A DNA stretch of 63,808 nt, counting the filler, from Octopus bimaculoides (Eukaryota): assembly GCF_001194135.2 (NCBI RefSeq). It is 6 parts of 6 records of this genome, joined end to end, with 100 filler letters (N's around TTAATTAATTAA, not from the genome) between each part and the next. Parts side by side here need not be neighbours in the genome. Positions count along the whole stretch, not along the records: positions 1 to 14,993 come from NC_068988.1; positions 15,094 to 23,373 come from NC_068993.1; positions 23,474 to 43,280 come from NC_068982.1; positions 43,381 to 53,289 come from NC_068987.1; positions 53,390 to 62,402 come from NC_068994.1; 1 more part is not named here. One strand, 5' to 3'. Position 1 is the stretch's first letter. Each line of letters starts with the position of its first letter. Positions 1 to 63,808 of the stretch are shown piece after piece. The notes beneath the pieces were generated by a model. That model was not told where the DNA came from. It ran no database searches and saw only the letters and a list, made by a program, of their open reading frames with translations. Position numbers and translations under genes: made by a program.

Positions 1-51
<51 letters not shown>

Positions 52-73
52 GAGATGGAGAGAGAGAGAGAGA
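1..73. repeat. (AG)n microsatellite
   Basis: Near-perfect AG dinucleotide run. Confidence 0.95.
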
Positions 74-830
74 GTGATAGATGATGGTGGTGGAGGTGGG
101 ACGATGGTGAATGCATAATGAAAAGTAATTTTTTTCAATTGAACTAAGTTTTTTTTATATCATCTGCAAATTGAACTGTGTATTAGCTCTGAACTGTCGC
201 CTTGACTTCTAAGTTACAAACGATGTGGTTTTTAGAGTATGCCATGTTGCATTAAATTTTTATCCCCGTGAAATTTTGACCCCTACATTTTATATATAAA
301 ATAATATTTTTGTATAAAATTTTTGTTTTCTAGATATGAAATTGTGACCATGAAAATTTTTAAATGTAATTTTTTCTGTTTATGGGAAAAATAGAAAAAA
401 TCAGAGCGAATATTTATTTTATGAGTGCTGTGGATAAAGTCTATAAAATTGTGCATAAAGTATATTAGATATATATTAACAGTGCATTAAGTAATCATCG
501 TATTCAAATTTCCTTTACTTTTCAATGAATAGCAGACGAGCGCCTATCTTTTGAGACAGATATACGCTTTCAGTTTTTTTTTTTTGGATAAAGTTCACAG
601 GAATAAATCAATAGGTTTACTATTAATTCTGTGAAATATTCACGGGTCTTGCTAGTTAATATAAATACGTAGATATTCATAGTTAAATATTCATCGTCCG
701 AAAGTCTCCACTTTTTGCTTTCTCTCGTTTTGCATGTATACATATTTTGTATTTCATACCAAAACTATTAAGATTTAATATATTTAATTTCTCTATCCGT
801 ATAATTACCTCTCTCTCTTTCTCTGCCTGC

Positions 831-831
831 C

Positions 832-868
<37 letters not shown>

Positions 869-920
869 TTGTCAGTCTGTCTGTCTGTCTGTCTGTCTTT
901 GTCAGTCTGTCTCTGTCTCT
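831..920. repeat. (TCTG)n microsatellite running into a gap
   Basis: Direct reading; source of the SVCL-type ORFs. Confidence 0.95.
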
Positions 921-1045
921 NNNNNNNNNNNNNNNNNNNNNNNNNNNNNNNNNNNNNNNNNNNNNNNNNNNNNNNNNNNNNNNNNNNNNNNNNNNNNNNN
1001 NNNNNNNNNNNNNNNNNNNNNNNNNNNNNNNNNNNNNNNNNNNNN

Positions 1046-1088
<43 letters not shown>

Positions 1089-1110
1089 GTGTGTGTGTGT
1101 GTGTGCGTGT

Positions 1111-1320
1111 GTGTTTGCACCTCATCACAGCTTGACAAACGGTGTTGACATGTTCACGTTCCTGGAACTTAGCTGTTCGGCAAAAAGGCCCAATAAAATA
1201 AGTACCAGGGTTAAAAAAATAAGTACTGGGATAGATTCATTCGACTGAAAAAAATTCTTCCAGGGAGCGCTCCAGCGTGGCCGCAGCCGAATGACTGAAA
1301 GAAAGAAACAGTAAAAAATA
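1111..1320 (+). mobile_element. OK-type octopus SINE, 3' half
   Basis: cttgacaa..cttagctgttcggcaaaa..aataagtacc..gctccagcgtggccgcagc..atgactgaaa matches the 3' half of the full copies at 26775 and 45794. Confidence 0.8.
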
Positions 1321-1915
1321 TTCATGTTTTGAGTCTATTTTTCCGGTTTGCATCACCAAACCAACAAACATAATTATAAATTGAACAATTTAACCTAATA
1401 ATTAACATCTGAGCTTCTTAGATGTATACTCTTGGGTCCGTTTATTAGATTACGTTAATCTAACTCTACTTTCAACATTGTAAATCTTAAATGAAAATAT
1501 ATCGAAACATGCATTGAGAAATATATTTATTAAGCTTCCAGATTTAAAACCTTTAGAGCTATTTTTAAGTATAGAACATCATAGCAGATAGCGTGCTTGT
1601 TCTCTTTAAAATTCAATAATCGAAAATTAAAAGCAGTTAGTAAAACAACAGGCTTACCAACTCGCTGCTAATAACATAGAATACCCCGAAAATATGTTTA
1701 AAAGGTTGTTGTACGAATAGGAGCTCTCTTTCTCATCTAATGAGATAGAGTCAGCAATTGAAACAGATACGCGTCTAGGCGAAATCGTTATTTTAATATT
1801 AATATCTATTCTTCTCGGTGTAGTTTTATTGCATATTTCTGCTTTGTAGTTGATAACGTTATTTTAGCTTTCATTTCGCTTATTGAATATCCTGTAACTA
1901 TTTCATTATATCAAA

Positions 1916-1916
<1 letters not shown>

Positions 1917-1946
<30 letters not shown>

Positions 1947-1968
1947 TGTATGTATGTATGTATGTATG

Positions 1969-2029
<61 letters not shown>

Positions 2030-2038
2030 GTCTATCTG

Positions 2039-2094
<56 letters not shown>

Positions 2095-2102
2095 CTTACC
2101 TA
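1917..2102. repeat. (TATG)n/(TATC)n compound microsatellite
   Basis: Direct reading. Confidence 0.95.
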
Positions 2103-2674
2103 CCTATTTATATATGAATATGAATGNNNNNNNNNNNNNNNNNNNNNNNNNNNNNNNNNNNNNNNNNNNNNNNNNNNNNNNNNNNNNNNNNNNNNNNNNN
2201 NNNNNNNNNNNNNNNNNNNNNNNNNNNNNNNNNNNNNNNNNNNNNNNNNNNNNNNNNNNNNNNNNNNNNNNNNNNNNNNNNNNNNNNNNNNNNNNNNNNN
2301 NNNNNNNNNNNNTATATATATATCAGGAGTAATTTCAATACATAAGTCAGAACGCTCTATTTTAAAAGAATCAAAGACAGACATTACAAATGAAACAGGG
2401 TGCATATATCAAGTATATATCTTCTCCCAGCCACGTCTCATAAAAATCAAAGATTTACTTGAGAATCTGACTTATGTGCATTCATGCATACATATCTCGG
2501 GCATGCATTGCATGACTTGCCTTAATGCAGGAAGTGCCATCGATATTATGTATGTATGTATGTATGTATGTATGTATATACATATACATTATATATATAG
2601 ATATACAAAGCAAATGTATTATATATATATATATATTTATATGTACATTGTGTCTGTATGTAACTTTCTTATCT

Positions 2675-3720
2675 ATCAGAGGTCGTTCACGTTGCACATG
2701 TTGGTAAAATAACTGCTTCTGTAGAAAGAGGTATTAATCAACATAGTCTCTCTTACAAGCGATGCATTTGGGCCATCGTTGCATCTAATTTACGAATTGT
2801 CTTTGCATCGTGCACTGCTGTATCCACTATTTCACAGCCACTTTCATTTCGTCGATGTCATGAAGTCGTTGCTTCTGAAGACTGTTTCTTTGGACCAAAT
2901 ATGTTGAAGTTGGAGTCCATCAGACGTAGGACTTTAAGGTGGATGGGTGACTACTGAGCAAACCATTTTTACAGTTGACTGAGTTGTTACTGAAAGATGT
3001 GTGGAGCCGTGCCCTGTGATTGTGAATCTAAGTATTTTTGTTTTAGAATTTTGTTTTCTTAATCATAATGGCTTCTCCAAGCTTTTTGAGTATCTCATGT
3101 GTTGATTGTTGATGCGGTTGGTACATCCCCGTTCTAGAAAAACAAGGAGGTCGACGGTTTTGTTAGCGTTCGAAAACAGCCATCATGACTTTCCGTGCTA
3201 ATCACTAGCTTTTCAACTTATTTGGCCTTGGAAAGAGGTGAGACGCCATTCCATGAACTGAGCCTTTGTTTCTTGATCATAAAGATAGACCTACGTTTCA
3301 TGCTCTGTTACCAGATCGGAACAAAATCTGTCTTTATTGGCTCCAAATGTTTCCAGCAAATCAGAGCAAATTTTCACACTTCTCTCTTTCAAACCGGCTG
3401 TCAACTGCCGAAGTATCCTCTGGCACCCACTTTCCGATACTTAAATCTTCCACCATATTCTGTAATACATTGTAACCATCACCCAGTTGTATAGCAAGCT
3501 CAAGGATTGTGACTCGTCTCTCTCCGAGAATCAGTTCGTCCACTCATTGACAATTCGTGGCATTGGACGGAGTCGTTAGTTTCCCATTGCGTGGTTTGCT
3601 TTCAATGCTGTGTTTCTCTTCTTGAAGACTCTTCATCTATCTGTGCACATTGCTTTCGTCATCTCCTTGAACAACGGGCACACTTCTGAAGATGTCGAAC
3701 AACCTGCATTCTCACTTTAA
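2675..3720 (-). mobile_element. Decayed mariner (Tc1/mariner) transposase, multiple stops and frameshifts
   Basis: Minus-strand pieces: DELILGERRVTI.ELA..LG (HTH), GKWVP, RKVMMAVF, HPP*SP (HPPYSPDL-like), NIFGP, and C-terminal WPKCIACKRDYVD* ending at 2734. Confidence 0.85.
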
Positions 3721-3866
3721 ACGGTTCGACAAAACACAGACCGATAGAATAAATACCAGGCTTACAATGAACAAGTCCTGGGGTCGATTTGTTCGATTAA
3801 AGGTGGTGCTCCAGCATGGCTACAGTCAAATGACTGAAACAAATGAAAGAATAAAAAAGAATAAAA

Positions 3867-3870
<4 letters not shown>
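3720..3870 (+). mobile_element. OK-type SINE, 3' tail
   Basis: gaccgatagaataa..gtcctggggtcgatttgttcga..gctccagcatgg..cagtcaaatgactgaaac. Confidence 0.85.
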
Positions 3871-3904
<34 letters not shown>

Positions 3905-4229
3905 AAAAGCAACAAAAATTCAATAGGTTATAGCAGTACGTACGTTGAATTTTTGTTGTTTTCTTCAAATTTTATTCACCAAATCTCTTGATTTTGTTTT
4001 TGGTTTTTACCCTACCAAATTCTGGTGCCTCAAACATTTTAAGCACCACATTTAATCTTTTGATTAAATCTATATTATTATATATATATATAAATATATG
4101 TATATATGTATGTGTGTGTATGCGCGTATGTGTGTATATAAGCGTGAGTAAGTGTGACGCGAATGCTCCCCCCCACCTAAATTCGATTTATATTTACATG
4201 TTACAGTATTGCTATTTGGTCTCATATCA

Positions 4230-4420
4230 ATGCTGATTGAGCTGATCTATGATTAAAAGCGTTCCAGCTGTGACTATGGCATCTATTTGTATATCTACGA
4301 CTAGATTGCCTATCGTGTCTTTTCTTTCTGCAGACATCGGGGATGTGATAGGAGGAAATTTGTCTGCTGTTTTGAGCAGGTTGAACGACCGCATAGAGAC
4401 CGCATAGAGACTAACTTATT
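4230..4420 (-). mobile_element. SINE-like interspersed repeat with (CAA)n-type tail; related copies near 24590-24810, 25780-25910, 29300-29470, 30880-30980, 47830-48040, 60090-60260
   Basis: Shared motifs gaaatagcagcc / tggtca..gctggaa / gatctg..caatcag across the copies. Confidence 0.55.
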
Positions 4421-4615
4421 GGATTAGATTGCACTTGTATTGTATACTTTGATACCATGTGGACTAACTAGTGATTTCAAGTATCTATATACTTGCGTAT
4501 AATATCGGTACTTGCACACACACACACACATACATACGTACGCATGCACACAGATAACGCATGTACATGTACAATATATATATGAATGTATAATATAATA
4601 TATAATATAATATAA

Positions 4616-4660
<45 letters not shown>

Positions 4661-6173
4661 GTGTGTTTGTATGCGTATGTATGAATGATACTCTGCTCAA
4701 AAGCATTCAGCGATCGTTCAATTAACGTTTGACTGTTTATATTTTTAACTATATACATGCACACAAACACACACATACACATACACACACATACACACAC
4801 ACACACACTCACACACATGTGTGTATATATATGTATGTATGTGTGTGTGCATGTGTTTGTATGTATATGTATACATATATATTCTGTTTTATAATAGCAT
4901 ATCTCGAAGCACATATAAAACTATAAACAACAGTATGTTTATAGTTTGTGTGTGTGTGTGCTTCAATATATACTATTCCATAAAAGAATTATGTCACGTT
5001 CTCTCGAAAGTGCATAAAATTCTCATGATGTCAACAATATATATGACTGCATGTAAGTGCAAGATATCCAGGTGCGCATTTAACCTACCAGGGTAGGCTG
5101 GACTGTAAACCGTGGTGAAGGCAACTAACTCAGGAGATGGAGAACTCTAATATAATAAAAACCTATCGTGTGTTGCGCATTGTGTTAGTGTCAAACATTT
5201 GTCCCAACTTTTCTAATACCAAGTTCAGGCGTTGTTGTTTTTTTGTGTTTGTGTTTGTTCTTCGTTTTTTTAATTTACTATATATTTATATATATATAAN
5301 NNNNNNNNNNNNNNNNNNNNNNNNNNNNNNNNNNNNNNNNNNNNNNNNNNNNNNNNNNNNNNNNNNNNNNNNNNNNNNNNNNNNNNNNNNNNNNNNNNNN
5401 NNNNNNNNNNNNNNNNNNNNNNNNNNNNNNNNNNNNNNNNNNNNNNNNNNNNNNNNNNNNNNNNNNNNNNNNNNNNNNNNNNNNNNNNNNNNNNNNNNNN
5501 NNNNNNNNNNNNNNNNNNNNNNNNNNNNNNNNNNNNNNNNNNNNNNNNNNNNNNNNNNNNNNNNNNNNNNNNNNNNNNNNNNNNNNNNNNNNNNNNNNNN
5601 NNNNNNNNNNNNNNNNNNNNNNNNNNNNNNNNNNNNNNNNNNNNNNNNNNNNNNNNNNNNNNNNNNNNNNNNNNNNNNNNNNNNNNNNNNNNNNNNNNNN
5701 NNNNNNNNNNNNNNNNNNNNNNNNNNNNNNNNNNNNNNNNNNNNNNNNNNNNNNNNNNNNNNNNNNNNNNNNNNNNNNNATATATATATATATATATATA
5801 CATACACACACATACACACACATATGCACGTATAATATACATTGCATGTATAATATACATTTTTGTAACAAAACCATCGCAACGGTCTCACTTTACTCTG
5901 CAACTTTCAGAGTTACAATAATTTTCACCTTTGTCAGACGAAGATGACACGTGGATTCCGATCACCATCACCCACATTCTTATTAGCATCTTATTAACAT
6001 TTAGCCATTAGTGGTTCATTTACTAATATTCATTAAAGATTATGAATTAGTTGTGAAGTGCCCGAGAGAAACCCCTGCAATAATAGCTAGTTTTGATGAG
6101 GGAAAAACAGTTACGGTTAATAGTTTTCCCCCTTGAAATAAATGAAATTATTTTTAAATAGAAGTAAATAAAT

Positions 6174-6211
<38 letters not shown>

Positions 6212-6694
6212 CATTAATTTACAAGATTTGGTTGCAGTTTATATGCTGTATTTGAGTTTCACTATTTCACGAAGCTTGGGAGTGTATAACTAAATGCCAC
6301 CTGTGTTTAGTTACGCTAACAGCTTTAAGAGTGTAAATAGCGATCTGTTTAAAATTACAATATTAATGAAAATGCTTCCGTAATGGAAGTAAGAAATGAA
6401 GTGTTTGAGCTAATTATAGAGATAGTATGGAATCACAATCAAAAGGCTCTTTAAAGAGGTGTTTAACTAGTGTTTAGCTTCAAAAACGTCAGATTCTTTA
6501 AGAATATAACAATGTTGGAGAGCAGTTTCTAACTGTATAAATACAGAGTTAAAGATATTGAAGTATTCTTGAATCAAACAATTAAAAAATTTCATGGCTG
6601 TAGTTAAGACGATGTATATAGTAAATGAAAGAGACTTGGTTAAACTCTTTACGATACAAGAAAAAGCTTTATTAAATATTTCTATTTTTACCTT

Positions 6695-6925
6695 ATGAAG
6701 ACACGTGGCCCAGTGGTTAGAAGGTTGCGCTCATAATCTAGTGATTCGATTCCTGGATCGAGCGGCGCGTTGTTTTGGAGCAAAACACTATATTTTCCTT
6801 TGTGCAGTCCATTCATCTGTAAATGGGTAACCTTGCGATGAAGTAGTCTTCCGATAAGGGAGAATGTTGCCCAGCTCGCCTCACCAGCGGAGTGGCATCG
6901 TTCAGAAGCTAAAACGATTACATAA
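6695..6925 (+). mobile_element. tRNA-derived SINE, third family (OR2-like)
   Basis: A-box-like gtggcccagtggttag, B-box-like gattcgattcc, body gagcaaaacact..ctgtaaatgggtaacc. Confidence 0.7.
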
Positions 6926-7204
6926 TTTCCGTTTACCAAATTCTGGCCACAAAGCATTGGTCAATCCGGAACTACGGTAAAAGACATTATTTCGAAGGAG
7001 ATGGAAGATTGAACTACTTGAGGTGAATATTTGTTTTTAAGATAAAATCACTTATATTTTAAAGAAATTTCCTAGAGCCCTAAGACTCTTGGGGCCGGTT
7101 ACCATGTTTCCATGGGGTATAAATGACCAAGTTCATAAGATTTCCCTGAATGGGATTCCAGTCCGCTGGAGGGTTCCAAGCCAACAGGTTTGAAAGGAGG
7201 GGAC

Positions 7205-7340
7205 AATTCGATAACATCGACCGCAGTAGTTCACTGATACTTTTATTTTATTGAACCCGAAGTAACGAAAAGCAAAGTCGACCTCAGCGATATTTAGACT
7301 TAGAATGTTTAGATCCAAAAGAAATGTTTCCGAAGGCGGG
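7205..7340 (-). mobile_element. OR-type SINE fragment
   Basis: catcgacc..gatact..gaacccgaa..gcaaagtcgacctc, homologous to 38025-38226. Confidence 0.7.
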
Positions 7341-7743
7341 GCATCTGTGGACAGAAAGAAATGAGGAAGTGTTGCCCTGACTCTAATTAATTAAATCTAA
7401 TTAATTAATTAAATAATGTAATTAGTTAATTAAAATTATGTTGTTATATTTACCAATAGAAACATGTGTAAATTGTTTACAAGGAAGCATCATGGTGAAA
7501 CAGATAACACCAAGGAACTGAATAATTGAAAATTTAAAGAAATCTCGAAACAAGCTTTATTGGTTTATTGTGCCATTGGTAGGTTCTTTGGCAAACAAAG
7601 GCCGCATTCTGAAGCACTTTGTGTGAGCAAAAAGGTAAAGTAAATGTCATCATGAGTGTTAATGGTATCCCTATTATGAAATCAAAGAACCTGGAATAGT
7701 TATGTGATTTGTCAATCTGATCGATATCACTAACCACCTAAGT

Positions 7744-7959
7744 CAGTGGTTCCCAACTCTTTTATTTAAATGAGTTTTCCCACGGGCTCCTTTTAATATA
7801 TGCTTATCCTTATCTTTTTAGTTTCATGACTATATATATTTCAATTTACTTTTCTCGTCCGAGACAAAAGGATATCCTTATCATTATGTATATATATTAA
7901 ATTTTGTACTATCTTTGCGGACCACCAGGTATCCGCGGTCCCCAGGTTGGGAACCACTG
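7744..7959. mobile_element. hAT-type MITE, 216 bp
   Basis: 14-bp TIR CAGTGGTTCCCAAC/GTTGGGAACCACTG with a perfect 8-bp TSD ACCTAAGT (7736-7743, 7960-7967). Confidence 0.92.
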
Positions 7960-8660
7960 ACCTAAGTGATCTATGTTTGAGATCACAAGAGCTGATCGTC
8001 TCTTCATGGCAATATCAGGAACATTGAATAAACGCAGCGGTAACGCATGTGAAAATATGAAATAACTCTTCCTGATACATTTTCTGACGCTTAAAAAAGA
8101 GAAACTAGAATCGATGATGGAGTATCTTACTGTTTTAATCTTTTGGATGAATTTCAAATGCGATTTTGGATATACAAAATAATTAGCTAGAACTACAAAT
8201 ATACAAAATACTTCTTGAAATTGTGCCAAAATGAAGTTTCTGATTCCTTTCAACTAGATTCAATTAAATTTTTGATATCCTAATTAAAATGATTATTATT
8301 TTGGCAGTTTGTACATCCTATTTAGATATATGTAAAACGCCCACCTCACACAATGAAAATTGAAACAAGTTTTAAGACTTACCAATAAGAACAGCTTTTG
8401 TTTCAACAATAAAGTTAGTCACGGACTACCTATACTTCTATACTTACGGATAATATTTTTGTAAACTTGGTAAAAATTGTTGCATCATCAGTGCCGTCAA
8501 GCATTTTAAGCTGTCCAAAGCTATATTTAGCCATTCACCTTTTATTGAGGTGAATGGTGAAATATATATATTATGTAGCATCGTTGTTGTTATGATGTTT
8601 AAAAATTGTTAAATTTTTAACAATTTTAAAATTTTAAGTAATATCGCTTAGTTTGAGCAC

Positions 8661-8697
<37 letters not shown>

Positions 8698-10224
8698 TTT
8701 GTAAAATTAAAAATATTAGATTACGCTGCGTTTAATCAACTTTCTGAAGAGTCTTACTTTTCTGATCTTTTAGAAATGTTTTGAAAACCAATTGTTGAAT
8801 CTTTCTTTTTAGAACATTCAGGACAAAGATTCTTTATTCAGTGTCAGAACGAGTTGGTGAAAGTATTTCATATAAGTATTTAATCGTACTTTTTGCTTTC
8901 ATTTTCATGAAAGATCTTCAGAAACATTAGTCATACACGCATACACCAATCGTGATATTCTGACAATGTTTTTTTTATCTTAAATCAAAAGAATTTACAC
9001 TAAAATTAACTATGTTCATGTGCGTGTCCCACATAAACAGAACAAGTATTTCTACGGAAAGAAAAACAAGAAATCGAAAAAATTGAGATAAGTTTGTGTC
9101 ACTCTTCTCTACAAAAATATCAAACACTGTGAAGCATAAAGACCTAATAAAATTTGTACGATGTAATTTCGTGTAAAGTATAATTTCGGGGAAGAGTGAT
9201 GTTCGACGTTTCTAGAAAAACGAAAATGATTTATCTGTCATAATAGCTGCAACGGATCAAAAACGTGGAAAAAAGAAAACAAGATTTGACAAAGCGAAAC
9301 GTTAACTAAATTATGTATTACTCGATGTCATTTGATAATTTTCGTTTTAAAATCAAAACCAATAAATATTACAACAATATGCCTGTCAATTTATCAATAC
9401 GAGGCATACTCTGTCTCAACACATTTTATCGCTAACTATCTTTTTAGTTTCATGACTAAATATATTTTAATCTACCTTTCTCGTCCGAGACAAAAAGTGT
9501 GTTGAAATTACTTGGTAGTTTTAGTTTGTATATTTAGTTGGATGGCGATATTTCATGTTTTTTTGCTTTTAAAAGCTCTACAAATTTTTAGAATTAAGCT
9601 GTCTGTTAAAAACTTGTTTATCTTGTTTATACTTCTTATGAAATTTTAAAACAAATGCTTAACCATCGTATGACAAACGATATATTAAACTCAAATTATT
9701 GGCAGATGTGAAATAATTGATAGAATTGGTATTTTATTCGTAACTCTAGTTTCGAAAAAAAAAAAAAAACCAAAACAAAACAAAACAAACAACAAAACAA
9801 ATTATAACATGAAGGACTAAACTTATACCGGCTGGGATAATTTTCATTATAGGTCTTCTCTGTACCATCATGGTTTATTTTCTGCTTTTGTTTTAAATGA
9901 AGAAATCAGTTACGTGCAAGGAATCAAAAATACTTATAAAAGGATGGGTGGTTAAAGAAGCGCGCTTTCNNNNNNNNNNNNNNNNNNNNNNNNNNNNNNN
10001 NNNNNNNNNNNNNNNNNNNNNNNNNNNNNNNNNNNNNNNNNNNNNNNNNNNNNNNNNNNNNNNNNNNNNNNNNNNNNNNNNNNNNNNNNNNNNNNNNNNN
10101 NNNNNNNNNNNNNNNNNNNNNNNNNNNNNNNNNNNNNNNNNNNNNNNNNNTATATATATAAAGTAAAGACTATTTGCCAACATAATGCGGCAGTACTGGA
10201 TGAGACGGTTGTTATCGATCAACC

Positions 10225-10297
10225 GATCGATCGATCCATCGATCCATCCATCCATCCACCCATCCATCCATCCATCCATCCATCCACCCATTCATCC

Positions 10298-10372
<75 letters not shown>
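10225..10372. repeat. (ATCC)n/(ATCT)n microsatellite
   Basis: Direct reading. Confidence 0.95.
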
Positions 10373-10375
<3 letters not shown>

Positions 10376-10642
10376 GAGTACCATAATAAATGCTCTTGAC
10401 TGACATTGAACAACAAAGAAACGTCATTGAATAATGAGGTAACCCTTGCTCTAAAAACTGTAACCTGAAAAAGAGTGGTAGGTACAGGAAGGAAATTTAC
10501 GAAGATTTATCGTTGTCACGAGAATACGAATACCAACATATGAAATATTTAAGCATAAGTGCAAAATTCTAAAAAATATTTTTATGTCGACAACCCTGTG
10601 TGTGTTTGTGTGTGTGTGTGAGAGAGAAAGAGGGAGAGAGAA

Positions 10643-10716
<74 letters not shown>

Positions 10717-11861
10717 TGTGTGTGTTTGTAAAATTTATGAATGCAAAAGAAAGAATTGTTGGTGATTACTTATCTTGACATGTCTTTAAAAGCGCAAGTC
10801 AAAATGGATTATGCCAATTCCTGTGAATGCTACTTCTTCGGCCAACCGTTAGAAGATATATTGCTGCATATAGGGGCAGAATTACGAGGTAAAGACTCCA
10901 GAGCAAGCCAGAAATAGCTTAATGTTTCTTAACGCTCGTTTCAACTATCTTTCAGCATGAAATACTATCAATAATTTCTCACTTATGCAGTACTACTTAA
11001 TCTGAAGGAAAAATGAATATGAAGTATATATGAAGTATATATGGAGTAGAAAAAACTGGCCACTGGATTTTAAGCCCCACAAATTAAGTTTCTTTTAAAG
11101 ACCAAATATATTTCGTGAGGCTTGTATCATTTATTTTTACTATATTTCTTAAATGTAGTAATATGTTGATAAAAATAAACTTTAAAGCAATTCTCGATAA
11201 GTTAGCACTATTGTTATTGGGTTGGACTTTAACATAACAGATTAAATATTTCGGGAAACATTTATAGTTAAGGGAGGTAATCCTTAGATTGATGTAAATA
11301 CATGCAAGGAATGAATCTATAGTAATGTTGTTGGAAAGCTTTCAAAAATACAAAAGGTTAATGGAGGTTGCAAAACGTTTATGAAGAGAATACCTTACAT
11401 TAAATGAATTTGTATAAAATCTCTCATGATTTTTATGACAACGGAAAATATAGGGATTAAATTGGAAAATCTGACGTGATATAGAGGCAAACGTTTAAAC
11501 TAGGAACAGAATTACACATTCAGATATTTCTTGGTATATGATTACGCTTGGAAATGTTAGGGCGAGTCGTAATGTACTGTATTTTATCAGTAAAGCCATT
11601 ATTACGAAATACCTTTATCAAAGATGATACTAACTTAAATGTAGTCAATTTACTGAATATTCCTTTAAATTTCTTTAAATTTCTTAAAAGTTCTACCTTA
11701 ATCGAAATATAATGAAATGCTATTTTAAATAGACAAGGATTCAAACTATCCTCTCAGTATTCTAGGAATATTTTGTCATCAGCTTTAGTAAACAATCTCC
11801 TCTTTATTTTCAAATGAGGTAACATTCGTTAGTTACTTTAGTAATTAAATGAAGCGAAGTC

Positions 11862-12005
11862 AACGTAAATGTGTGAACTGGCAGAATCATTAGCGTTCCA
11901 TTCTTTCGGGGTCGATAAAATAAAGTACCAGTCAAAATACTGGAGTCAATTGTATCGACTTGCCCCTGCTTTAAAATTGTGACTTTGCGCCAAAATTAGA
12001 AAGAA
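11862..12005 (+). mobile_element. OR-type SINE, internally deleted
   Basis: gtgaactggcagaatcattagc joined to ctttcggggtcgataaaataaagtaccag..tactggagtc. Confidence 0.75.
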
Positions 12006-12090
12006 TTATTATAATGAAACCCGCTCTGTATTTGTGGTTTTATAGATAAAATACAGTGTACATATCTATTTGAATATATAATTGTATATA

Positions 12091-12207
12091 GGCGCAGTCA
12101 TGGGTGTTTGGTTCCTTGGACAGCTGGCTGTCTTCTACTACAGCTTCGGGCCGACCAAAGCAGCCTTATGAGTGGATTTGGCAGGCAGAAACTGAATGAA
12201 GCCGGTC

Positions 12208-12237
<30 letters not shown>
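12091..12237 (+). mobile_element. OK-type SINE, 5' half
   Basis: gtcttctactacagcttcgggccgaccaaagc..gagtggatttgg..gaaactga..gaagccggtcgtata. Confidence 0.8.
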
Positions 12238-12238
<1 letters not shown>

Positions 12239-12819
12239 NNNNNNNNNNNNNNNNNNNNNNNNNNNNNNNNNNNNNNNNNNNNNNNNNNNNNNNNNNNNNN
12301 NNNNNNNNNNNNNNNNNNNNNNNNNNNNNNNNNNNNNNNNNNNNNNNATACATACAAGAAGTTAGACGAAAACAGAGTAAACGGGAAACTAGACTAAAAC
12401 TTAGCGGACGGGAAATTAGACAAAGACATGATACACGGAATATTCGCAGCTAAGTTTTCCTCGTCAGTGAATGATGCAAAGTATTATAGCAGTTTCGCGC
12501 CAATTACCATTGAAACTGCTCAACTTTCCTGACACCAGTTCTTTTTATTAATCCACTGGGAAAAAGCTAACGAATGTGTACAAAGACAGAAACGAACAAG
12601 ACATTGTATAAATACAACAGATAAAAAGAATTGTGCATATATAACAGCACAGAGCCTTACGGCTATATACATTACAGTAAAAGGATAAGAGAAATCAAGG
12701 CAGGACGAGTTTCTCAAGTCATTTATAATAATTTGATTAGGGTAAGGTGAATTTGAAGCCTTACAGCTGTTTCTGGGATATCCTAAGTAATAAGCTAGGA
12801 TATATGTGTGTGTGTGTGT

Positions 12820-12990
12820 GTGCCTGTGTTTGTCCCTCACCACTGGTGTTGGTGTGTTTTCATCTCCGTAACTTAGCGGTTCAGTCGTAAAAAACAATAG
12901 AATAAGTAAAAATGTCCTGGGAGTGATTCATTCGACAAAAAGTTCTTCAAGCATGGCTGTAGTCTAAGGACTGAAACAAGTGAGAGGTAA
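12820..12990 (+). mobile_element. OK-type SINE, 3' half
   Basis: gtgtttgtccc..ccgtaacttagcggttc..aatagaataagt..gtcctggg..gactgaaacaagt. Confidence 0.75.
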
Positions 12991-13504
12991 AGGGTATATC
13001 TAAATAGGTATAGCTCTATGCAAATCTGTGACTATATAAGGATGCATGCAGACATATGTGTCGATAGGTCTGTTCGAATTTTCGATTTGCGAACAATAGC
13101 GATAAACAGAATACGAGAACTAATATAAATCAACTATTCAAAATTGATTACACATTTCGATTGTTATCACACTAGAAAATTCCTCCTCTTTATTCCGTAA
13201 TTTCAACACGAACAAAGAAAATACATACGAATTATTTGATGTATCTACAGGTGTGTACGATGGAGGCTTAATGATGCGATATTATAGGAATTTATATTCG
13301 AGGCCTTCCTTTTGCTTAAAACATTTCCTTCAATAAGAATTATTATTTGTAGCGGTGGGAGAGTCTTTGTAAAGAGTGAGTGGAAACAACAAAATCGGCT
13401 TAACGAGTCATGAGATTTCAGCGTGTAACAAATACAAGTATAAGTTTACTTTGAATAATGAGTAGCCTCTTGGCTATTTCTTGCTCCCAATATATATATA
13501 TAAA

Positions 13505-13544
13505 GGCGACTCGAGTTTCAGGGCTATTTCCCTTCATCATGGCC
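13505..13544 (-). ncRNA. Minimal type-I hammerhead ribozyme motif with a 1-nt core insertion; identical copy at 14043-14082
   Basis: 5'-GGC C(A)TGATGA AGGG-aaatag-CCCT GAAA CTCGAG TC^ GCC-3'. Stems I and II pair; stem III is the palindrome ACTCGAGT. Confidence 0.7.
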
Positions 13545-13641
13545 GGTATGACAATCTATATATGAAGGGAGCAAAATGTAACCACATGTGAATCGTTGGC
13601 GATTTTCTTCTTCCGTCTTCCCTTCTATTGAACTTTCCTCT

Positions 13642-13677
13642 GTTTCCGAAGAAGAGCGTCTGCTCGAAATGTTAAAC
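13642..13677 (+). ncRNA. Minimal type-I hammerhead ribozyme motif with U4C; identical copy at 14180-14215
   Basis: 5'-GTTT CcGAAGA a GAGC-gtct-GCTC GAAA tG TT^ AAAC-3'. Stem III is AACGTT with one CpG decay. Confidence 0.65.
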
Positions 13678-14656
13678 CATCTTTCTTTCCTTTCCTGAGG
13701 NNNNNNNNNNNNNNNNNNNNNNNNNNNNNNNNNNNNNNNNNNNNNNNNNNNNNNNNNNNNNNNNNNNNNNNNNNNNNNNNNNNNNNNNNNNNNNNNNNNN
13801 NNNNNNNNNNNNNNNNNNNNNNNNNNNNNNNNNNNNNNNNNNNNNNNTATATTCCTGCAGAACTAATGTGGGGTATAGAATATGGAATATACAATATATA
13901 ATATAATATACAATATATAATATAAAATAAAATAAAAATGGATGGCACCATGAAATAAAGTATTGAATGTAGATGAAATATTGAGTGTTCAATATAAAGG
14001 ATCAAATATATAAATATATAAATATAAATATATATATATAAAGGCGACTCGAGTTTCAGGGCTATTTCCCTTCATCATGGCCGGTATGACAATCTATATA
14101 TGAAGGGAGCAAAATGTAACCACATGTGAATCGTTGGCGATTTTCTTCTTCCGTCTTCCCTTCTATTGAACTTTCCTCTGTTTCCGAAGAAGAGCGTCTG
14201 CTCGAAATGTTAAACCATCTTTCTTTCCTTTCCTGAGGACGTGGTACATTACAGGAATCAAGAGAACCTATCAAGGTAAATACCGCATATATATGCTTAT
14301 TTACCTTGATAGGTTCTCTTATATAGATATCTGGTGAATAATAGCACTGGCATATATCGTAATTGACGAGAATCATCTAGCATGGATGCCAGAACCCCCA
14401 GATCATGTGATTTCAGTGTACTGTGCTTCTTCAATAGCAGGCAACGTGTGACCGTATATTGAGCCAAATCTCGCTGCCACGATATATAGCATATCTTTTC
14501 AGTCATTGATGTCGCGAATAACAATACATGTCGTCATTTCACTGTCGAATTTTTTCATTGAGTGTTTAACCAACAATGGTATGCAACAAATAATGTCAAA
14601 AATCATGCGATACCTATGCATATGTTACACATGCATATACATACACATACATCCAC

Positions 14657-14719
<63 letters not shown>

Positions 14720-14993
14720 ATCATGGACGGACGGTAGACACATCGGCTCCCATGTAAGTTGCATTTTTCACCTCTTAAAAGACCTATTTTGTTTTAAAAT
14801 TTTGTATAAGTTGTATATAACACAAAATACTTCGTGAACATATATTTTTCAAATCGGAAATAGCTCTATTTAGAGCCTTATTTCCAAAAATTCAAACATA
14901 TCTTCCTCGTTCCTAGCCATATTCTTTAAAACGAATATGGCTAAGGTTTTCAACGAGGCCGACTTCCCGCTCCTGATGCCAGAGGCGAAAACA

Positions 14994-15093
14994 NNNNNNN
15001 NNNNNNNNNNNNNNNNNNNNNNNNNNNNNNNNNNNNNTTAATTAATTAANNNNNNNNNNNNNNNNNNNNNNNNNNNNNNNNNNNNNNNNNNNN
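14994..15093. other. Assembly join 44N+TTAATTAATTAA+44N; same at 23374-23473, 43281-43380, 53290-53389, 62403-62502
   Basis: Identical 100-bp layout five times; the 12-mer has TAA in all six frames. Confidence 0.95.
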
Positions 15094-15227
15094 CGATTTC
15101 TCTTTCTGAAAGTCCCTGTTTATCTAGATTCTCCTGTATGCATTTACTAACATGTATGTATGTATGCATGTATGTATGTATGTATGTACGTATGTATGTA
15201 TGCTATTAATACATGTAATATACTCAC

Positions 15228-15311
15228 GGTAAATTTTCTTCACAATCTCAGAACTACCTGCTCTTAAGGAGAATTGCATTTCGTCGTTGAAAACTCCCAT
15301 TCGAATACAAA
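15228..15311 (-). CDS. Internal coding exon (84 nt, phase 1-1) of an unidentified host gene: LCIRMGVFNDEMQFSLRAGSSEIVKKIY
   Basis: Acceptor ttttctttttttcag|, donor |gtgagt, open frame, splices in frame to exon 15586-15798. Confidence 0.8.
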
Positions 15312-15585
15312 CTGAAAAAAGAAAATAATTATTCCCTTAATTACTCCCTTTACTTATTTATTTATCTATTTATTTATTTATTTATTTCATCTCAGAGAGG
15401 GGAAACAAACCTCGCGAGGTATTCCGTCCAACGATCTATCAACTTTGGCAATTTGCCGTGAGATTTTAGTCATTCTGTCTCTTGAGACTTACATTAGAAA
15501 ACAGGTATACTTTATCGTTCAAATTCACACTTAATTTAGGTATTTCAATATATTAACAAGGGGAAAATAAACGAACAATACTTAC

Positions 15586-15798
15586 GCTTAGGGAGGCTAA
15601 ACAGACTAACACAGCATTCCCCTATATTCTGGTTCCAAGAACATTTCATACTTTTAAGATCTTGCAACTCACGATTTTCATCAACTTCATTGACCAGTAT
15701 TTCATTCTGAAGTTGCATACCATTACGCTCGGCCATTCGATCAGCCATAAGTTGTTCCATCAGTTTCTGTAAAAGAGCTCTTTCAAAAGTACTAGTAC
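15586..15798 (-). CDS. Internal coding exon (213 nt, phase 1-1) of the same gene: TSTFERALLQKLMEQLMADRMAERNGMQLQNEILVNEVDENRELQDLKSMKCSWNQNIGECCVSLFSLPK
   Basis: Acceptor ctcttttctatattaaatttacag|, donor |gtaagt, 71 codons with no stop and non-repetitive composition. Confidence 0.85.
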
Positions 15799-16034
15799 CT
15801 GTAAATTTAATATAGAAAAGAGAATTAACTATTCAAGTATGGCGATATATCATTCGATGGAAGCATGCGTATTGCGATAGGACACATGTATTCATATATG
15901 TGTGAAGACATTTCATCGAGTAAAGAGACAAGTATATACACATGTGGAGTAGGGTGTATGCATGTATAATGTATCTATATTTGCGTTTGCCCATATATAT
16001 ATGCACGCATATTTATACATGTTCATATATATAT

Positions 16035-16960
16035 TGTTGTATAATGAAACAGCACACACCCTCGATAAAAAGTGGTAGTAACCAGCCATTATAAATAGCC
16101 AGTCGACACGAGATGGTTAGAAGGTCGAGATTACGTGTAGAATGTGCTGATAGTCGATCTGTGCTGATGTAGTAATCATGCCGTAATACTGAGTGTACGT
16201 CATAACGCTGTATCCTTTTCAGGACAGTATCACAGTACGACTAGGGGTCGTACAGTGCCAGATAGATCCTTCTTTCGACGTCTTCGGAATATAGCAATAT
16301 CTGTCAGAGTGACAACAGTCGTCAAAAGACAGATACAGCAGTAGCAAAAGACCGCTTTACAACAGTGGCGACGAGGAAAAACAAATTTACGCGGAGTGAA
16401 AAAAGAAGCATTCACATCGAGAGTTTAAAATAATTCACGTGGAAAATTAAATACCACGATAAAAAATCTTGTGCAAAAATCTCGTGTAAAATTCTTGTGT
16501 AAAAATCTTGTGCAAACATACGAAAATCGTTAAAATATGGAAGACTTGTTAGCTGCTTAAATTGTAAAAACATCAACAACAACAACTCAAGGAACAACGA
16601 GAACAACAACAAGTATTGCAGCAACAAATGTTACAACTGATGAATACATCTTCACTTGGCCGTGTGGCAAATTTCATAATCAAATTCAAATATGACTTTG
16701 AGGAAGGAGTAACCTTCGCGGCTTACTTTCGAAGATTCCAACAAAATTTTGAAAAAGAATGTCAGGATTGGACGGACGATACGAAAACGTGTCTAGTTTT
16801 AAGAAAGCTAGGGACAGCAGAGCAGAAGAAGTATAATAACGTCATATTGCCCTCCCGGCCAAAAAAGCGTCCGGTAAAAATTTCACCGACACAGTTGATA
16901 TTTTGCGCAGAACGTTTAGTGAAAAGAGCTCACTGCTTAATACTAGATGGAAATATTTAA
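16035..16960 (+). mobile_element. Ty3/Gypsy retrotransposon 5' part: LTR 16035-16364, PBS 16366-16377, gag fragment 16616-16960
   Basis: LTR bounded by TGTTGTA...TACAACA. PBS TGGCGACGAGGA complements the 3' end of metazoan tRNA-Ser(GCU), recalled as ...AUCCUCGUCGCCA. Gag-like FKYDFEEGVTFAAYFRRF...KTCLVLRKLGTAE...ILP. Confidence 0.85.
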
Positions 16961-17591
16961 ACATAGAGAACAGCGAAGATGGATGCATGGATGGACGGAC
17001 GGATGTGCGGGTATATTGTGTAGAAATAGATTACCACTAACCTTTACTTATCTTTGGTTCCAATTGTATGGCAGCACCATTACCCAGACATACCATTACA
17101 GCTAAGTAGAAGATTACGGTTATCATATTCATTGTGCTTTTGATTTCGTCTTCTCAAAATTCGAAACAGAATCGCTAGTGAGGAAGAAGTTTTACAGCGA
17201 CAGATGATAGACAAATGCGTAACAAGAATACGCTCCGTTCTATATTTATAGTGTTTAATGTGATTCGTGTACAATTCATTTTATTGATATGATATTGAAA
17301 ACAAATGAAAGATAAAGGGACATTTATTCTTAGTTAGATAAAACAGAAAACTATTTAAGTCATTACATCAACAAAGCATACTTCAAACTCTTAAGAATGA
17401 AGGATTCTTTTGTCTGGACGTTCGCGTTTCAGGAATCGTTTTACAAATAGTTCATTTATATACAATATTTCACGCCATCGCTCTTTTGGGCTAAATGTTA
17501 ATTGTCTTTACAAACATCACGCTTGCAACAATGAAACCATTTTTCTTTGAAGCCTCAGATTTAATAAGCCTCTGAATTAACAATTAATTAT

Positions 17592-17743
17592 AGGCGCAGG
17601 AGTGGCTGTGTGATAAGTAGCTTGCTTACCAACCACATGGTCCTGGGTTCAGGAATATGTGGCAGCCTCTACTATAGCCTCGGGTCGACCAAAGCTTTGT
17701 GAGTAGATTTGGTAGATGGAAACTGGAAGAAGCCCGTTGTATA

Positions 17744-17745
<2 letters not shown>
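17592..17745 (+). mobile_element. OK-type SINE, 5' half
   Basis: ggcgcaggagtggctgtgtgataagtagcttgcttaccaaccacatgg..gaagcccgt. Confidence 0.9.
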
Positions 17746-17788
<43 letters not shown>

Positions 17789-17793
17789 AAGTC

Positions 17794-18720
17794 CTGACCA
17801 TATTGTCAAGAGGAACTCGTGAGGCAATTATTTAAATCTGTATTAAAAATTCTCCTCTGTGGCTGAATTTCATCCGATACAGATTAAGCCAAAATATCAG
17901 GACAACAGCAGATCAAAGGGAAAATGCAGCATCGTTCTTGCATCTTGGCAATGGAACATATGCAGCTCCACAAGATCTTAATCTTGCTGTTGATGACATA
18001 GAAGTGCCTCAAATTTCATGCTTTGACGGCTCTCTGGTGAGTGATACCTTCAACAATACATCTGAAGAAAACGGAAGAAGCAGAGTAATTCTTTCACCAA
18101 AGAACTCAGACTGCCTCCTGGTCAATTGAGAAGTTTTGAGACAACTTCCATGTGACTGCTGCACCTATTATAGTACAGATAAAGTTTTGACAGATGATTC
18201 TGCTGAGGCTGAGCGCTATCTACTTGAATTTCTAAACTCTTTGACACCATCAGGAGTGCCTCCTCATAAACTGAGTGTAAAATCCGGCTCAATAGCAATA
18301 TTTCTTCGTAAAATTTCTACCCAGAATATCACAAGACTGGAAGTAGTGGCTATACATCAACATTCAGTCGAGGCTTCCTTGATTAGCGGCTCACTAATTG
18401 GCAGACGTGGCCTCATACCCAGAATAAAGCTGGCTCCAAGCGACCTTTACATGCAATTCACCTTGAGGAGAACCCAGTCTCCTGTTCGTTTGTCATATGC
18501 CATGACTATTAACAAGTCACAGAGGCAGACATTTGAGAAGGTGGGAGATTGTTCTTACCTCAGCCAGTGTTCAGTCACAGGCAGTTGTATGTGGTATACT
18601 CTAGAGCCCGCAAACTTTCAGATGTAAGGGTTAAGGTGATGGAGACAGACAGACAGACAACGTAGGAGAAGAGGGCGAACTGTTACTAAGAACATTGTCT
18701 GCTGAGAGGTACTGACTTGA
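17794..18720 (+). pseudogene. Helitron PIF1-family helicase C-terminal relic
   Basis: One frame with two stops: IKNSPLW..L..NIR..LHLGNG..ILSPKN..VN*EVL..FLNSLTPSGVPPHKL..IPRIKL..RRTQSPVRLSYAMTINKSQRQTF; terminal TKNIVC*EVL matches the RepHel end motif TKN(I/V)VY.EVL. Confidence 0.92.
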
Positions 18721-18799
18721 AGGGGTGTCGTATTTTCAGAAATTCTGTAGATACTTGATTGCATTAAGTATGTGTCCTTGGTTTTTATATATATACTTT

Positions 18800-19171
18800 C
18801 TTTACTCTTTTACTTGTTTCAGTCATTTGACTGCGGCCATGCTGCAGCACCGCTTTTAGTCGAGCAAATCAACCCCGGGACTTATTCTTTGTAAGCCCAG
18901 TGCTTATTATAGCGGTCTCTTTTTGCCGAACCACTAAGTGACGGGGACATAAGCACGCCAGCATCGGTTGTCAAGCAATGCTACGGGGACAGACACACGC
19001 ACACACACACACACACATATATATATAAACATATATACGACGGGCTTCTTTCAGTTTCCGTCTACCAANNNNNNNNNNCATATATACGACGGGCTTCTTT
19101 CAGTTTCCGTCTACCAAATCCACTCACAAGGCTTTGGTCGGCCCGAGGCTATAGTAGAAGACACTTGCCCA
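18800..19171 (-). mobile_element. OK-type SINE, near full length, with internal microsatellite
   Basis: Reverse complement of 26775-27185; CpGs largely intact. Confidence 0.92.
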
Positions 19172-19885
19172 AGATCCCATATTAAATGTATTAAATGAAT
19201 ATCTTTCAAAAGAGGAAACTATCTATATATGAAATGTATTATACAGTTTTGTACATGTATAGGCCTATTGTTTTCTGTATTCATATCGGAGGAAACTGGC
19301 ATGGCTCCATGCTGAGAGGTGTAGTAGTACGTACTGATTGACACTGGCAATCTTTGTATACATGATGAACACTCCCAAGTATCTCTATGTGTTGTTTATT
19401 TTCCCAGTCACTGAGTAATGTATGTTAAAAAAGGATACAATTAATTGCTAAACTTTATGTATTTGTAAATAGAACTGTACAAAATATACGCAATTTTAGT
19501 ATTTGCTGCCTAAATATCTCATTCTATTATATATCTAGAGATTTTCATTACACCTTTCTTAAATGCATTATTTTTATACAACACATGTATGTAAAAACAG
19601 CTTATTCTTTACGCAGCATTCTATTAATCGGTTCGTGGAAAATCCGTGGGTCCCGCTAGTATACATAAATACACACACATACACACTCGCATTCACACAT
19701 ACACAGGCATGTACGAGCTGTATGTTAATTATGCTTATAAACATCACGTGTACAACAATGGATTCGTTTTATTTTGAAGCCCTCAAAATTAATAAACCTT
19801 CATACTTCATAATGCATCTGTCACAATACATATAGAGTCAATATACATGCATATGTACACACATATATGTAGATAGATCGATATA

Positions 19886-19948
<63 letters not shown>

Positions 19949-20605
19949 NNNNNNNNNNNNNNNNNNNNNNNNNNNNNNNNNNNNNNNNNNNNNNNNNNNN
20001 NNNNNNNNNNNNNNNNNNNNNNNNNNNNNNNNNNNNNNNNNNNNNNNNNNNNNNNNNNNNNNNNNNNNNNNNNNNNNNNNNNNNNNNNNNNNNNNNNNNN
20101 NNNNNNNNNNNNNNNNNNNNNNNNNNNNNNNNNNNNNNNNNNNNNNNNNNNNNNNNNNNNNNNNNNNNNNNNNNNNNNNNNNNNNNNNNNNNNNNNNNNN
20201 NNNNNNNNNNNNNNNNNNNNNNNNNNNNNNNNNNNNNNNNNNNNNNNNNNNNNNNNNNNNNNNNNNNNNNNNNNNNNNNNNNNNNNNNNNNNNNNNNNNN
20301 NNNNNNNNNNNNNNNNNNNNNNNNNNNNNNNNNNNNNNNNNNNNNNNNNNNNNNNNNNNNNNNNNNNNNNNNNNNNNNNNNNNNNNNNNNNNNNNNNNNN
20401 NNNNNNNNNNNNNNNNNNNNNNNNNNNNNNNNNNNNNNNNNNNNNNNNNNNNNNNNNNNNNNNNNNNNNNNNNNNNNNNNNNNNNNNNNNNNNNNNNNNN
20501 NNNNNNNNNNNNNNNNNNNNNNNNNNNNNNNNNNNNNNNNNNNNNNNNNNNNNNNNNNNNNNNNNNNNNNNNNNNNNNNNNNNNNNNNNNNNNNNNNNNN
20601 NNNNN

Positions 20606-20638
<33 letters not shown>

Positions 20639-21300
20639 GTATGCTTTTGGTACGAATTGTTTTTTATACTGCGCCGTGTTTTACAATCCTGCAAATAATA
20701 ATGGTATTTTTATATAAGCTTAAAGCTTATGCCGTTCACCGTGCAATGACTAAGGAAAATTAGTCTAATAAAGGGGCATATAAGCCCTCGACAAAAAAAC
20801 GAGGCTTTCCTATACGCGTGGGACTCGAACCCATATATATACGAGTGAGCAGAGAAACGAAAGAAAAGGACATTTACAACATTTAGTAGGTCTTACATGT
20901 TGAAAACAATTTGATTCGGTTCAAGGATACTCTTAGATTTTGCAGGTCCCGGACGGGAGGTGAACTCCTTCTGGCTTTTGGAATGCCAAATGGAGAAATA
21001 CAAGAGGTTCAACAAGATAGGCTGTTATTGATCAAGACGTCAGGGAGCAGGTAGGCGAAGGGGAAATTCAAAGAACGATAGTGGGTTGGGGACAGAGGGA
21101 ATATACTGGAGCCTGTAGAAAGGTACGAGAGTAAATAGAGGGACCACATATCACAGCACTTACAGCCCTTCTCAGCTCTACGCAGACACTGATAATACCT
21201 GCCGTAATTCTTTGGCGGCAACTGACCATACGAACCAAACCTCTGCAGGGAAGAAATTCCGACTCTACAGCTGGTAGGAAAACCTGCAAACACCCACCCC

Positions 21301-21341
<41 letters not shown>

Positions 21342-23033
21342 NNNNNNNNNNNNNNNNNNNNNNNNNNNNNNNNNNNNNNNNNNNNNNNNNNNNNNNNNNN
21401 NNNNNNNNNNNNNNNNNNNNNNNNNNNNNNNNNNNNNNNNNNNNNNNNNATATATTACAAATTAAAAGGGTAAAGGATTATCAATTTATTAATTAATAAA
21501 TCAATTAACAATTAATAATTTTTACCAAGCTCATCGGTATGAAAGCACCATTATTGGTGGAGAACTTATTTAAAAGCTCATATATATTTATAAATATAAT
21601 TAAGGGATCAGCAAATATTTACTTCACCATATACCGAGGTTCAGAAATATATATGTATGTAGGAGGAGGAGGAGGACGACGACGATGATTGTGGTGATGA
21701 TGAGGATGTTTGTGTGAGAGAGAGAATTTTGTGTGTTTGTGTGTGTGTGTCTGTGTGTATGTTTGTGTGTGTGTGTTTGTGTGTACGTGTGTGTTTTGTG
21801 TGTGTGCGTGTGCGGGTCTGCATGTGTATGCATGTATATATATGTGTTTTTGTGTGTGTGCGTTTGTGCGTGGGTGGGTTTGTGTGTGTAACTTTTCATA
21901 TAATCACAGCATGTGAAGAAATATTTTCTGATAGAAATTCCAAATATTTACTATATAAATAAAATCTCAAAAACAAAAATCTTAACGACTGATACAAACT
22001 TTTCGGAAGATTTGTGCGTGTTTTTCTATGTTCACAGCTCTTCAGAAACACGTGATTTTGAATAATCGCTGAACAGAAAGTAATTTCCGGATGTAGATTT
22101 CATGTAAAATATACTTTTCGTTGTTGTAGTTGATCATCCTCTTACTTCATTGGCATAGATATTTAGATCATTACATGGAAAATTTCTAAGACAAGTTTCT
22201 TTGATTTCTTTGATTTCTTTGATTTCTTTGATTTGTGTCCAACTCGATCTATGAATAATTATACCGTTTGGCCGATATAGTTCTCATTTCATTAGAAACA
22301 AATGTGTTTCATTTCTATCTAAAGTCGGGTTAATATATGCATATTTTGCATCGAATGCAATTACACTATATTTATATTTAAACTCAGTCGATTGATAGGT
22401 AATTATAGCAGTGTTCTTTATGTAAATAACAATTTCTATGGCAACCAACGACACCTGAAATGCAGTCATTTCCAGTTTTTTGTACGAAGGATTAATTCGA
22501 AAATGTATGCATTGAGAAATACCGTACATGGGCATTTGATTACATTAAACAACTCTATAAACTTTCTGATATTTATATATTCCATTTAATATACAAGAAA
22601 TGTGAGTTTGTACTGACTCAAATAAAATTTTATTGTATTAAATATATTTTATCCAATTCCATCAGAAAAGGAATACTGTCTCGTGTCATAATAGTTGAGA
22701 AATTTCCCTTGTATTACGGTACCCAAAATAAATTGTAGAATGAAATGAAAAGAAAATCAAACGTACAACAAAACAAAACATACATCAATAAAATATTTAT
22801 TGAGCAAAAAATGGTTTCTCATATTCTTGTGATTTTATTATCGATTTGTTACCTATTGTTTCTCTATTCCTACCTATCAATATACTTTACTGTTTAATCA
22901 ATATAATATATTACCAATATGCTTGATTACTTTTTTAGCTCTGTTGTATAATTAGTTAAGGGTAGCAACATATAACTGGGTTGCTGTCATTTCCCAAAAG
23001 ATAGATACGCAATGGGTATATAAATATAAAATA

Positions 23034-23061
<28 letters not shown>

Positions 23062-23070
<9 letters not shown>

Positions 23071-23075
23071 GAGAA

Positions 23076-23110
<35 letters not shown>

Positions 23111-23373
23111 GTGAATCCCTAAAACTCGAGAACTACGCAACCAATTTCATTCAAATTTTACACATGCCTTACTTAGGGTTCCAGTTGTATTTTAGTCAAA
23201 AAAAATTATTAACTTCTTGCAGAGTTCGAGCACACGGCAACATAATATCTCCTCCACTATTTAAGTATTACGTGTCAAAAGTGAAACAAAAACACTCATG
23301 TCAAATACTTTCACTTTAAAAGTGAAACTATTCCACTAACTGAAACAATCACATTTCGATACTGTAGTGACAG
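23062..23373 (+). mobile_element. Non-autonomous Helitron-like element, 5' end, truncated by a gap
   Basis: tatatataaatgagaa(tgtc)n..cctaaaactcgagaactacgcaaccaatttcattcaaattttacac resembles Lep1/Helitron-derivative 5' ends. Confidence 0.6.
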
Positions 23374-25913
23374 NNNNNNNNNNNNNNNNNNNNNNNNNNN
23401 NNNNNNNNNNNNNNNNNTTAATTAATTAANNNNNNNNNNNNNNNNNNNNNNNNNNNNNNNNNNNNNNNNNNNNTATATATATGTATATATATATATTTCT
23501 TTTACGTATCTAATATAGTTAGCAGGAAAACTTTTCATCAACTGTAATTATTCTTGAAATTTGGGAGTAAAACGTGCTTTTAGTTGGGTGACTTAAATCA
23601 ATAAAAAAAACGCAGGGAAGGGAGATAACTCATACAATCTTAACTGCCAAAATTTGGGTTGCTAAAAAGATACAGTTTAGAGGGAATGTTGACAGAGTGG
23701 AAGAGGAGAAATAATGAAATAAACTAGTGTGTGGGAATAATAAATGAGAGTGAAAGGCGGTAAAAAGGAATAACTGAAAGAAGACAAAATGAAACAAATG
23801 AAGAAAGTTAAGGAAATGAACAAAAATATAATCTTTTGCTTTCTGAAGTGCACTACGTTCATATACACGCACACATGTGTGTGTATATAGTTATATATGT
23901 ATATGTGTGAGTATTTTTTTTATAAAAACATGTCTCGTACGAAACAGTTGATATTAAATATTGCCTTGCGTATGGGATATCTAGCATGTAGTAAAGCAGA
24001 TACTAGTGTAATACATGAAGTATTGTTGCTAGTACATTTGAAATGATTGATTGGTAGAATCATAAGATCGTCGAACAAATGCCTTGTGGTATTCGTTCCG
24101 ACTTCCTGCAACCTGTGCTCAAATCCTGCTGAAGCTAATTTTGTCGAGAAATTGAAATACCTGTTGAATATTGAAATAGATTTCTTTCTTTCTTTTTCTC
24201 GCTCTAAGAACCGGCCACTTATATTTTTCAAGACAAGCACTTTAATTCTAATGCAGCGGAAGAATGCAGCCGCCGAGGCGCGGGGGAGAAGGTAACACTT
24301 CGTGGTGATGAGCATATTTCCGCTGATAGCAATACAGTAACTATATTCTCTTTTATCGACCTCGGAGGAAATGGAAGACAGAGTCGGCAGTGTTCTGAAC
24401 TCAAATTGTAGACTGAAAACTTTTTTTTTAAATATCTTCATTTTGTATTTCTTTTTATACCTAAGTTTGTATTTGTTTTTATACCTAGGTTTCTTTGTAG
24501 GAATATCATATCGATACGAGTCCCTGACTGGTTCTTTATTTTCTCGAACTTACGCAAAAACGAAGGCAATGCTGAATACAGAACCTAACTAAATACAAAA
24601 AACATTTTGTCTTGTATCCTAATGATCCTGTCAATAGCAACAGATTGACAGACTTACGACCAAATACATTCTAACTATGATTCGCCTCAGCCAAATAGTG
24701 TATCCAGGGAATCATCATTCTGGAAGTTCTTTCATAAGACAGTAAGATGAGAATTGTGAGAGATTTCACTGCTATTTCTAGCCAATCCAACGATCAACGA
24801 GAAGCCATGTTTGTTGGCTTGACATTATTTTTTTATCAAATCTTAGTCTTGCTGTCTGCTGTGGTATAGATGTTTATTTACTACACGGTAAATAAATATT
24901 ACTAAACCGAGGAAGGACTGACAAAACTGTTGGCCTCCTGGATTTTATTTGACAGCGATAAAATTTCTAAACGACTTTAAACATAGCGATAATTGTTATT
25001 GGCGTCAATTTAAATAAATAAATAAATCCCGAGCACCTGCTTCATTAACATGTCAGGTTATACAGTGAGTTCAATGTCCGTATGTATTCAACGCCCTTAA
25101 AGCACCTATCGTCCTCAGGGGTAGTGTATTAACCTTTCAGACTGGGATATTGTACAATAGTGGTTAACTCTTTTTATGAAGCGGTGAACCATTTTTTCTT
25201 TCCAGTGAGTAGCCAGTATTTGTATTTTCATATTAAATAGCTGAATAGCCATTTGTAAATCGACTTTTTAAAGACACTGTAAATAGTTGATAAAAGTTGC
25301 GTTAAATCTTTTATTCTCTCATTTCCTTCTTATTTTCTATACTTTTAAAGAATTTTATTTTAGTTTCAACAGCTTTTGTCTGTTTAATACCTCTATCCTA
25401 ACTCTATAAAGGTGGAGTTGTACTTCCGATACGTTTTTAAAAGGAGCAGTTAAAGAAAATAGACAGAAAATTCATTCAAATTTTTATATAAATAAAGATT
25501 CGAATGTCATTGAACCACACGTCCGTAATAAGAATAAAAAAGCAGTGCCTGGAGCTCCTTTAGGTCAAACAGGCACCAGTTGAATGTTTCGACTCTATAT
25601 ATTGTAACACGGACAAAATTAGATTGACGCTAGTCGTTAACGCACGAAGTGACATTCGTGAAAGAGTTTGAACCAAGCTCAGCAAATTTAGAAATAATTT
25701 TTTAATGAGCAAATGAGGAAGTCGTTATGCGATCATTGTCTCAGCCAAAAACAAAAGGCGTATGTTCCTCAGATGACATCCGACTAAAATAAAAGAAAGC
25801 GCTCATTGGACAATATAGTTCCTGATACACAAGACGATGGACTGGTCACGGTTGGAACACATTTCATCATAGATCTGCTCAATCAGGGCTTACAGGGGGA
25901 TAAACAACAGCAA

Positions 25914-26078
25914 TTCTTTACTTTTATTTGTTTCAGTCACATGACTGCGGCTATGCTGGAGCACTGCCTTTAGTCGAACAAATCAACCCCAGGACTTATT
26001 CTTTGTAAGCCTAGTACTTATTCTATCGGTCTATTTTGCCAAACTGCTAAGTTACGGGGACGTAAACACACCAGCATC
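25914..26078 (-). mobile_element. OK-type SINE, 3' half
   Basis: tgtttcagtca..gactgcggc..agtcgaacaaatcaaccccaggacttattc..gctaagttacggggacgtaaacac. Confidence 0.9.
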
Positions 26079-26201
26079 TTAATATTTATATCTATGTCAA
26101 GTTTTATAAAAGAGAACAGTTTAACATTTAACTGAAGGATTTCGCGAGATTTTTTTAGTGATTTTTTAGAGATTTTTAAAACTTTTACAAGGAAAATGTC
26201 A

Positions 26202-26245
26202 ATAGCGACTTCGAAGTTTCGTAATGCTTGCCTTCATCAAACCAT
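26202..26245 (-). ncRNA. Decayed minimal hammerhead motif (C3U, damaged stem II)
   Basis: 5'-ATGGT tTGATGA a GGCAAgcaTTAC GAAA CTTCGAAG TC^ GCTAT-3'. Perfect 10-nt palindrome ACTTCGAAGT; stem I has 5 bp with two G.U. Confidence 0.55.
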
Positions 26246-26294
26246 CTGATAAAGATGAGAATGATGATGATGATGATGATGATGATGTTTGCGT

Positions 26295-26325
<31 letters not shown>

Positions 26326-26444
26326 CGCGCGCTTCTATTTACAAGCGAAAACCTCTCAATACATAAAGAAGAACGTGTATATTACTTGAAGCAAAAAGCT
26401 TCTTGAGGACAAACTTTGACACCTGCGTTTTCAGCATTATCCTG

Positions 26445-26665
26445 ACCATTCGGGCGGCGAACTGAAAGAATCGTTAGAGCACCGGACAAAATGCTTAGTG
26501 GCATTTTGTCCGTCTTTACGTGCTGAATTCAAATTCCGTCGAGGTCTACTTTGCCTTTCATCCTTCTGCGATCGATAAAATAAGTACCAGTCGAGCACTG
26601 GGGCAGAGGTAAATAACTTGCCTCGTCCCCTTGCTGGCCTTGTGCTAAAATTTGAAGCCAATTCT
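26445..26665 (+). mobile_element. OR-type SINE
   Basis: ggcggcgaactgaaagaatcgttagagc..gaattcaaattccgtcgaggtc..gataaaataagtaccag. Confidence 0.85.
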
Positions 26666-26774
26666 ATCCCGACCATTAAGTAATTAGCAACACGAAATTA
26701 AAGAATACGCTTCGTGAAGTTAAAGAGATTTCAATCTTTTAATTATAAAAAAAAAAAAAAAGAAATCTTTAATA

Positions 26775-26950
26775 AGGCGTAGGAGTGGCTGTGTGGTAAG
26801 AAGCTTGCTTACCAACCACATGGTTCCGGGTTCAGTCCCACTGTGTGGCATCTTGGGAAAGCGTCTTCTACTATAGCCTCGAGCCGACCAAAGCTTTGTG
26901 AGTGGATTTGGTAGACGGAAACTGAAAGAAGCCCGTCGTATATATATAAA

Positions 26951-26982
<32 letters not shown>

Positions 26983-27185
26983 CGTGTTTGTATCCCCACT
27001 CTCACTTGACAAACGATGCTGGTGCGCTTACGTCCCCGTAAATTAGCCGTTCGGCCAAAGAGACCGGTAGAATAAGTACTAAAGCTTACAAAGAATAAAT
27101 CCTGGGGTCGATTCGTTCGACTAGAAGTCAGTGCTCCAGCATGGCCACAGCGAAAAATGACTGAAACAAATAATAGAATAAAAAA
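26775..27185 (+). mobile_element. OK-type SINE, full length; another 3' half follows at about 27200-27392
   Basis: tRNA-like head, central (TG)n, 3' stem-loop tail. Confidence 0.92.
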
Positions 27186-28010
27186 AATAGAGAGATGTGT
27201 TGGTGTGTGTGTTTGCATTGTGTTTGCCCCTACCACCGTTTGACAACCGGTGTTGGTTTCGTTATGTCCATGTACAAGAGACCGATAGGATAAGTACCAA
27301 ACTTTATAAACGTAAGTACTGGGGTTGACTTGTTCGACTAAATCCGTCAAGGCGGCGCCCCAGGATGGCCACCGTCTAATGAATGAAACAAGCTAAGTGA
27401 TGTCTATGTGCTTATGTATGTGTATGAGTGTATATGCGTTTGTGTATATTTGTCTAAATGTTTCAATGTGACGTTACAGAATTGATGTTTAGATTATTTA
27501 TTATTCATATCAATTCTATATTTCTTTCAGAAAAACATGACGAGTCTTGGAAATATTTTCTAATGTGATGCTGACTTACATGATAACAAGTTTTAAAATA
27601 AATCATTCGTTCCGAGTTATTGTCTTCTTCTCATGCGAAATGGAGTGATTATAATCAACATTAATCATTGAGAGTGGTTAATGTGAGATACATGAGAATT
27701 GCTGTAAACGTGGGAAATATTGCTTTATGAAAGATTAGTGTGTTAAGAATAGAAAATTATACATAAAAGAAATATATATACAGGGTGTCACGCAATGTAG
27801 TATACAACTAATAGTATGTTGGTATTTGATACTATAAATAATTTCGTATGAGCACCATAGAACATTGTTAAACTCCTGGCGAGTCGGATCTGTTGCTTCA
27901 CTTAACACACATTTGACATTATTCCTCATTTATACGATATCAAAATAGTGAGTAAAGTAGTGAGGTTTACTTGACTGATTTGACCTTGGTAGGCAGATTT
28001 TATGCAGTAA

Positions 28011-28479
28011 CCCTTTCGATACCAACCCGTCTGAAACCGCCTCTGGCTCTGTAGTATAAATGTCTTGCTTTCATAAGTTCTCATTTAAAATCTTCCACCA
28101 AACCTTAGTCACAATTTATGCTCCTAACACTAAGTTTTTTTTTTTTTACTAAATTCTTTGTTATATTTAAAATTAATTGAAAGAAACACAGATCATCTCA
28201 ACAGAAATATGGTAACAAAAGGGTTAAATATATATAATAGAGAAACAATTCTTAACGCTTTTGATAGCAGCCTGGCTGAAACTGGTTCTGGCTTTGTAGT
28301 ACAAATGTCTTGTTTTCAAAAGTTTTGAATTAAAATCTTCCACCAAACCTTAGTCACAATTTATGTTCCTAACACTAGCTTAATAATAACTAAGTCTTTT
28401 TTTACTAAATTCTTTGTTATATTTAAAATTAATTCAAAGAAACACAGAGCATCTCAACAGAAATACGGTAACGAAAGAG
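28011..28479. mobile_element. Two tandem piggyBac-type MITEs (28011-28223, 28256-28479)
   Basis: Ends (g)TAA|CCCTTT..AAAGGG|TTAA; the two bodies are clearly homologous. Confidence 0.8.
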
Positions 28480-28530
28480 TTATCTACTTCAAACTATATC
28501 CAACCATTTTAAATAAAGAATAAACTAGAT

Positions 28531-28700
28531 CAATGTTTCTCAGCCTTCGTTTTTTTTGTTACCTATGAACCGTTTTGATTTTTGTTTTACTCGGATGAAC
28601 CCTCAGGGCCATTCGATGTTTTAAAAAATCCCCATTATATTCCTAGAATTAAATATTATTAGGAATCGTACATAAAAATTGTTGAAATATTTTTTGTGTA
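28531..28700 (+). mobile_element. hAT-type MITE fragment homologous to 31317-31590
   Basis: Shared gccatt.gatgt..aaaaa.tcc..attaaatattattaggaat..aaaaattgtt. Confidence 0.65.
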
Positions 28701-28902
28701 TTTTTTTATTCTTTTACTTGTTTCAGTCATTTAGTTACTATAATTTATTAGTTTCTTTTGCATATTCTTAGTTTATGTAGGTGTATGCAAATATAGTATT
28801 TGTATATCCCATTTATGTTCATTAGAAATGAGATAAATAAAGAATTTTGACATGTACGAATATTTATTCCCTCCCCCACTGCATTAGGTAATGTGATCCT
28901 AA

Positions 28903-29281
28903 CAAAGATGGGCACCGTTAATCGAAAAGTTGACTTCGTTAACCCGTTAACCAAGAAGTTAACTTCGATAACCGTTGATCAGTTAATTATTTCCTCATGT
29001 AACGGAAGTTTTCGATAAACCGTTAACGTTAATTTTTATTATAGAAAAAAAAAATCAGTTTTTGCTTTAAAGTCACCTAAAAACACTTTTAAAAATTGCC
29101 AAAACTATAAAATCCGTTGATTTCAATTCAATTGAAGGTAACGGAAGTTAACTCAAGTTGACTTGAGTTAACGGAAGTTAATTAGTCCGATAATGATTTC
29201 AAAAGTTAACTTAAAAGTTAAATCGTTAACGAAATTCGTTAATTGACGATTAACGGATTAACGGTTTGGTGCCCAGATTTG
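28903..29281. mobile_element. hAT-like MITE with dense subterminal GTTAAC/TAACGG repeats
   Basis: Imperfect TIR caaagatgggcacc / ggtgcccagatttg; internal palindrome gttaactcaagt-tg-acttgagttaac. No clean TSD found. Confidence 0.7.
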
Positions 29282-29489
29282 AAGCTTAGATATAATGTGC
29301 TTGTAAAACAAAAAATGAGCCTAATGACTTTGATCCTATTTAGATCCGCTGGATCAGAGCTTACTTGGGGTTAAATAACAACAATACCAACAACAAAGAC
29401 GTAATCTCTATGGAGTGATCAATCTGTAAGAAATAACAACCAACCTACCCTCAACTTAAACCCTATCATTTAAGGGGTGGAGAATGACT

Positions 29490-29790
29490 CTTCGTCGATT
29501 ACGACGACGGGTTTTCCAGTTGATCCGATCAATGGAACGGCTTGCTCGTGAAATTAACAAGCAGGTGGCTGAGTACTCCATTGTTGCGCGTATCCTTAAT
29601 GTATCCTTCTAAAATAGATTCAACGTGACACAGACTGTGACAAAGCTGACCCTTTGAATTACTGGTACATTCATTTTTGCCAACTGAGTGGACTGGAGCA
29701 ACGTGAAATAAAGTGTCTAGCTCAAGGACAGAACGCGAGATCAGGAATCGAACTCACGACCATACGATCATGAACCGCATATCATTTAAG
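29490..29790 (-). mobile_element. tRNA-headed SINE with LINE-like 3' tail
   Basis: B-box (reverse) ggaatcgaactc; body ctgagtggactggagcaacgtgaaataaagtg; tail shared with 29930-30245. Confidence 0.8.
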
Positions 29791-29929
29791 GAAAACAAAT
29801 GCATACAGAATAATACAGTCCACGGCGCACTCTGTCTGGGGAAAAGAAAGGATTATCAAGGCCGGAATGCCTTTTGTCAGCTCATTTTGTCAGCTCACTT
29901 CCTTCATAAAATGCTATTGAGTAAACGTG

Positions 29930-30245
29930 AAGGCGAAATCGCGGTTTCGATTCCCAGACCAGGTTTTGTGAGTATTTATTGAGTGAAAACACCTAAAGCG
30001 CCACGAGGCTCCGGCGGAGGGTGGTGATAAACTGTACTCTTTCACCATAACTTTGTCTCACTCTTTCTTCCTGTTTCTATTGTACCTGTATTTCAAAGGG
30101 GCCAGCTTGGTCACACTCTGTGTCACGTTGAATCTCCCCGAGAACTACGTTAAGGGTACACTTGCACGTTAATTTCACGAGCAGGCTGTTCCGTTGATCG
30201 GATCACCTGGAACCCTCGTCGTTGTAATCGATGGAGTGCCACGAT
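29930..30245 (+). mobile_element. SINE with a different body but the same 3' tail
   Basis: ggtttcgattccc head; tail gtcacactctgtgtcacg..ttaatttcacgagcaggctgttccgttgatcggatca..ccctcgtcg. Confidence 0.8.
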
Positions 30246-30982
30246 TGAATGAATAAATATATTAATAACTCCGGTAGGGTTTCAGTCATGTTTGCAGAAA
30301 AAAGGGAAAATGTTATCGAATGTTTTCGTCAAAAGTCATTTGGAATATATGACTTTCGTTAAGTGTTCATTTCTTACGAAAAATACATCGACAACAACCA
30401 AGATTAACAACAACTACATCGACAGGCACATGAACAAAATATGAGGGACAGTTCCATCGACTATATCAGTCTGTAAAGAGAATTACAACAAAAAAAGATT
30501 TATAAGTTTTTGAGAAACTAAACTGAGGTTTTCTATTGCTATAATGACACATAAAACTTTCCAGACGATTTATTTCTTTGGCTTCGAAAATCCGGATTTA
30601 TAGAATTCAAGTAGCTAAATTTAACCAGATGATTAAATGCCGTCTTAGAGTCGTACTACATACATACTTTCTGATAAAATATTTCAACTAGGTCATTTAG
30701 TTTGTTGCACAACATTTACGTAATATATCGTGGATGTCTTACATATGGTTAAATAGTCGATGACATTTCTCCCGGTGCTTTTTTTTCACTTTTTTTGTTT
30801 GTCTATTGCTTATTTTAAATACCATTCAGAAAAAGTCGTGGAAAGATACTATCAGCCTACATGAAGGCAAGTATTGTAACCCGTTGTTTTAACCCCAGGT
30901 CATCCCTGCTCCAGTAGACCTATGGTCGAAAGCATTCATCCATGATCACTCTGTCATATGTTTAAGATAGCGTATTCTAGAC

Positions 30983-31258
30983 CAGTGCTTCCCAAACTAT
31001 CTGATGTGGTGTACCGGCAGTTTTTTTCCACTGCTAGGGACCGGTAATTATTCTTAGTAATATTAATTTATACCGGAAACAATATTTATAATGAATATAA
31101 TTAAAGTTGACAATTTTTTTTATCTTATGTAAACAAATAATACAATATTACATAAGCATTTTTTAATGTTTCTTTCCTTTCTGAAACTCGCCGCGTACCG
31201 GCAGCTGATGGCTCGTAGACTGGTACCGGTCCGCGAATTACAACTTTGAGTAGCACTG
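30983..31258. mobile_element. hAT (Charlie/Buster-like) MITE, 276 bp, nested in a SINE-like repeat
   Basis: TIR cagtgcttcccaaa / tttgagtagcactg; perfect 8-bp TSD TTCTAGAC (30975-30982, 31259-31266), matching the NTCTAGAN preference of Charlie-type hATs. Confidence 0.9.
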
Positions 31259-31316
31259 TTCTAGACTACATTATACATTGACTGCAGTTTCTTGCAGGTT
31301 TGGCAAACATGTGAAT

Positions 31317-31590
31317 TAGTGGTTCCCAACCATTTTTTTTTGTCTATGGATCCCTTTGATTTCTATTTTGCTCGGTGGGCGGCGGCGGGGCTTATAGCCA
31401 TTTGATGTCTAAAAACTCCTATTGTATTTTTATGATTAAATATTATTAGGAATTGATGAAAAATTGTTTGAATATCTTATCAATTATAGAAGTGTAACCA
31501 GATTATTGTACATAAATTTTCACGTCAAAATCTTATATGGACCCCGGCTGAAAAGCGAAGTTTATATGGATATAAAGAACCCGTGCTCTA
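31317..31590 (+). mobile_element. hAT-type MITE, decayed right end
   Basis: Left end tagtggttcccaacc, the same TIR type as 7744. Confidence 0.65.
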
Positions 31591-32087
31591 GGACAACCGC
31601 CAAAGACAACATTTGGGCAAGTGAAATAAGAATGTACCCAACTCAACGTACACCCAAAGACGAGACAAAATAAATAAAGAAGCTAAATACACTCAACAGC
31701 GTTTTATCTCAGTTTCAAGTCACAAATACTTCATAAATAATATTGTAGAATTATACGCCGTTTATGTTATGTACATCAGAAGTACACCAGATAATGTTAT
31801 CCATGGTTTATGAAACGTCTATGGAACTTGCTTCAATTTGTATGGAAGGTACAAAGCACTTAAAAACTTTCAAGACTTTTAGTTATTAGTTTTGTGAAAC
31901 AGATATAATGAGAGTGATATCCTCTTAGTTGATTCTACGACTTACATAAACAGAAGCTAACAGAAACTACAGAATGTTAAATTATTTCAACCTATTTGTC
32001 TAATTTTTTTTTTAAGCAAGTAAACTGAGAGAAGGGATTCTTTTCTAAACCATCGTCATATATCCGCCATATAACTTATATTCGTTT

Positions 32088-32272
32088 GAAATATTGGCAT
32101 AAGGCCAGCAATTTCGGGGAAGGGGTTAGTCGATTATATCGACCCAGTATTCAACTGGTACTTATTTTATCGACCCCGAAAGGACGAAAAGCAAAGTCGA
32201 CCTCAGCAGAACGGACGAAATGCCGCGAAGCATTTTGCCCAGAGTGCTAACGGTTCTGCCAGTTTGCCGCTT
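32088..32272 (-). mobile_element. OR-type SINE
   Basis: agtcgattatatcgaccc..ggtacttattttatcgaccccgaaagg..aacggttctgccagtttgccgc. Confidence 0.88.
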
Positions 32273-34095
32273 TATAAATTACTTATATTGAATGCATATC
32301 GAGTGGCCTTTTGTTTCTGAGTTTTGGACAATTGACATTGTGTGTGAGGCATACATACATATGCCTCACAACAGTTGTGCATATGCCTGTCTATGTATGT
32401 TTATCGATGTGTGTGTATGTGTGCGTATCTTGATGCCCTGCTCGCTCCGGTGGCTCAGGGTGGATTTAGATTTTTGTCTTGCTTTTGCAACAAAGTGTTC
32501 CTCAACAACAATTCAGAGATTTACGGCAGTTCTGTGTTCCGTTCAGGTTATTATTTCTTCTACATATATTACTCTGTACCGAAACGCTGGGTGGTGTGGC
32601 TTTATTCCGATATCCTGAGACGAATTTCTCGTTTGTTTCATTCTACATAACTTTCTCTGCATGTGCAACCTAGTTTGCAAGCAACGCTGGTTTTCTATCG
32701 TATCAGGCAAATGCTGTCTGGTGAACCAGACAGCGTCTAAAATAGCATTTCTTTTTTTAATTTTTGTGCGCGTGTGTTGCTATGTCTGTCTGTTATTATC
32801 TAACGATGTGACTTCATCTCGTGAATCGAGCCAGAAGACCAGTCCTCTTTGAACATTTCTTAAATGGTTTTGAAGCTGTTTTCTGTCTTGGCGTCAACAT
32901 AGGCTCAGCTTCTATTGTTTTTCTTTTACTCTTTGCGTTTCTTTCGCGCGTCTCTCCTTTCTTTTACACTCTTCTTTTCTTATTCTTCATCTTCGTCTTT
33001 TTCACTGCTGTTCCCCTTGCAGTCCCTTGTCATTATCTTTGCTTGCTGTTCGCCTGATTGACGTTAGGGCCAGGTTGTCTGGGACTTCTACTTTGTCTGT
33101 AGTTCTTTATGTCGTTATCGCCCTAGTTGACATCATAGATAGAGGGTCTATGAGATCTAAGCTGCATTTTTCTATTCCCTGTTGCACGCGTTCCCACGTA
33201 GTCTCCAGCAGATACACCTCCCCGGATGATTCGTTCCTGTGATGGCAACACAAAAATACATGATACCATCTACATCCTACATGATAGCACTAAATCTGAC
33301 ATCAAAATCCTGCATCAAATGATTTCCTAATCCATTCCAATTTCGCGTCATCATTTCCTTCAGACGAGCCACAATTCGAATCTTTTTTTTTTTTTTACCC
33401 GGATTCCATATATCCACGTAGCAAAGAAAATCTCCTCCCCGCAAGGGGCAACGTCAGAGAACTTTGTACTTCAAAGAGTCCCAGGAGGCTAAGGACATCT
33501 CAGGGGTCAGAGAGGTCAGTTCCTGATGTTAACTAACACTACGAGTGCAGTGACCATCTTTATTGCGTGTATAGAAATTCCAATAAAACTTTGACAATAT
33601 CTTTTAAATTATATTTTGGCATATTCATTGTTCATTACTTACGTTCCTATGTGTTAATTATTTTCCCGATACAAGCTCAGAAACTTCTGTTAAGAAAGAT
33701 TTAGTGTGATTCTTGATAGAATTCCTGACGAGAAAATAAAGGTAAAGCTTAAAGATCGGTTGTCTTTTAATGATAAAGTTGAAATGGAAGTATTAATATG
33801 ATCGTTAGAAATCTGTCAGACTTTCACTAAATTGGAAGGAAAAAAGAAAGAACGAAAACGAAGAAGAAATTTCAGAAGCTCTTTCAACCAGTGATTAGAT
33901 GTAGGAAATTCTAAAAATGCTTCGTCTTTGAGTGCAACATCAATCAACAGAACTTCAAAATTAATATGTGTAATTCGGCACGAATCCATCAGAGCGTGGG
34001 CTTCCATCACACTCTCTGGCATTCATTTTTTAAAAATATATATTAAAAAGAGACTTCGAATTTTTTTCGAGCGCCAAAGATCCAGAAACTACGCT

Positions 34096-34460
34096 ATGTA
34101 TGTATGTATGTATGTATGTATGTATGTATGTATTATGTATGTATGTATGTACGTGTGTGTGTGTGTATGTACGTGTGTGTGTATATATGTATATATGTAT
34201 GTTTATATGTATGTATGTATATATGCATGTATGTATGTATGTATGTATGTATGTATGTACGTGTGTGAATGTATGTACGTGTGTGTGTATAGGTGAGTAT
34301 GCATGTATGTATGCATGCATGTATATATGTATGTATGTACGTGTGCGTGTATGTGCGTATGTATGTATGCATGTATGCTTGTATGTATGTATGTATGTAT
34401 GTACGTGTGTGTGTACGTATGTATGTACACATGTATACATGCAAGCATTTATGCATGTTA
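34096..34460. repeat. Degenerate (TATG)n/(TG)n microsatellite
   Basis: Direct reading; explains the cluster of MYVC/HTYI ORFs. Confidence 0.95.
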
Positions 34461-34764
34461 TATATGTATAATATTCTTTTTTTATTAGAAATTGATTAGA
34501 GTTGTGGTGTGAGATATACAACTACTTTCTGTATAAATATATTTTTAATATATGTGCGTTTGCGAATATAAGATTGCTATTTTTTGTATATAAATGTAAA
34601 TATATTTCATTTGTATTTGAACTATGTAAATATATATTTGATTGCATTTGTAATTACATTTCCATCTTAACTTTATCAAAACTACTGCCCTGAATTTGTC
34701 AGCAAGTGAAACGCTAGAATACGATTGCTTTTTTTTATTTTATTTTATTAATGAATGCAATTAT

Positions 34765-35222
34765 AAGCGGTGAGACGTCAGAATCGTTAACGCACCGTGC
34801 AAAATGCTTAGCGGCATTTGATCTGTCTTTACGTTTTGAGTTCAGATTCCACTGAGGTCGACTTTGTCTTTCTTCCTTTCGGGGTCGATAAAATAAGTAC
34901 CAGCCCAGTTGAGCAGTGGGGTTGATTATATCCACCAAACCTGCTGGCCTCGTGTCAAAATTAGAAACCAAATTTATTAAAACAGCTGCTCTGAATTCGT
35001 CAGCAAGTGAGGCCGCCGCTTTTAATTCTATTTATTAATTGCAGAATCGTTTGCACATCGGACAAAATGCTTAGCGGCATTTCTTCCGGCTCTTTATGTT
35101 CAGAATTTAAATTCTTCCGAGGTTTACATTGCTGTTTACCCTTTCAGGGTCGATAAAATACGTACCAGCCAAATACTGGGGTCGATATAAGTGACTTGCT
35201 TCTCTTTCATCAAAATTAGAAA
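34765..35222 (+). mobile_element. Two OR-type SINEs (34765-34972, 35040-35222) in a tandem duplication
   Basis: Both have gcagaatcgtt..aaatgcttagcggcattt..gtcgataaaata.gtaccag and share a roughly 37-bp upstream flank. Confidence 0.85.
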
Positions 35223-35742
35223 GCAGGAATTTTTGAATACAACGACTTGTTGAAAGTGTTTTTATTTATTTATTTATTTTGTTGTTGTTTACAATACCCG
35301 AAGAAAGGGCAGTGTCCATGACCTTCGCGGGCTCACAGCAACTGGTGGACATTGGTGCTATTAGAAGTTCTTTTGAGCTATATCAGGTCAATACTTGCGG
35401 GAAGACACGTGTCAGAGGGAGTTCCAGACGCCCGATCCTCCAGGAAAGGAAACCAAGTCCTAATAGTTAGCGCATAATTTGGGAGTTGGACACTAAAAGG
35501 TTGATGAGAGAAAAGAGTGGGTCCAGAATGATTGAACGGAGATGGTATATGGCCAGCCAGCTCCAAAGAGCAGAAGTTATTTCGTACGGTAGAAAAGATA
35601 ATTATTACCTTTTGAGGTATTTATTCCCATGCTGGCCACCTGATAAGATCAGTATTTTAAATAACGATCTTATCCTTATATATATATATATATATATGTG
35701 TGTATATATTGGAAGGTTTGGAGGTGATGTACAGGAATTATA

Positions 35743-35921
35743 TATTAGAAAAAATAATAAGGCACTCAGATATCTGGATAGTTGTACATTTACAGATATA
35801 TCTGAAGAACCTACAAGAATAGGTGCAAGCGCTAATATTTATAAAACATGTGACAGATTAATAAAAATCTGTAAATGTACAACCATCTAGATATCTGAGT
35901 ACCTTATTATTTTTTCTAATA
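35743..35921. repeat. Fold-back element: 55-bp inverted arms (3 transitions) around a 69-bp loop
   Basis: 35743-35797 vs reverse complement of 35867-35921. Confidence 0.92.
35798..35838 (+). ncRNA. Minimal hammerhead motif (A13C) in the fold-back loop
   Basis: 5'-ATAT CTGAAGA ACCTA-caagaa-TAGGT GcAA GCGC TA^ ATAT-3'; stem III is the palindrome AGCGCT. Confidence 0.65.
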
Positions 35922-36955
35922 TATATATATACATACATACATGCATACACACACACAGACACGTGTGTGTGTGTGTGTATTATGTGCAAACAACTTTCAG
36001 ACGCAAGTACTACCAGCTGAAAGCTCCAAATGCAGGACAGTAGCAAGTTTATGGGGTCAACATGACAATTACAGAACCCATGAACGTTTTCCGGTTTTAC
36101 GCATTTTGTAGAGGTTTGTGTAGGTCTATGCTTTTTCATTGTACATTCCCACCAGGCATCTTTTAACAACTTCTGTTAGTATCTTTTAACAATTTCTCCC
36201 ATGCTTGGAATTTTAGTAATTTACAAACAACTTCATCATAAGATGCTAAATCCAGCGGAAATTTAAATACAGAATGGACTGTGTTTAAGTTAGTATAGTA
36301 AAATTTAGTCTTTAATGCCACACATGTAAAAAAAAAAAAAGGCCTTGTTTATATTACTAGGAGAAAAAATATTTTATTAGTGAGAAAGCATCATTGCACA
36401 TTTTACAAAAAGGATATAACTATATTTGTTTAACTTAAAGAATAATTTAAAAAAATTAAATTGTAATTTGATTGTCCGTCTGAAGTATAGAATCATACAA
36501 ACATGTTTATATTCGTTTTAAAGGAAGTTACGAACTCTGCAATTTAAACTTTAATCTCTTCCGGTATCATTTACATTCTCTAATGTGCGCTGTTAATAAT
36601 AATAATTAATTGTCAATTTATTAATTAAACACTGCTCAAAATACAAAATAAATAACATCATTAATTTTTTTTTTAGAAGGACCTCGTTAATATGAAGTTA
36701 TTTTAAAATTTATAAATTCAATCGTTTTCTATAGCGAACAAACAAACTTCAGCCCTGCCTACCAACGGACTTAGGTAACCAACAATGGATTCAGTTACTT
36801 TTTTTTTCTTCTTCTGATAATCTGGCGTCTATGTAAGAATTACCGCATAGCATACTTACTGTACGCTATTGAAACACGTATAAGGACTATGTAATTTATG
36901 AGGCCATAATAAAGCCTTTAACCGAATCTCTTGTTTTGTTCTACTCTTTATACGT

Positions 36956-37004
<49 letters not shown>

Positions 37005-37005
<1 letters not shown>

Positions 37006-37149
37006 TTCTGTCGACCAAATTCACTTACAAGGCATAGATCAACCTGGGACTATAGAGGAAATCATATGCTCAAGGTGCCGCGTTGTGGAATAGAACTCAA
37101 AACCACATAGATGCAAAGCGAGCTTCTTAATCACACAGCCACGCCTGCA
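37005..37149 (-). mobile_element. OK-type SINE, 5' half (diverged)
   Basis: caaattcacttacaaggc..actatag..caaggtgccgcg..aaaccacat..cacacagccacgcctgcacc. Confidence 0.75.
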
Positions 37150-37150
37150 C

Positions 37151-37199
<49 letters not shown>

Positions 37200-38024
37200 A
37201 ATCGTCTGTCTGTCTGTCTGCATGCCTGTCTGCCTACCTGTCTGTCTGTCTGGCTGGCTGGCTATCTATCTATCTGTCTGTCTGCCTGTCTCTTTTTCTC
37301 TCNNNNNNNNNNNNNNNNNNNNNNNNNNNNNNNNNNNNNNNNNNNNNNNNNNNNNNNNNNNNNNNNNNNNNNNNNNNNNNNNNNNNNNNNNNNNNNNNNN
37401 NNNNNNNNNNNNNNNNNNNNNNNNNNNNNNNNNNNNNNNNNNNNNNNNNNNNNNNNNNNNNNNNNNNNNNNNNNNNNNNNNNNNNNNNNNNNNNNNNNNN
37501 NNNNNNNNNNNNNNNNNNNNNNNNNNNNNNNNNNNNNNNNNNNNNNNNNNNNNNNNNNNNNNNNNNNNNNNNNNNNNNNNNNNNNNNNNNNNNNNNNNNN
37601 NNNNNNNNNNNNNNNNNNNNNNNNNNNNNNNNNNNNNNNNNNNNNNNNNNNNNNNNNNNNNNNNNNNNNNNNNNNNNNNNNNNNNNNNNNNNNNNNNNNN
37701 NNNNNNNNNNNNNNNNNNNNNNNNNNNNNNNNNNNNNNNNNNNNNNNNNNNNNNNNNNNNNNNNNNNNNNNNNNNNNNNNNNNNNNNNNNNNNNNNNNNN
37801 NNNNNNNNNNNNNNNNNNNNNNNNNNNNNNNNNNNNNNATTACTGTATACATACACGATTTCTTATAATGGCCAACAATGTCTCGCTCTGTGCGAATTTA
37901 TCAGACGAATGAAATATATAGATTGGTTGATGGAATCTATAGTCAAAAGTAGGAGAGGGCGCTATTTGGAACCATGATTTCTATGAAAATAGGAACGGGT
38001 GGTTATAATGTTTTATAATCCTTT

Positions 38025-38226
38025 CTATTATAGGCCCGAAGCTTTGCGGGAGGGGACTAGTCGATTACATCGACCCCAGAATTTCACTGGTACTTAATTT
38101 ATAGACCCCGAAAGGATGAAAGGCAAAGTCGACCTCGGCGGAATTTGAACTCAGAACGTAGCGACGGGCGAAATACTGCCAAGCGTTTCGTCCAGCATGC
38201 TAACGTTTCTGCCAGCTCACCGCCTT
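38025..38226 (-). mobile_element. OR-type SINE, near consensus
   Basis: agtcgattacatcgacccc..ggtacttaattta..gtcgacctcggcggaatttgaactcagaacg..tctgccagctcaccgcc. Confidence 0.92.
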
Positions 38227-38939
38227 ATTTTAATGTTTTATAATGTTTTACAGTGGTAAAGCAATTATTGTGAGATAAATAAAGTTGGACGACAATTGAA
38301 GTGCTAAAAGATCTATAATTAAATGGAGAAAGAATTTCCTTGAATAGAGAGCTAAAGTTGAAAGTATGAATAGAAAAGGGGTTGAAAGGAAGGGAGTAAC
38401 AAAGAAGGGATATCTCAATATATTTCTTTGCAAAATTGTGAAAATAAATTCTACACGAAAGGAAAGTGAAATTAAAAGTATATAAAACTGAAAGTTAAGC
38501 GAATATTAATTAATAGAATGCAATTATAATCACTGGTTTATAAATGAATTATGTGAAGGAAGCAGGTGTTAAAGCTGGTCGACATTTCTGGAAGAAACAG
38601 ATTTTAAAAACAACGTTTCCGTAATTACTAGTATTGGACAAGTCTACGATATCCGAGGTAAGAAGACTTAAAGGTGGTGCGTATAATAGAGTGGAAAATG
38701 AGAGAGAACGGGAAAAGACAGAGATGCAGGTGAGGATAAGATTATGTAAGGAGAAAAATTAAATGAGAAACGATAGAGAGGTACTTCTCTTGTACTTCTC
38801 TGTAACTGTACTTCTCTGTAACTGTACTTCTCTTGAAACTGTTGTTTGAGCAGTTGATTTTTCTTATGAATTATGACTAAGAATTGCATTTACAATTACA
38901 AAACTACCATACCATTCTGTTGTTCCTATTGGTTAGCGT

Positions 38940-40300
38940 GGCAGAACATCTTCTATATTACGGATGCATTTTATAAACTACATTTCGTAATCGTGGGACA
39001 TCAGCTTTAATCACCAACGGAGTATGCTTTGCATAAAAGGCATTTTGTTTTTCATGAATAGTTGTTACTGGTCATTGAAGAGATAGAGTGGTCTTCCATA
39101 GAAATATACATGGAACCTTTTTTTCACGTCTATGCCACAGACGACCTTTCTTTTCAGTTTACCAATAGTGATTTTTCGAAAGTTCTTTGGAAATGTAATA
39201 AAATGACATTTGTCTTGAAGTCATATCGTACCAATATGACGCCCATTCTGACAGGGTTGGCTTCAACATAGAAACTTCTCGTTTTGATGCCAAACTATAA
39301 TAATATAGTACATGATGTTATGCATTGTTTTAATTCTTTGTATTTCTTCTGTTGCTTACAACGCACTGAAACCACTCTCTTCTTTTTGTCAGTTTCTACT
39401 GTATAACTTTCTTCAAAGTTTAATGTTGCACGAAATAACCAAGCTGAATTATAACTCCAAACTTTTTATTCAGTCGATTTTGCTGGGCGTTTAAAGTGAG
39501 TCACAAAACTAATCTTATTTTCGGTCGCTTTGACTCCTTGATTTAAAACAATGAAACCAAAGTGTTCTGTCTGACTCACATTTGTTATGAGTTAATGTGG
39601 AGCCATTGTTACATAATAACAGACATCCAATTAATGTCACTTATCAGTCTTCTTTTTGACCCTTTATTTCTGCAGAGTAGAATACAAACTGCTTTATATT
39701 TCTTATGTTAGATTAAGATTGGAAAAAACTGTTACTGATTTCCTGAAATTTTTCATTGAAATAATCATATCTTATTTTATGATGCCAGTGATGGACCTAC
39801 TTCTATTTATCTCAATTAAGATTCAGTTTTGAGTAAAAACATCATTCATTCAAATTTTCCAGTACCTTTTTTTCAAGGTCGTAATTATGTGTTGTTCTTT
39901 GGATAGGTTTCCATGCGCAAACAAACGCAGCCATCTTTGTTTGGTATCTTATCCAATGCGGAAATCCACCTTGTGACTCCATTAACTCTCTCAATGATGT
40001 CCAATTTTAAACAAGCGTCTCATTTCTTTGGCTTCTTTGTTTACATGAAATAGTAATCAGCCCAGACTTTGCTTGATGGCTAATTTGATCATTTTAGTAT
40101 AAAATATTTTATTCTATCATTGACTTTGCATACTTCGAGGAATTGTCTAGTCATTCAATCATCTTTTACTCTTGAAGGAACACTGATATTGTTTATTTTA
40201 ATTAGATTTAATGAAGAAGCTGTTTCCTGATCGAGTAAATATAGTCGGGCATAGATTTAGCCACAAACATCCTCCGAAACCAGAAGCCAATTTCAAGAGT
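38940..40300 (-). mobile_element. Heavily decayed Ty3/Gypsy pol (protease end, RT, RNase H)
   Basis: Minus-strand pieces in PR-RT-RH order: LLDQETASSLNLI; DIIERVNGVTRWISALDKIPNKDG; LENLNE*CFYSKLNLN; FGFIVLNQGVKATENKI; FYVEANPVRMGVIL (DASPVGLGAIL-like). Confidence 0.75.
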
Positions 40301-42451
40301 GTCACAAATGATTCTCACGTAAAGCTAAAAGTGAAGCAGAGAAACAGACAAATATTTTGGTTCACATAATTGAAAAATTGTTCAAAATTAAAAACCTTCA
40401 TTCATTAAATGCTGCTTTATCAACTGAATTTCATAATGGACTGTGGGCTGTGGGCTGTGGGCTGTGGGCTGAAGTGCTTAAAGTTACGAACCTGCGGTTT
40501 CCCCGAACAACATACGATCATGAAATGATCGCATTTCTGTTTTTACGTAAGTAACAGATTCTTCCCTTTGACTGACGCGGGATCAATCATGAGATTAATG
40601 AGATTAAATAAAATTAAGATATGAGATTTGGAACCACATGCATAACAGAAATTGCCTACTTAAATTAATATTAATCTAATCATTTTGTGTGTGTGTGTGC
40701 GTGTGTGTGTGTGCATGCGTGCGTGTTTTACTTGCTTTTAAACTAGATCTTGTGACAGCATTATTTCTAATAACATTTTATGTGTAATGCCGGACGGCTG
40801 TAATAATGTTATCCTCGTAGAATGACTGGGTTTTTCTCATTGAATTGATTCACTATTTCGCTATCAGTATCATACTTAACAAAACATCTTTTTACATTTG
40901 TTTTGTCGGCCGATATAACTGAGGACTTTTTTTTATCTTTGAGTGAAATGGACCGGAACATGCTTCTCTCGCAAGTCAAATTTTTGTGGGCTGATGTCAG
41001 TAAGTCCTTTGCACTCGTAAAAGTTAATTTGTTGTCATTTAGTGTATTACAAATCTCACGACAGACTCTTTTCCCCTTTAGTATGTAGTAGAATAGTCCT
41101 TTTTCTGCCGTCGTCTATACACAGCTACATCAAAATGCATTTCTTCAATGTGCAATTTGTGGTTGGTAGAATTATTATGTTGAGCGCCGAGGATAGTGGA
41201 ATGTATTTTATCGCCATTATAATAAATCAGATAACGTGCTTATTTAAGTGTAGTAATGTAGTTTTACAGTAAACTGTTTATCCAATCAAAGCTGTTGTTG
41301 CTAGCTCTCCTTCCCGACCGAAGCTTCATTTAACTGAGCAACCAAGGTCTTCTAGTAAACTGATAACCCTTTAAATAGCTCTGATAATGCGGTCATGGCG
41401 TAGATCATTTAATGTATGCATCTTACCATATTACTGCTAAGTCTCCTCACTTTACCTTTTGAAATGCTACTACAGTGGTCTCTTCTCTTCACCACAAGCT
41501 GGTCTCTTACAATCTTCACTCAGGCGCTTCCGACCCCTGTATTCCTCCCTCCTGTATTGTGTCTTCCGCTGCCCTTCAGGTTTCGCACTAATTACTTTGT
41601 CTGGTCTGTTCTTCTCATGCTTCTGCAATTCACTTCCTGCGCCTGTCAATTTGCTACTGTTCAAGAGGAAAATGAACCGCACAGATATTATAAGGCCTAC
41701 GATTGGCCTGTTTTGGTTATGGGCGGAGCCCTTCTCTCTAGACAAAGCCATTATAAATAAATAACTAAAACAATCAAAGTTGTTAGTTGTTTTTGATCAT
41801 AAGTCTGTTCAATTAGGGCTGAACTGGAGATAAATAACAATAACAATATATATACATATATATATATATATATANNNNNNNNNNNNNNNNNNNNNNNNNN
41901 NNNNNNNNNNNNNNNNNNNNNNNNNNNNNNNNNNNNNNNNNNNNNNNNNNNNNNNNNNNNNNNNNNNNNNNNNNNNNNNNNNNNNNNNNNNNNNNNNNNN
42001 NNNNNNNNNNNNNNNNNNNNNNNNNNNNNNNNNNNNNNNNNNNNNNNNNNNNNNNNNNNNNNNNNNNNNNNNNNNNNNNNNNNNNNNNNNNNNNNNNNNN
42101 NNNNNNNNNNNNNNNNNNNNNNNNNNNNNNNNNNNNNNNNNNNNNNNNNNNNNNNNNNNNNNNNNNNNNNNNNNNNNNNNNNNNNNNNNNNNNNNNNNNN
42201 NNNNNNNNNNNNNNNNNNNNNNNNNNNNNNNNNNNNNNNNNNNNNNNNNNNNNNNNNNNNNNNNNNNNNNNNNNNNNNNNNNNNNNNNNNNNNNNNNNNN
42301 NNNNNNNNNNNNNNNNNNNNNNNNTTGTACCTTGTTTATCATTTTGTCCATGTTCTTTTGCAACGTCATGTACCCACATATGTATCTATATGTACATGTA
42401 GATGAAGGAATGTACATACATGTACATATATGCATATACTCATATTGTTTG

Positions 42452-42485
<34 letters not shown>

Positions 42486-42488
<3 letters not shown>

Positions 42489-42920
42489 GACGGGCTTCTT
42501 TCAGTTTCCGTCTACCAAACCCACTCACAAGGCTTTGGTCGGCCCGAGGCTATAGCAGAAGACACTTACACAAGTTGCCACGCAGTGGGACTGAACCCGG
42601 GACAATGTGGTTGGTAAGCAAGCTACTTGCCACACAGCCACTCCTGCGCCTATATACATATACAAGGAGGAGAAAAGTGGAGTGATAACACCTTGTTCTC
42701 TGGACCGGAAGGTTCTTAAGATCTCGGAGCTCATCCTACGAACTACATCGACTTTATGACGGACTTTTTTTAGTTTCAGTCTACCAATTCCATTCACAAG
42801 ACTTTGGTCGGCTCAAGGTTATAATAGAGACATTTGCCCAAGGTGCCACGCAATGGGACTGAACTCGGGACCATGTGGCTGATAAGCAAGCTACTCTCCA
42901 CACAGCCACTCCTGCGCTTA
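42486..42920 (-). mobile_element. Two OK-type SINE 5' halves (42486-42650, 42770-42920)
   Basis: Both end in cacacagccactcctgcgc; the first retains its CpGs. Confidence 0.9.
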
Positions 42921-43080
42921 TAGGGAAGAAAAAAAATGGAAAAATATAAAAAAGAACGAATTCAAAGCATAAATATTTACAGAAATTATCAACGACAGAA
43001 TACAACAGTTCTGAATTAAGTTTGTTTAAATTTGTCTCGATTAAGTGACAAATCTGAACTCAAACTGTTACACAGCCATT

Positions 43081-43243
43081 ATGGGAAGGGGCGGGTAAGA
43101 CAGCAAAATAAAACATTTACCCTCTTGCTTCGAGAGATGGTGATGCGAACGCGCGCGCACTGACGCACGCTGTATACACACACGCGCACACACAACAACC
43201 ACGTAGACACACACACGTATACACAACATAAACACGTATACGT

Positions 43244-43260
<17 letters not shown>
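43081..43260. promoter_or_regulatory. CpG-rich patch with GC box and splice-donor motifs on both strands; possible first exon
   Basis: gcgaacgcgcgcgcactgacgcacgc; plus strand ATGGGAAGGGGCGG|gtaaga; minus strand AGG|gtaaat at 43120. Confidence 0.35.
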
Positions 43261-43280
<20 letters not shown>

Positions 43281-43380
43281 NNNNNNNNNNNNNNNNNNNN
43301 NNNNNNNNNNNNNNNNNNNNNNNNTTAATTAATTAANNNNNNNNNNNNNNNNNNNNNNNNNNNNNNNNNNNNNNNNNNNN

Positions 43381-43445
<65 letters not shown>

Positions 43446-43873
43446 GTATGTATACACATGCACACATGCATGAATAAGTACATAAATGCAAAACAAGAAG
43501 GAAAAAATAGTACTCAGAAAACAAAGGTAGAATGATATGCTTTACTTAAAGCTGAAAACATCTTCACAAACTGTTACTCAGCATTTCACATTGCCATTCA
43601 TTAAACAGTTTTGATTATACTCATTTTTGGCTGTTATTCAGTATGATGACAACTGTCCATCGAATGGTAACATATAACTCAGAGTAACAGTTTATGAAGA
43701 TATTTTTAAAGTAGTTGTATGCTGCCAACTTAATGTGACAGTCCCCTGAAGGGAATAATACTACTGTTGGTTAGACCTAGGAAGCTGCACCGCTTCCTGT
43801 CAGCCTTGACACATTTCCTGTGTCCTTATGTTTACAAGGGGGAGACAAGCACCTCCACCCAGCTAAGCCTGCA

Positions 43874-43916
43874 TCCAGAGACATGTTTCTGAGTCTTTGC
43901 TCGTCATCAGTCTGGA
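43874..43916 (-). ncRNA. Minimal type-I hammerhead ribozyme, core intact
   Basis: 5'-TCCAGA CTGATGA cGAG-caaaga-CTCa GAAA CATG TC^ TCTGGA-3'. Perfect 6-bp stem I, GUC site, palindromic stem III ACATGT. Confidence 0.85.
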
Positions 43917-43989
43917 GTAGCATGACTTGCTAGTCGAAGATGCCCGTCAAGCTCTTGTAAACATATAATAATTCTAGTGAAAGTAAATT

Positions 43990-44402
43990 CTTTTATTTTT
44001 TTACTTGTTTCAGTCATTTGACTGCAGCCATGCTGGAGCACTGCCTTTAGTCAAACAAATTGACCCCAGGACTATTCTTTGTAAGCTTAGTATTTAGTCT
44101 ATCGGTCTCTTTTGCTGAACTGCTAAGTTACAGGGATATAAAAACACCAACATCAGTTGTCAAGCAATGGTGAAGGGACAAACACAGACACTCAAACATA
44201 CACGCACACACGCACACATACACATGTATCTATATATATATATATGACAGGCTTCTTTCAGTTTCCGTCAACCAAATCCAATCACAAGGCTTTGGTTGGC
44301 CTGTGGCTATAGTAGAAGAGACTTGCCCAAGGTGCCACATGGTGGGACTGAACCTGGAACCATGTGGTTGGTAAGCAAGCTATTTACCACACAGCCCCTC
44401 CT
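43990..44402 (-). mobile_element. OK-type SINE, full length, CpG-depleted
   Basis: Aligns with 18800-19171 with most CpGs changed to TpG/CpA. Confidence 0.92.
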
Positions 44403-44659
44403 GCACACACACACACACACATATACGTGTGTGTGTGTGAGTGTGTTTATAATTATACCATATGTTACATATGTATTATATCACACCTTGATACTATGTG
44501 GACTTAGATCCCTGTTGACAGTCTGCTGGTATTTATAGAATGTTAAACACTTTCAGTATGCAAATTAGACAATCCTTCATAGAGTAACTGCTGTATTTGT
44601 TGAGTATATTAACAGTTTGGCTGCTTGTCTCTCTGGAGATTGTCAGAATAAGGTAGATT

Positions 44660-44700
44660 CCTCTGATGAGAACCCAATAAGGTTTGAAAATCAATTAAGG
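44660..44700 (+). ncRNA. Minimal type-I hammerhead ribozyme, core intact
   Basis: 5'-CCT CTGATGA GAACC-caataa-GGTTT GAAA ATCAAT TA^ AGG-3'. Both stem defects revert to perfect pairs by restoring CpG (GGTTCGAAA, ATCGAT). Confidence 0.75.
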
Positions 44701-45104
44701 CTGTTTATCATTTTTTTTCCAGTCTGCGGAGAAATGGCTAAAATTTGACCTGCTTATAATTATACCACATGTTACATATAAAGAGAGAGAGGTACTTCAG
44801 GGCTATCTTTCAGAGGTGGTACTATTATTATTGTTGTTACTTTTGTCCTTGTGGCTACCCTCTGTACCTACAGTAACACTGTTGTAGTTATCATCATTAT
44901 TGTTGTTACTTCATGGGGCATTGCTGGTGTTGTTGATTTTATTGTTGTAGTTGTTGTTTTTGTCTTTGTCTGAGCTTCCTTCTGTAACTTGCTGCTGCCA
45001 CTATATGTGTAGAAGTATTAATAGTAGCAGCAGCAGAAGTAGTGGTAGTCGTAGTAGCAGCAGTAGTAGTATGGATAGTCAGCAAACAGTCCAGTTAACA
45101 TACC

Positions 45105-45105
45105 T

Positions 45106-45154
<49 letters not shown>

Positions 45155-45173
45155 CACCAGCAGCAGCACCAGC

Positions 45174-45228
<55 letters not shown>
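45105..45228. repeat. (TAG)n microsatellite with a CAG interruption
   Basis: Direct reading. Confidence 0.95.
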
Positions 45229-45793
45229 ATTTCATAAGAATTTAGAAACTTTGAAACAAAAAAGTCAGGCAACCCTCGGCTATTTCTACACAAAAGGTTT
45301 TAAAACCAATATCTACATGCTGTTATTTATAGCTTTATTTGCTTTGAAATTCACCGTTCCAAAAAAAAAAAAAGAATTTTTATTAAGATGATTTTGTGGT
45401 TAAGAAGTTTGCTTCCCAACCATGTGGTTGTGATTCAGTCCCATTGCAGAAAAGGTACATTGGGCAACTATCTTCCACTATAGCCTCCACAAAGCGAAGC
45501 AAAACCTTGGGTGTGAATTTGGTAGACGGAAACTGAAGAAGTCCATTGGACACACACACACACACACACACATTTATATGATATATAATTATATACAAGA
45601 AGTGGAATGGCAATTACCTCAAACTTTCAGTTTACTAGCCTTCATCAGCCAGTCCAGTGGTGACAAGCAGGCAGAAACTTTGATGTCACTGCTACCCTGT
45701 CCTTGTAAAAGTTACAAAAAAGTACTGAGTAATTCTTCAGTTTAATATTAAATTGTTTTATTATAACTCAACATAAAAACAAACAAATTGTTG

Positions 45794-46202
45794 CAGGCAT
45801 GGCTGTGTGGTAAGTAGCTTGCTTACCAACCACATGGTTCCGGGTTCAGTCACACTACATGGCATCTTGGGCATGTGTCTTCTACTATAGCCTCAGGCCA
45901 ACCAAAGTCTTGTGAGTGGATTTGGTAGACGGAAACTGAAAGAAGCCTGCCGTATATGTGTGTGTGTGTGTGTGTATGTGTGTGTGTGTGTGTGTGCGTG
46001 TTTCTGTGTTTGTGTTTGTCCCCCCACCATCGCTTGACAACCAATGCTGGTGTGTTTACATCCCCATAACTTAGCAGTTCGGCAAAAGAAACCAATAGAA
46101 TAAGTACTCAGCTTACAAAGAATAAGTCCTGGGGACGATTTGTTTGACTAAAGGCAGTGCTCCAGTATGGCCACAGTCAAATGACTGAAACAAATAAAAG
46201 AA
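45794..46202 (+). mobile_element. OK-type SINE, full length, CpG-depleted; further diverged 5' halves at about 45404-45548 and 48056-48180
   Basis: gcaggcatggctgtgtggtaagtagcttgc..gactgaaacaaataaaag. Confidence 0.92.
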
Positions 46203-47129
46203 TATATCATTATGATGGTTGAAAATTCAGCCTGTATGGCTACACTGTATCAAAAAAATATCATTGAGAACTTTTTATACTAATCAGTATGCACTTCTCT
46301 GTGACAAAATTTTTAATGAAAATTCAATTAAAGTCAGTTACAGTTGTATGTGAATCATAAGATTACAACATGCTTATAACAACAACAAAAATCTACAAAT
46401 ACCTAACAATTCAAAACTATGGTAGAAAATACTTGCCTAAGAAGCCATTTAATAGATATTTGGTAAATTCAGTCTGTGAACAGAATATTGAAAATATTCA
46501 AATTTTTTCTAAACTTCAGTACATAACAGCTCACTGTTGATATCAAAATTTCAATGATGGAACTTAGCTTCATTATTAAAACTAATTCATTCTTTACAGG
46601 GTGAATTTGAAAAGTTTAAAAAAATAAAAGACAGATCAGGAAGACAAATATATATTTCATGAACATGCATTTATAAATTCAAGCGTACTTTTAGGCAGAT
46701 AAGTCTTCATAACTACCAGCATATGCAAATATGTGGAAACATTATTTGTACTGATAATACTTAATGCAAATAAACACAGAACTTTAGTGGAAGAATTTTG
46801 TCCAAATATTTTATCTCAGTGTAAGAAATGAGAGAGAGAGAGAAAGAGAGGGAGAGTAGAAAAGGAAAAAAAAGAGAACTAGAGAGACTAGATACATATG
46901 AACATGTATGTGCGTATGTGAGTGTGTTTGTGTTTTGTGTGTGCATGTGTATGTGTGTATGTGTGTGGATGTGCATATGTGTATGTGTGTGATGGAGAGA
47001 AAGAAAGAGAAGAGGCAGAATGAAGAATAGGATAATAATATGGTCGCACTTTGTCTTCAACATTGTTTAGATATGGTTTCTATTTTGGGGCTGACTGGGT
47101 AGAGTGGGATGTGTACAAAACTTCATTAT

Positions 47130-48685
47130 TGCCGTCATTGCGACAAACCACTACCAACACCACTAGTAGTGACACCACAACCACTACCACTGTTACTGTC
47201 ATTGCCATATCTACTACCATTGTTGTTGCTACTACTGCCCACCCCTCAATTAGCACCGAAGTACCACCATCAAAACTACCTTCACTACAACCACCACCAC
47301 CACCACCACCACCACACTTACTATCATCACCACCACCACTACCACTCCTGCCAATACTAATACCAACGCTACCGCCATCAAAATCACTTTCCCCACCACA
47401 ACCACCACCAACAGCAACAACAAAAGCACTGCCTCAACCACCCTCCCACCCACTGCTACCTANNNNNNNNNNNNNNNNNNNNNNNNNNNNNNNNNNNNNN
47501 NNNNNNNNNNNNNNNNNNNNNNNNNNNNNNNNNNNNNNNNNNNNNNNNNNNNNNNNNNNNNNNNNNNNNNNNNNNNNNNNNNNNNNNNNNNNNNNNNNNN
47601 NNNNNNNNNNNNNNNNNNNNNNNNNNNNNNNNNNNNNNNNNNNNNNNNNNNNNNNNNNNNNNNNNNNNNNNNNNNNNNNNNNNNNNNNNNNNNNNNNNNN
47701 NNNNNNNNNNNNNNNNNNNNNNNNNNNNNNNNNNNACCACCAACACTACCAACACCACCAACACCACCACCACCACCACCACCAACACCACCACCACAGA
47801 TAATGCAACCGCAATGAAACAACTTCTACTTAGTATTTTAAACTGCTAGAAATGGCAGCCGAATCTCCTTCGCATCTCACCTTGCCATCTTAGAATGGAA
47901 GGATACCAGAGGTAATGTGATCATTGGTGTACTGTGGTGCAGTGTGCTTGGAAATAAAACAGGATGGTCATGGTTGGAACATCTTTGGCTACAGGTCTAC
48001 CCTATCAGAGATGACCTAGGGCCAAACAACAGCAACAACACAAGCACATTGAAGGCAGGCATGGATGTGTGGTTACAGGTTCAATCCCAGTCTGCAGCAT
48101 TTTGGTTAAGTGCCCTCTACCAGAGACTCAGACTGACCAAAAGTCTTGAGAGAGAGAAACTATGTGCAAGACCATTGTAGAGACCATACCATTTGTTGGA
48201 TGGTAAACTTACTCCTTCAGCTGATTTAACACTACCACTTGTGGTCTAGCTGTCAAGGTGGTTAGACTCATGTGTTCAATTCTCATATAAGGCTGTACGT
48301 TGTATCTTTGAGCAAGGCATCATCATCACCACCATCACCACCACCGCCATCACCATCATACCATCATACTATCTCCACCACTAAGCACACCATCAACACC
48401 ACATCAACCACCACCGCCACGCCACCACTTCTACAATCATAGCATCATCATGCTATCACCATCACTAAACTCACCATTATCATCACTACCAACATCACAT
48501 GACCACCATTATCGCGTCACTATTATCACCATCACCATCACTAAAATGACGACAGCCATCACAGAACACATCAAACCCCACCGACAACTATCACTGCCAC
48601 CACCACCATCACAGCCACCACCTCTGCGACTGCTGTCACCATTATTACATCCACCTCCACTACGACCACCAACACCATTATAGAA
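47130..48685. repeat. (CCA/CAA/CAT)-rich low-complexity tracts (47130-47800, 48320-48685)
   Basis: Degenerate trinucleotide runs. Confidence 0.9.
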
Positions 48686-49059
48686 ACCATAAAATGCCTA
48701 TGATCTAACTTAAGTGTGAGAAGATGAAAATGGCTTTTGATCAAGAAATGTGTAGGTATTATACTGGGACTCTACAGTAATAAAAGCCTTCATGTTGCAT
48801 GGTGTTTTTTTTTTCTTTTTGGATTGAGGGATGATATTTTATGCATTTCTAAGAAGAGATTTATGAATGTTTACATGTATGTTTGAATGTAGAGCTATAA
48901 TGTATTCATATAAGTCTTTATATGCACAATGTACACATGATTGTAGTATGAGTATTTTCAATGATTAACTAACTAGTCATATATAAACAAATTTTAATAC
49001 AAGAAGATGGATTGAACAGATTATATATATATATATCAAAATCAAATCAAATTCGCAAA

Positions 49060-49515
49060 TTTGATGACTGGCACCGATGCCAGTGGAGCACTATGAGCAC
49101 CATCCAAGCTTGATCGCTGCCAGAGCAGCTGACTGGCATCTGTGCTGATGGCACATGAAAAGCACCATTCGAACGTGTTCGTTACCAGCATCACCTTACT
49201 GGCACGTGAAAAAACATTCAAGCGAGGTCATTGTCAGTGCCGCTGGACTGGCTCCTGTGCAGGTGGCATGTAAAAACACCACTTGAGCATGGCTGTTGCC
49301 AGTACCACCTGACTGGCCCTCATGCCGGTGGCATGTAAAAGCACTCACTACACTCTCGGAATGGTTGGCGTTAGGAAGGGCATCCAGCTGTAGAAACTCT
49401 GTCAGATCAGATTGGAGCCTGGTGCAGCCATCTGGTTCGCCAATCCTCAGACAAATCAGCCAACCCATGCTAGCATGGAAAGCGGACGTTAAATGATGAT
49501 GATGATGATGATGAT
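49060..49515 (+). mobile_element. Composite retroposon with about 5 diverged roughly 60-bp subrepeats and an (ATG)n tail; tail-only copy at 50150-50300
   Basis: Units gactgg..ggtggca(c/t)gtaaaa..cacc; tail ggttggcgttaggaagggcatccagc..ccaacccatgctagcatggaa..ttaaatgatgatg. Confidence 0.75.
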
Positions 49516-49780
49516 TGATGATGATATATATATATTTGTGTGTGTATACATCAAGTTTCCATGTCGAGTTATATAGGAAAATAATTTAATATTAACCCTT
49601 TAGCGTTTGGACATGTATGTACATGTACATATGTGCAGTTGTGTGCATGTGTGCATACATGTGTGCATGTATGTGTATGCATGTGTGACTGTGAGTGAGT
49701 TGAGACCATGGGGCAACTCTAGTTATCACAATAGCCTTTCTATAAGGCCTGTGAAACATCAGGTAGCTACTCTTCCTACC

Positions 49781-50010
49781 CTTAATTCTTTTACATTCAA
49801 ATCCTTTTGTCAAGAGTAATGCTTATTTATTCACGTTGTTTTAAATCTATCACTTATTGCCTTGTAACTTTGAGATTTCAGCAATGTAATAGATTATGTT
49901 TAGAATGGCATTGTAGGTTAGGTGTGAGAGGCTTGATTTAGTCAGTTTGAATGTAAAGCAGGTAGAGTATTTTGGACCGGATATGGCCAGTTTAAATACT
50001 AAAGAGATAA
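49781..50010. mobile_element. piggyBac-type MITE, second family; 5' stub at 49592-49615
   Basis: Decayed TTAA|CCCTTTAGC / CTAAAG(G)G|(T)TAA-like ends. Confidence 0.65.
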
Positions 50011-50310
50011 ATGCTTATTTATTCACAATGTTTTGAGTTAACCATATTAACATGCATGTGTGTGTGTGTGTGTGTGTGTTTGTATTTGCGTGTGTGTGTA
50101 TGTGTGTGTGTGTGTGTGTGCGTATGCATGTGTACATCGTACACTGTAAATTGGTTGATGTTAGGAAGAGCATCCAGCCATAGAAAACTTGCCAAAGCAG
50201 ATATTGGAACACATTGCACTCCTCTAATTCATTGGTTCCTGTTGAACCAGCCAACCCATGTCAGCATGGAAAACAGACTTTAAATGATGATGATGATGAT
50301 TAATGATGAT

Positions 50311-50371
<61 letters not shown>

Positions 50372-50435
50372 AATGGTGGTGATGGTGGTGATGATGATGA
50401 TGATGATGATGATATATGTATATGTACATATGCGT

Positions 50436-50469
<34 letters not shown>

Positions 50470-51554
50470 GCAATGCACTCTCTCTCTCTCTCTCTCTCTC
50501 TCTTGATCTCTTTATCTCTGTCTGTACAAGTTTCTCACACACACTCCATTCCTTTACAAACTTTCAGAGAGTTGTTTTAGCAAATTCAGCCTAAAATCCA
50601 AAAAAAAAAAAATAATCCAAAAAAAAAAGAAAAGAAAAAGATAACAGTAAAGCAGAGAAATGAGGTGAAGAAGGAGGGTTTAATAATCTCCATTCTCAAC
50701 ATTAATTTTATCTCCAAACTTGAAGTAAAATGCTACAGAACTTGATGCAAAATCCACTGACCCAAACATGTAAATTAATGAACCAACTGAAAAAGTGGCC
50801 ATCTTGCCAGAAACCAACCAATGAAAAACCATTTTGTTAGGCTGTTTTCTTAGGCTAATGCATTTGTCTGTTTGTCTATCTGTCTGTTTGTCTTTTGATA
50901 GTCAATCAGTGTTGGCTGAAGTTTCCTACAGGAATCACATCTATTGTCTCTGCTTAGTTTGTTTCTCGTGTCAATGATTAAATGATAATCCACTCATTGT
51001 ATAACTATCACATGTATGTGTGCATGATTCTATGTGTATGTATGTAGGCATGTATGTATGTGTGTATATATGTGTATGTGCATATGTGTACATACACATA
51101 TATATATCTGAATATATNNNNNNNNNNNNNNNNNNNNNNNNNNNNNNNNNNNNNNNNNNNNNNNNNNNNNNNNNNNNNNNNNNNNNNNNNNNNNNNNNNN
51201 NNNNNNNNNNNNNNNNNNNNNNNNNNNNNNNNNNNNNNNNNNNNNNNNNNNNNNNNNNNNNNNNNNNNNNNNNNNNNNNNNNNNNNNNNNNNNNNNNNNN
51301 NNNNNNNNNNNNNNNNNNNNNNNNNNNNNNNNNNNNNNNNNNNNNNNNNNNNNNNNNNNNNNNNNNNNNNNNNNNNNNNNNNNNNNNNNNNNNNNNNNNN
51401 NNNNNNNNNNNNNNNNNNNNNNNNNNNNNNNNNNNNNNNNNNNNNNNNNNNNNNNNNNNNNNNNNNNNNNNNNNNNNNNNNNNNNNNNNNNNNNNNNNNN
51501 NNNNNNNNNNNNNNNNNNNNNNNNNNNNNNNNNNNNNNNNNNNNNNNNNNNNGT

Positions 51555-51742
51555 TTTGGTCATGTGACCCACGGACATGTGGGAGCAACACTTTTAGTTA
51601 CAGAAATCAACTACAGGATTCATTCTTTGTAAGCCTAGTGCTTATTCTTTTGGAGTGTTTTGCCAAACGGCTAAGTTACAGGGACATAAACACTGCAACA
51701 TCGATTCTCAAGTGATGGTGGGGGTACAAATACAGACACACA
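51555..51742 (-). mobile_element. OK-type SINE, 3' half
   Basis: ggtcatgtgac..ttcattctttgtaagcctagtgcttattc..gctaagttacagggacataaacac. Confidence 0.75.
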
Positions 51743-51745
51743 AAC

Positions 51746-51785
<40 letters not shown>

Positions 51786-51992
51786 GCACACACACACATA
51801 CACACACACACATATATATATATATACATAGTATATTTGCCACTTAAATGCAGCTAACCACTAAGGGTGAATGCTACTGTAGCTTGTAGTCCCAGGAGAA
51901 CACCTTCTCCAGCTGGTTATTGACACACTTTCTGTGCCCTATCAGTTTTTGCAAAGGGAAGTCATCCTTCCCATCGTCGACCTGACATGATA

Positions 51993-52037
51993 TGCATGGA
52001 CCCGAGTTTCTGGGTATTTACCCTTCGTCAGCGCACA
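51993..52037 (-). ncRNA. Minimal type-I hammerhead ribozyme, core intact, stems decayed
   Basis: 5'-TGTGCG CTGACGA a GGGT-aaat-ACCC a GAAA CTCGGG TC^ CATGCA-3'. Stem I restores to TGCGCG/CGCGCA on undoing three CpG decays. Confidence 0.75.
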
Positions 52038-52229
52038 ACAATCACCGGTCTTCAATGTGAAGGGGTCCCAATGCAAATACATATATATCCTTTTTCCAGT
52101 GAAGAAAAGTCACTGATCTTGAAAAAGTGTAAACAAGCAATAATAAATCTCTGAACAAGGTATAAACTGGAAAAAGGATATATATGTATTTGCATTGGGA
52201 CTCCTTCACATCGAAGACCGGTGATTGTT
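52037..52229. repeat. Fold-back: 64-bp inverted arms (2 mismatches) abutting the hammerhead
   Basis: 52037-52100 vs reverse complement of 52166-52229. Confidence 0.92.
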
Positions 52230-52658
52230 TTTTAGATTTCAACTATGTATGTGTGTGTGTGTATGTGTGTGTATAAATATGACTGGCCTCTTTCAGATTT
52301 NNNNNNNNNNNNNNNNNNNNNNNNNNNNNNNNNNNNNNNNNNNNNNNNNNNNNNNNNNNNNNNNNNNNNNNNNNNNNNNNNNNNNNNNNNNNNNNNNNNN
52401 NNNNNNNNNNNNNNNNNNNNNNNNNNNNNNNNNNNNNNNNNNNNNNNNNNNNNNNNNNNNNNNNNNNNNNNNNNNNNNNNNNNNNNNNNNNNNNNNNNNN
52501 NNNNNNNNNNNNNNNNNNNNNNNNNNNNNNNNNNNNNNNNNNNNNNNNNNNNNNNNNNNNNNNNNNNNNNNNNNNNNNNNNNNNNNNNNNNNNNNNNNNN
52601 NNNNNNNNNNNNNNNNNNNNNNNNNNNNNNNNNNNNNNNNNNNNNNNNNNNNNNNNNN

Positions 52659-52701
<43 letters not shown>

Positions 52702-53254
52702 GTATATTCATTATTTGTTTTATTAGTTACAGTGTTAGGGTTATGGTCATACTGGAACATGTGTGTGTGTGTGTGCATGCATATATGTGTGTGGGTACAT
52801 GTACATAATATTTTTGTTGACAGTGACTTTGAAGTTTTGCCAACTATACATCTTATTTAACAGCATCAACAAGCTAAATACTTGGCAAAATTTCCAAGTC
52901 AATGTCAACAAGATTATAATAAATATTAGACTATACACCTGTATTGAGTTCTTTTGTAGTCAATGTCTGTTGTGTTTATCGGTTAAAAAAAAAGCATACA
53001 TGTTGAACTCTGTGTGTTTGCATGTGTGTGTGTGTGTATGTGTGTGAAAGTGTGCATGTGTGGCTTTCCTTTATTTTATAGACACCATAATTTATATGAA
53101 GGCAAATATAATAATGATTAAAATATGGATTTGGCATGTTTCTTACTATGCCTACTGGTTTATAATAGAAACATAATCGAAGTATGTGTGTGTATATATG
53201 TACATATGTACATACATATATATATATATATGTGTGTGTGTATGTGTGTATGTG

Positions 53255-53288
<34 letters not shown>

Positions 53289-53924
53289 TNNNNNNNNNNN
53301 NNNNNNNNNNNNNNNNNNNNNNNNNNNNNNNNNTTAATTAATTAANNNNNNNNNNNNNNNNNNNNNNNNNNNNNNNNNNNNNNNNNNNNCTGACATACAT
53401 CCCAATATATATTCAAAATTTCAAGTTCCATTTTGTGGATATATATACGTTGTGTGTCAGTATATGTGTGTGTAATTTCGCGAATTTTTTCTCCTTGTTT
53501 TTTTCACATTAAATTTCGATATAATTGTAATCTATACCTTCTGAGAAGTATTTGTAGAAAATTTTATTAAAATTATACACATTTTTCATGAAGTTATCAG
53601 GAAACAAAGTCGGGGACAAAATTGTGTGGGTCTGCCGTTTTATGCACCTTTGAGTTCTTAAACACCCTCTGTAACATGCTGGTTGGTACCATAACATAGT
53701 TACAAGGTGTCCGGTATTGTTCCTCCAACCGTATGAACTCTTAGCCAGGCAATTTCAGGACAGGAAACCTGGAGGTTCTAGCCATAAACGATGCTTCACT
53801 TTCAATATATTCACACAGAATATTATTTCATTGTAAACAATCGTGTAACTGTTAGGAGATATGATAGTGAGGATGGGTAATTAAAAATCGTACATGAAAT
53901 ATTCCTTTCTACTATAAGAGAAAG

Positions 53925-54098
53925 GCTTGAAATTTGTTGGAGTGAGTAGTCGATCATATTCACCCCTAAGTTAGACTGGTACTTATATCATCAACAACAA
54001 ATGGATCAAGGGAACCGTCGATCGCGGTGGAATTTGAACTCAGATTGCAAAGGTGGACGAAATGCTGCCGGCGTGCTAACGAATCTGCCGCTCGCTAT
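53925..54098 (-). mobile_element. OR-type SINE (diverged)
   Basis: agtcgatcatatt..ctggtactt..gtcgatcgcggtggaatttgaactcag..gctaacgaatctgcc. Confidence 0.75.
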
Positions 54099-56819
54099 CT
54101 AATAAACACGGATAATGGTTACTTAAAATAGATGTAGAGATTAGGGTTATAAACTCGGTGTTTAAATAAAACACATGTTTGCTGCTATTAAAATGTCTGA
54201 TATTTTCTTGATTTATCGATTATAATGAAGGCAAAATTCTGTTTGCCTGCAGCCCGTCTACCTCGGTCTACATTTGTTCTACATAGAGAAATTATAACTT
54301 TTTGGAATGAGAATGATCTCGGGATTGAAAATCTGCCCTTCATGTGGTTCTTGAACATCCAGTATTGAGATTTGATTCAAAAGCATTTGTGTTGTAACTT
54401 CTACCAGGTAAAGCTTAGCTTATTCACGCCATCTTGTTTGGCGTTTCTCAGATGACGTCAGAGATGAAGGGGAAATAAATTACATTCGCTTCATTAATTT
54501 TACTTCTCGATCCGAACGTTGGGACAAATTGGCCAACAGCTGGAATTCAACCTGGAACTGGAACAATAGAATGATTGCATTAGAGAATTAATTCTCATCC
54601 ATCCATTAACGTCTGATCAAACATAAGCGTGGCGTATAATCATTATAGACACATTATAGTTATGCCATTTAGCTCTTTAGTTTTGTGCCACAGGCCCGAT
54701 TAGTCCTTCCAAGGAACCAGTCCAAAAGTCGGCATGGAGTGCGGCTTTTAATCTAGTCTCTAATAAAGTAAAGTAGTTGTTTCATTAATTGTCCGATAAT
54801 TTTCATATATTCACGATAGCTGCAAACGCAATTTGACAATACGGCTTTGGTTATAAGTGTAAAATGTGAGACTAAGAATGCTGTTTATGTGCAACATCTC
54901 TCTCTCTCTCTCTCTCTCTCTCTTTGTTTCTCTCTCTCTCACACACATACACATGCACATACACACGCATACACGCATACACACACACATACACACACAA
55001 ACGCGCACACAAACAAACGCAAACTTGCTTGTGGGCTTTCTTGAAGGTACTTTTGTCCATAAACTTCAGTTCATCTACATTGGCTGATGTTTCTTCCTTT
55101 CTTCCACTCGTATCATCCCTTAAACACTGAGGTAGGTACCTTTGGTATTTAAACTATTCAAAATGAGTGATATGAAACCACTTTCTGTCCCAGTAAGATA
55201 AAAACTCATCCCTTTGATTGTAAATTCAACCGTTCTCTTTTCTTTAATACCCTTTCTAAAGTAGTTGATACTAAATTTATTTATGTAGTGAGCGAGATTT
55301 GACTGCTATTTCTAGCAGAACTAGTTGACAATTTGTGAACCTCCAGTTGGACAAATTATATAATCAAGAGGAATCCACACGAGATACTGAAGAGAAAATG
55401 CTTAGAAATTTTTGTTAGTTCCCCGCTACGTCCGTGTGTTAATATAAAGTGAGGATGTTTGCTGTAGTAAGTTAAGGTTGAGATGATTAATGTCAAGTGT
55501 TGTAGAGAATGAACACGTGATTATGTTTAGAACCTTTGTACGTTTCCCGCTACATCCATGTGTTGATGTCACGGGACAGTATATTTTGTGCCGAAAATTA
55601 AGGCCGAAAAGGTTGAGTGAACATATTTAGTTACAATCAAGGCACTCGAAATTTAATCTGCCAGGTGGGAGAGTGGACAGGAGTCGTTTGTATGTAGTCT
55701 AGTGGCTAAAGTTTAGGTTTAGGTTAATTCAAGAGTTTGAATTACGGAAAAATATGGATAAGTACTGTTTTTACTTTGCTAAACGATTTTCTACTATTTG
55801 AAAATATGTATTCTTGTTTTTTATATTATTATTCATTTGGTTTTTTTAAAAGATTATTTTTAATAGATAACTTATTTAACACTAAAGTATTTAGAAGTTA
55901 GCGTATCATTTCTCCATAATATTAGACTTTGATTTGAATAGTTTTGATATATTTTCGATTATTTTTGATTAATAATATTTGATTAATAATTAGTCTTTAT
56001 TGTTTATAATATCGTTAAAGGTTTTTTTTATTAAAACTTAGTATATATAAAGTTTAATCTTTTATTATTAATAATTTTTTTCATTCTTAATTTTTTCATT
56101 CATAATTTTTCATTCATATTTTTATTTTTATTTCTACGTTTGTAGAAATAAGTATTCTTGTATTTTTCTATTATTCAATTGATTTTTAATGATAATTTAA
56201 TAAACGTTTTTGTTTTAAATAGTATAGCTTTAACTATTATACCGGTTAAATATGTACTAATTTTATCTTTATTNNNNNNNNNNNNNNNNNNNNNNNNNNN
56301 NNNNNNNNNNNNNNNNNNNNNNNNNNNNNNNNNNNNNNNNNNNNNNNNNNNNNNNNNNNNNNNNNNNNNNNNNNNNNNNNNNNNNNNNNNNNNNNNNNNN
56401 NNNNNNNNNNNNNNNNNNNNNNNNNNNNNNNNNNNNNNNNNNNNNNNNNNNNNNNNNNNNNNNNNNNNNNNNNNNNNNNNNNNNNNNNNNNNNNNNNNNN
56501 NNNNNNNNNNNNNNNNNNNNNNNNNNNNNNNNNNNNNNNNNNNNNNNNNNNNNNNNNNNNNNNNNNNNNNNNNNNNNNNNNNNNNNNNNNNNNNNNNNNN
56601 NNNNNNNNNNNNNNNNNNNNNNNNNNNNNNNNNNNNNNNNNNNNNNNNNNNNNNNNNNNNNNNNNNNNNNNNNNNNNNNNNNNNNNNNNNNNNNNNNNNN
56701 NNNNNNNNNNNNNNNNNNNNNNNNNNNNNNNNNNNNNNNNNNNNNNNNNNNNNNNNNNNNNNNNNNNNNNNNNNNNNNNNNNNNNNNNNNNNNNNNNNNN
56801 NNNNNNNNNNNNNNNNNNN

Positions 56820-56866
<47 letters not shown>

Positions 56867-56934
56867 GTGTATATATAGTTTTGTATATATAAAGAGATAT
56901 ATATAGTTATGTACATATATATACATTGATACTT

Positions 56935-59900
56935 TGATAACTTAATAGCACCACCTGGCGAAGTCATTCAAATCAGGAATCGGACATGGGCCACTCGAGA
57001 AGAGAGTTATTATTTACTAAGACATATCAGGATTTCTTGAAGGAATTTGTCCAAAGTATTCTTGAACTATATGGGGTCTGTTTTTACTTTAATATGTTTT
57101 AGTGTAATGTTAAAGAGAGCAGGGCTAGTTGAGGTGAAATAATTGTGCCGTATTGTTGTTATGTGATGCGAGTATGATTTATGTTGTATGCGGATAGCAC
57201 AGGGCCCAAGTCTTGGGTGTATTTTAAAGGTGATGCCAACATCATTTGGGCAATGCTGATGAAATATTTTCCACATCATGTAGATGATGCAGCGCTCAGG
57301 GCAGCGTTGGAGAGAATAAAGCCTAAGCTTTTCTAGTCGACTCCAATAGTCAAAGCCTGTCAAGCCATCTATCTTTTTTGTAATTGACCTTTGAGGTGCT
57401 TCAAATTTATGATACTTTATTTTGTGTGGGGAGACCACAGCGAACAACGGTATTCAAGATGGGGTCGGGCAAAAGTAGAGGAGAGAAGGATAATGGTGTG
57501 GATATCTCTCGACTGGAAAGTTCTGAGAATCCAGGAACACATTCTGCGGGCCATGTCAACTTTTCTGTTTATATGAGCGCCCCAGCTTATGTTGTCCACA
57601 ATTACTCCCAGGCCTCTGATGTTGGATGCCACGAGAGTTTCACTTGAAGGAAGGGAGTATGGGAGTTTCAAGGTATTCTCTTTTCCGAAGTGGATTAACT
57701 CAAATTTGTCCTCGTTCAGCAGCATATCATTCTTTTCCGCCCATTGGATGACAGCCAGTAGATCTGACTGAAGACATGTCCGGTCACCCACTTCATTGAT
57801 GACCTTCTGGATCTTGGAATCATTTGCAAAGATTTTTATGTTGCTGTGCTTGATTATGTCAGTAATGTCATTGATGTAGATGATGAAAAGAAGCAGGGCC
57901 AACATAGTACCTTGTAGAACACTACTACTGACTTTGACTGGGCTTGATTTTACTCCTTCGACTACAGCGTGTTGGGTTCTGTCTCTCGGGAAACATTTGA
58001 TCCATTTTAGTAACTTTCCAGAGACACCAATGTTGGATAGTTTTTTCAAGAGAAACTTATGATCAACCCTGTCAAAGGCCTAGCTAAAATCAAGGTAGAT
58101 GACATCGGTGTTGGGGCCCTTTCCTAAAGCTCTCAAAATGTCATCAAAGTAATGCAGGAGTTGCGTTAGGCAGTTCCTTCCGTTACGGAACCCATGTTGG
58201 TTGGGGTTCAGCAATTTGTTGCTTTCAAGAAAGTGAGTTATTCGTGATCTCACCACCCTCTCAAATACCTTGATGATATGAAAGGTGAGCGAGATCGGCC
58301 GGTAGTTCACTGCAAGGGATTTGTTTCCCTTTTTGAAAACCGGGACAACAGACTGGGACAGAAAGTTTTTAGGAATATAGCCAGTATCCAGTGAGTTCCT
58401 CCACAGATTAGGAAGAGGAGATGCAAGTTGGTGTCAACACACTTTCAGGACACAATCAGGGAACCTATTATGGCCTACTGCTGAATTGGGCTTAATTTCG
58501 TTTATTGCCGCTAAGATATCAGGGGCGCCAAACGTTATGTCCGATATAGTGTGTTGAGGATTAACATCACTGATACAGTCCAGATCGGTCATACCAGGAT
58601 TGCTGAAAACAGAGCAGTACTGTTTCTGCAGTATCTCACCCATGGTTTTGGCATTATTTTGGAGAGTGCCATTTTCATCAATTAGAGGGCCAACAGTGGA
58701 GACAGTGACCTTGTGTTTTTTTCGCAAAAGAGAAGATCACTTGGGGTTGATTTTGATTTTCTCAACGGCCCATTTCTCCACAGCTATTCTTTGGTAATTG
58801 ATGATGATCTTCATATATTGCTGGAGGTTATATATTTTTTATTCGAGCAGGGCGATAGCCGTCGAATGTATGTGGTTGTTGGCAGTATTTTAGTTTGTTA
58901 ATTCTTTTCTTCGTTCTTTTTATTTTTCTGATAATAGTTTTTCTATTTTGGGGAATTCTGTACTTAGTTTTCTTCACAGGTCTTGGTGAGGTGTGTTTTG
59001 CTCATATGTTTGTCAGTGTCTACAAATATCTGCCAAGATATTTTGCTGCAGGAGGAGGTGTATGCATGTGTGAAAGACCAGTCAACATGTGATAAGCCGT
59101 TCATGATTGCGTTCCAGTCGGCATCATAGAGATCCATGTTATCAAATGGATGGGTTGGAGAGAGGTCTCTAGGGTTAGCTTTCGGCTGATGGAATCTCAG
59201 GTTACAGAGAACCCTGTCATCATCTGAAAGAAATGATTATACCACTGTAATATTATGTATAGTGTTAGTGTGGTTACTAGACACAAGGTCTAAGATGTTC
59301 TGATATCTTGCTGGTGCAAGGACAAGTCGGGACAAGAAAAACTCATTCATAAAGTCGAGAAGTGACTCTACTGCTTCTTTATCAGCAGTTGAGGTGGGAG
59401 TTCCTGGTTTCAAACTGTTTGTAGACCAATCAATACAGGGTAGATTAAAATCTCTTGTCGTAATTAGTTAAATAGAAAGGCACTGTTGAATAAAGCATTT
59501 AATGCTGTTGAGGCATTCTTTAAAGCGAGGTACGGGTGTTTGAAGTGGCCTATAGAGTCCAACTACTATTAGGTCGTTGGTTTTGTTGTGCACGATGACT
59601 GATTCAGAGTAGCCATTTGGGAATGTGATATTTCCATCTGCCGAAAAGGAATCATACAGGAAAATGACAGTTTCACCCTTCCTTCTGTCGACTCGATCCG
59701 CACGGATCTGCAAAGATCGTTGTGAAATTCCTCACTTTCACGTCGGCTTCCAAGTGGGAGTTATCAAGGCGAGTTTCGGTAAGAATGAAGAAAGGAATAT
59801 GGTGTGGATGGTTCTAACCCAATCCTCAATGAACTGGATCTTCCATTTCTGTTCATTGATGGAGGGACTGACACTGTGCATTGAAAAGAAATCTAAAGGC

Positions 59901-59945
59901 TAGCGTAGTGGCGGGTTTTGACTGTTGCAAAGGGCTTTTCTCTGA
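56935..59945 (-). mobile_element. CR1-clade LINE, 5'-truncated, near-complete decayed ORF2 (APE endonuclease + RT)
   Basis: APE pieces (FILTETRL, IRADR, VGLYRP); linker VGPLIDENG; RT NYRPISLT..KVFER..QHGFR..DVIYLDFS*AFDRVDH..LQGT.L..LFIIYINDI..FANDSK; C-terminal RPHLEY..WSP, LYSLQR. Several stops and frameshifts. Confidence 0.95.
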
Positions 59946-60653
59946 TTGTGTGTTAGTGACAGTAATGTGGGGAGATTTTTTGGCATATTTAAAAAATGTA
60001 TTAAAGTGAAAATGACTTTAAAAATATGGTAAACATGTTACCATATTTCACAGGTAAATATTTTACTGTTCGTAACCTCGGTGTGAAATTGTTTTTTACT
60101 AGGTATTTTTCGAGCTCAGTCAACGTATCTCAACTCCAAAGATTTGGCTACTATTTCTAACACGCCCTGCTACCACGTAACAGCTATTTGCGATAAAGGA
60201 CTCGAAATACCTGTCAAGTGGTAGCAGGTCATGCAAGAAATAGCAGCCAAATATTTCCTTCTCTGAAGAAAAGAACCGTTTACGCGTGATTTCGATGTCA
60301 CATTCGTTGAAAGCATGCGAAATAACCTGGAAAAGACAAAAAAAAAAAAAAACGAAACAAAACTCCGTTGCTGGAAAACTCAGAATTTCCCGGTGACCGA
60401 ACGGATCACGGGTAGTCTAGTATATATATATAAATACTTATAAAGATTTTATCCTATGTTTAAATTGTAAATTTAACCGGAATATATTCAGTGCTGAATT
60501 TTATTCTGAATAAACACGTGTACTGAGATGCAATTCGAAAAGCCCGCCTCTTACATAGATATATAGGTGTAAACAATTTCTATGTTCTATGATGGATACA
60601 TGTGGTGTTCGTCTGGTATGTTGATTTTGTTTATTTTTATATGTCTTGACTAT

Positions 60654-60716
60654 GCTTGCACTGACGAGGAAAATGTGCATCTCCTGCACTAATTACGAAA
60701 TCATATGATATGCAGC
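60654..60716 (+). ncRNA. Type-I hammerhead ribozyme with longer stem II, core intact
   Basis: 5'-GCtTGCA CTGACGA G gaaaat GTGCA-tctcc-TGCAC taatta C GAAA TCATATGA TA^ TGCAGC-3'. Perfect 10-nt palindrome ATCATATGAT as stem III. Confidence 0.7.
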
Positions 60717-61119
60717 TGAGTCTGATTTTAGGAGGCTCGCTTCGAGAGTTGCATTCCCTCGCGTTCGGTACAATGTGTTTTGTTATGGTAGTATTGACTT
60801 GAAGAGTCCCTCCTAGCGTGAGGCATTTATGTATAGTAATGCCCTTAATGTTTGTCTTCGTCGATTGTTTGCTCTGTATGTCCACTCTGTTGTTTGTTCG
60901 TTTGAAGCCCTAACTCTCCACGAATTTTATATTTCTAAAATTTTTGTATGCTGCTGTCTTATGAAGTTTTCCTATCTTGTCGTAGAAAGCACGAAATAGG
61001 GAATAGTAAAACAGTCGACAACTGACGAGGTGTTATCTTCTTTTGGTATTTTGTCCTGTACTTATTTCTCGTGTGTTTACGTATCTTTTACTCGTTGGTG
61101 ATGTACTGTACTTAATGTG

Positions 61120-61162
<43 letters not shown>

Positions 61163-61663
61163 NNNNNNNNNNNNNNNNNNNNNNNNNNNNNNNNNNNNNN
61201 NNNNNNNNNNNNNNNNNNNNNNNNNNNNNNNNNNNNNNNNNNNNNNNNNNNNNNNNNNNNNNNNNNNNNNNNNNNNNNNNNNNNNNNNNNNNNNNNNNNN
61301 NNNNNNNNNNNNNNNNNNNNNNNNNNNNNNNNNNNNNNNNNNNNNNNNNNNNNNNNNNNNNNNNNNNNNNNNNNNNNNNNNNNNNNNNNNNNNNNNNNNN
61401 NNNNNNNNNNNNNNNNNNNNNNNNNNNNNNNNNNNNNNNNNNNNNNNNNNNNNNNNNNNNNNNNNNNNNNNNNNNNNNNNNNNNNNNNNNNNNNNNNNNN
61501 NNNNNNNNNNNNNNNNNNNNNNNNNNNNNNNNNNNNNNNNNNNNNNNNNNNNNNNNNNNNNNNNNNNNNNNNNNNNNNNNNNNNNNNNNNNNNNNNNNNN
61601 NNNNNNNNNNNNNNNNNNNNNNNNNNNNNNNNNNNNNNNNACATACATACATACATACATATA

Positions 61664-62402
61664 TGGGTTGTCCGGAAAATTCGTGCCGATTTATAGTAGC
61701 TTACCTTTCGACTTATTTTAGAACATGGTTGAGTCCATAAAATAAGATTTGACTACACCTCCATTTAGAGCACGGTTTAAGCTATTTTTTCGTGGAAGAA
61801 GGTTTATGTTCCTATAACCTGTGTTAATTCTGTAACACTTTAAAATGGAAGATAAGAAAGTTCATTTTAGGCACTTGATGCTTTTCTTTTTCCCGTAATG
61901 GGAAAAATGCCTCACAAGCAACAAAAGAAATATGCGCAGTTTACAGTGATGTTTCTTTATCCGAAAGAACTGTACGGAAGTGGTTCGCAAGGCTCCGAGC
62001 TGGAGATTGTAGCCTTATTGATAAAGAATGATCATGCAGACCATCCACTACAGATGATGACCAAATCAAGTCATTAATTGAGAATAACCCACATTGCACA
62101 ACCCGAGAATTGGCAGAAAGCCTCAACCTATCAAAATCCGTCGTTCATGAGTACTTGGCAAAGCTTGGGTACACAAATCGCTACGATGTTTGGGTACCAC
62201 ATGAGTTGAGTGAGAAGAACCTTTTGGATCACATTTCTATCTGTGATTCGCTTTATAAACGGAATGAAAACGCGCCTTTTTTAAACCAAATTGTGACAGG
62301 TGATGAGAAATGGATTATCTACCGAAATGTTCAGAGAAATCGATCCTGGAGTAAGCGACATGAGCCACTCTTAGCCACCCCAAAAGCGGGTCTTCACCCT
62401 AA
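61664..62402 (+). mobile_element. Mariner element, 5' TIR plus N-terminal half of transposase (ATG 61845); one frameshift, one stop, cut by a gap
   Basis: TA|TGGGTTGTCCGGAAAATTCGTGCCGATTT TIR; MEDKKVHFRH..ERTVRKWFARL..WVPHEL..IVTGDEKW..GLHP. Confidence 0.95.
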
Positions 62403-62502
62403 NNNNNNNNNNNNNNNNNNNNNNNNNNNNNNNNNNNNNNNNNNNNTTAATTAATTAANNNNNNNNNNNNNNNNNNNNNNNNNNNNNNNNNNNNNNNNNN
62501 NN

Positions 62503-62559
<57 letters not shown>

Positions 62560-62663
62560 GTTTTAGAGTAGAATATTATACACGGAGAGTTGCATTTGGC
62601 TGTTGTGTCGATATGACGACTGCGAAAACAAAGGTTCCTCACCTTCAATGGCCTTGTCGTAAA

Positions 62664-62820
62664 TGTTACGCGCAGTGGGCATAGCTGAGCAGTTAAGAAG
62701 CTGGCCTTGCAACGACGTGGTTTCGGGTTCAGCTCCACTGCAAAGCAACTTGGGCAAATGTCTTCTACAAAAACCTCAGACCGGTCAATCTCTTGTGAAT
62801 GAATTTTGTCGATGGAGTCC
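62664..62820 (+). mobile_element. OK-type SINE, 5' half (diverged)
   Basis: ggcatagctgagcagttaagaagct..gggttcagctccactg..cttgggcaaatgtcttcta. Confidence 0.7.
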
Positions 62821-63808
62821 GTATGTAATGTATGCATGTATGTATGTACGTACGTACGTATGCATATATATATATGTGTGAAAATGTGTATGTTTTGATT
62901 TATGTATGTATTCTCATACATATAGTTGCATATCTAGACATGTTCATATATATTTCAATGATAAACTTCTGTTACGAAACAAACGAGTGATGATCCAATC
63001 AATACTTGGAATTCAAAATAAACTTCGCTTCGGAATGAGCGTTCTACACGACTTCATTCAACGCAATACTCAAGTAAACATAAAACTCTGACTAGTTCGA
63101 ATCTCAAAGGATACTACAGTGAAGACCCTGAAAAAAAAACTAAACGGGTATTATAGCAACGTTGTAATTGCAACAGTTTCTAACCAATGTAGTGGAAACA
63201 TATGTAGGTCAATATTAAGCTGTAATTAAATCTAAATGTAAATTAAAAGGCATGAAATGGTACTTCATCATGCTCCTTTACAAGCAGAACACCGAAGGAA
63301 TGGTACAGGCATGGGGGAGGGAGGGGTAGCGAAGAGAGGTAATGGGTGTGAGTATGAGGTAAGTGGAAGAGAGATAAAGAGGAAAGGGAAAGAGAGGTGA
63401 TGATTTGGAAAAGAAGGGCTTAAAGGAAGAGACCTGCACACACGCGTATTCGTACACAAGCACCACATACGCGCATGCGCACGCACAAACATGTTATTAC
63501 GCATTCTGTGCCCGAATATGAGAAAGGAAATCGAGACAATACAACTACATTCGACAAAAAAACAGAAACAAATGAAACGATTCTACCTGGTTACAAGATC
63601 AAAAGAAACAATAGCGAAATTCTAGCGAACTACATCTTATCACGTTACCAAATGACATACTTGTCAGGATAGTTCTAGATACGCAAAAAGACCCGCGATG
63701 CATTAACCATTAAAGCAAAATAAGCGTACGGCATCAAGGGAAGGGGAAGTGATAAATGGTTTACGACTGTATACCACTGAGCTGATGTATGCTACTCTTA
63801 TAACATAT

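Follow-up and report, generated by a model that had tools for sequence, protein, structure and literature searches.

Minimal hammerhead motifs in Octopus bimaculoides DNA as probable truncated ends of Penelope-like elements

Introduction

The stretch of Octopus bimaculoides DNA analysed here (the window; 63,808 nucleotides, filler included, joined from 6 parts) raises the question of how hammerhead-like ribozyme motifs came to be scattered through it on both strands. Minimal hammerheads (min-HHRs) are known from the ends of Penelope-like elements (PLEs) of many animals, where they are abundant and heterogeneous (Cervera and de la Pena 2014, PMC4209133), and the same paper describes dual min-HHRs on opposite strands together with solo copies. 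Coleoids have an expanded complement of Penelope elements (PMC8967140, PMC13282606), and the annotation of O. vulgaris includes 31 recently active Penelope-like families (PMC13282606).

Results

Nine hammerhead-bearing spots were recognized in the 64-kb window. The motifs are real and most are damaged: against the published min-HHR consensus (PMC4209133), four cores are intact and seven further motifs are altered or partial. A first-pass annotation had assigned them to minimal type-I hammerheads of the Penelope/retrozyme kind, an assignment supported by the match to that consensus and by the order CUGANGAH, stem II, GAAA, palindrome and UH with a short stem I. Every motif that it listed was recovered in place, including the four fully intact CUGANGA/GAAA/UH cores at 43880-43910 (-), 44663-44697 (+), 51999-52031 (-) and 60661-60710 (+), although two decayed motifs, 45612-45650 (-) and 45655-45691 (+), had been overlooked.

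The shuffled controls proposed at that stage bear this out for the window, with descriptors that were all composed after the motifs had been seen. Descriptor B (intact core, stems of at least 3 pairs with 1 mismatch permitted, palindrome with at most 1 mismatch) gave 4 matches where shuffles averaged 0.01 and 0.05, and 4 or more were reached in 0/200 shuffles of both controls. The looser descriptor D gave 7 matches, 1 of them a duplicate, against 0.86 and 0.97 (0/200 per control). Each of the two narrow descriptors had a single match, equalled in 1/200 shuffles for A and in 15/200 and 13/200 for C, the latter not significant. A search of Rfam with E values up to 10 returned no hammerhead family among the 150 listed of 152 matches, which were only of the microsatellite-driven miRNA type. 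As judged from the primary structure, an intact core is not an intact fold: the base of stem II is unpaired at 60661, and the A preceding GAAA is left unpaired at 43880 and 51999.

The stems had been said to differ completely between loci, which proved wrong, for several loci have flanks in common. Based on 100 mononucleotide shuffles per pair, 43880 is alignable with 51999 over ~190 nt (z 15.5), 26205 with 45655 over ~170 nt (z 15.4), and 14046 with 51999 over ~50 nt (z 8.1), and on sequence grounds the eight loci first counted are not eight unrelated inventions. Families other than A and B, described below, have at most one second copy inside the window. A circular permutation relating the 44663 unit to the tail of 26205 was not accepted (z 4.6 in AT-rich DNA). 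Stem III, said to be always palindromic or nearly so, is predicted to form a favourable self-duplex in 6 of the 8 palindromes modelled; at 44663 and in the window's copy of 13646/14184 the self-duplex energy is positive, leaving no usable palindrome.

In the region at 13.5/14.0 kb, a family A copy (13460..13590, -) carries the hammerhead 13508-13540 with a C-A-UGAUGA core, which caps a predicted extended stem I with a TA tract in it; its arm score is equalled by 1/500 shuffles and its duplex by 1/200, and the predicted fold is symmetric between strands. Head to head with it lies a family B hammerhead (13646..13673, +) with a CCGAAGA core (U4C). The interval 14027..14238 is a 212-bp exact duplicate (100% identity) of 13489-13700, with an N gap between them, and repeats both motifs (14046-14078, -; 14184-14211, +). 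A true tandem duplication was rejected, since the spacer is unrepeated and the read contig 14208-14623 is unbranched and at single-copy depth; the two copies, counted earlier as duplicates among independent loci, are probably a single locus assembled twice. The family B repeat body (14110..14237, +), which was also found in the organisms labelled A and B, has a sharp 5' boundary near 14110, and beyond 14237 other copies run on. At that point the window has a 12-nt inverted tail fragment (14238..14249, -), the reverse complement of the continuation in other copies, followed by a hairpin at 14260-14320.

Read depth over the two families (14.05-14.24 kb) reaches 143,000 and 600,000, compared with 42.8 in the unique flank, or roughly 3,000- and 14,000-fold over single-copy depth. 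The earlier suggestion of abundant repeat families is thereby borne out for A and B, the two of about six families whose copy number was measured, and these show the dispersed high copy number characteristic of truncated PLEs. In family A, the most abundant, most copies apparently have one additional A, placed between C3 and U4, and about 40% of family B copies are U4C. A very abundant family would thus seem to have spread with its catalytic core altered.

Among the remaining loci, 12758..12776 (-) is the 3' half of a decayed hammerhead, comprising the end of stem II, GAAA, a palindromic stem III, a UA site and stem I', with no recognisable 5' core. The decayed hammerhead at 26201..26246 (-) has U at position 3, a weak stem II and a 10-nt palindrome, and its tail, to about 26085, is akin to 45655. 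At 35739..35925 (+), a TA-flanked palindromic insertion has 59-bp inverted arms with 3 differences around a hammerhead (35802-35834) in which GCAA replaces GAAA. The intact-core hammerhead 43880-43910 belongs to a unit (43715..43965, -) in which it caps a predicted 55-bp stem-I rod (43827-43965) and is followed by a tail of small hairpins; this unit is homologous to that of 51999. The intact-core hammerhead 44663-44697 lies in a 307-bp unit (44450..44781, +) whose edges are a 29-bp, 93% direct repeat, either a target-site duplication or a terminal redundancy. The two decayed motifs that had been overlooked form a head-to-head pair (45612..45691), both starting at the edge of stem I. The intact-core hammerhead 51999-52031 (unit 51830..52229, -) combines a predicted rod with a tail that runs as far as a TA tract (about 51830). 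Its 64-bp 5' part recurs inverted (52037-52100 / 52166-52229; 2 differences), in an arm that ends just short of the ribozyme. The last intact core, 60661-60710 (60657..60714, +), has a 10-nt palindrome and a long stem II that is unpaired basally; a search for its relatives within the window found none.

Four motifs (43880, 44663, 51999 and family A) are predicted to cap a long stem-I rod. The duplex at 43880 (-60 sense vs -42 antisense) and the rod at 51999 were each equalled by 0/200 shuffles; at 44663 the corresponding values were 1/200 for sense and 84/200 for antisense, so that the rod is predicted on the sense strand only. Extended stems I were rejected at 60661 (470/500 shuffles as good), at 26205 (485/500) and in family B (146/500). 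In the ribozyme strand of 43880, 44663 and 51999 together, G-U differences outnumber A-C differences 23:4, and A-to-I editing was considered as the origin of the excess. A G-U lean is also seen in shuffles (0.5-1.8), and two palindromes without a ribozyme are likewise skewed (3:9 and 0:4). The whole 307-bp unit at 44.5 kb does not exceed shuffles in folding (z 0.09), and the long rod did not emerge from RNAalifold as a structure held in common.

The reported lack of a PLE reverse transcriptase (RT) or GIY-YIG domain in the window was corroborated: 0/386 segments, out of 615 stop-free segments, match either, and custom profiles, which lean to one PLE clade, gave a best E value of 0.07. The endonuclease pieces of L002 escaped Pfam, and a homologue search with one of them gave 56 candidates, none significant. 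A tblastn search of the window with 150 PLE-type proteins yielded 5 short matches (best E value 0.012), judged to be noise. Within the window we found neither a linked ORF for telomerase-like RT plus GIY-YIG, the trait of autonomous EN+ PLEs, nor pLTR direct repeats flanking a body, the sole direct duplicate being the probable assembly artefact. Mariner fragments and a LINE RT are present in the window, whose SINE and microsatellite composition makes a cephalopod origin plausible.

A pattern like that of family B matched two metagenome contigs from another organism, in both cases just downstream of an ORF end that matches a profile built from its relatives (E values 2e-50 and 1e-19); RVT_1 plus GIY-YIG occur in 3/7 relatives tested. 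BLAST found no match between the two contigs and the window, and only the short motif is common to them. In viral contigs, neither the family B pattern nor a SINE pattern had a match. RNA reads over 13936-14650 showed no pile-up of ends at the predicted cleavage sites and no listed RNA joints, and RNA depth was zero over the unique flank 14248-14367 and 14464-14650 in 2 runs sampled to about 6%. A search across sequencing runs listed none of RNA, a result that carries no weight as to expression.

Discussion

We regard it as probable that the motifs are hammerhead-bearing ends (pLTR pieces) of several PLE families, with short derivatives, which were copied into AT-rich or TA-repeat sites by PLE RT and endonuclease encoded elsewhere and are now mostly decayed. 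The PLE enzymes would insert copies at such sites; reverse transcription would begin 3' of the ribozyme, in the tail, and end early, often near stem I or 60-190 nt upstream, and occasional fold-back would create an inverted arm. From the literature, ancestral ribozymes would have cleaved the element RNA weakly, as dimers formed through the palindromic stem III; most copies in the window would not be capable of cleavage. The inverted arms, the TA-tract neighbours and the one long direct repeat fit truncated PLE ends. An inverted 5'-truncated adjoining copy with extension at one end was found at 4/9 loci (51830-52229, 45612-45691, 35739-35925 and 14238-14249), of which the first, with ribozyme and tail one-sided, and the next two fit the PLE structure of PMC8557442 and PMC3846280. 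The consensus match, the enrichment over shuffles, the read depth of families A and B and the two metagenome contigs also favour this reading. Against it, none of the motifs in the window has a PLE ORF linked to it, the metagenome contigs come from another organism and have only the short motif in common with the window, RNA reads show no ends at the predicted sites, and the rods and the direct-repeat-bounded 307-bp unit would suit retrozyme monomers equally. The dedicated non-autonomous elements first suggested may instead be truncated ends of autonomous PLEs, and the suggestion that repeat annotation would miss them is to be weighed against the 31 families already annotated in O. vulgaris.

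It is unlikely, though worth weighing, that 43880, 44663, 51999 and family A are instead solo non-LTR retrozymes, i.e., self-paired RNAs of 270-310 nt cut by the hammerhead from tandem arrays elsewhere, circularised and reinserted by a PLE enzyme. Such an origin is consistent with the rods predicted at 43880, 51999 and, in sense, 44663, with the G-U excess, with a unit size and long direct repeat like those of PMC7229834, and with the existence of solo monomers (bioRxiv 10.64898/2026.07.22.740005). However, no tandem array with a period >33, and no hammerhead-bearing tandem repeats of 150-450 bp, were found in the window; the motifs are minimal, yet PMC7229834 assigns canonical type I motifs to retrozymes; and the z of the full unit, the G-U lean of shuffles and ribozyme-free palindromes, and the RNAalifold result also speak against it.

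We give little credence to the palindromic units being MITE-like DNA transposons with captured hammerhead relics. While 35739-35925 bears near-perfect 59-bp terminal inverted repeats with TA tracts on either side, and mariner fragments occur in the window, the ribozyme at 51999 is not enclosed by the inverted arms but continuous with one of them, both halves at 45.6 kb are ribozymes, and terminal inverted repeats are absent at six other loci. Equally improbable is that the host kept some intact motifs to cut pre-mRNA or non-coding transcripts: four cores are intact despite patchy flank alignment among related copies, but no host genes were recognized in the window, and the unique flank at 14 kb, in a read set that covers 13936-14650, has no RNA depth. 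Chance matches in AT-rich, repeat-rich DNA, at ~0.9 per shuffled window with the loosest descriptor, could account for one of the weakest motifs (the 12759 half or 35802), but as the origin of the whole set they are refuted by the enrichment, the flank homology and the read depth, in which the family B palindrome is made whole again by the majority letters of other copies (14208 T>C, 88% of depth), and we consider them scarcely credible.

Returning to truncated PLE ends, the hammerhead class is already known and the chief value of the motifs is therefore in annotation, as stumps that mark several PLE-type families which Rfam does not see. PLE insertion in vitro can dispense with hammerhead cleavage (PMC11167929), and PMC8557442 raises whether PLE ribozymes merely ride along. 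Family A is the one lever on this open question of their role: its altered core, beside normal-core relatives (51999), makes a direct cleavage comparison possible. We tentatively propose, at somewhat under even chances, that family A is a young family of ~ten thousand copies, absent from a related species, which amplified with an A insertion separating C3 from U4, beside a family that is ~40% U4C. Such cores could be new variants that work, thanks to rescue by a long stem-I rod and by dimer formation; alternatively, they would show from within a genome that amplification of the PLE type needs no ribozyme cleavage. If the proposal is true, either outcome bears on the purpose of PLE hammerheads.

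Comparison with known systems

The density and sequence diversity in the window are what PMC4209133 describes for many animals; less ordinary are the long stem-I rods capped by four motifs and the core variants of families A and B. The motifs resemble its pLTR hammerheads in the short stem I, the extra base after A9 and the palindromic stem III, and its families in being numerous and heterogeneous, with solo copies predominating and pairs on opposite strands; the U3 and AGAAA variants also occur in the text of its Fig. S3. Cephalopods are absent from its Table S1 and Fig. S3 text, no ORF is linked here, and the consulted parts contain neither long stem-I rods nor an A that separates C3 from U4. 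In the portion of the cephalopod literature covered, hammerheads appeared only as 235 Rfam hammerhead_1 loci in giant squid (PMC6962438); Lunse et al. 2017 or its supplement may have examples.

Inverted 5'-truncated insertions of EN+ PLEs (PMC8557442, PMC3846280, PMC11167929) share the head-to-head inverted arms, the one-sided extension and the AT/TA-rich surroundings, although 35739-35925 is tail to tail, the rarer arrangement according to PMC3846280, and the extension at 51999 is about 200 nt, against tails of 30-40 bp. Animal non-LTR retrozymes (PMC7229834; bioRxiv 10.64898/2026.07.22.740005) are similar in their non-coding units of 170-400 nt, type I hammerhead, self-pairing as predicted here around four motifs, long target-site duplication when present and solo monomers, but differ from the window in tandem arrays and in canonical instead of minimal motifs. 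With respect to the core, U4C has been recorded in a viroid, with reduced activity in vitro (Perreault et al. 2011, PMC3088659), and saltern sequences in the same report have short insertions near C3 with impaired cleavage; the consulted part of that work has no high-copy animal repeat in which an A between C3 and U4 predominates, as it appears to do here.

Hammerhead motifs and their relationships

Every hammerhead motif listed by the first-pass annotation is present in the window; its observation proved largely right and its interpretation right in kind, while the importance was overrated. With the duplicate counted as one and two decayed motifs at 45.6 kb included, the 58,289 called bases contain 11 motifs, one of which is a half, spread over 9 loci. 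A generic intact-core descriptor matches at 43880–43910 (-), 44663–44697 (+), 51999–52031 (-), and 60661–60710 (+). Dinucleotide-shuffled controls, as that annotation had proposed, averaged 0.01 and 0.05 matches in two sets of 200 each, and no shuffle in either set reached four. A looser descriptor gave 7 matches against about 0.9 expected (7 reached by 0 of 200 shuffles in both sets) and two narrow descriptors gave one match each, one of these not above chance, all descriptors having been composed after the motifs were known. No hammerhead model occurs among the 150 of 152 Rfam matches listed for the window. An unpaired-looking A lies directly 5’ of GAAA at 12758–12776, 43880–43910, 45655–45691, and 51999–52031, and may be a family trait; the Fig. 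S3 text of PMC4209133 includes one AGAAA entry.

Kinship was assessed by pairwise local alignment of the loci, with 100 shuffles per pair. The motifs starting at 43880 and 51999 share an alignment of about 190 nt that runs from the core into the 3’ tail (z 15.5). For 26205 and 45655 the aligned stretch is about 170 nt (z 15.4), and 14046 matches 51999 at z 8.1. Weaker matches, at z 3.4–4.6, connect 26205, 45625, 45655, and 14046. By this method no partner was found in the window for 35802, 60661, or 12759. From these alignments, the motifs of the window fall into a handful of families.

Families A and B

Family A carries the hammerhead at 13508–13540 (-), with a duplicate at 14046–14078 (-), and family B that at 13646–13673 (+), with a duplicate at 14184–14211 (+). 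The sequence at 13489–13700, which ends at an N gap, equals that at 14027–14238. In another individual, a contig that opens with the final 31-mer of the duplicate reaches 14623 without branching or differences, and its depth is that of single-copy sequence. A branch would be expected there if two genuine copies continued differently, and the pair is therefore probably a single locus that was assembled twice; the contig bears on the right junction, a TA tract at the left one being masked.

Reads were placed on 13936–14650 at 80% likeness, which covers these two families only. In run X1 the unique flank had a depth of 42.8, and the summed depth came to about 143,000 for the family B ribozyme (ratio near 3,300) and about 600,000 for family A (near 14,000); such a ratio is not a copy number, and the families are therefore graded only as thousands to ten thousand, which upholds for these two the claim of abundant repeats. 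In organism B (run X15), family B again has high depth and family A none at 80% likeness; family A is thus young or diverged beyond that limit. The 5’ boundary of family B, near 14110, is sharp and in RNA reads follows TA-rich sequence; other copies extend past 14237, and the reverse complement of this extension is window 14238–14249. Another repeat, at 14368–14460, stands at about 50 times the unique depth in both organism A and organism B.

At position 4 of family B, U accounts for 60% and C for about 40% of X1 depth (U 59% in X15). As the stem III CpG is lost in only 12% of depth, U4C, the state of the window copy, looks like a subfamily trait. In family A, position 7 is C in 99% of depth, no substitution or gap at 14078 is among the differences listed, and by depth arithmetic at least 65% (X1), 86% (X21), and 76% (X22) of coverage at 14074 continues through 14080–14091, past the insertion. 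From this binned depth the majority core appears to be C-A-UGACGA, with the proviso that placing reads on the window’s own copy favours copies resembling it.

In X21 and X22, two runs of one study of which about 6% was read, RNA reads map to families A and B in either direction, and 97% continue into other sequence, which fits passive read-through of many copies. No end pile-up is listed for either family in these runs, ordinary RNA-seq being a poor test for ribozyme ends.

Coding context

Pfam was searched with 386 of 615 stop-free segments, namely each of the 237 that lie within 1.6 kb of a motif and 149 of 157 longer ones elsewhere, leaving out shorter, distant segments. None of the 386 matched GIY-YIG or a Penelope-like element (PLE)-type RT. 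The matches comprise a decayed LINE of the APE-RT type (56900–59820, -; RVT_1 E 1.7e-9, Exo_endo_phos_2 E 2e-4; nearest proteins about 52% identical), a mariner transposase fragment (61879–62400, +; HTH_48 E 1e-13), a DUF7083 fragment (16568–16957, +), which we take to be gag-like, and a Pif1 helicase piece (18130–18624, +), possibly from a Helitron.

A family-B-like pattern search gave two metagenome contigs from another organism, L001 and L002, in both of which the motif lies just after the ORF end; 3 of 7 tested relatives of this ORF carry RVT_1 and GIY-YIG. Because Pfam found 0 of 4 endonuclease pieces in L002, profiles were built from 150 relatives of its ORF. These detect both contigs strongly and gave no window match below E 0.07, although they may miss other PLE clades. 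The absence of Penelope RT and GIY-YIG, as first annotated, was thus borne out by both searches. Through L001 and L002 the motif type is tied to PLE 3’ ends; the window’s own families are not.

Other repeats include a SINE-like unit of about 400 bp with an internal CA tract (at least 10 copies, including 18794–19180, 26775–27190, 43990–44405, and 45792–46204), a second family (26453–26667, 32080–32275, 34763–35200, and 38015–38228), and two tandem copies, 83% alike, of a unit of about 230 bp (28008–28482), where the descriptors give no hammerhead. The SINEs of the window suggest an octopus genome. Paired 44-N runs around a 12-base spacer (14994–15093, 23374–23473, 43281–43380, 53290–53389, and 62403–62502) were read as an assembly or masking artefact.

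Anatomy and probable origin of the loci

At 51.8–52.2 kb, a 64-bp segment 5’ of the ribozyme recurs as an inverted copy with 2 differences; only one arm runs on into ribozyme and tail, and the tail stops at a TA tract. At 35.7–35.9 kb TA tracts flank a pair of 59-bp inverted arms (3 differences) with the ribozyme inside them; at 45.6 kb two ribozymes stand head to head, facing from their stem I edges, and at 44.45–44.78 kb a 307-bp unit is bounded by a 29-bp direct repeat. Most probably the loci derive from PLE families, as ends that are truncated and in part inverted, together with short derivatives, inserted in trans by PLE RT and endonuclease. Such insertion is suggested by this anatomy and by PMC11167929; the ribozymes would cleave as dimers, to judge from PMC4209133.

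The main rival, solo retrozyme monomers, is unlikely for the loci at large and may be right for units bearing a long predicted stem I. Four motifs cap such a rod, with arm scores reached by 0 (43880), 1 (51999), 1 (13508), and 3 (44663) of 500 shuffles; it was not supported in three other tested motifs (60661, 26205, and family B). On the ribozyme strand of 43880, 44663, and 51999, G-U exceed A-C differences by 23 to 4 (binomial p 1.6e-4), for loci picked afterwards and with shuffles leaning the same way by 0.5–1.8; two palindromes without a ribozyme are likewise skewed. The 43880 and 51999 tails have small hairpins at matching places, and RNAalifold on the two kept the first hairpin and the stem I base and did not recover the long rod; in 16 of 51 base pairs both partners had changed, a weak signal when only two sequences are compared. 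Palindromes without a recognisable hammerhead lie at 43555–43706, 52805–52920, 60138–60256, and 14260–14320. The first directly adjoins the end of the 43880 tail and has its better pairing on that same strand (9 G-U vs 3 A-C); it may belong to that unit.

Since no PLE ORF was found and the tandem test failed within the window, the loci were filed neither as autonomous PLEs nor as retrozymes; truncated PLE ends and their derivatives remain our preferred reading.

Comparison with known systems

PMC6962438 reports 235 Rfam hammerheads in giant squid, and an O. vulgaris repeat paper (PMC13282606) gives Penelope-like families, the word ribozyme being absent from it. No description of octopus hammerhead families was found in the literature searched, which covered few subscription journals or repeat databases. 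The window motifs belong to an already known class. PMC4209133 describes many animals, two molluscs among them, whose genomes each hold thousands of heterogeneous minimal hammerheads; compared with these PLE hammerheads, the window families are likewise heterogeneous and minimal, a handful of families within the window.
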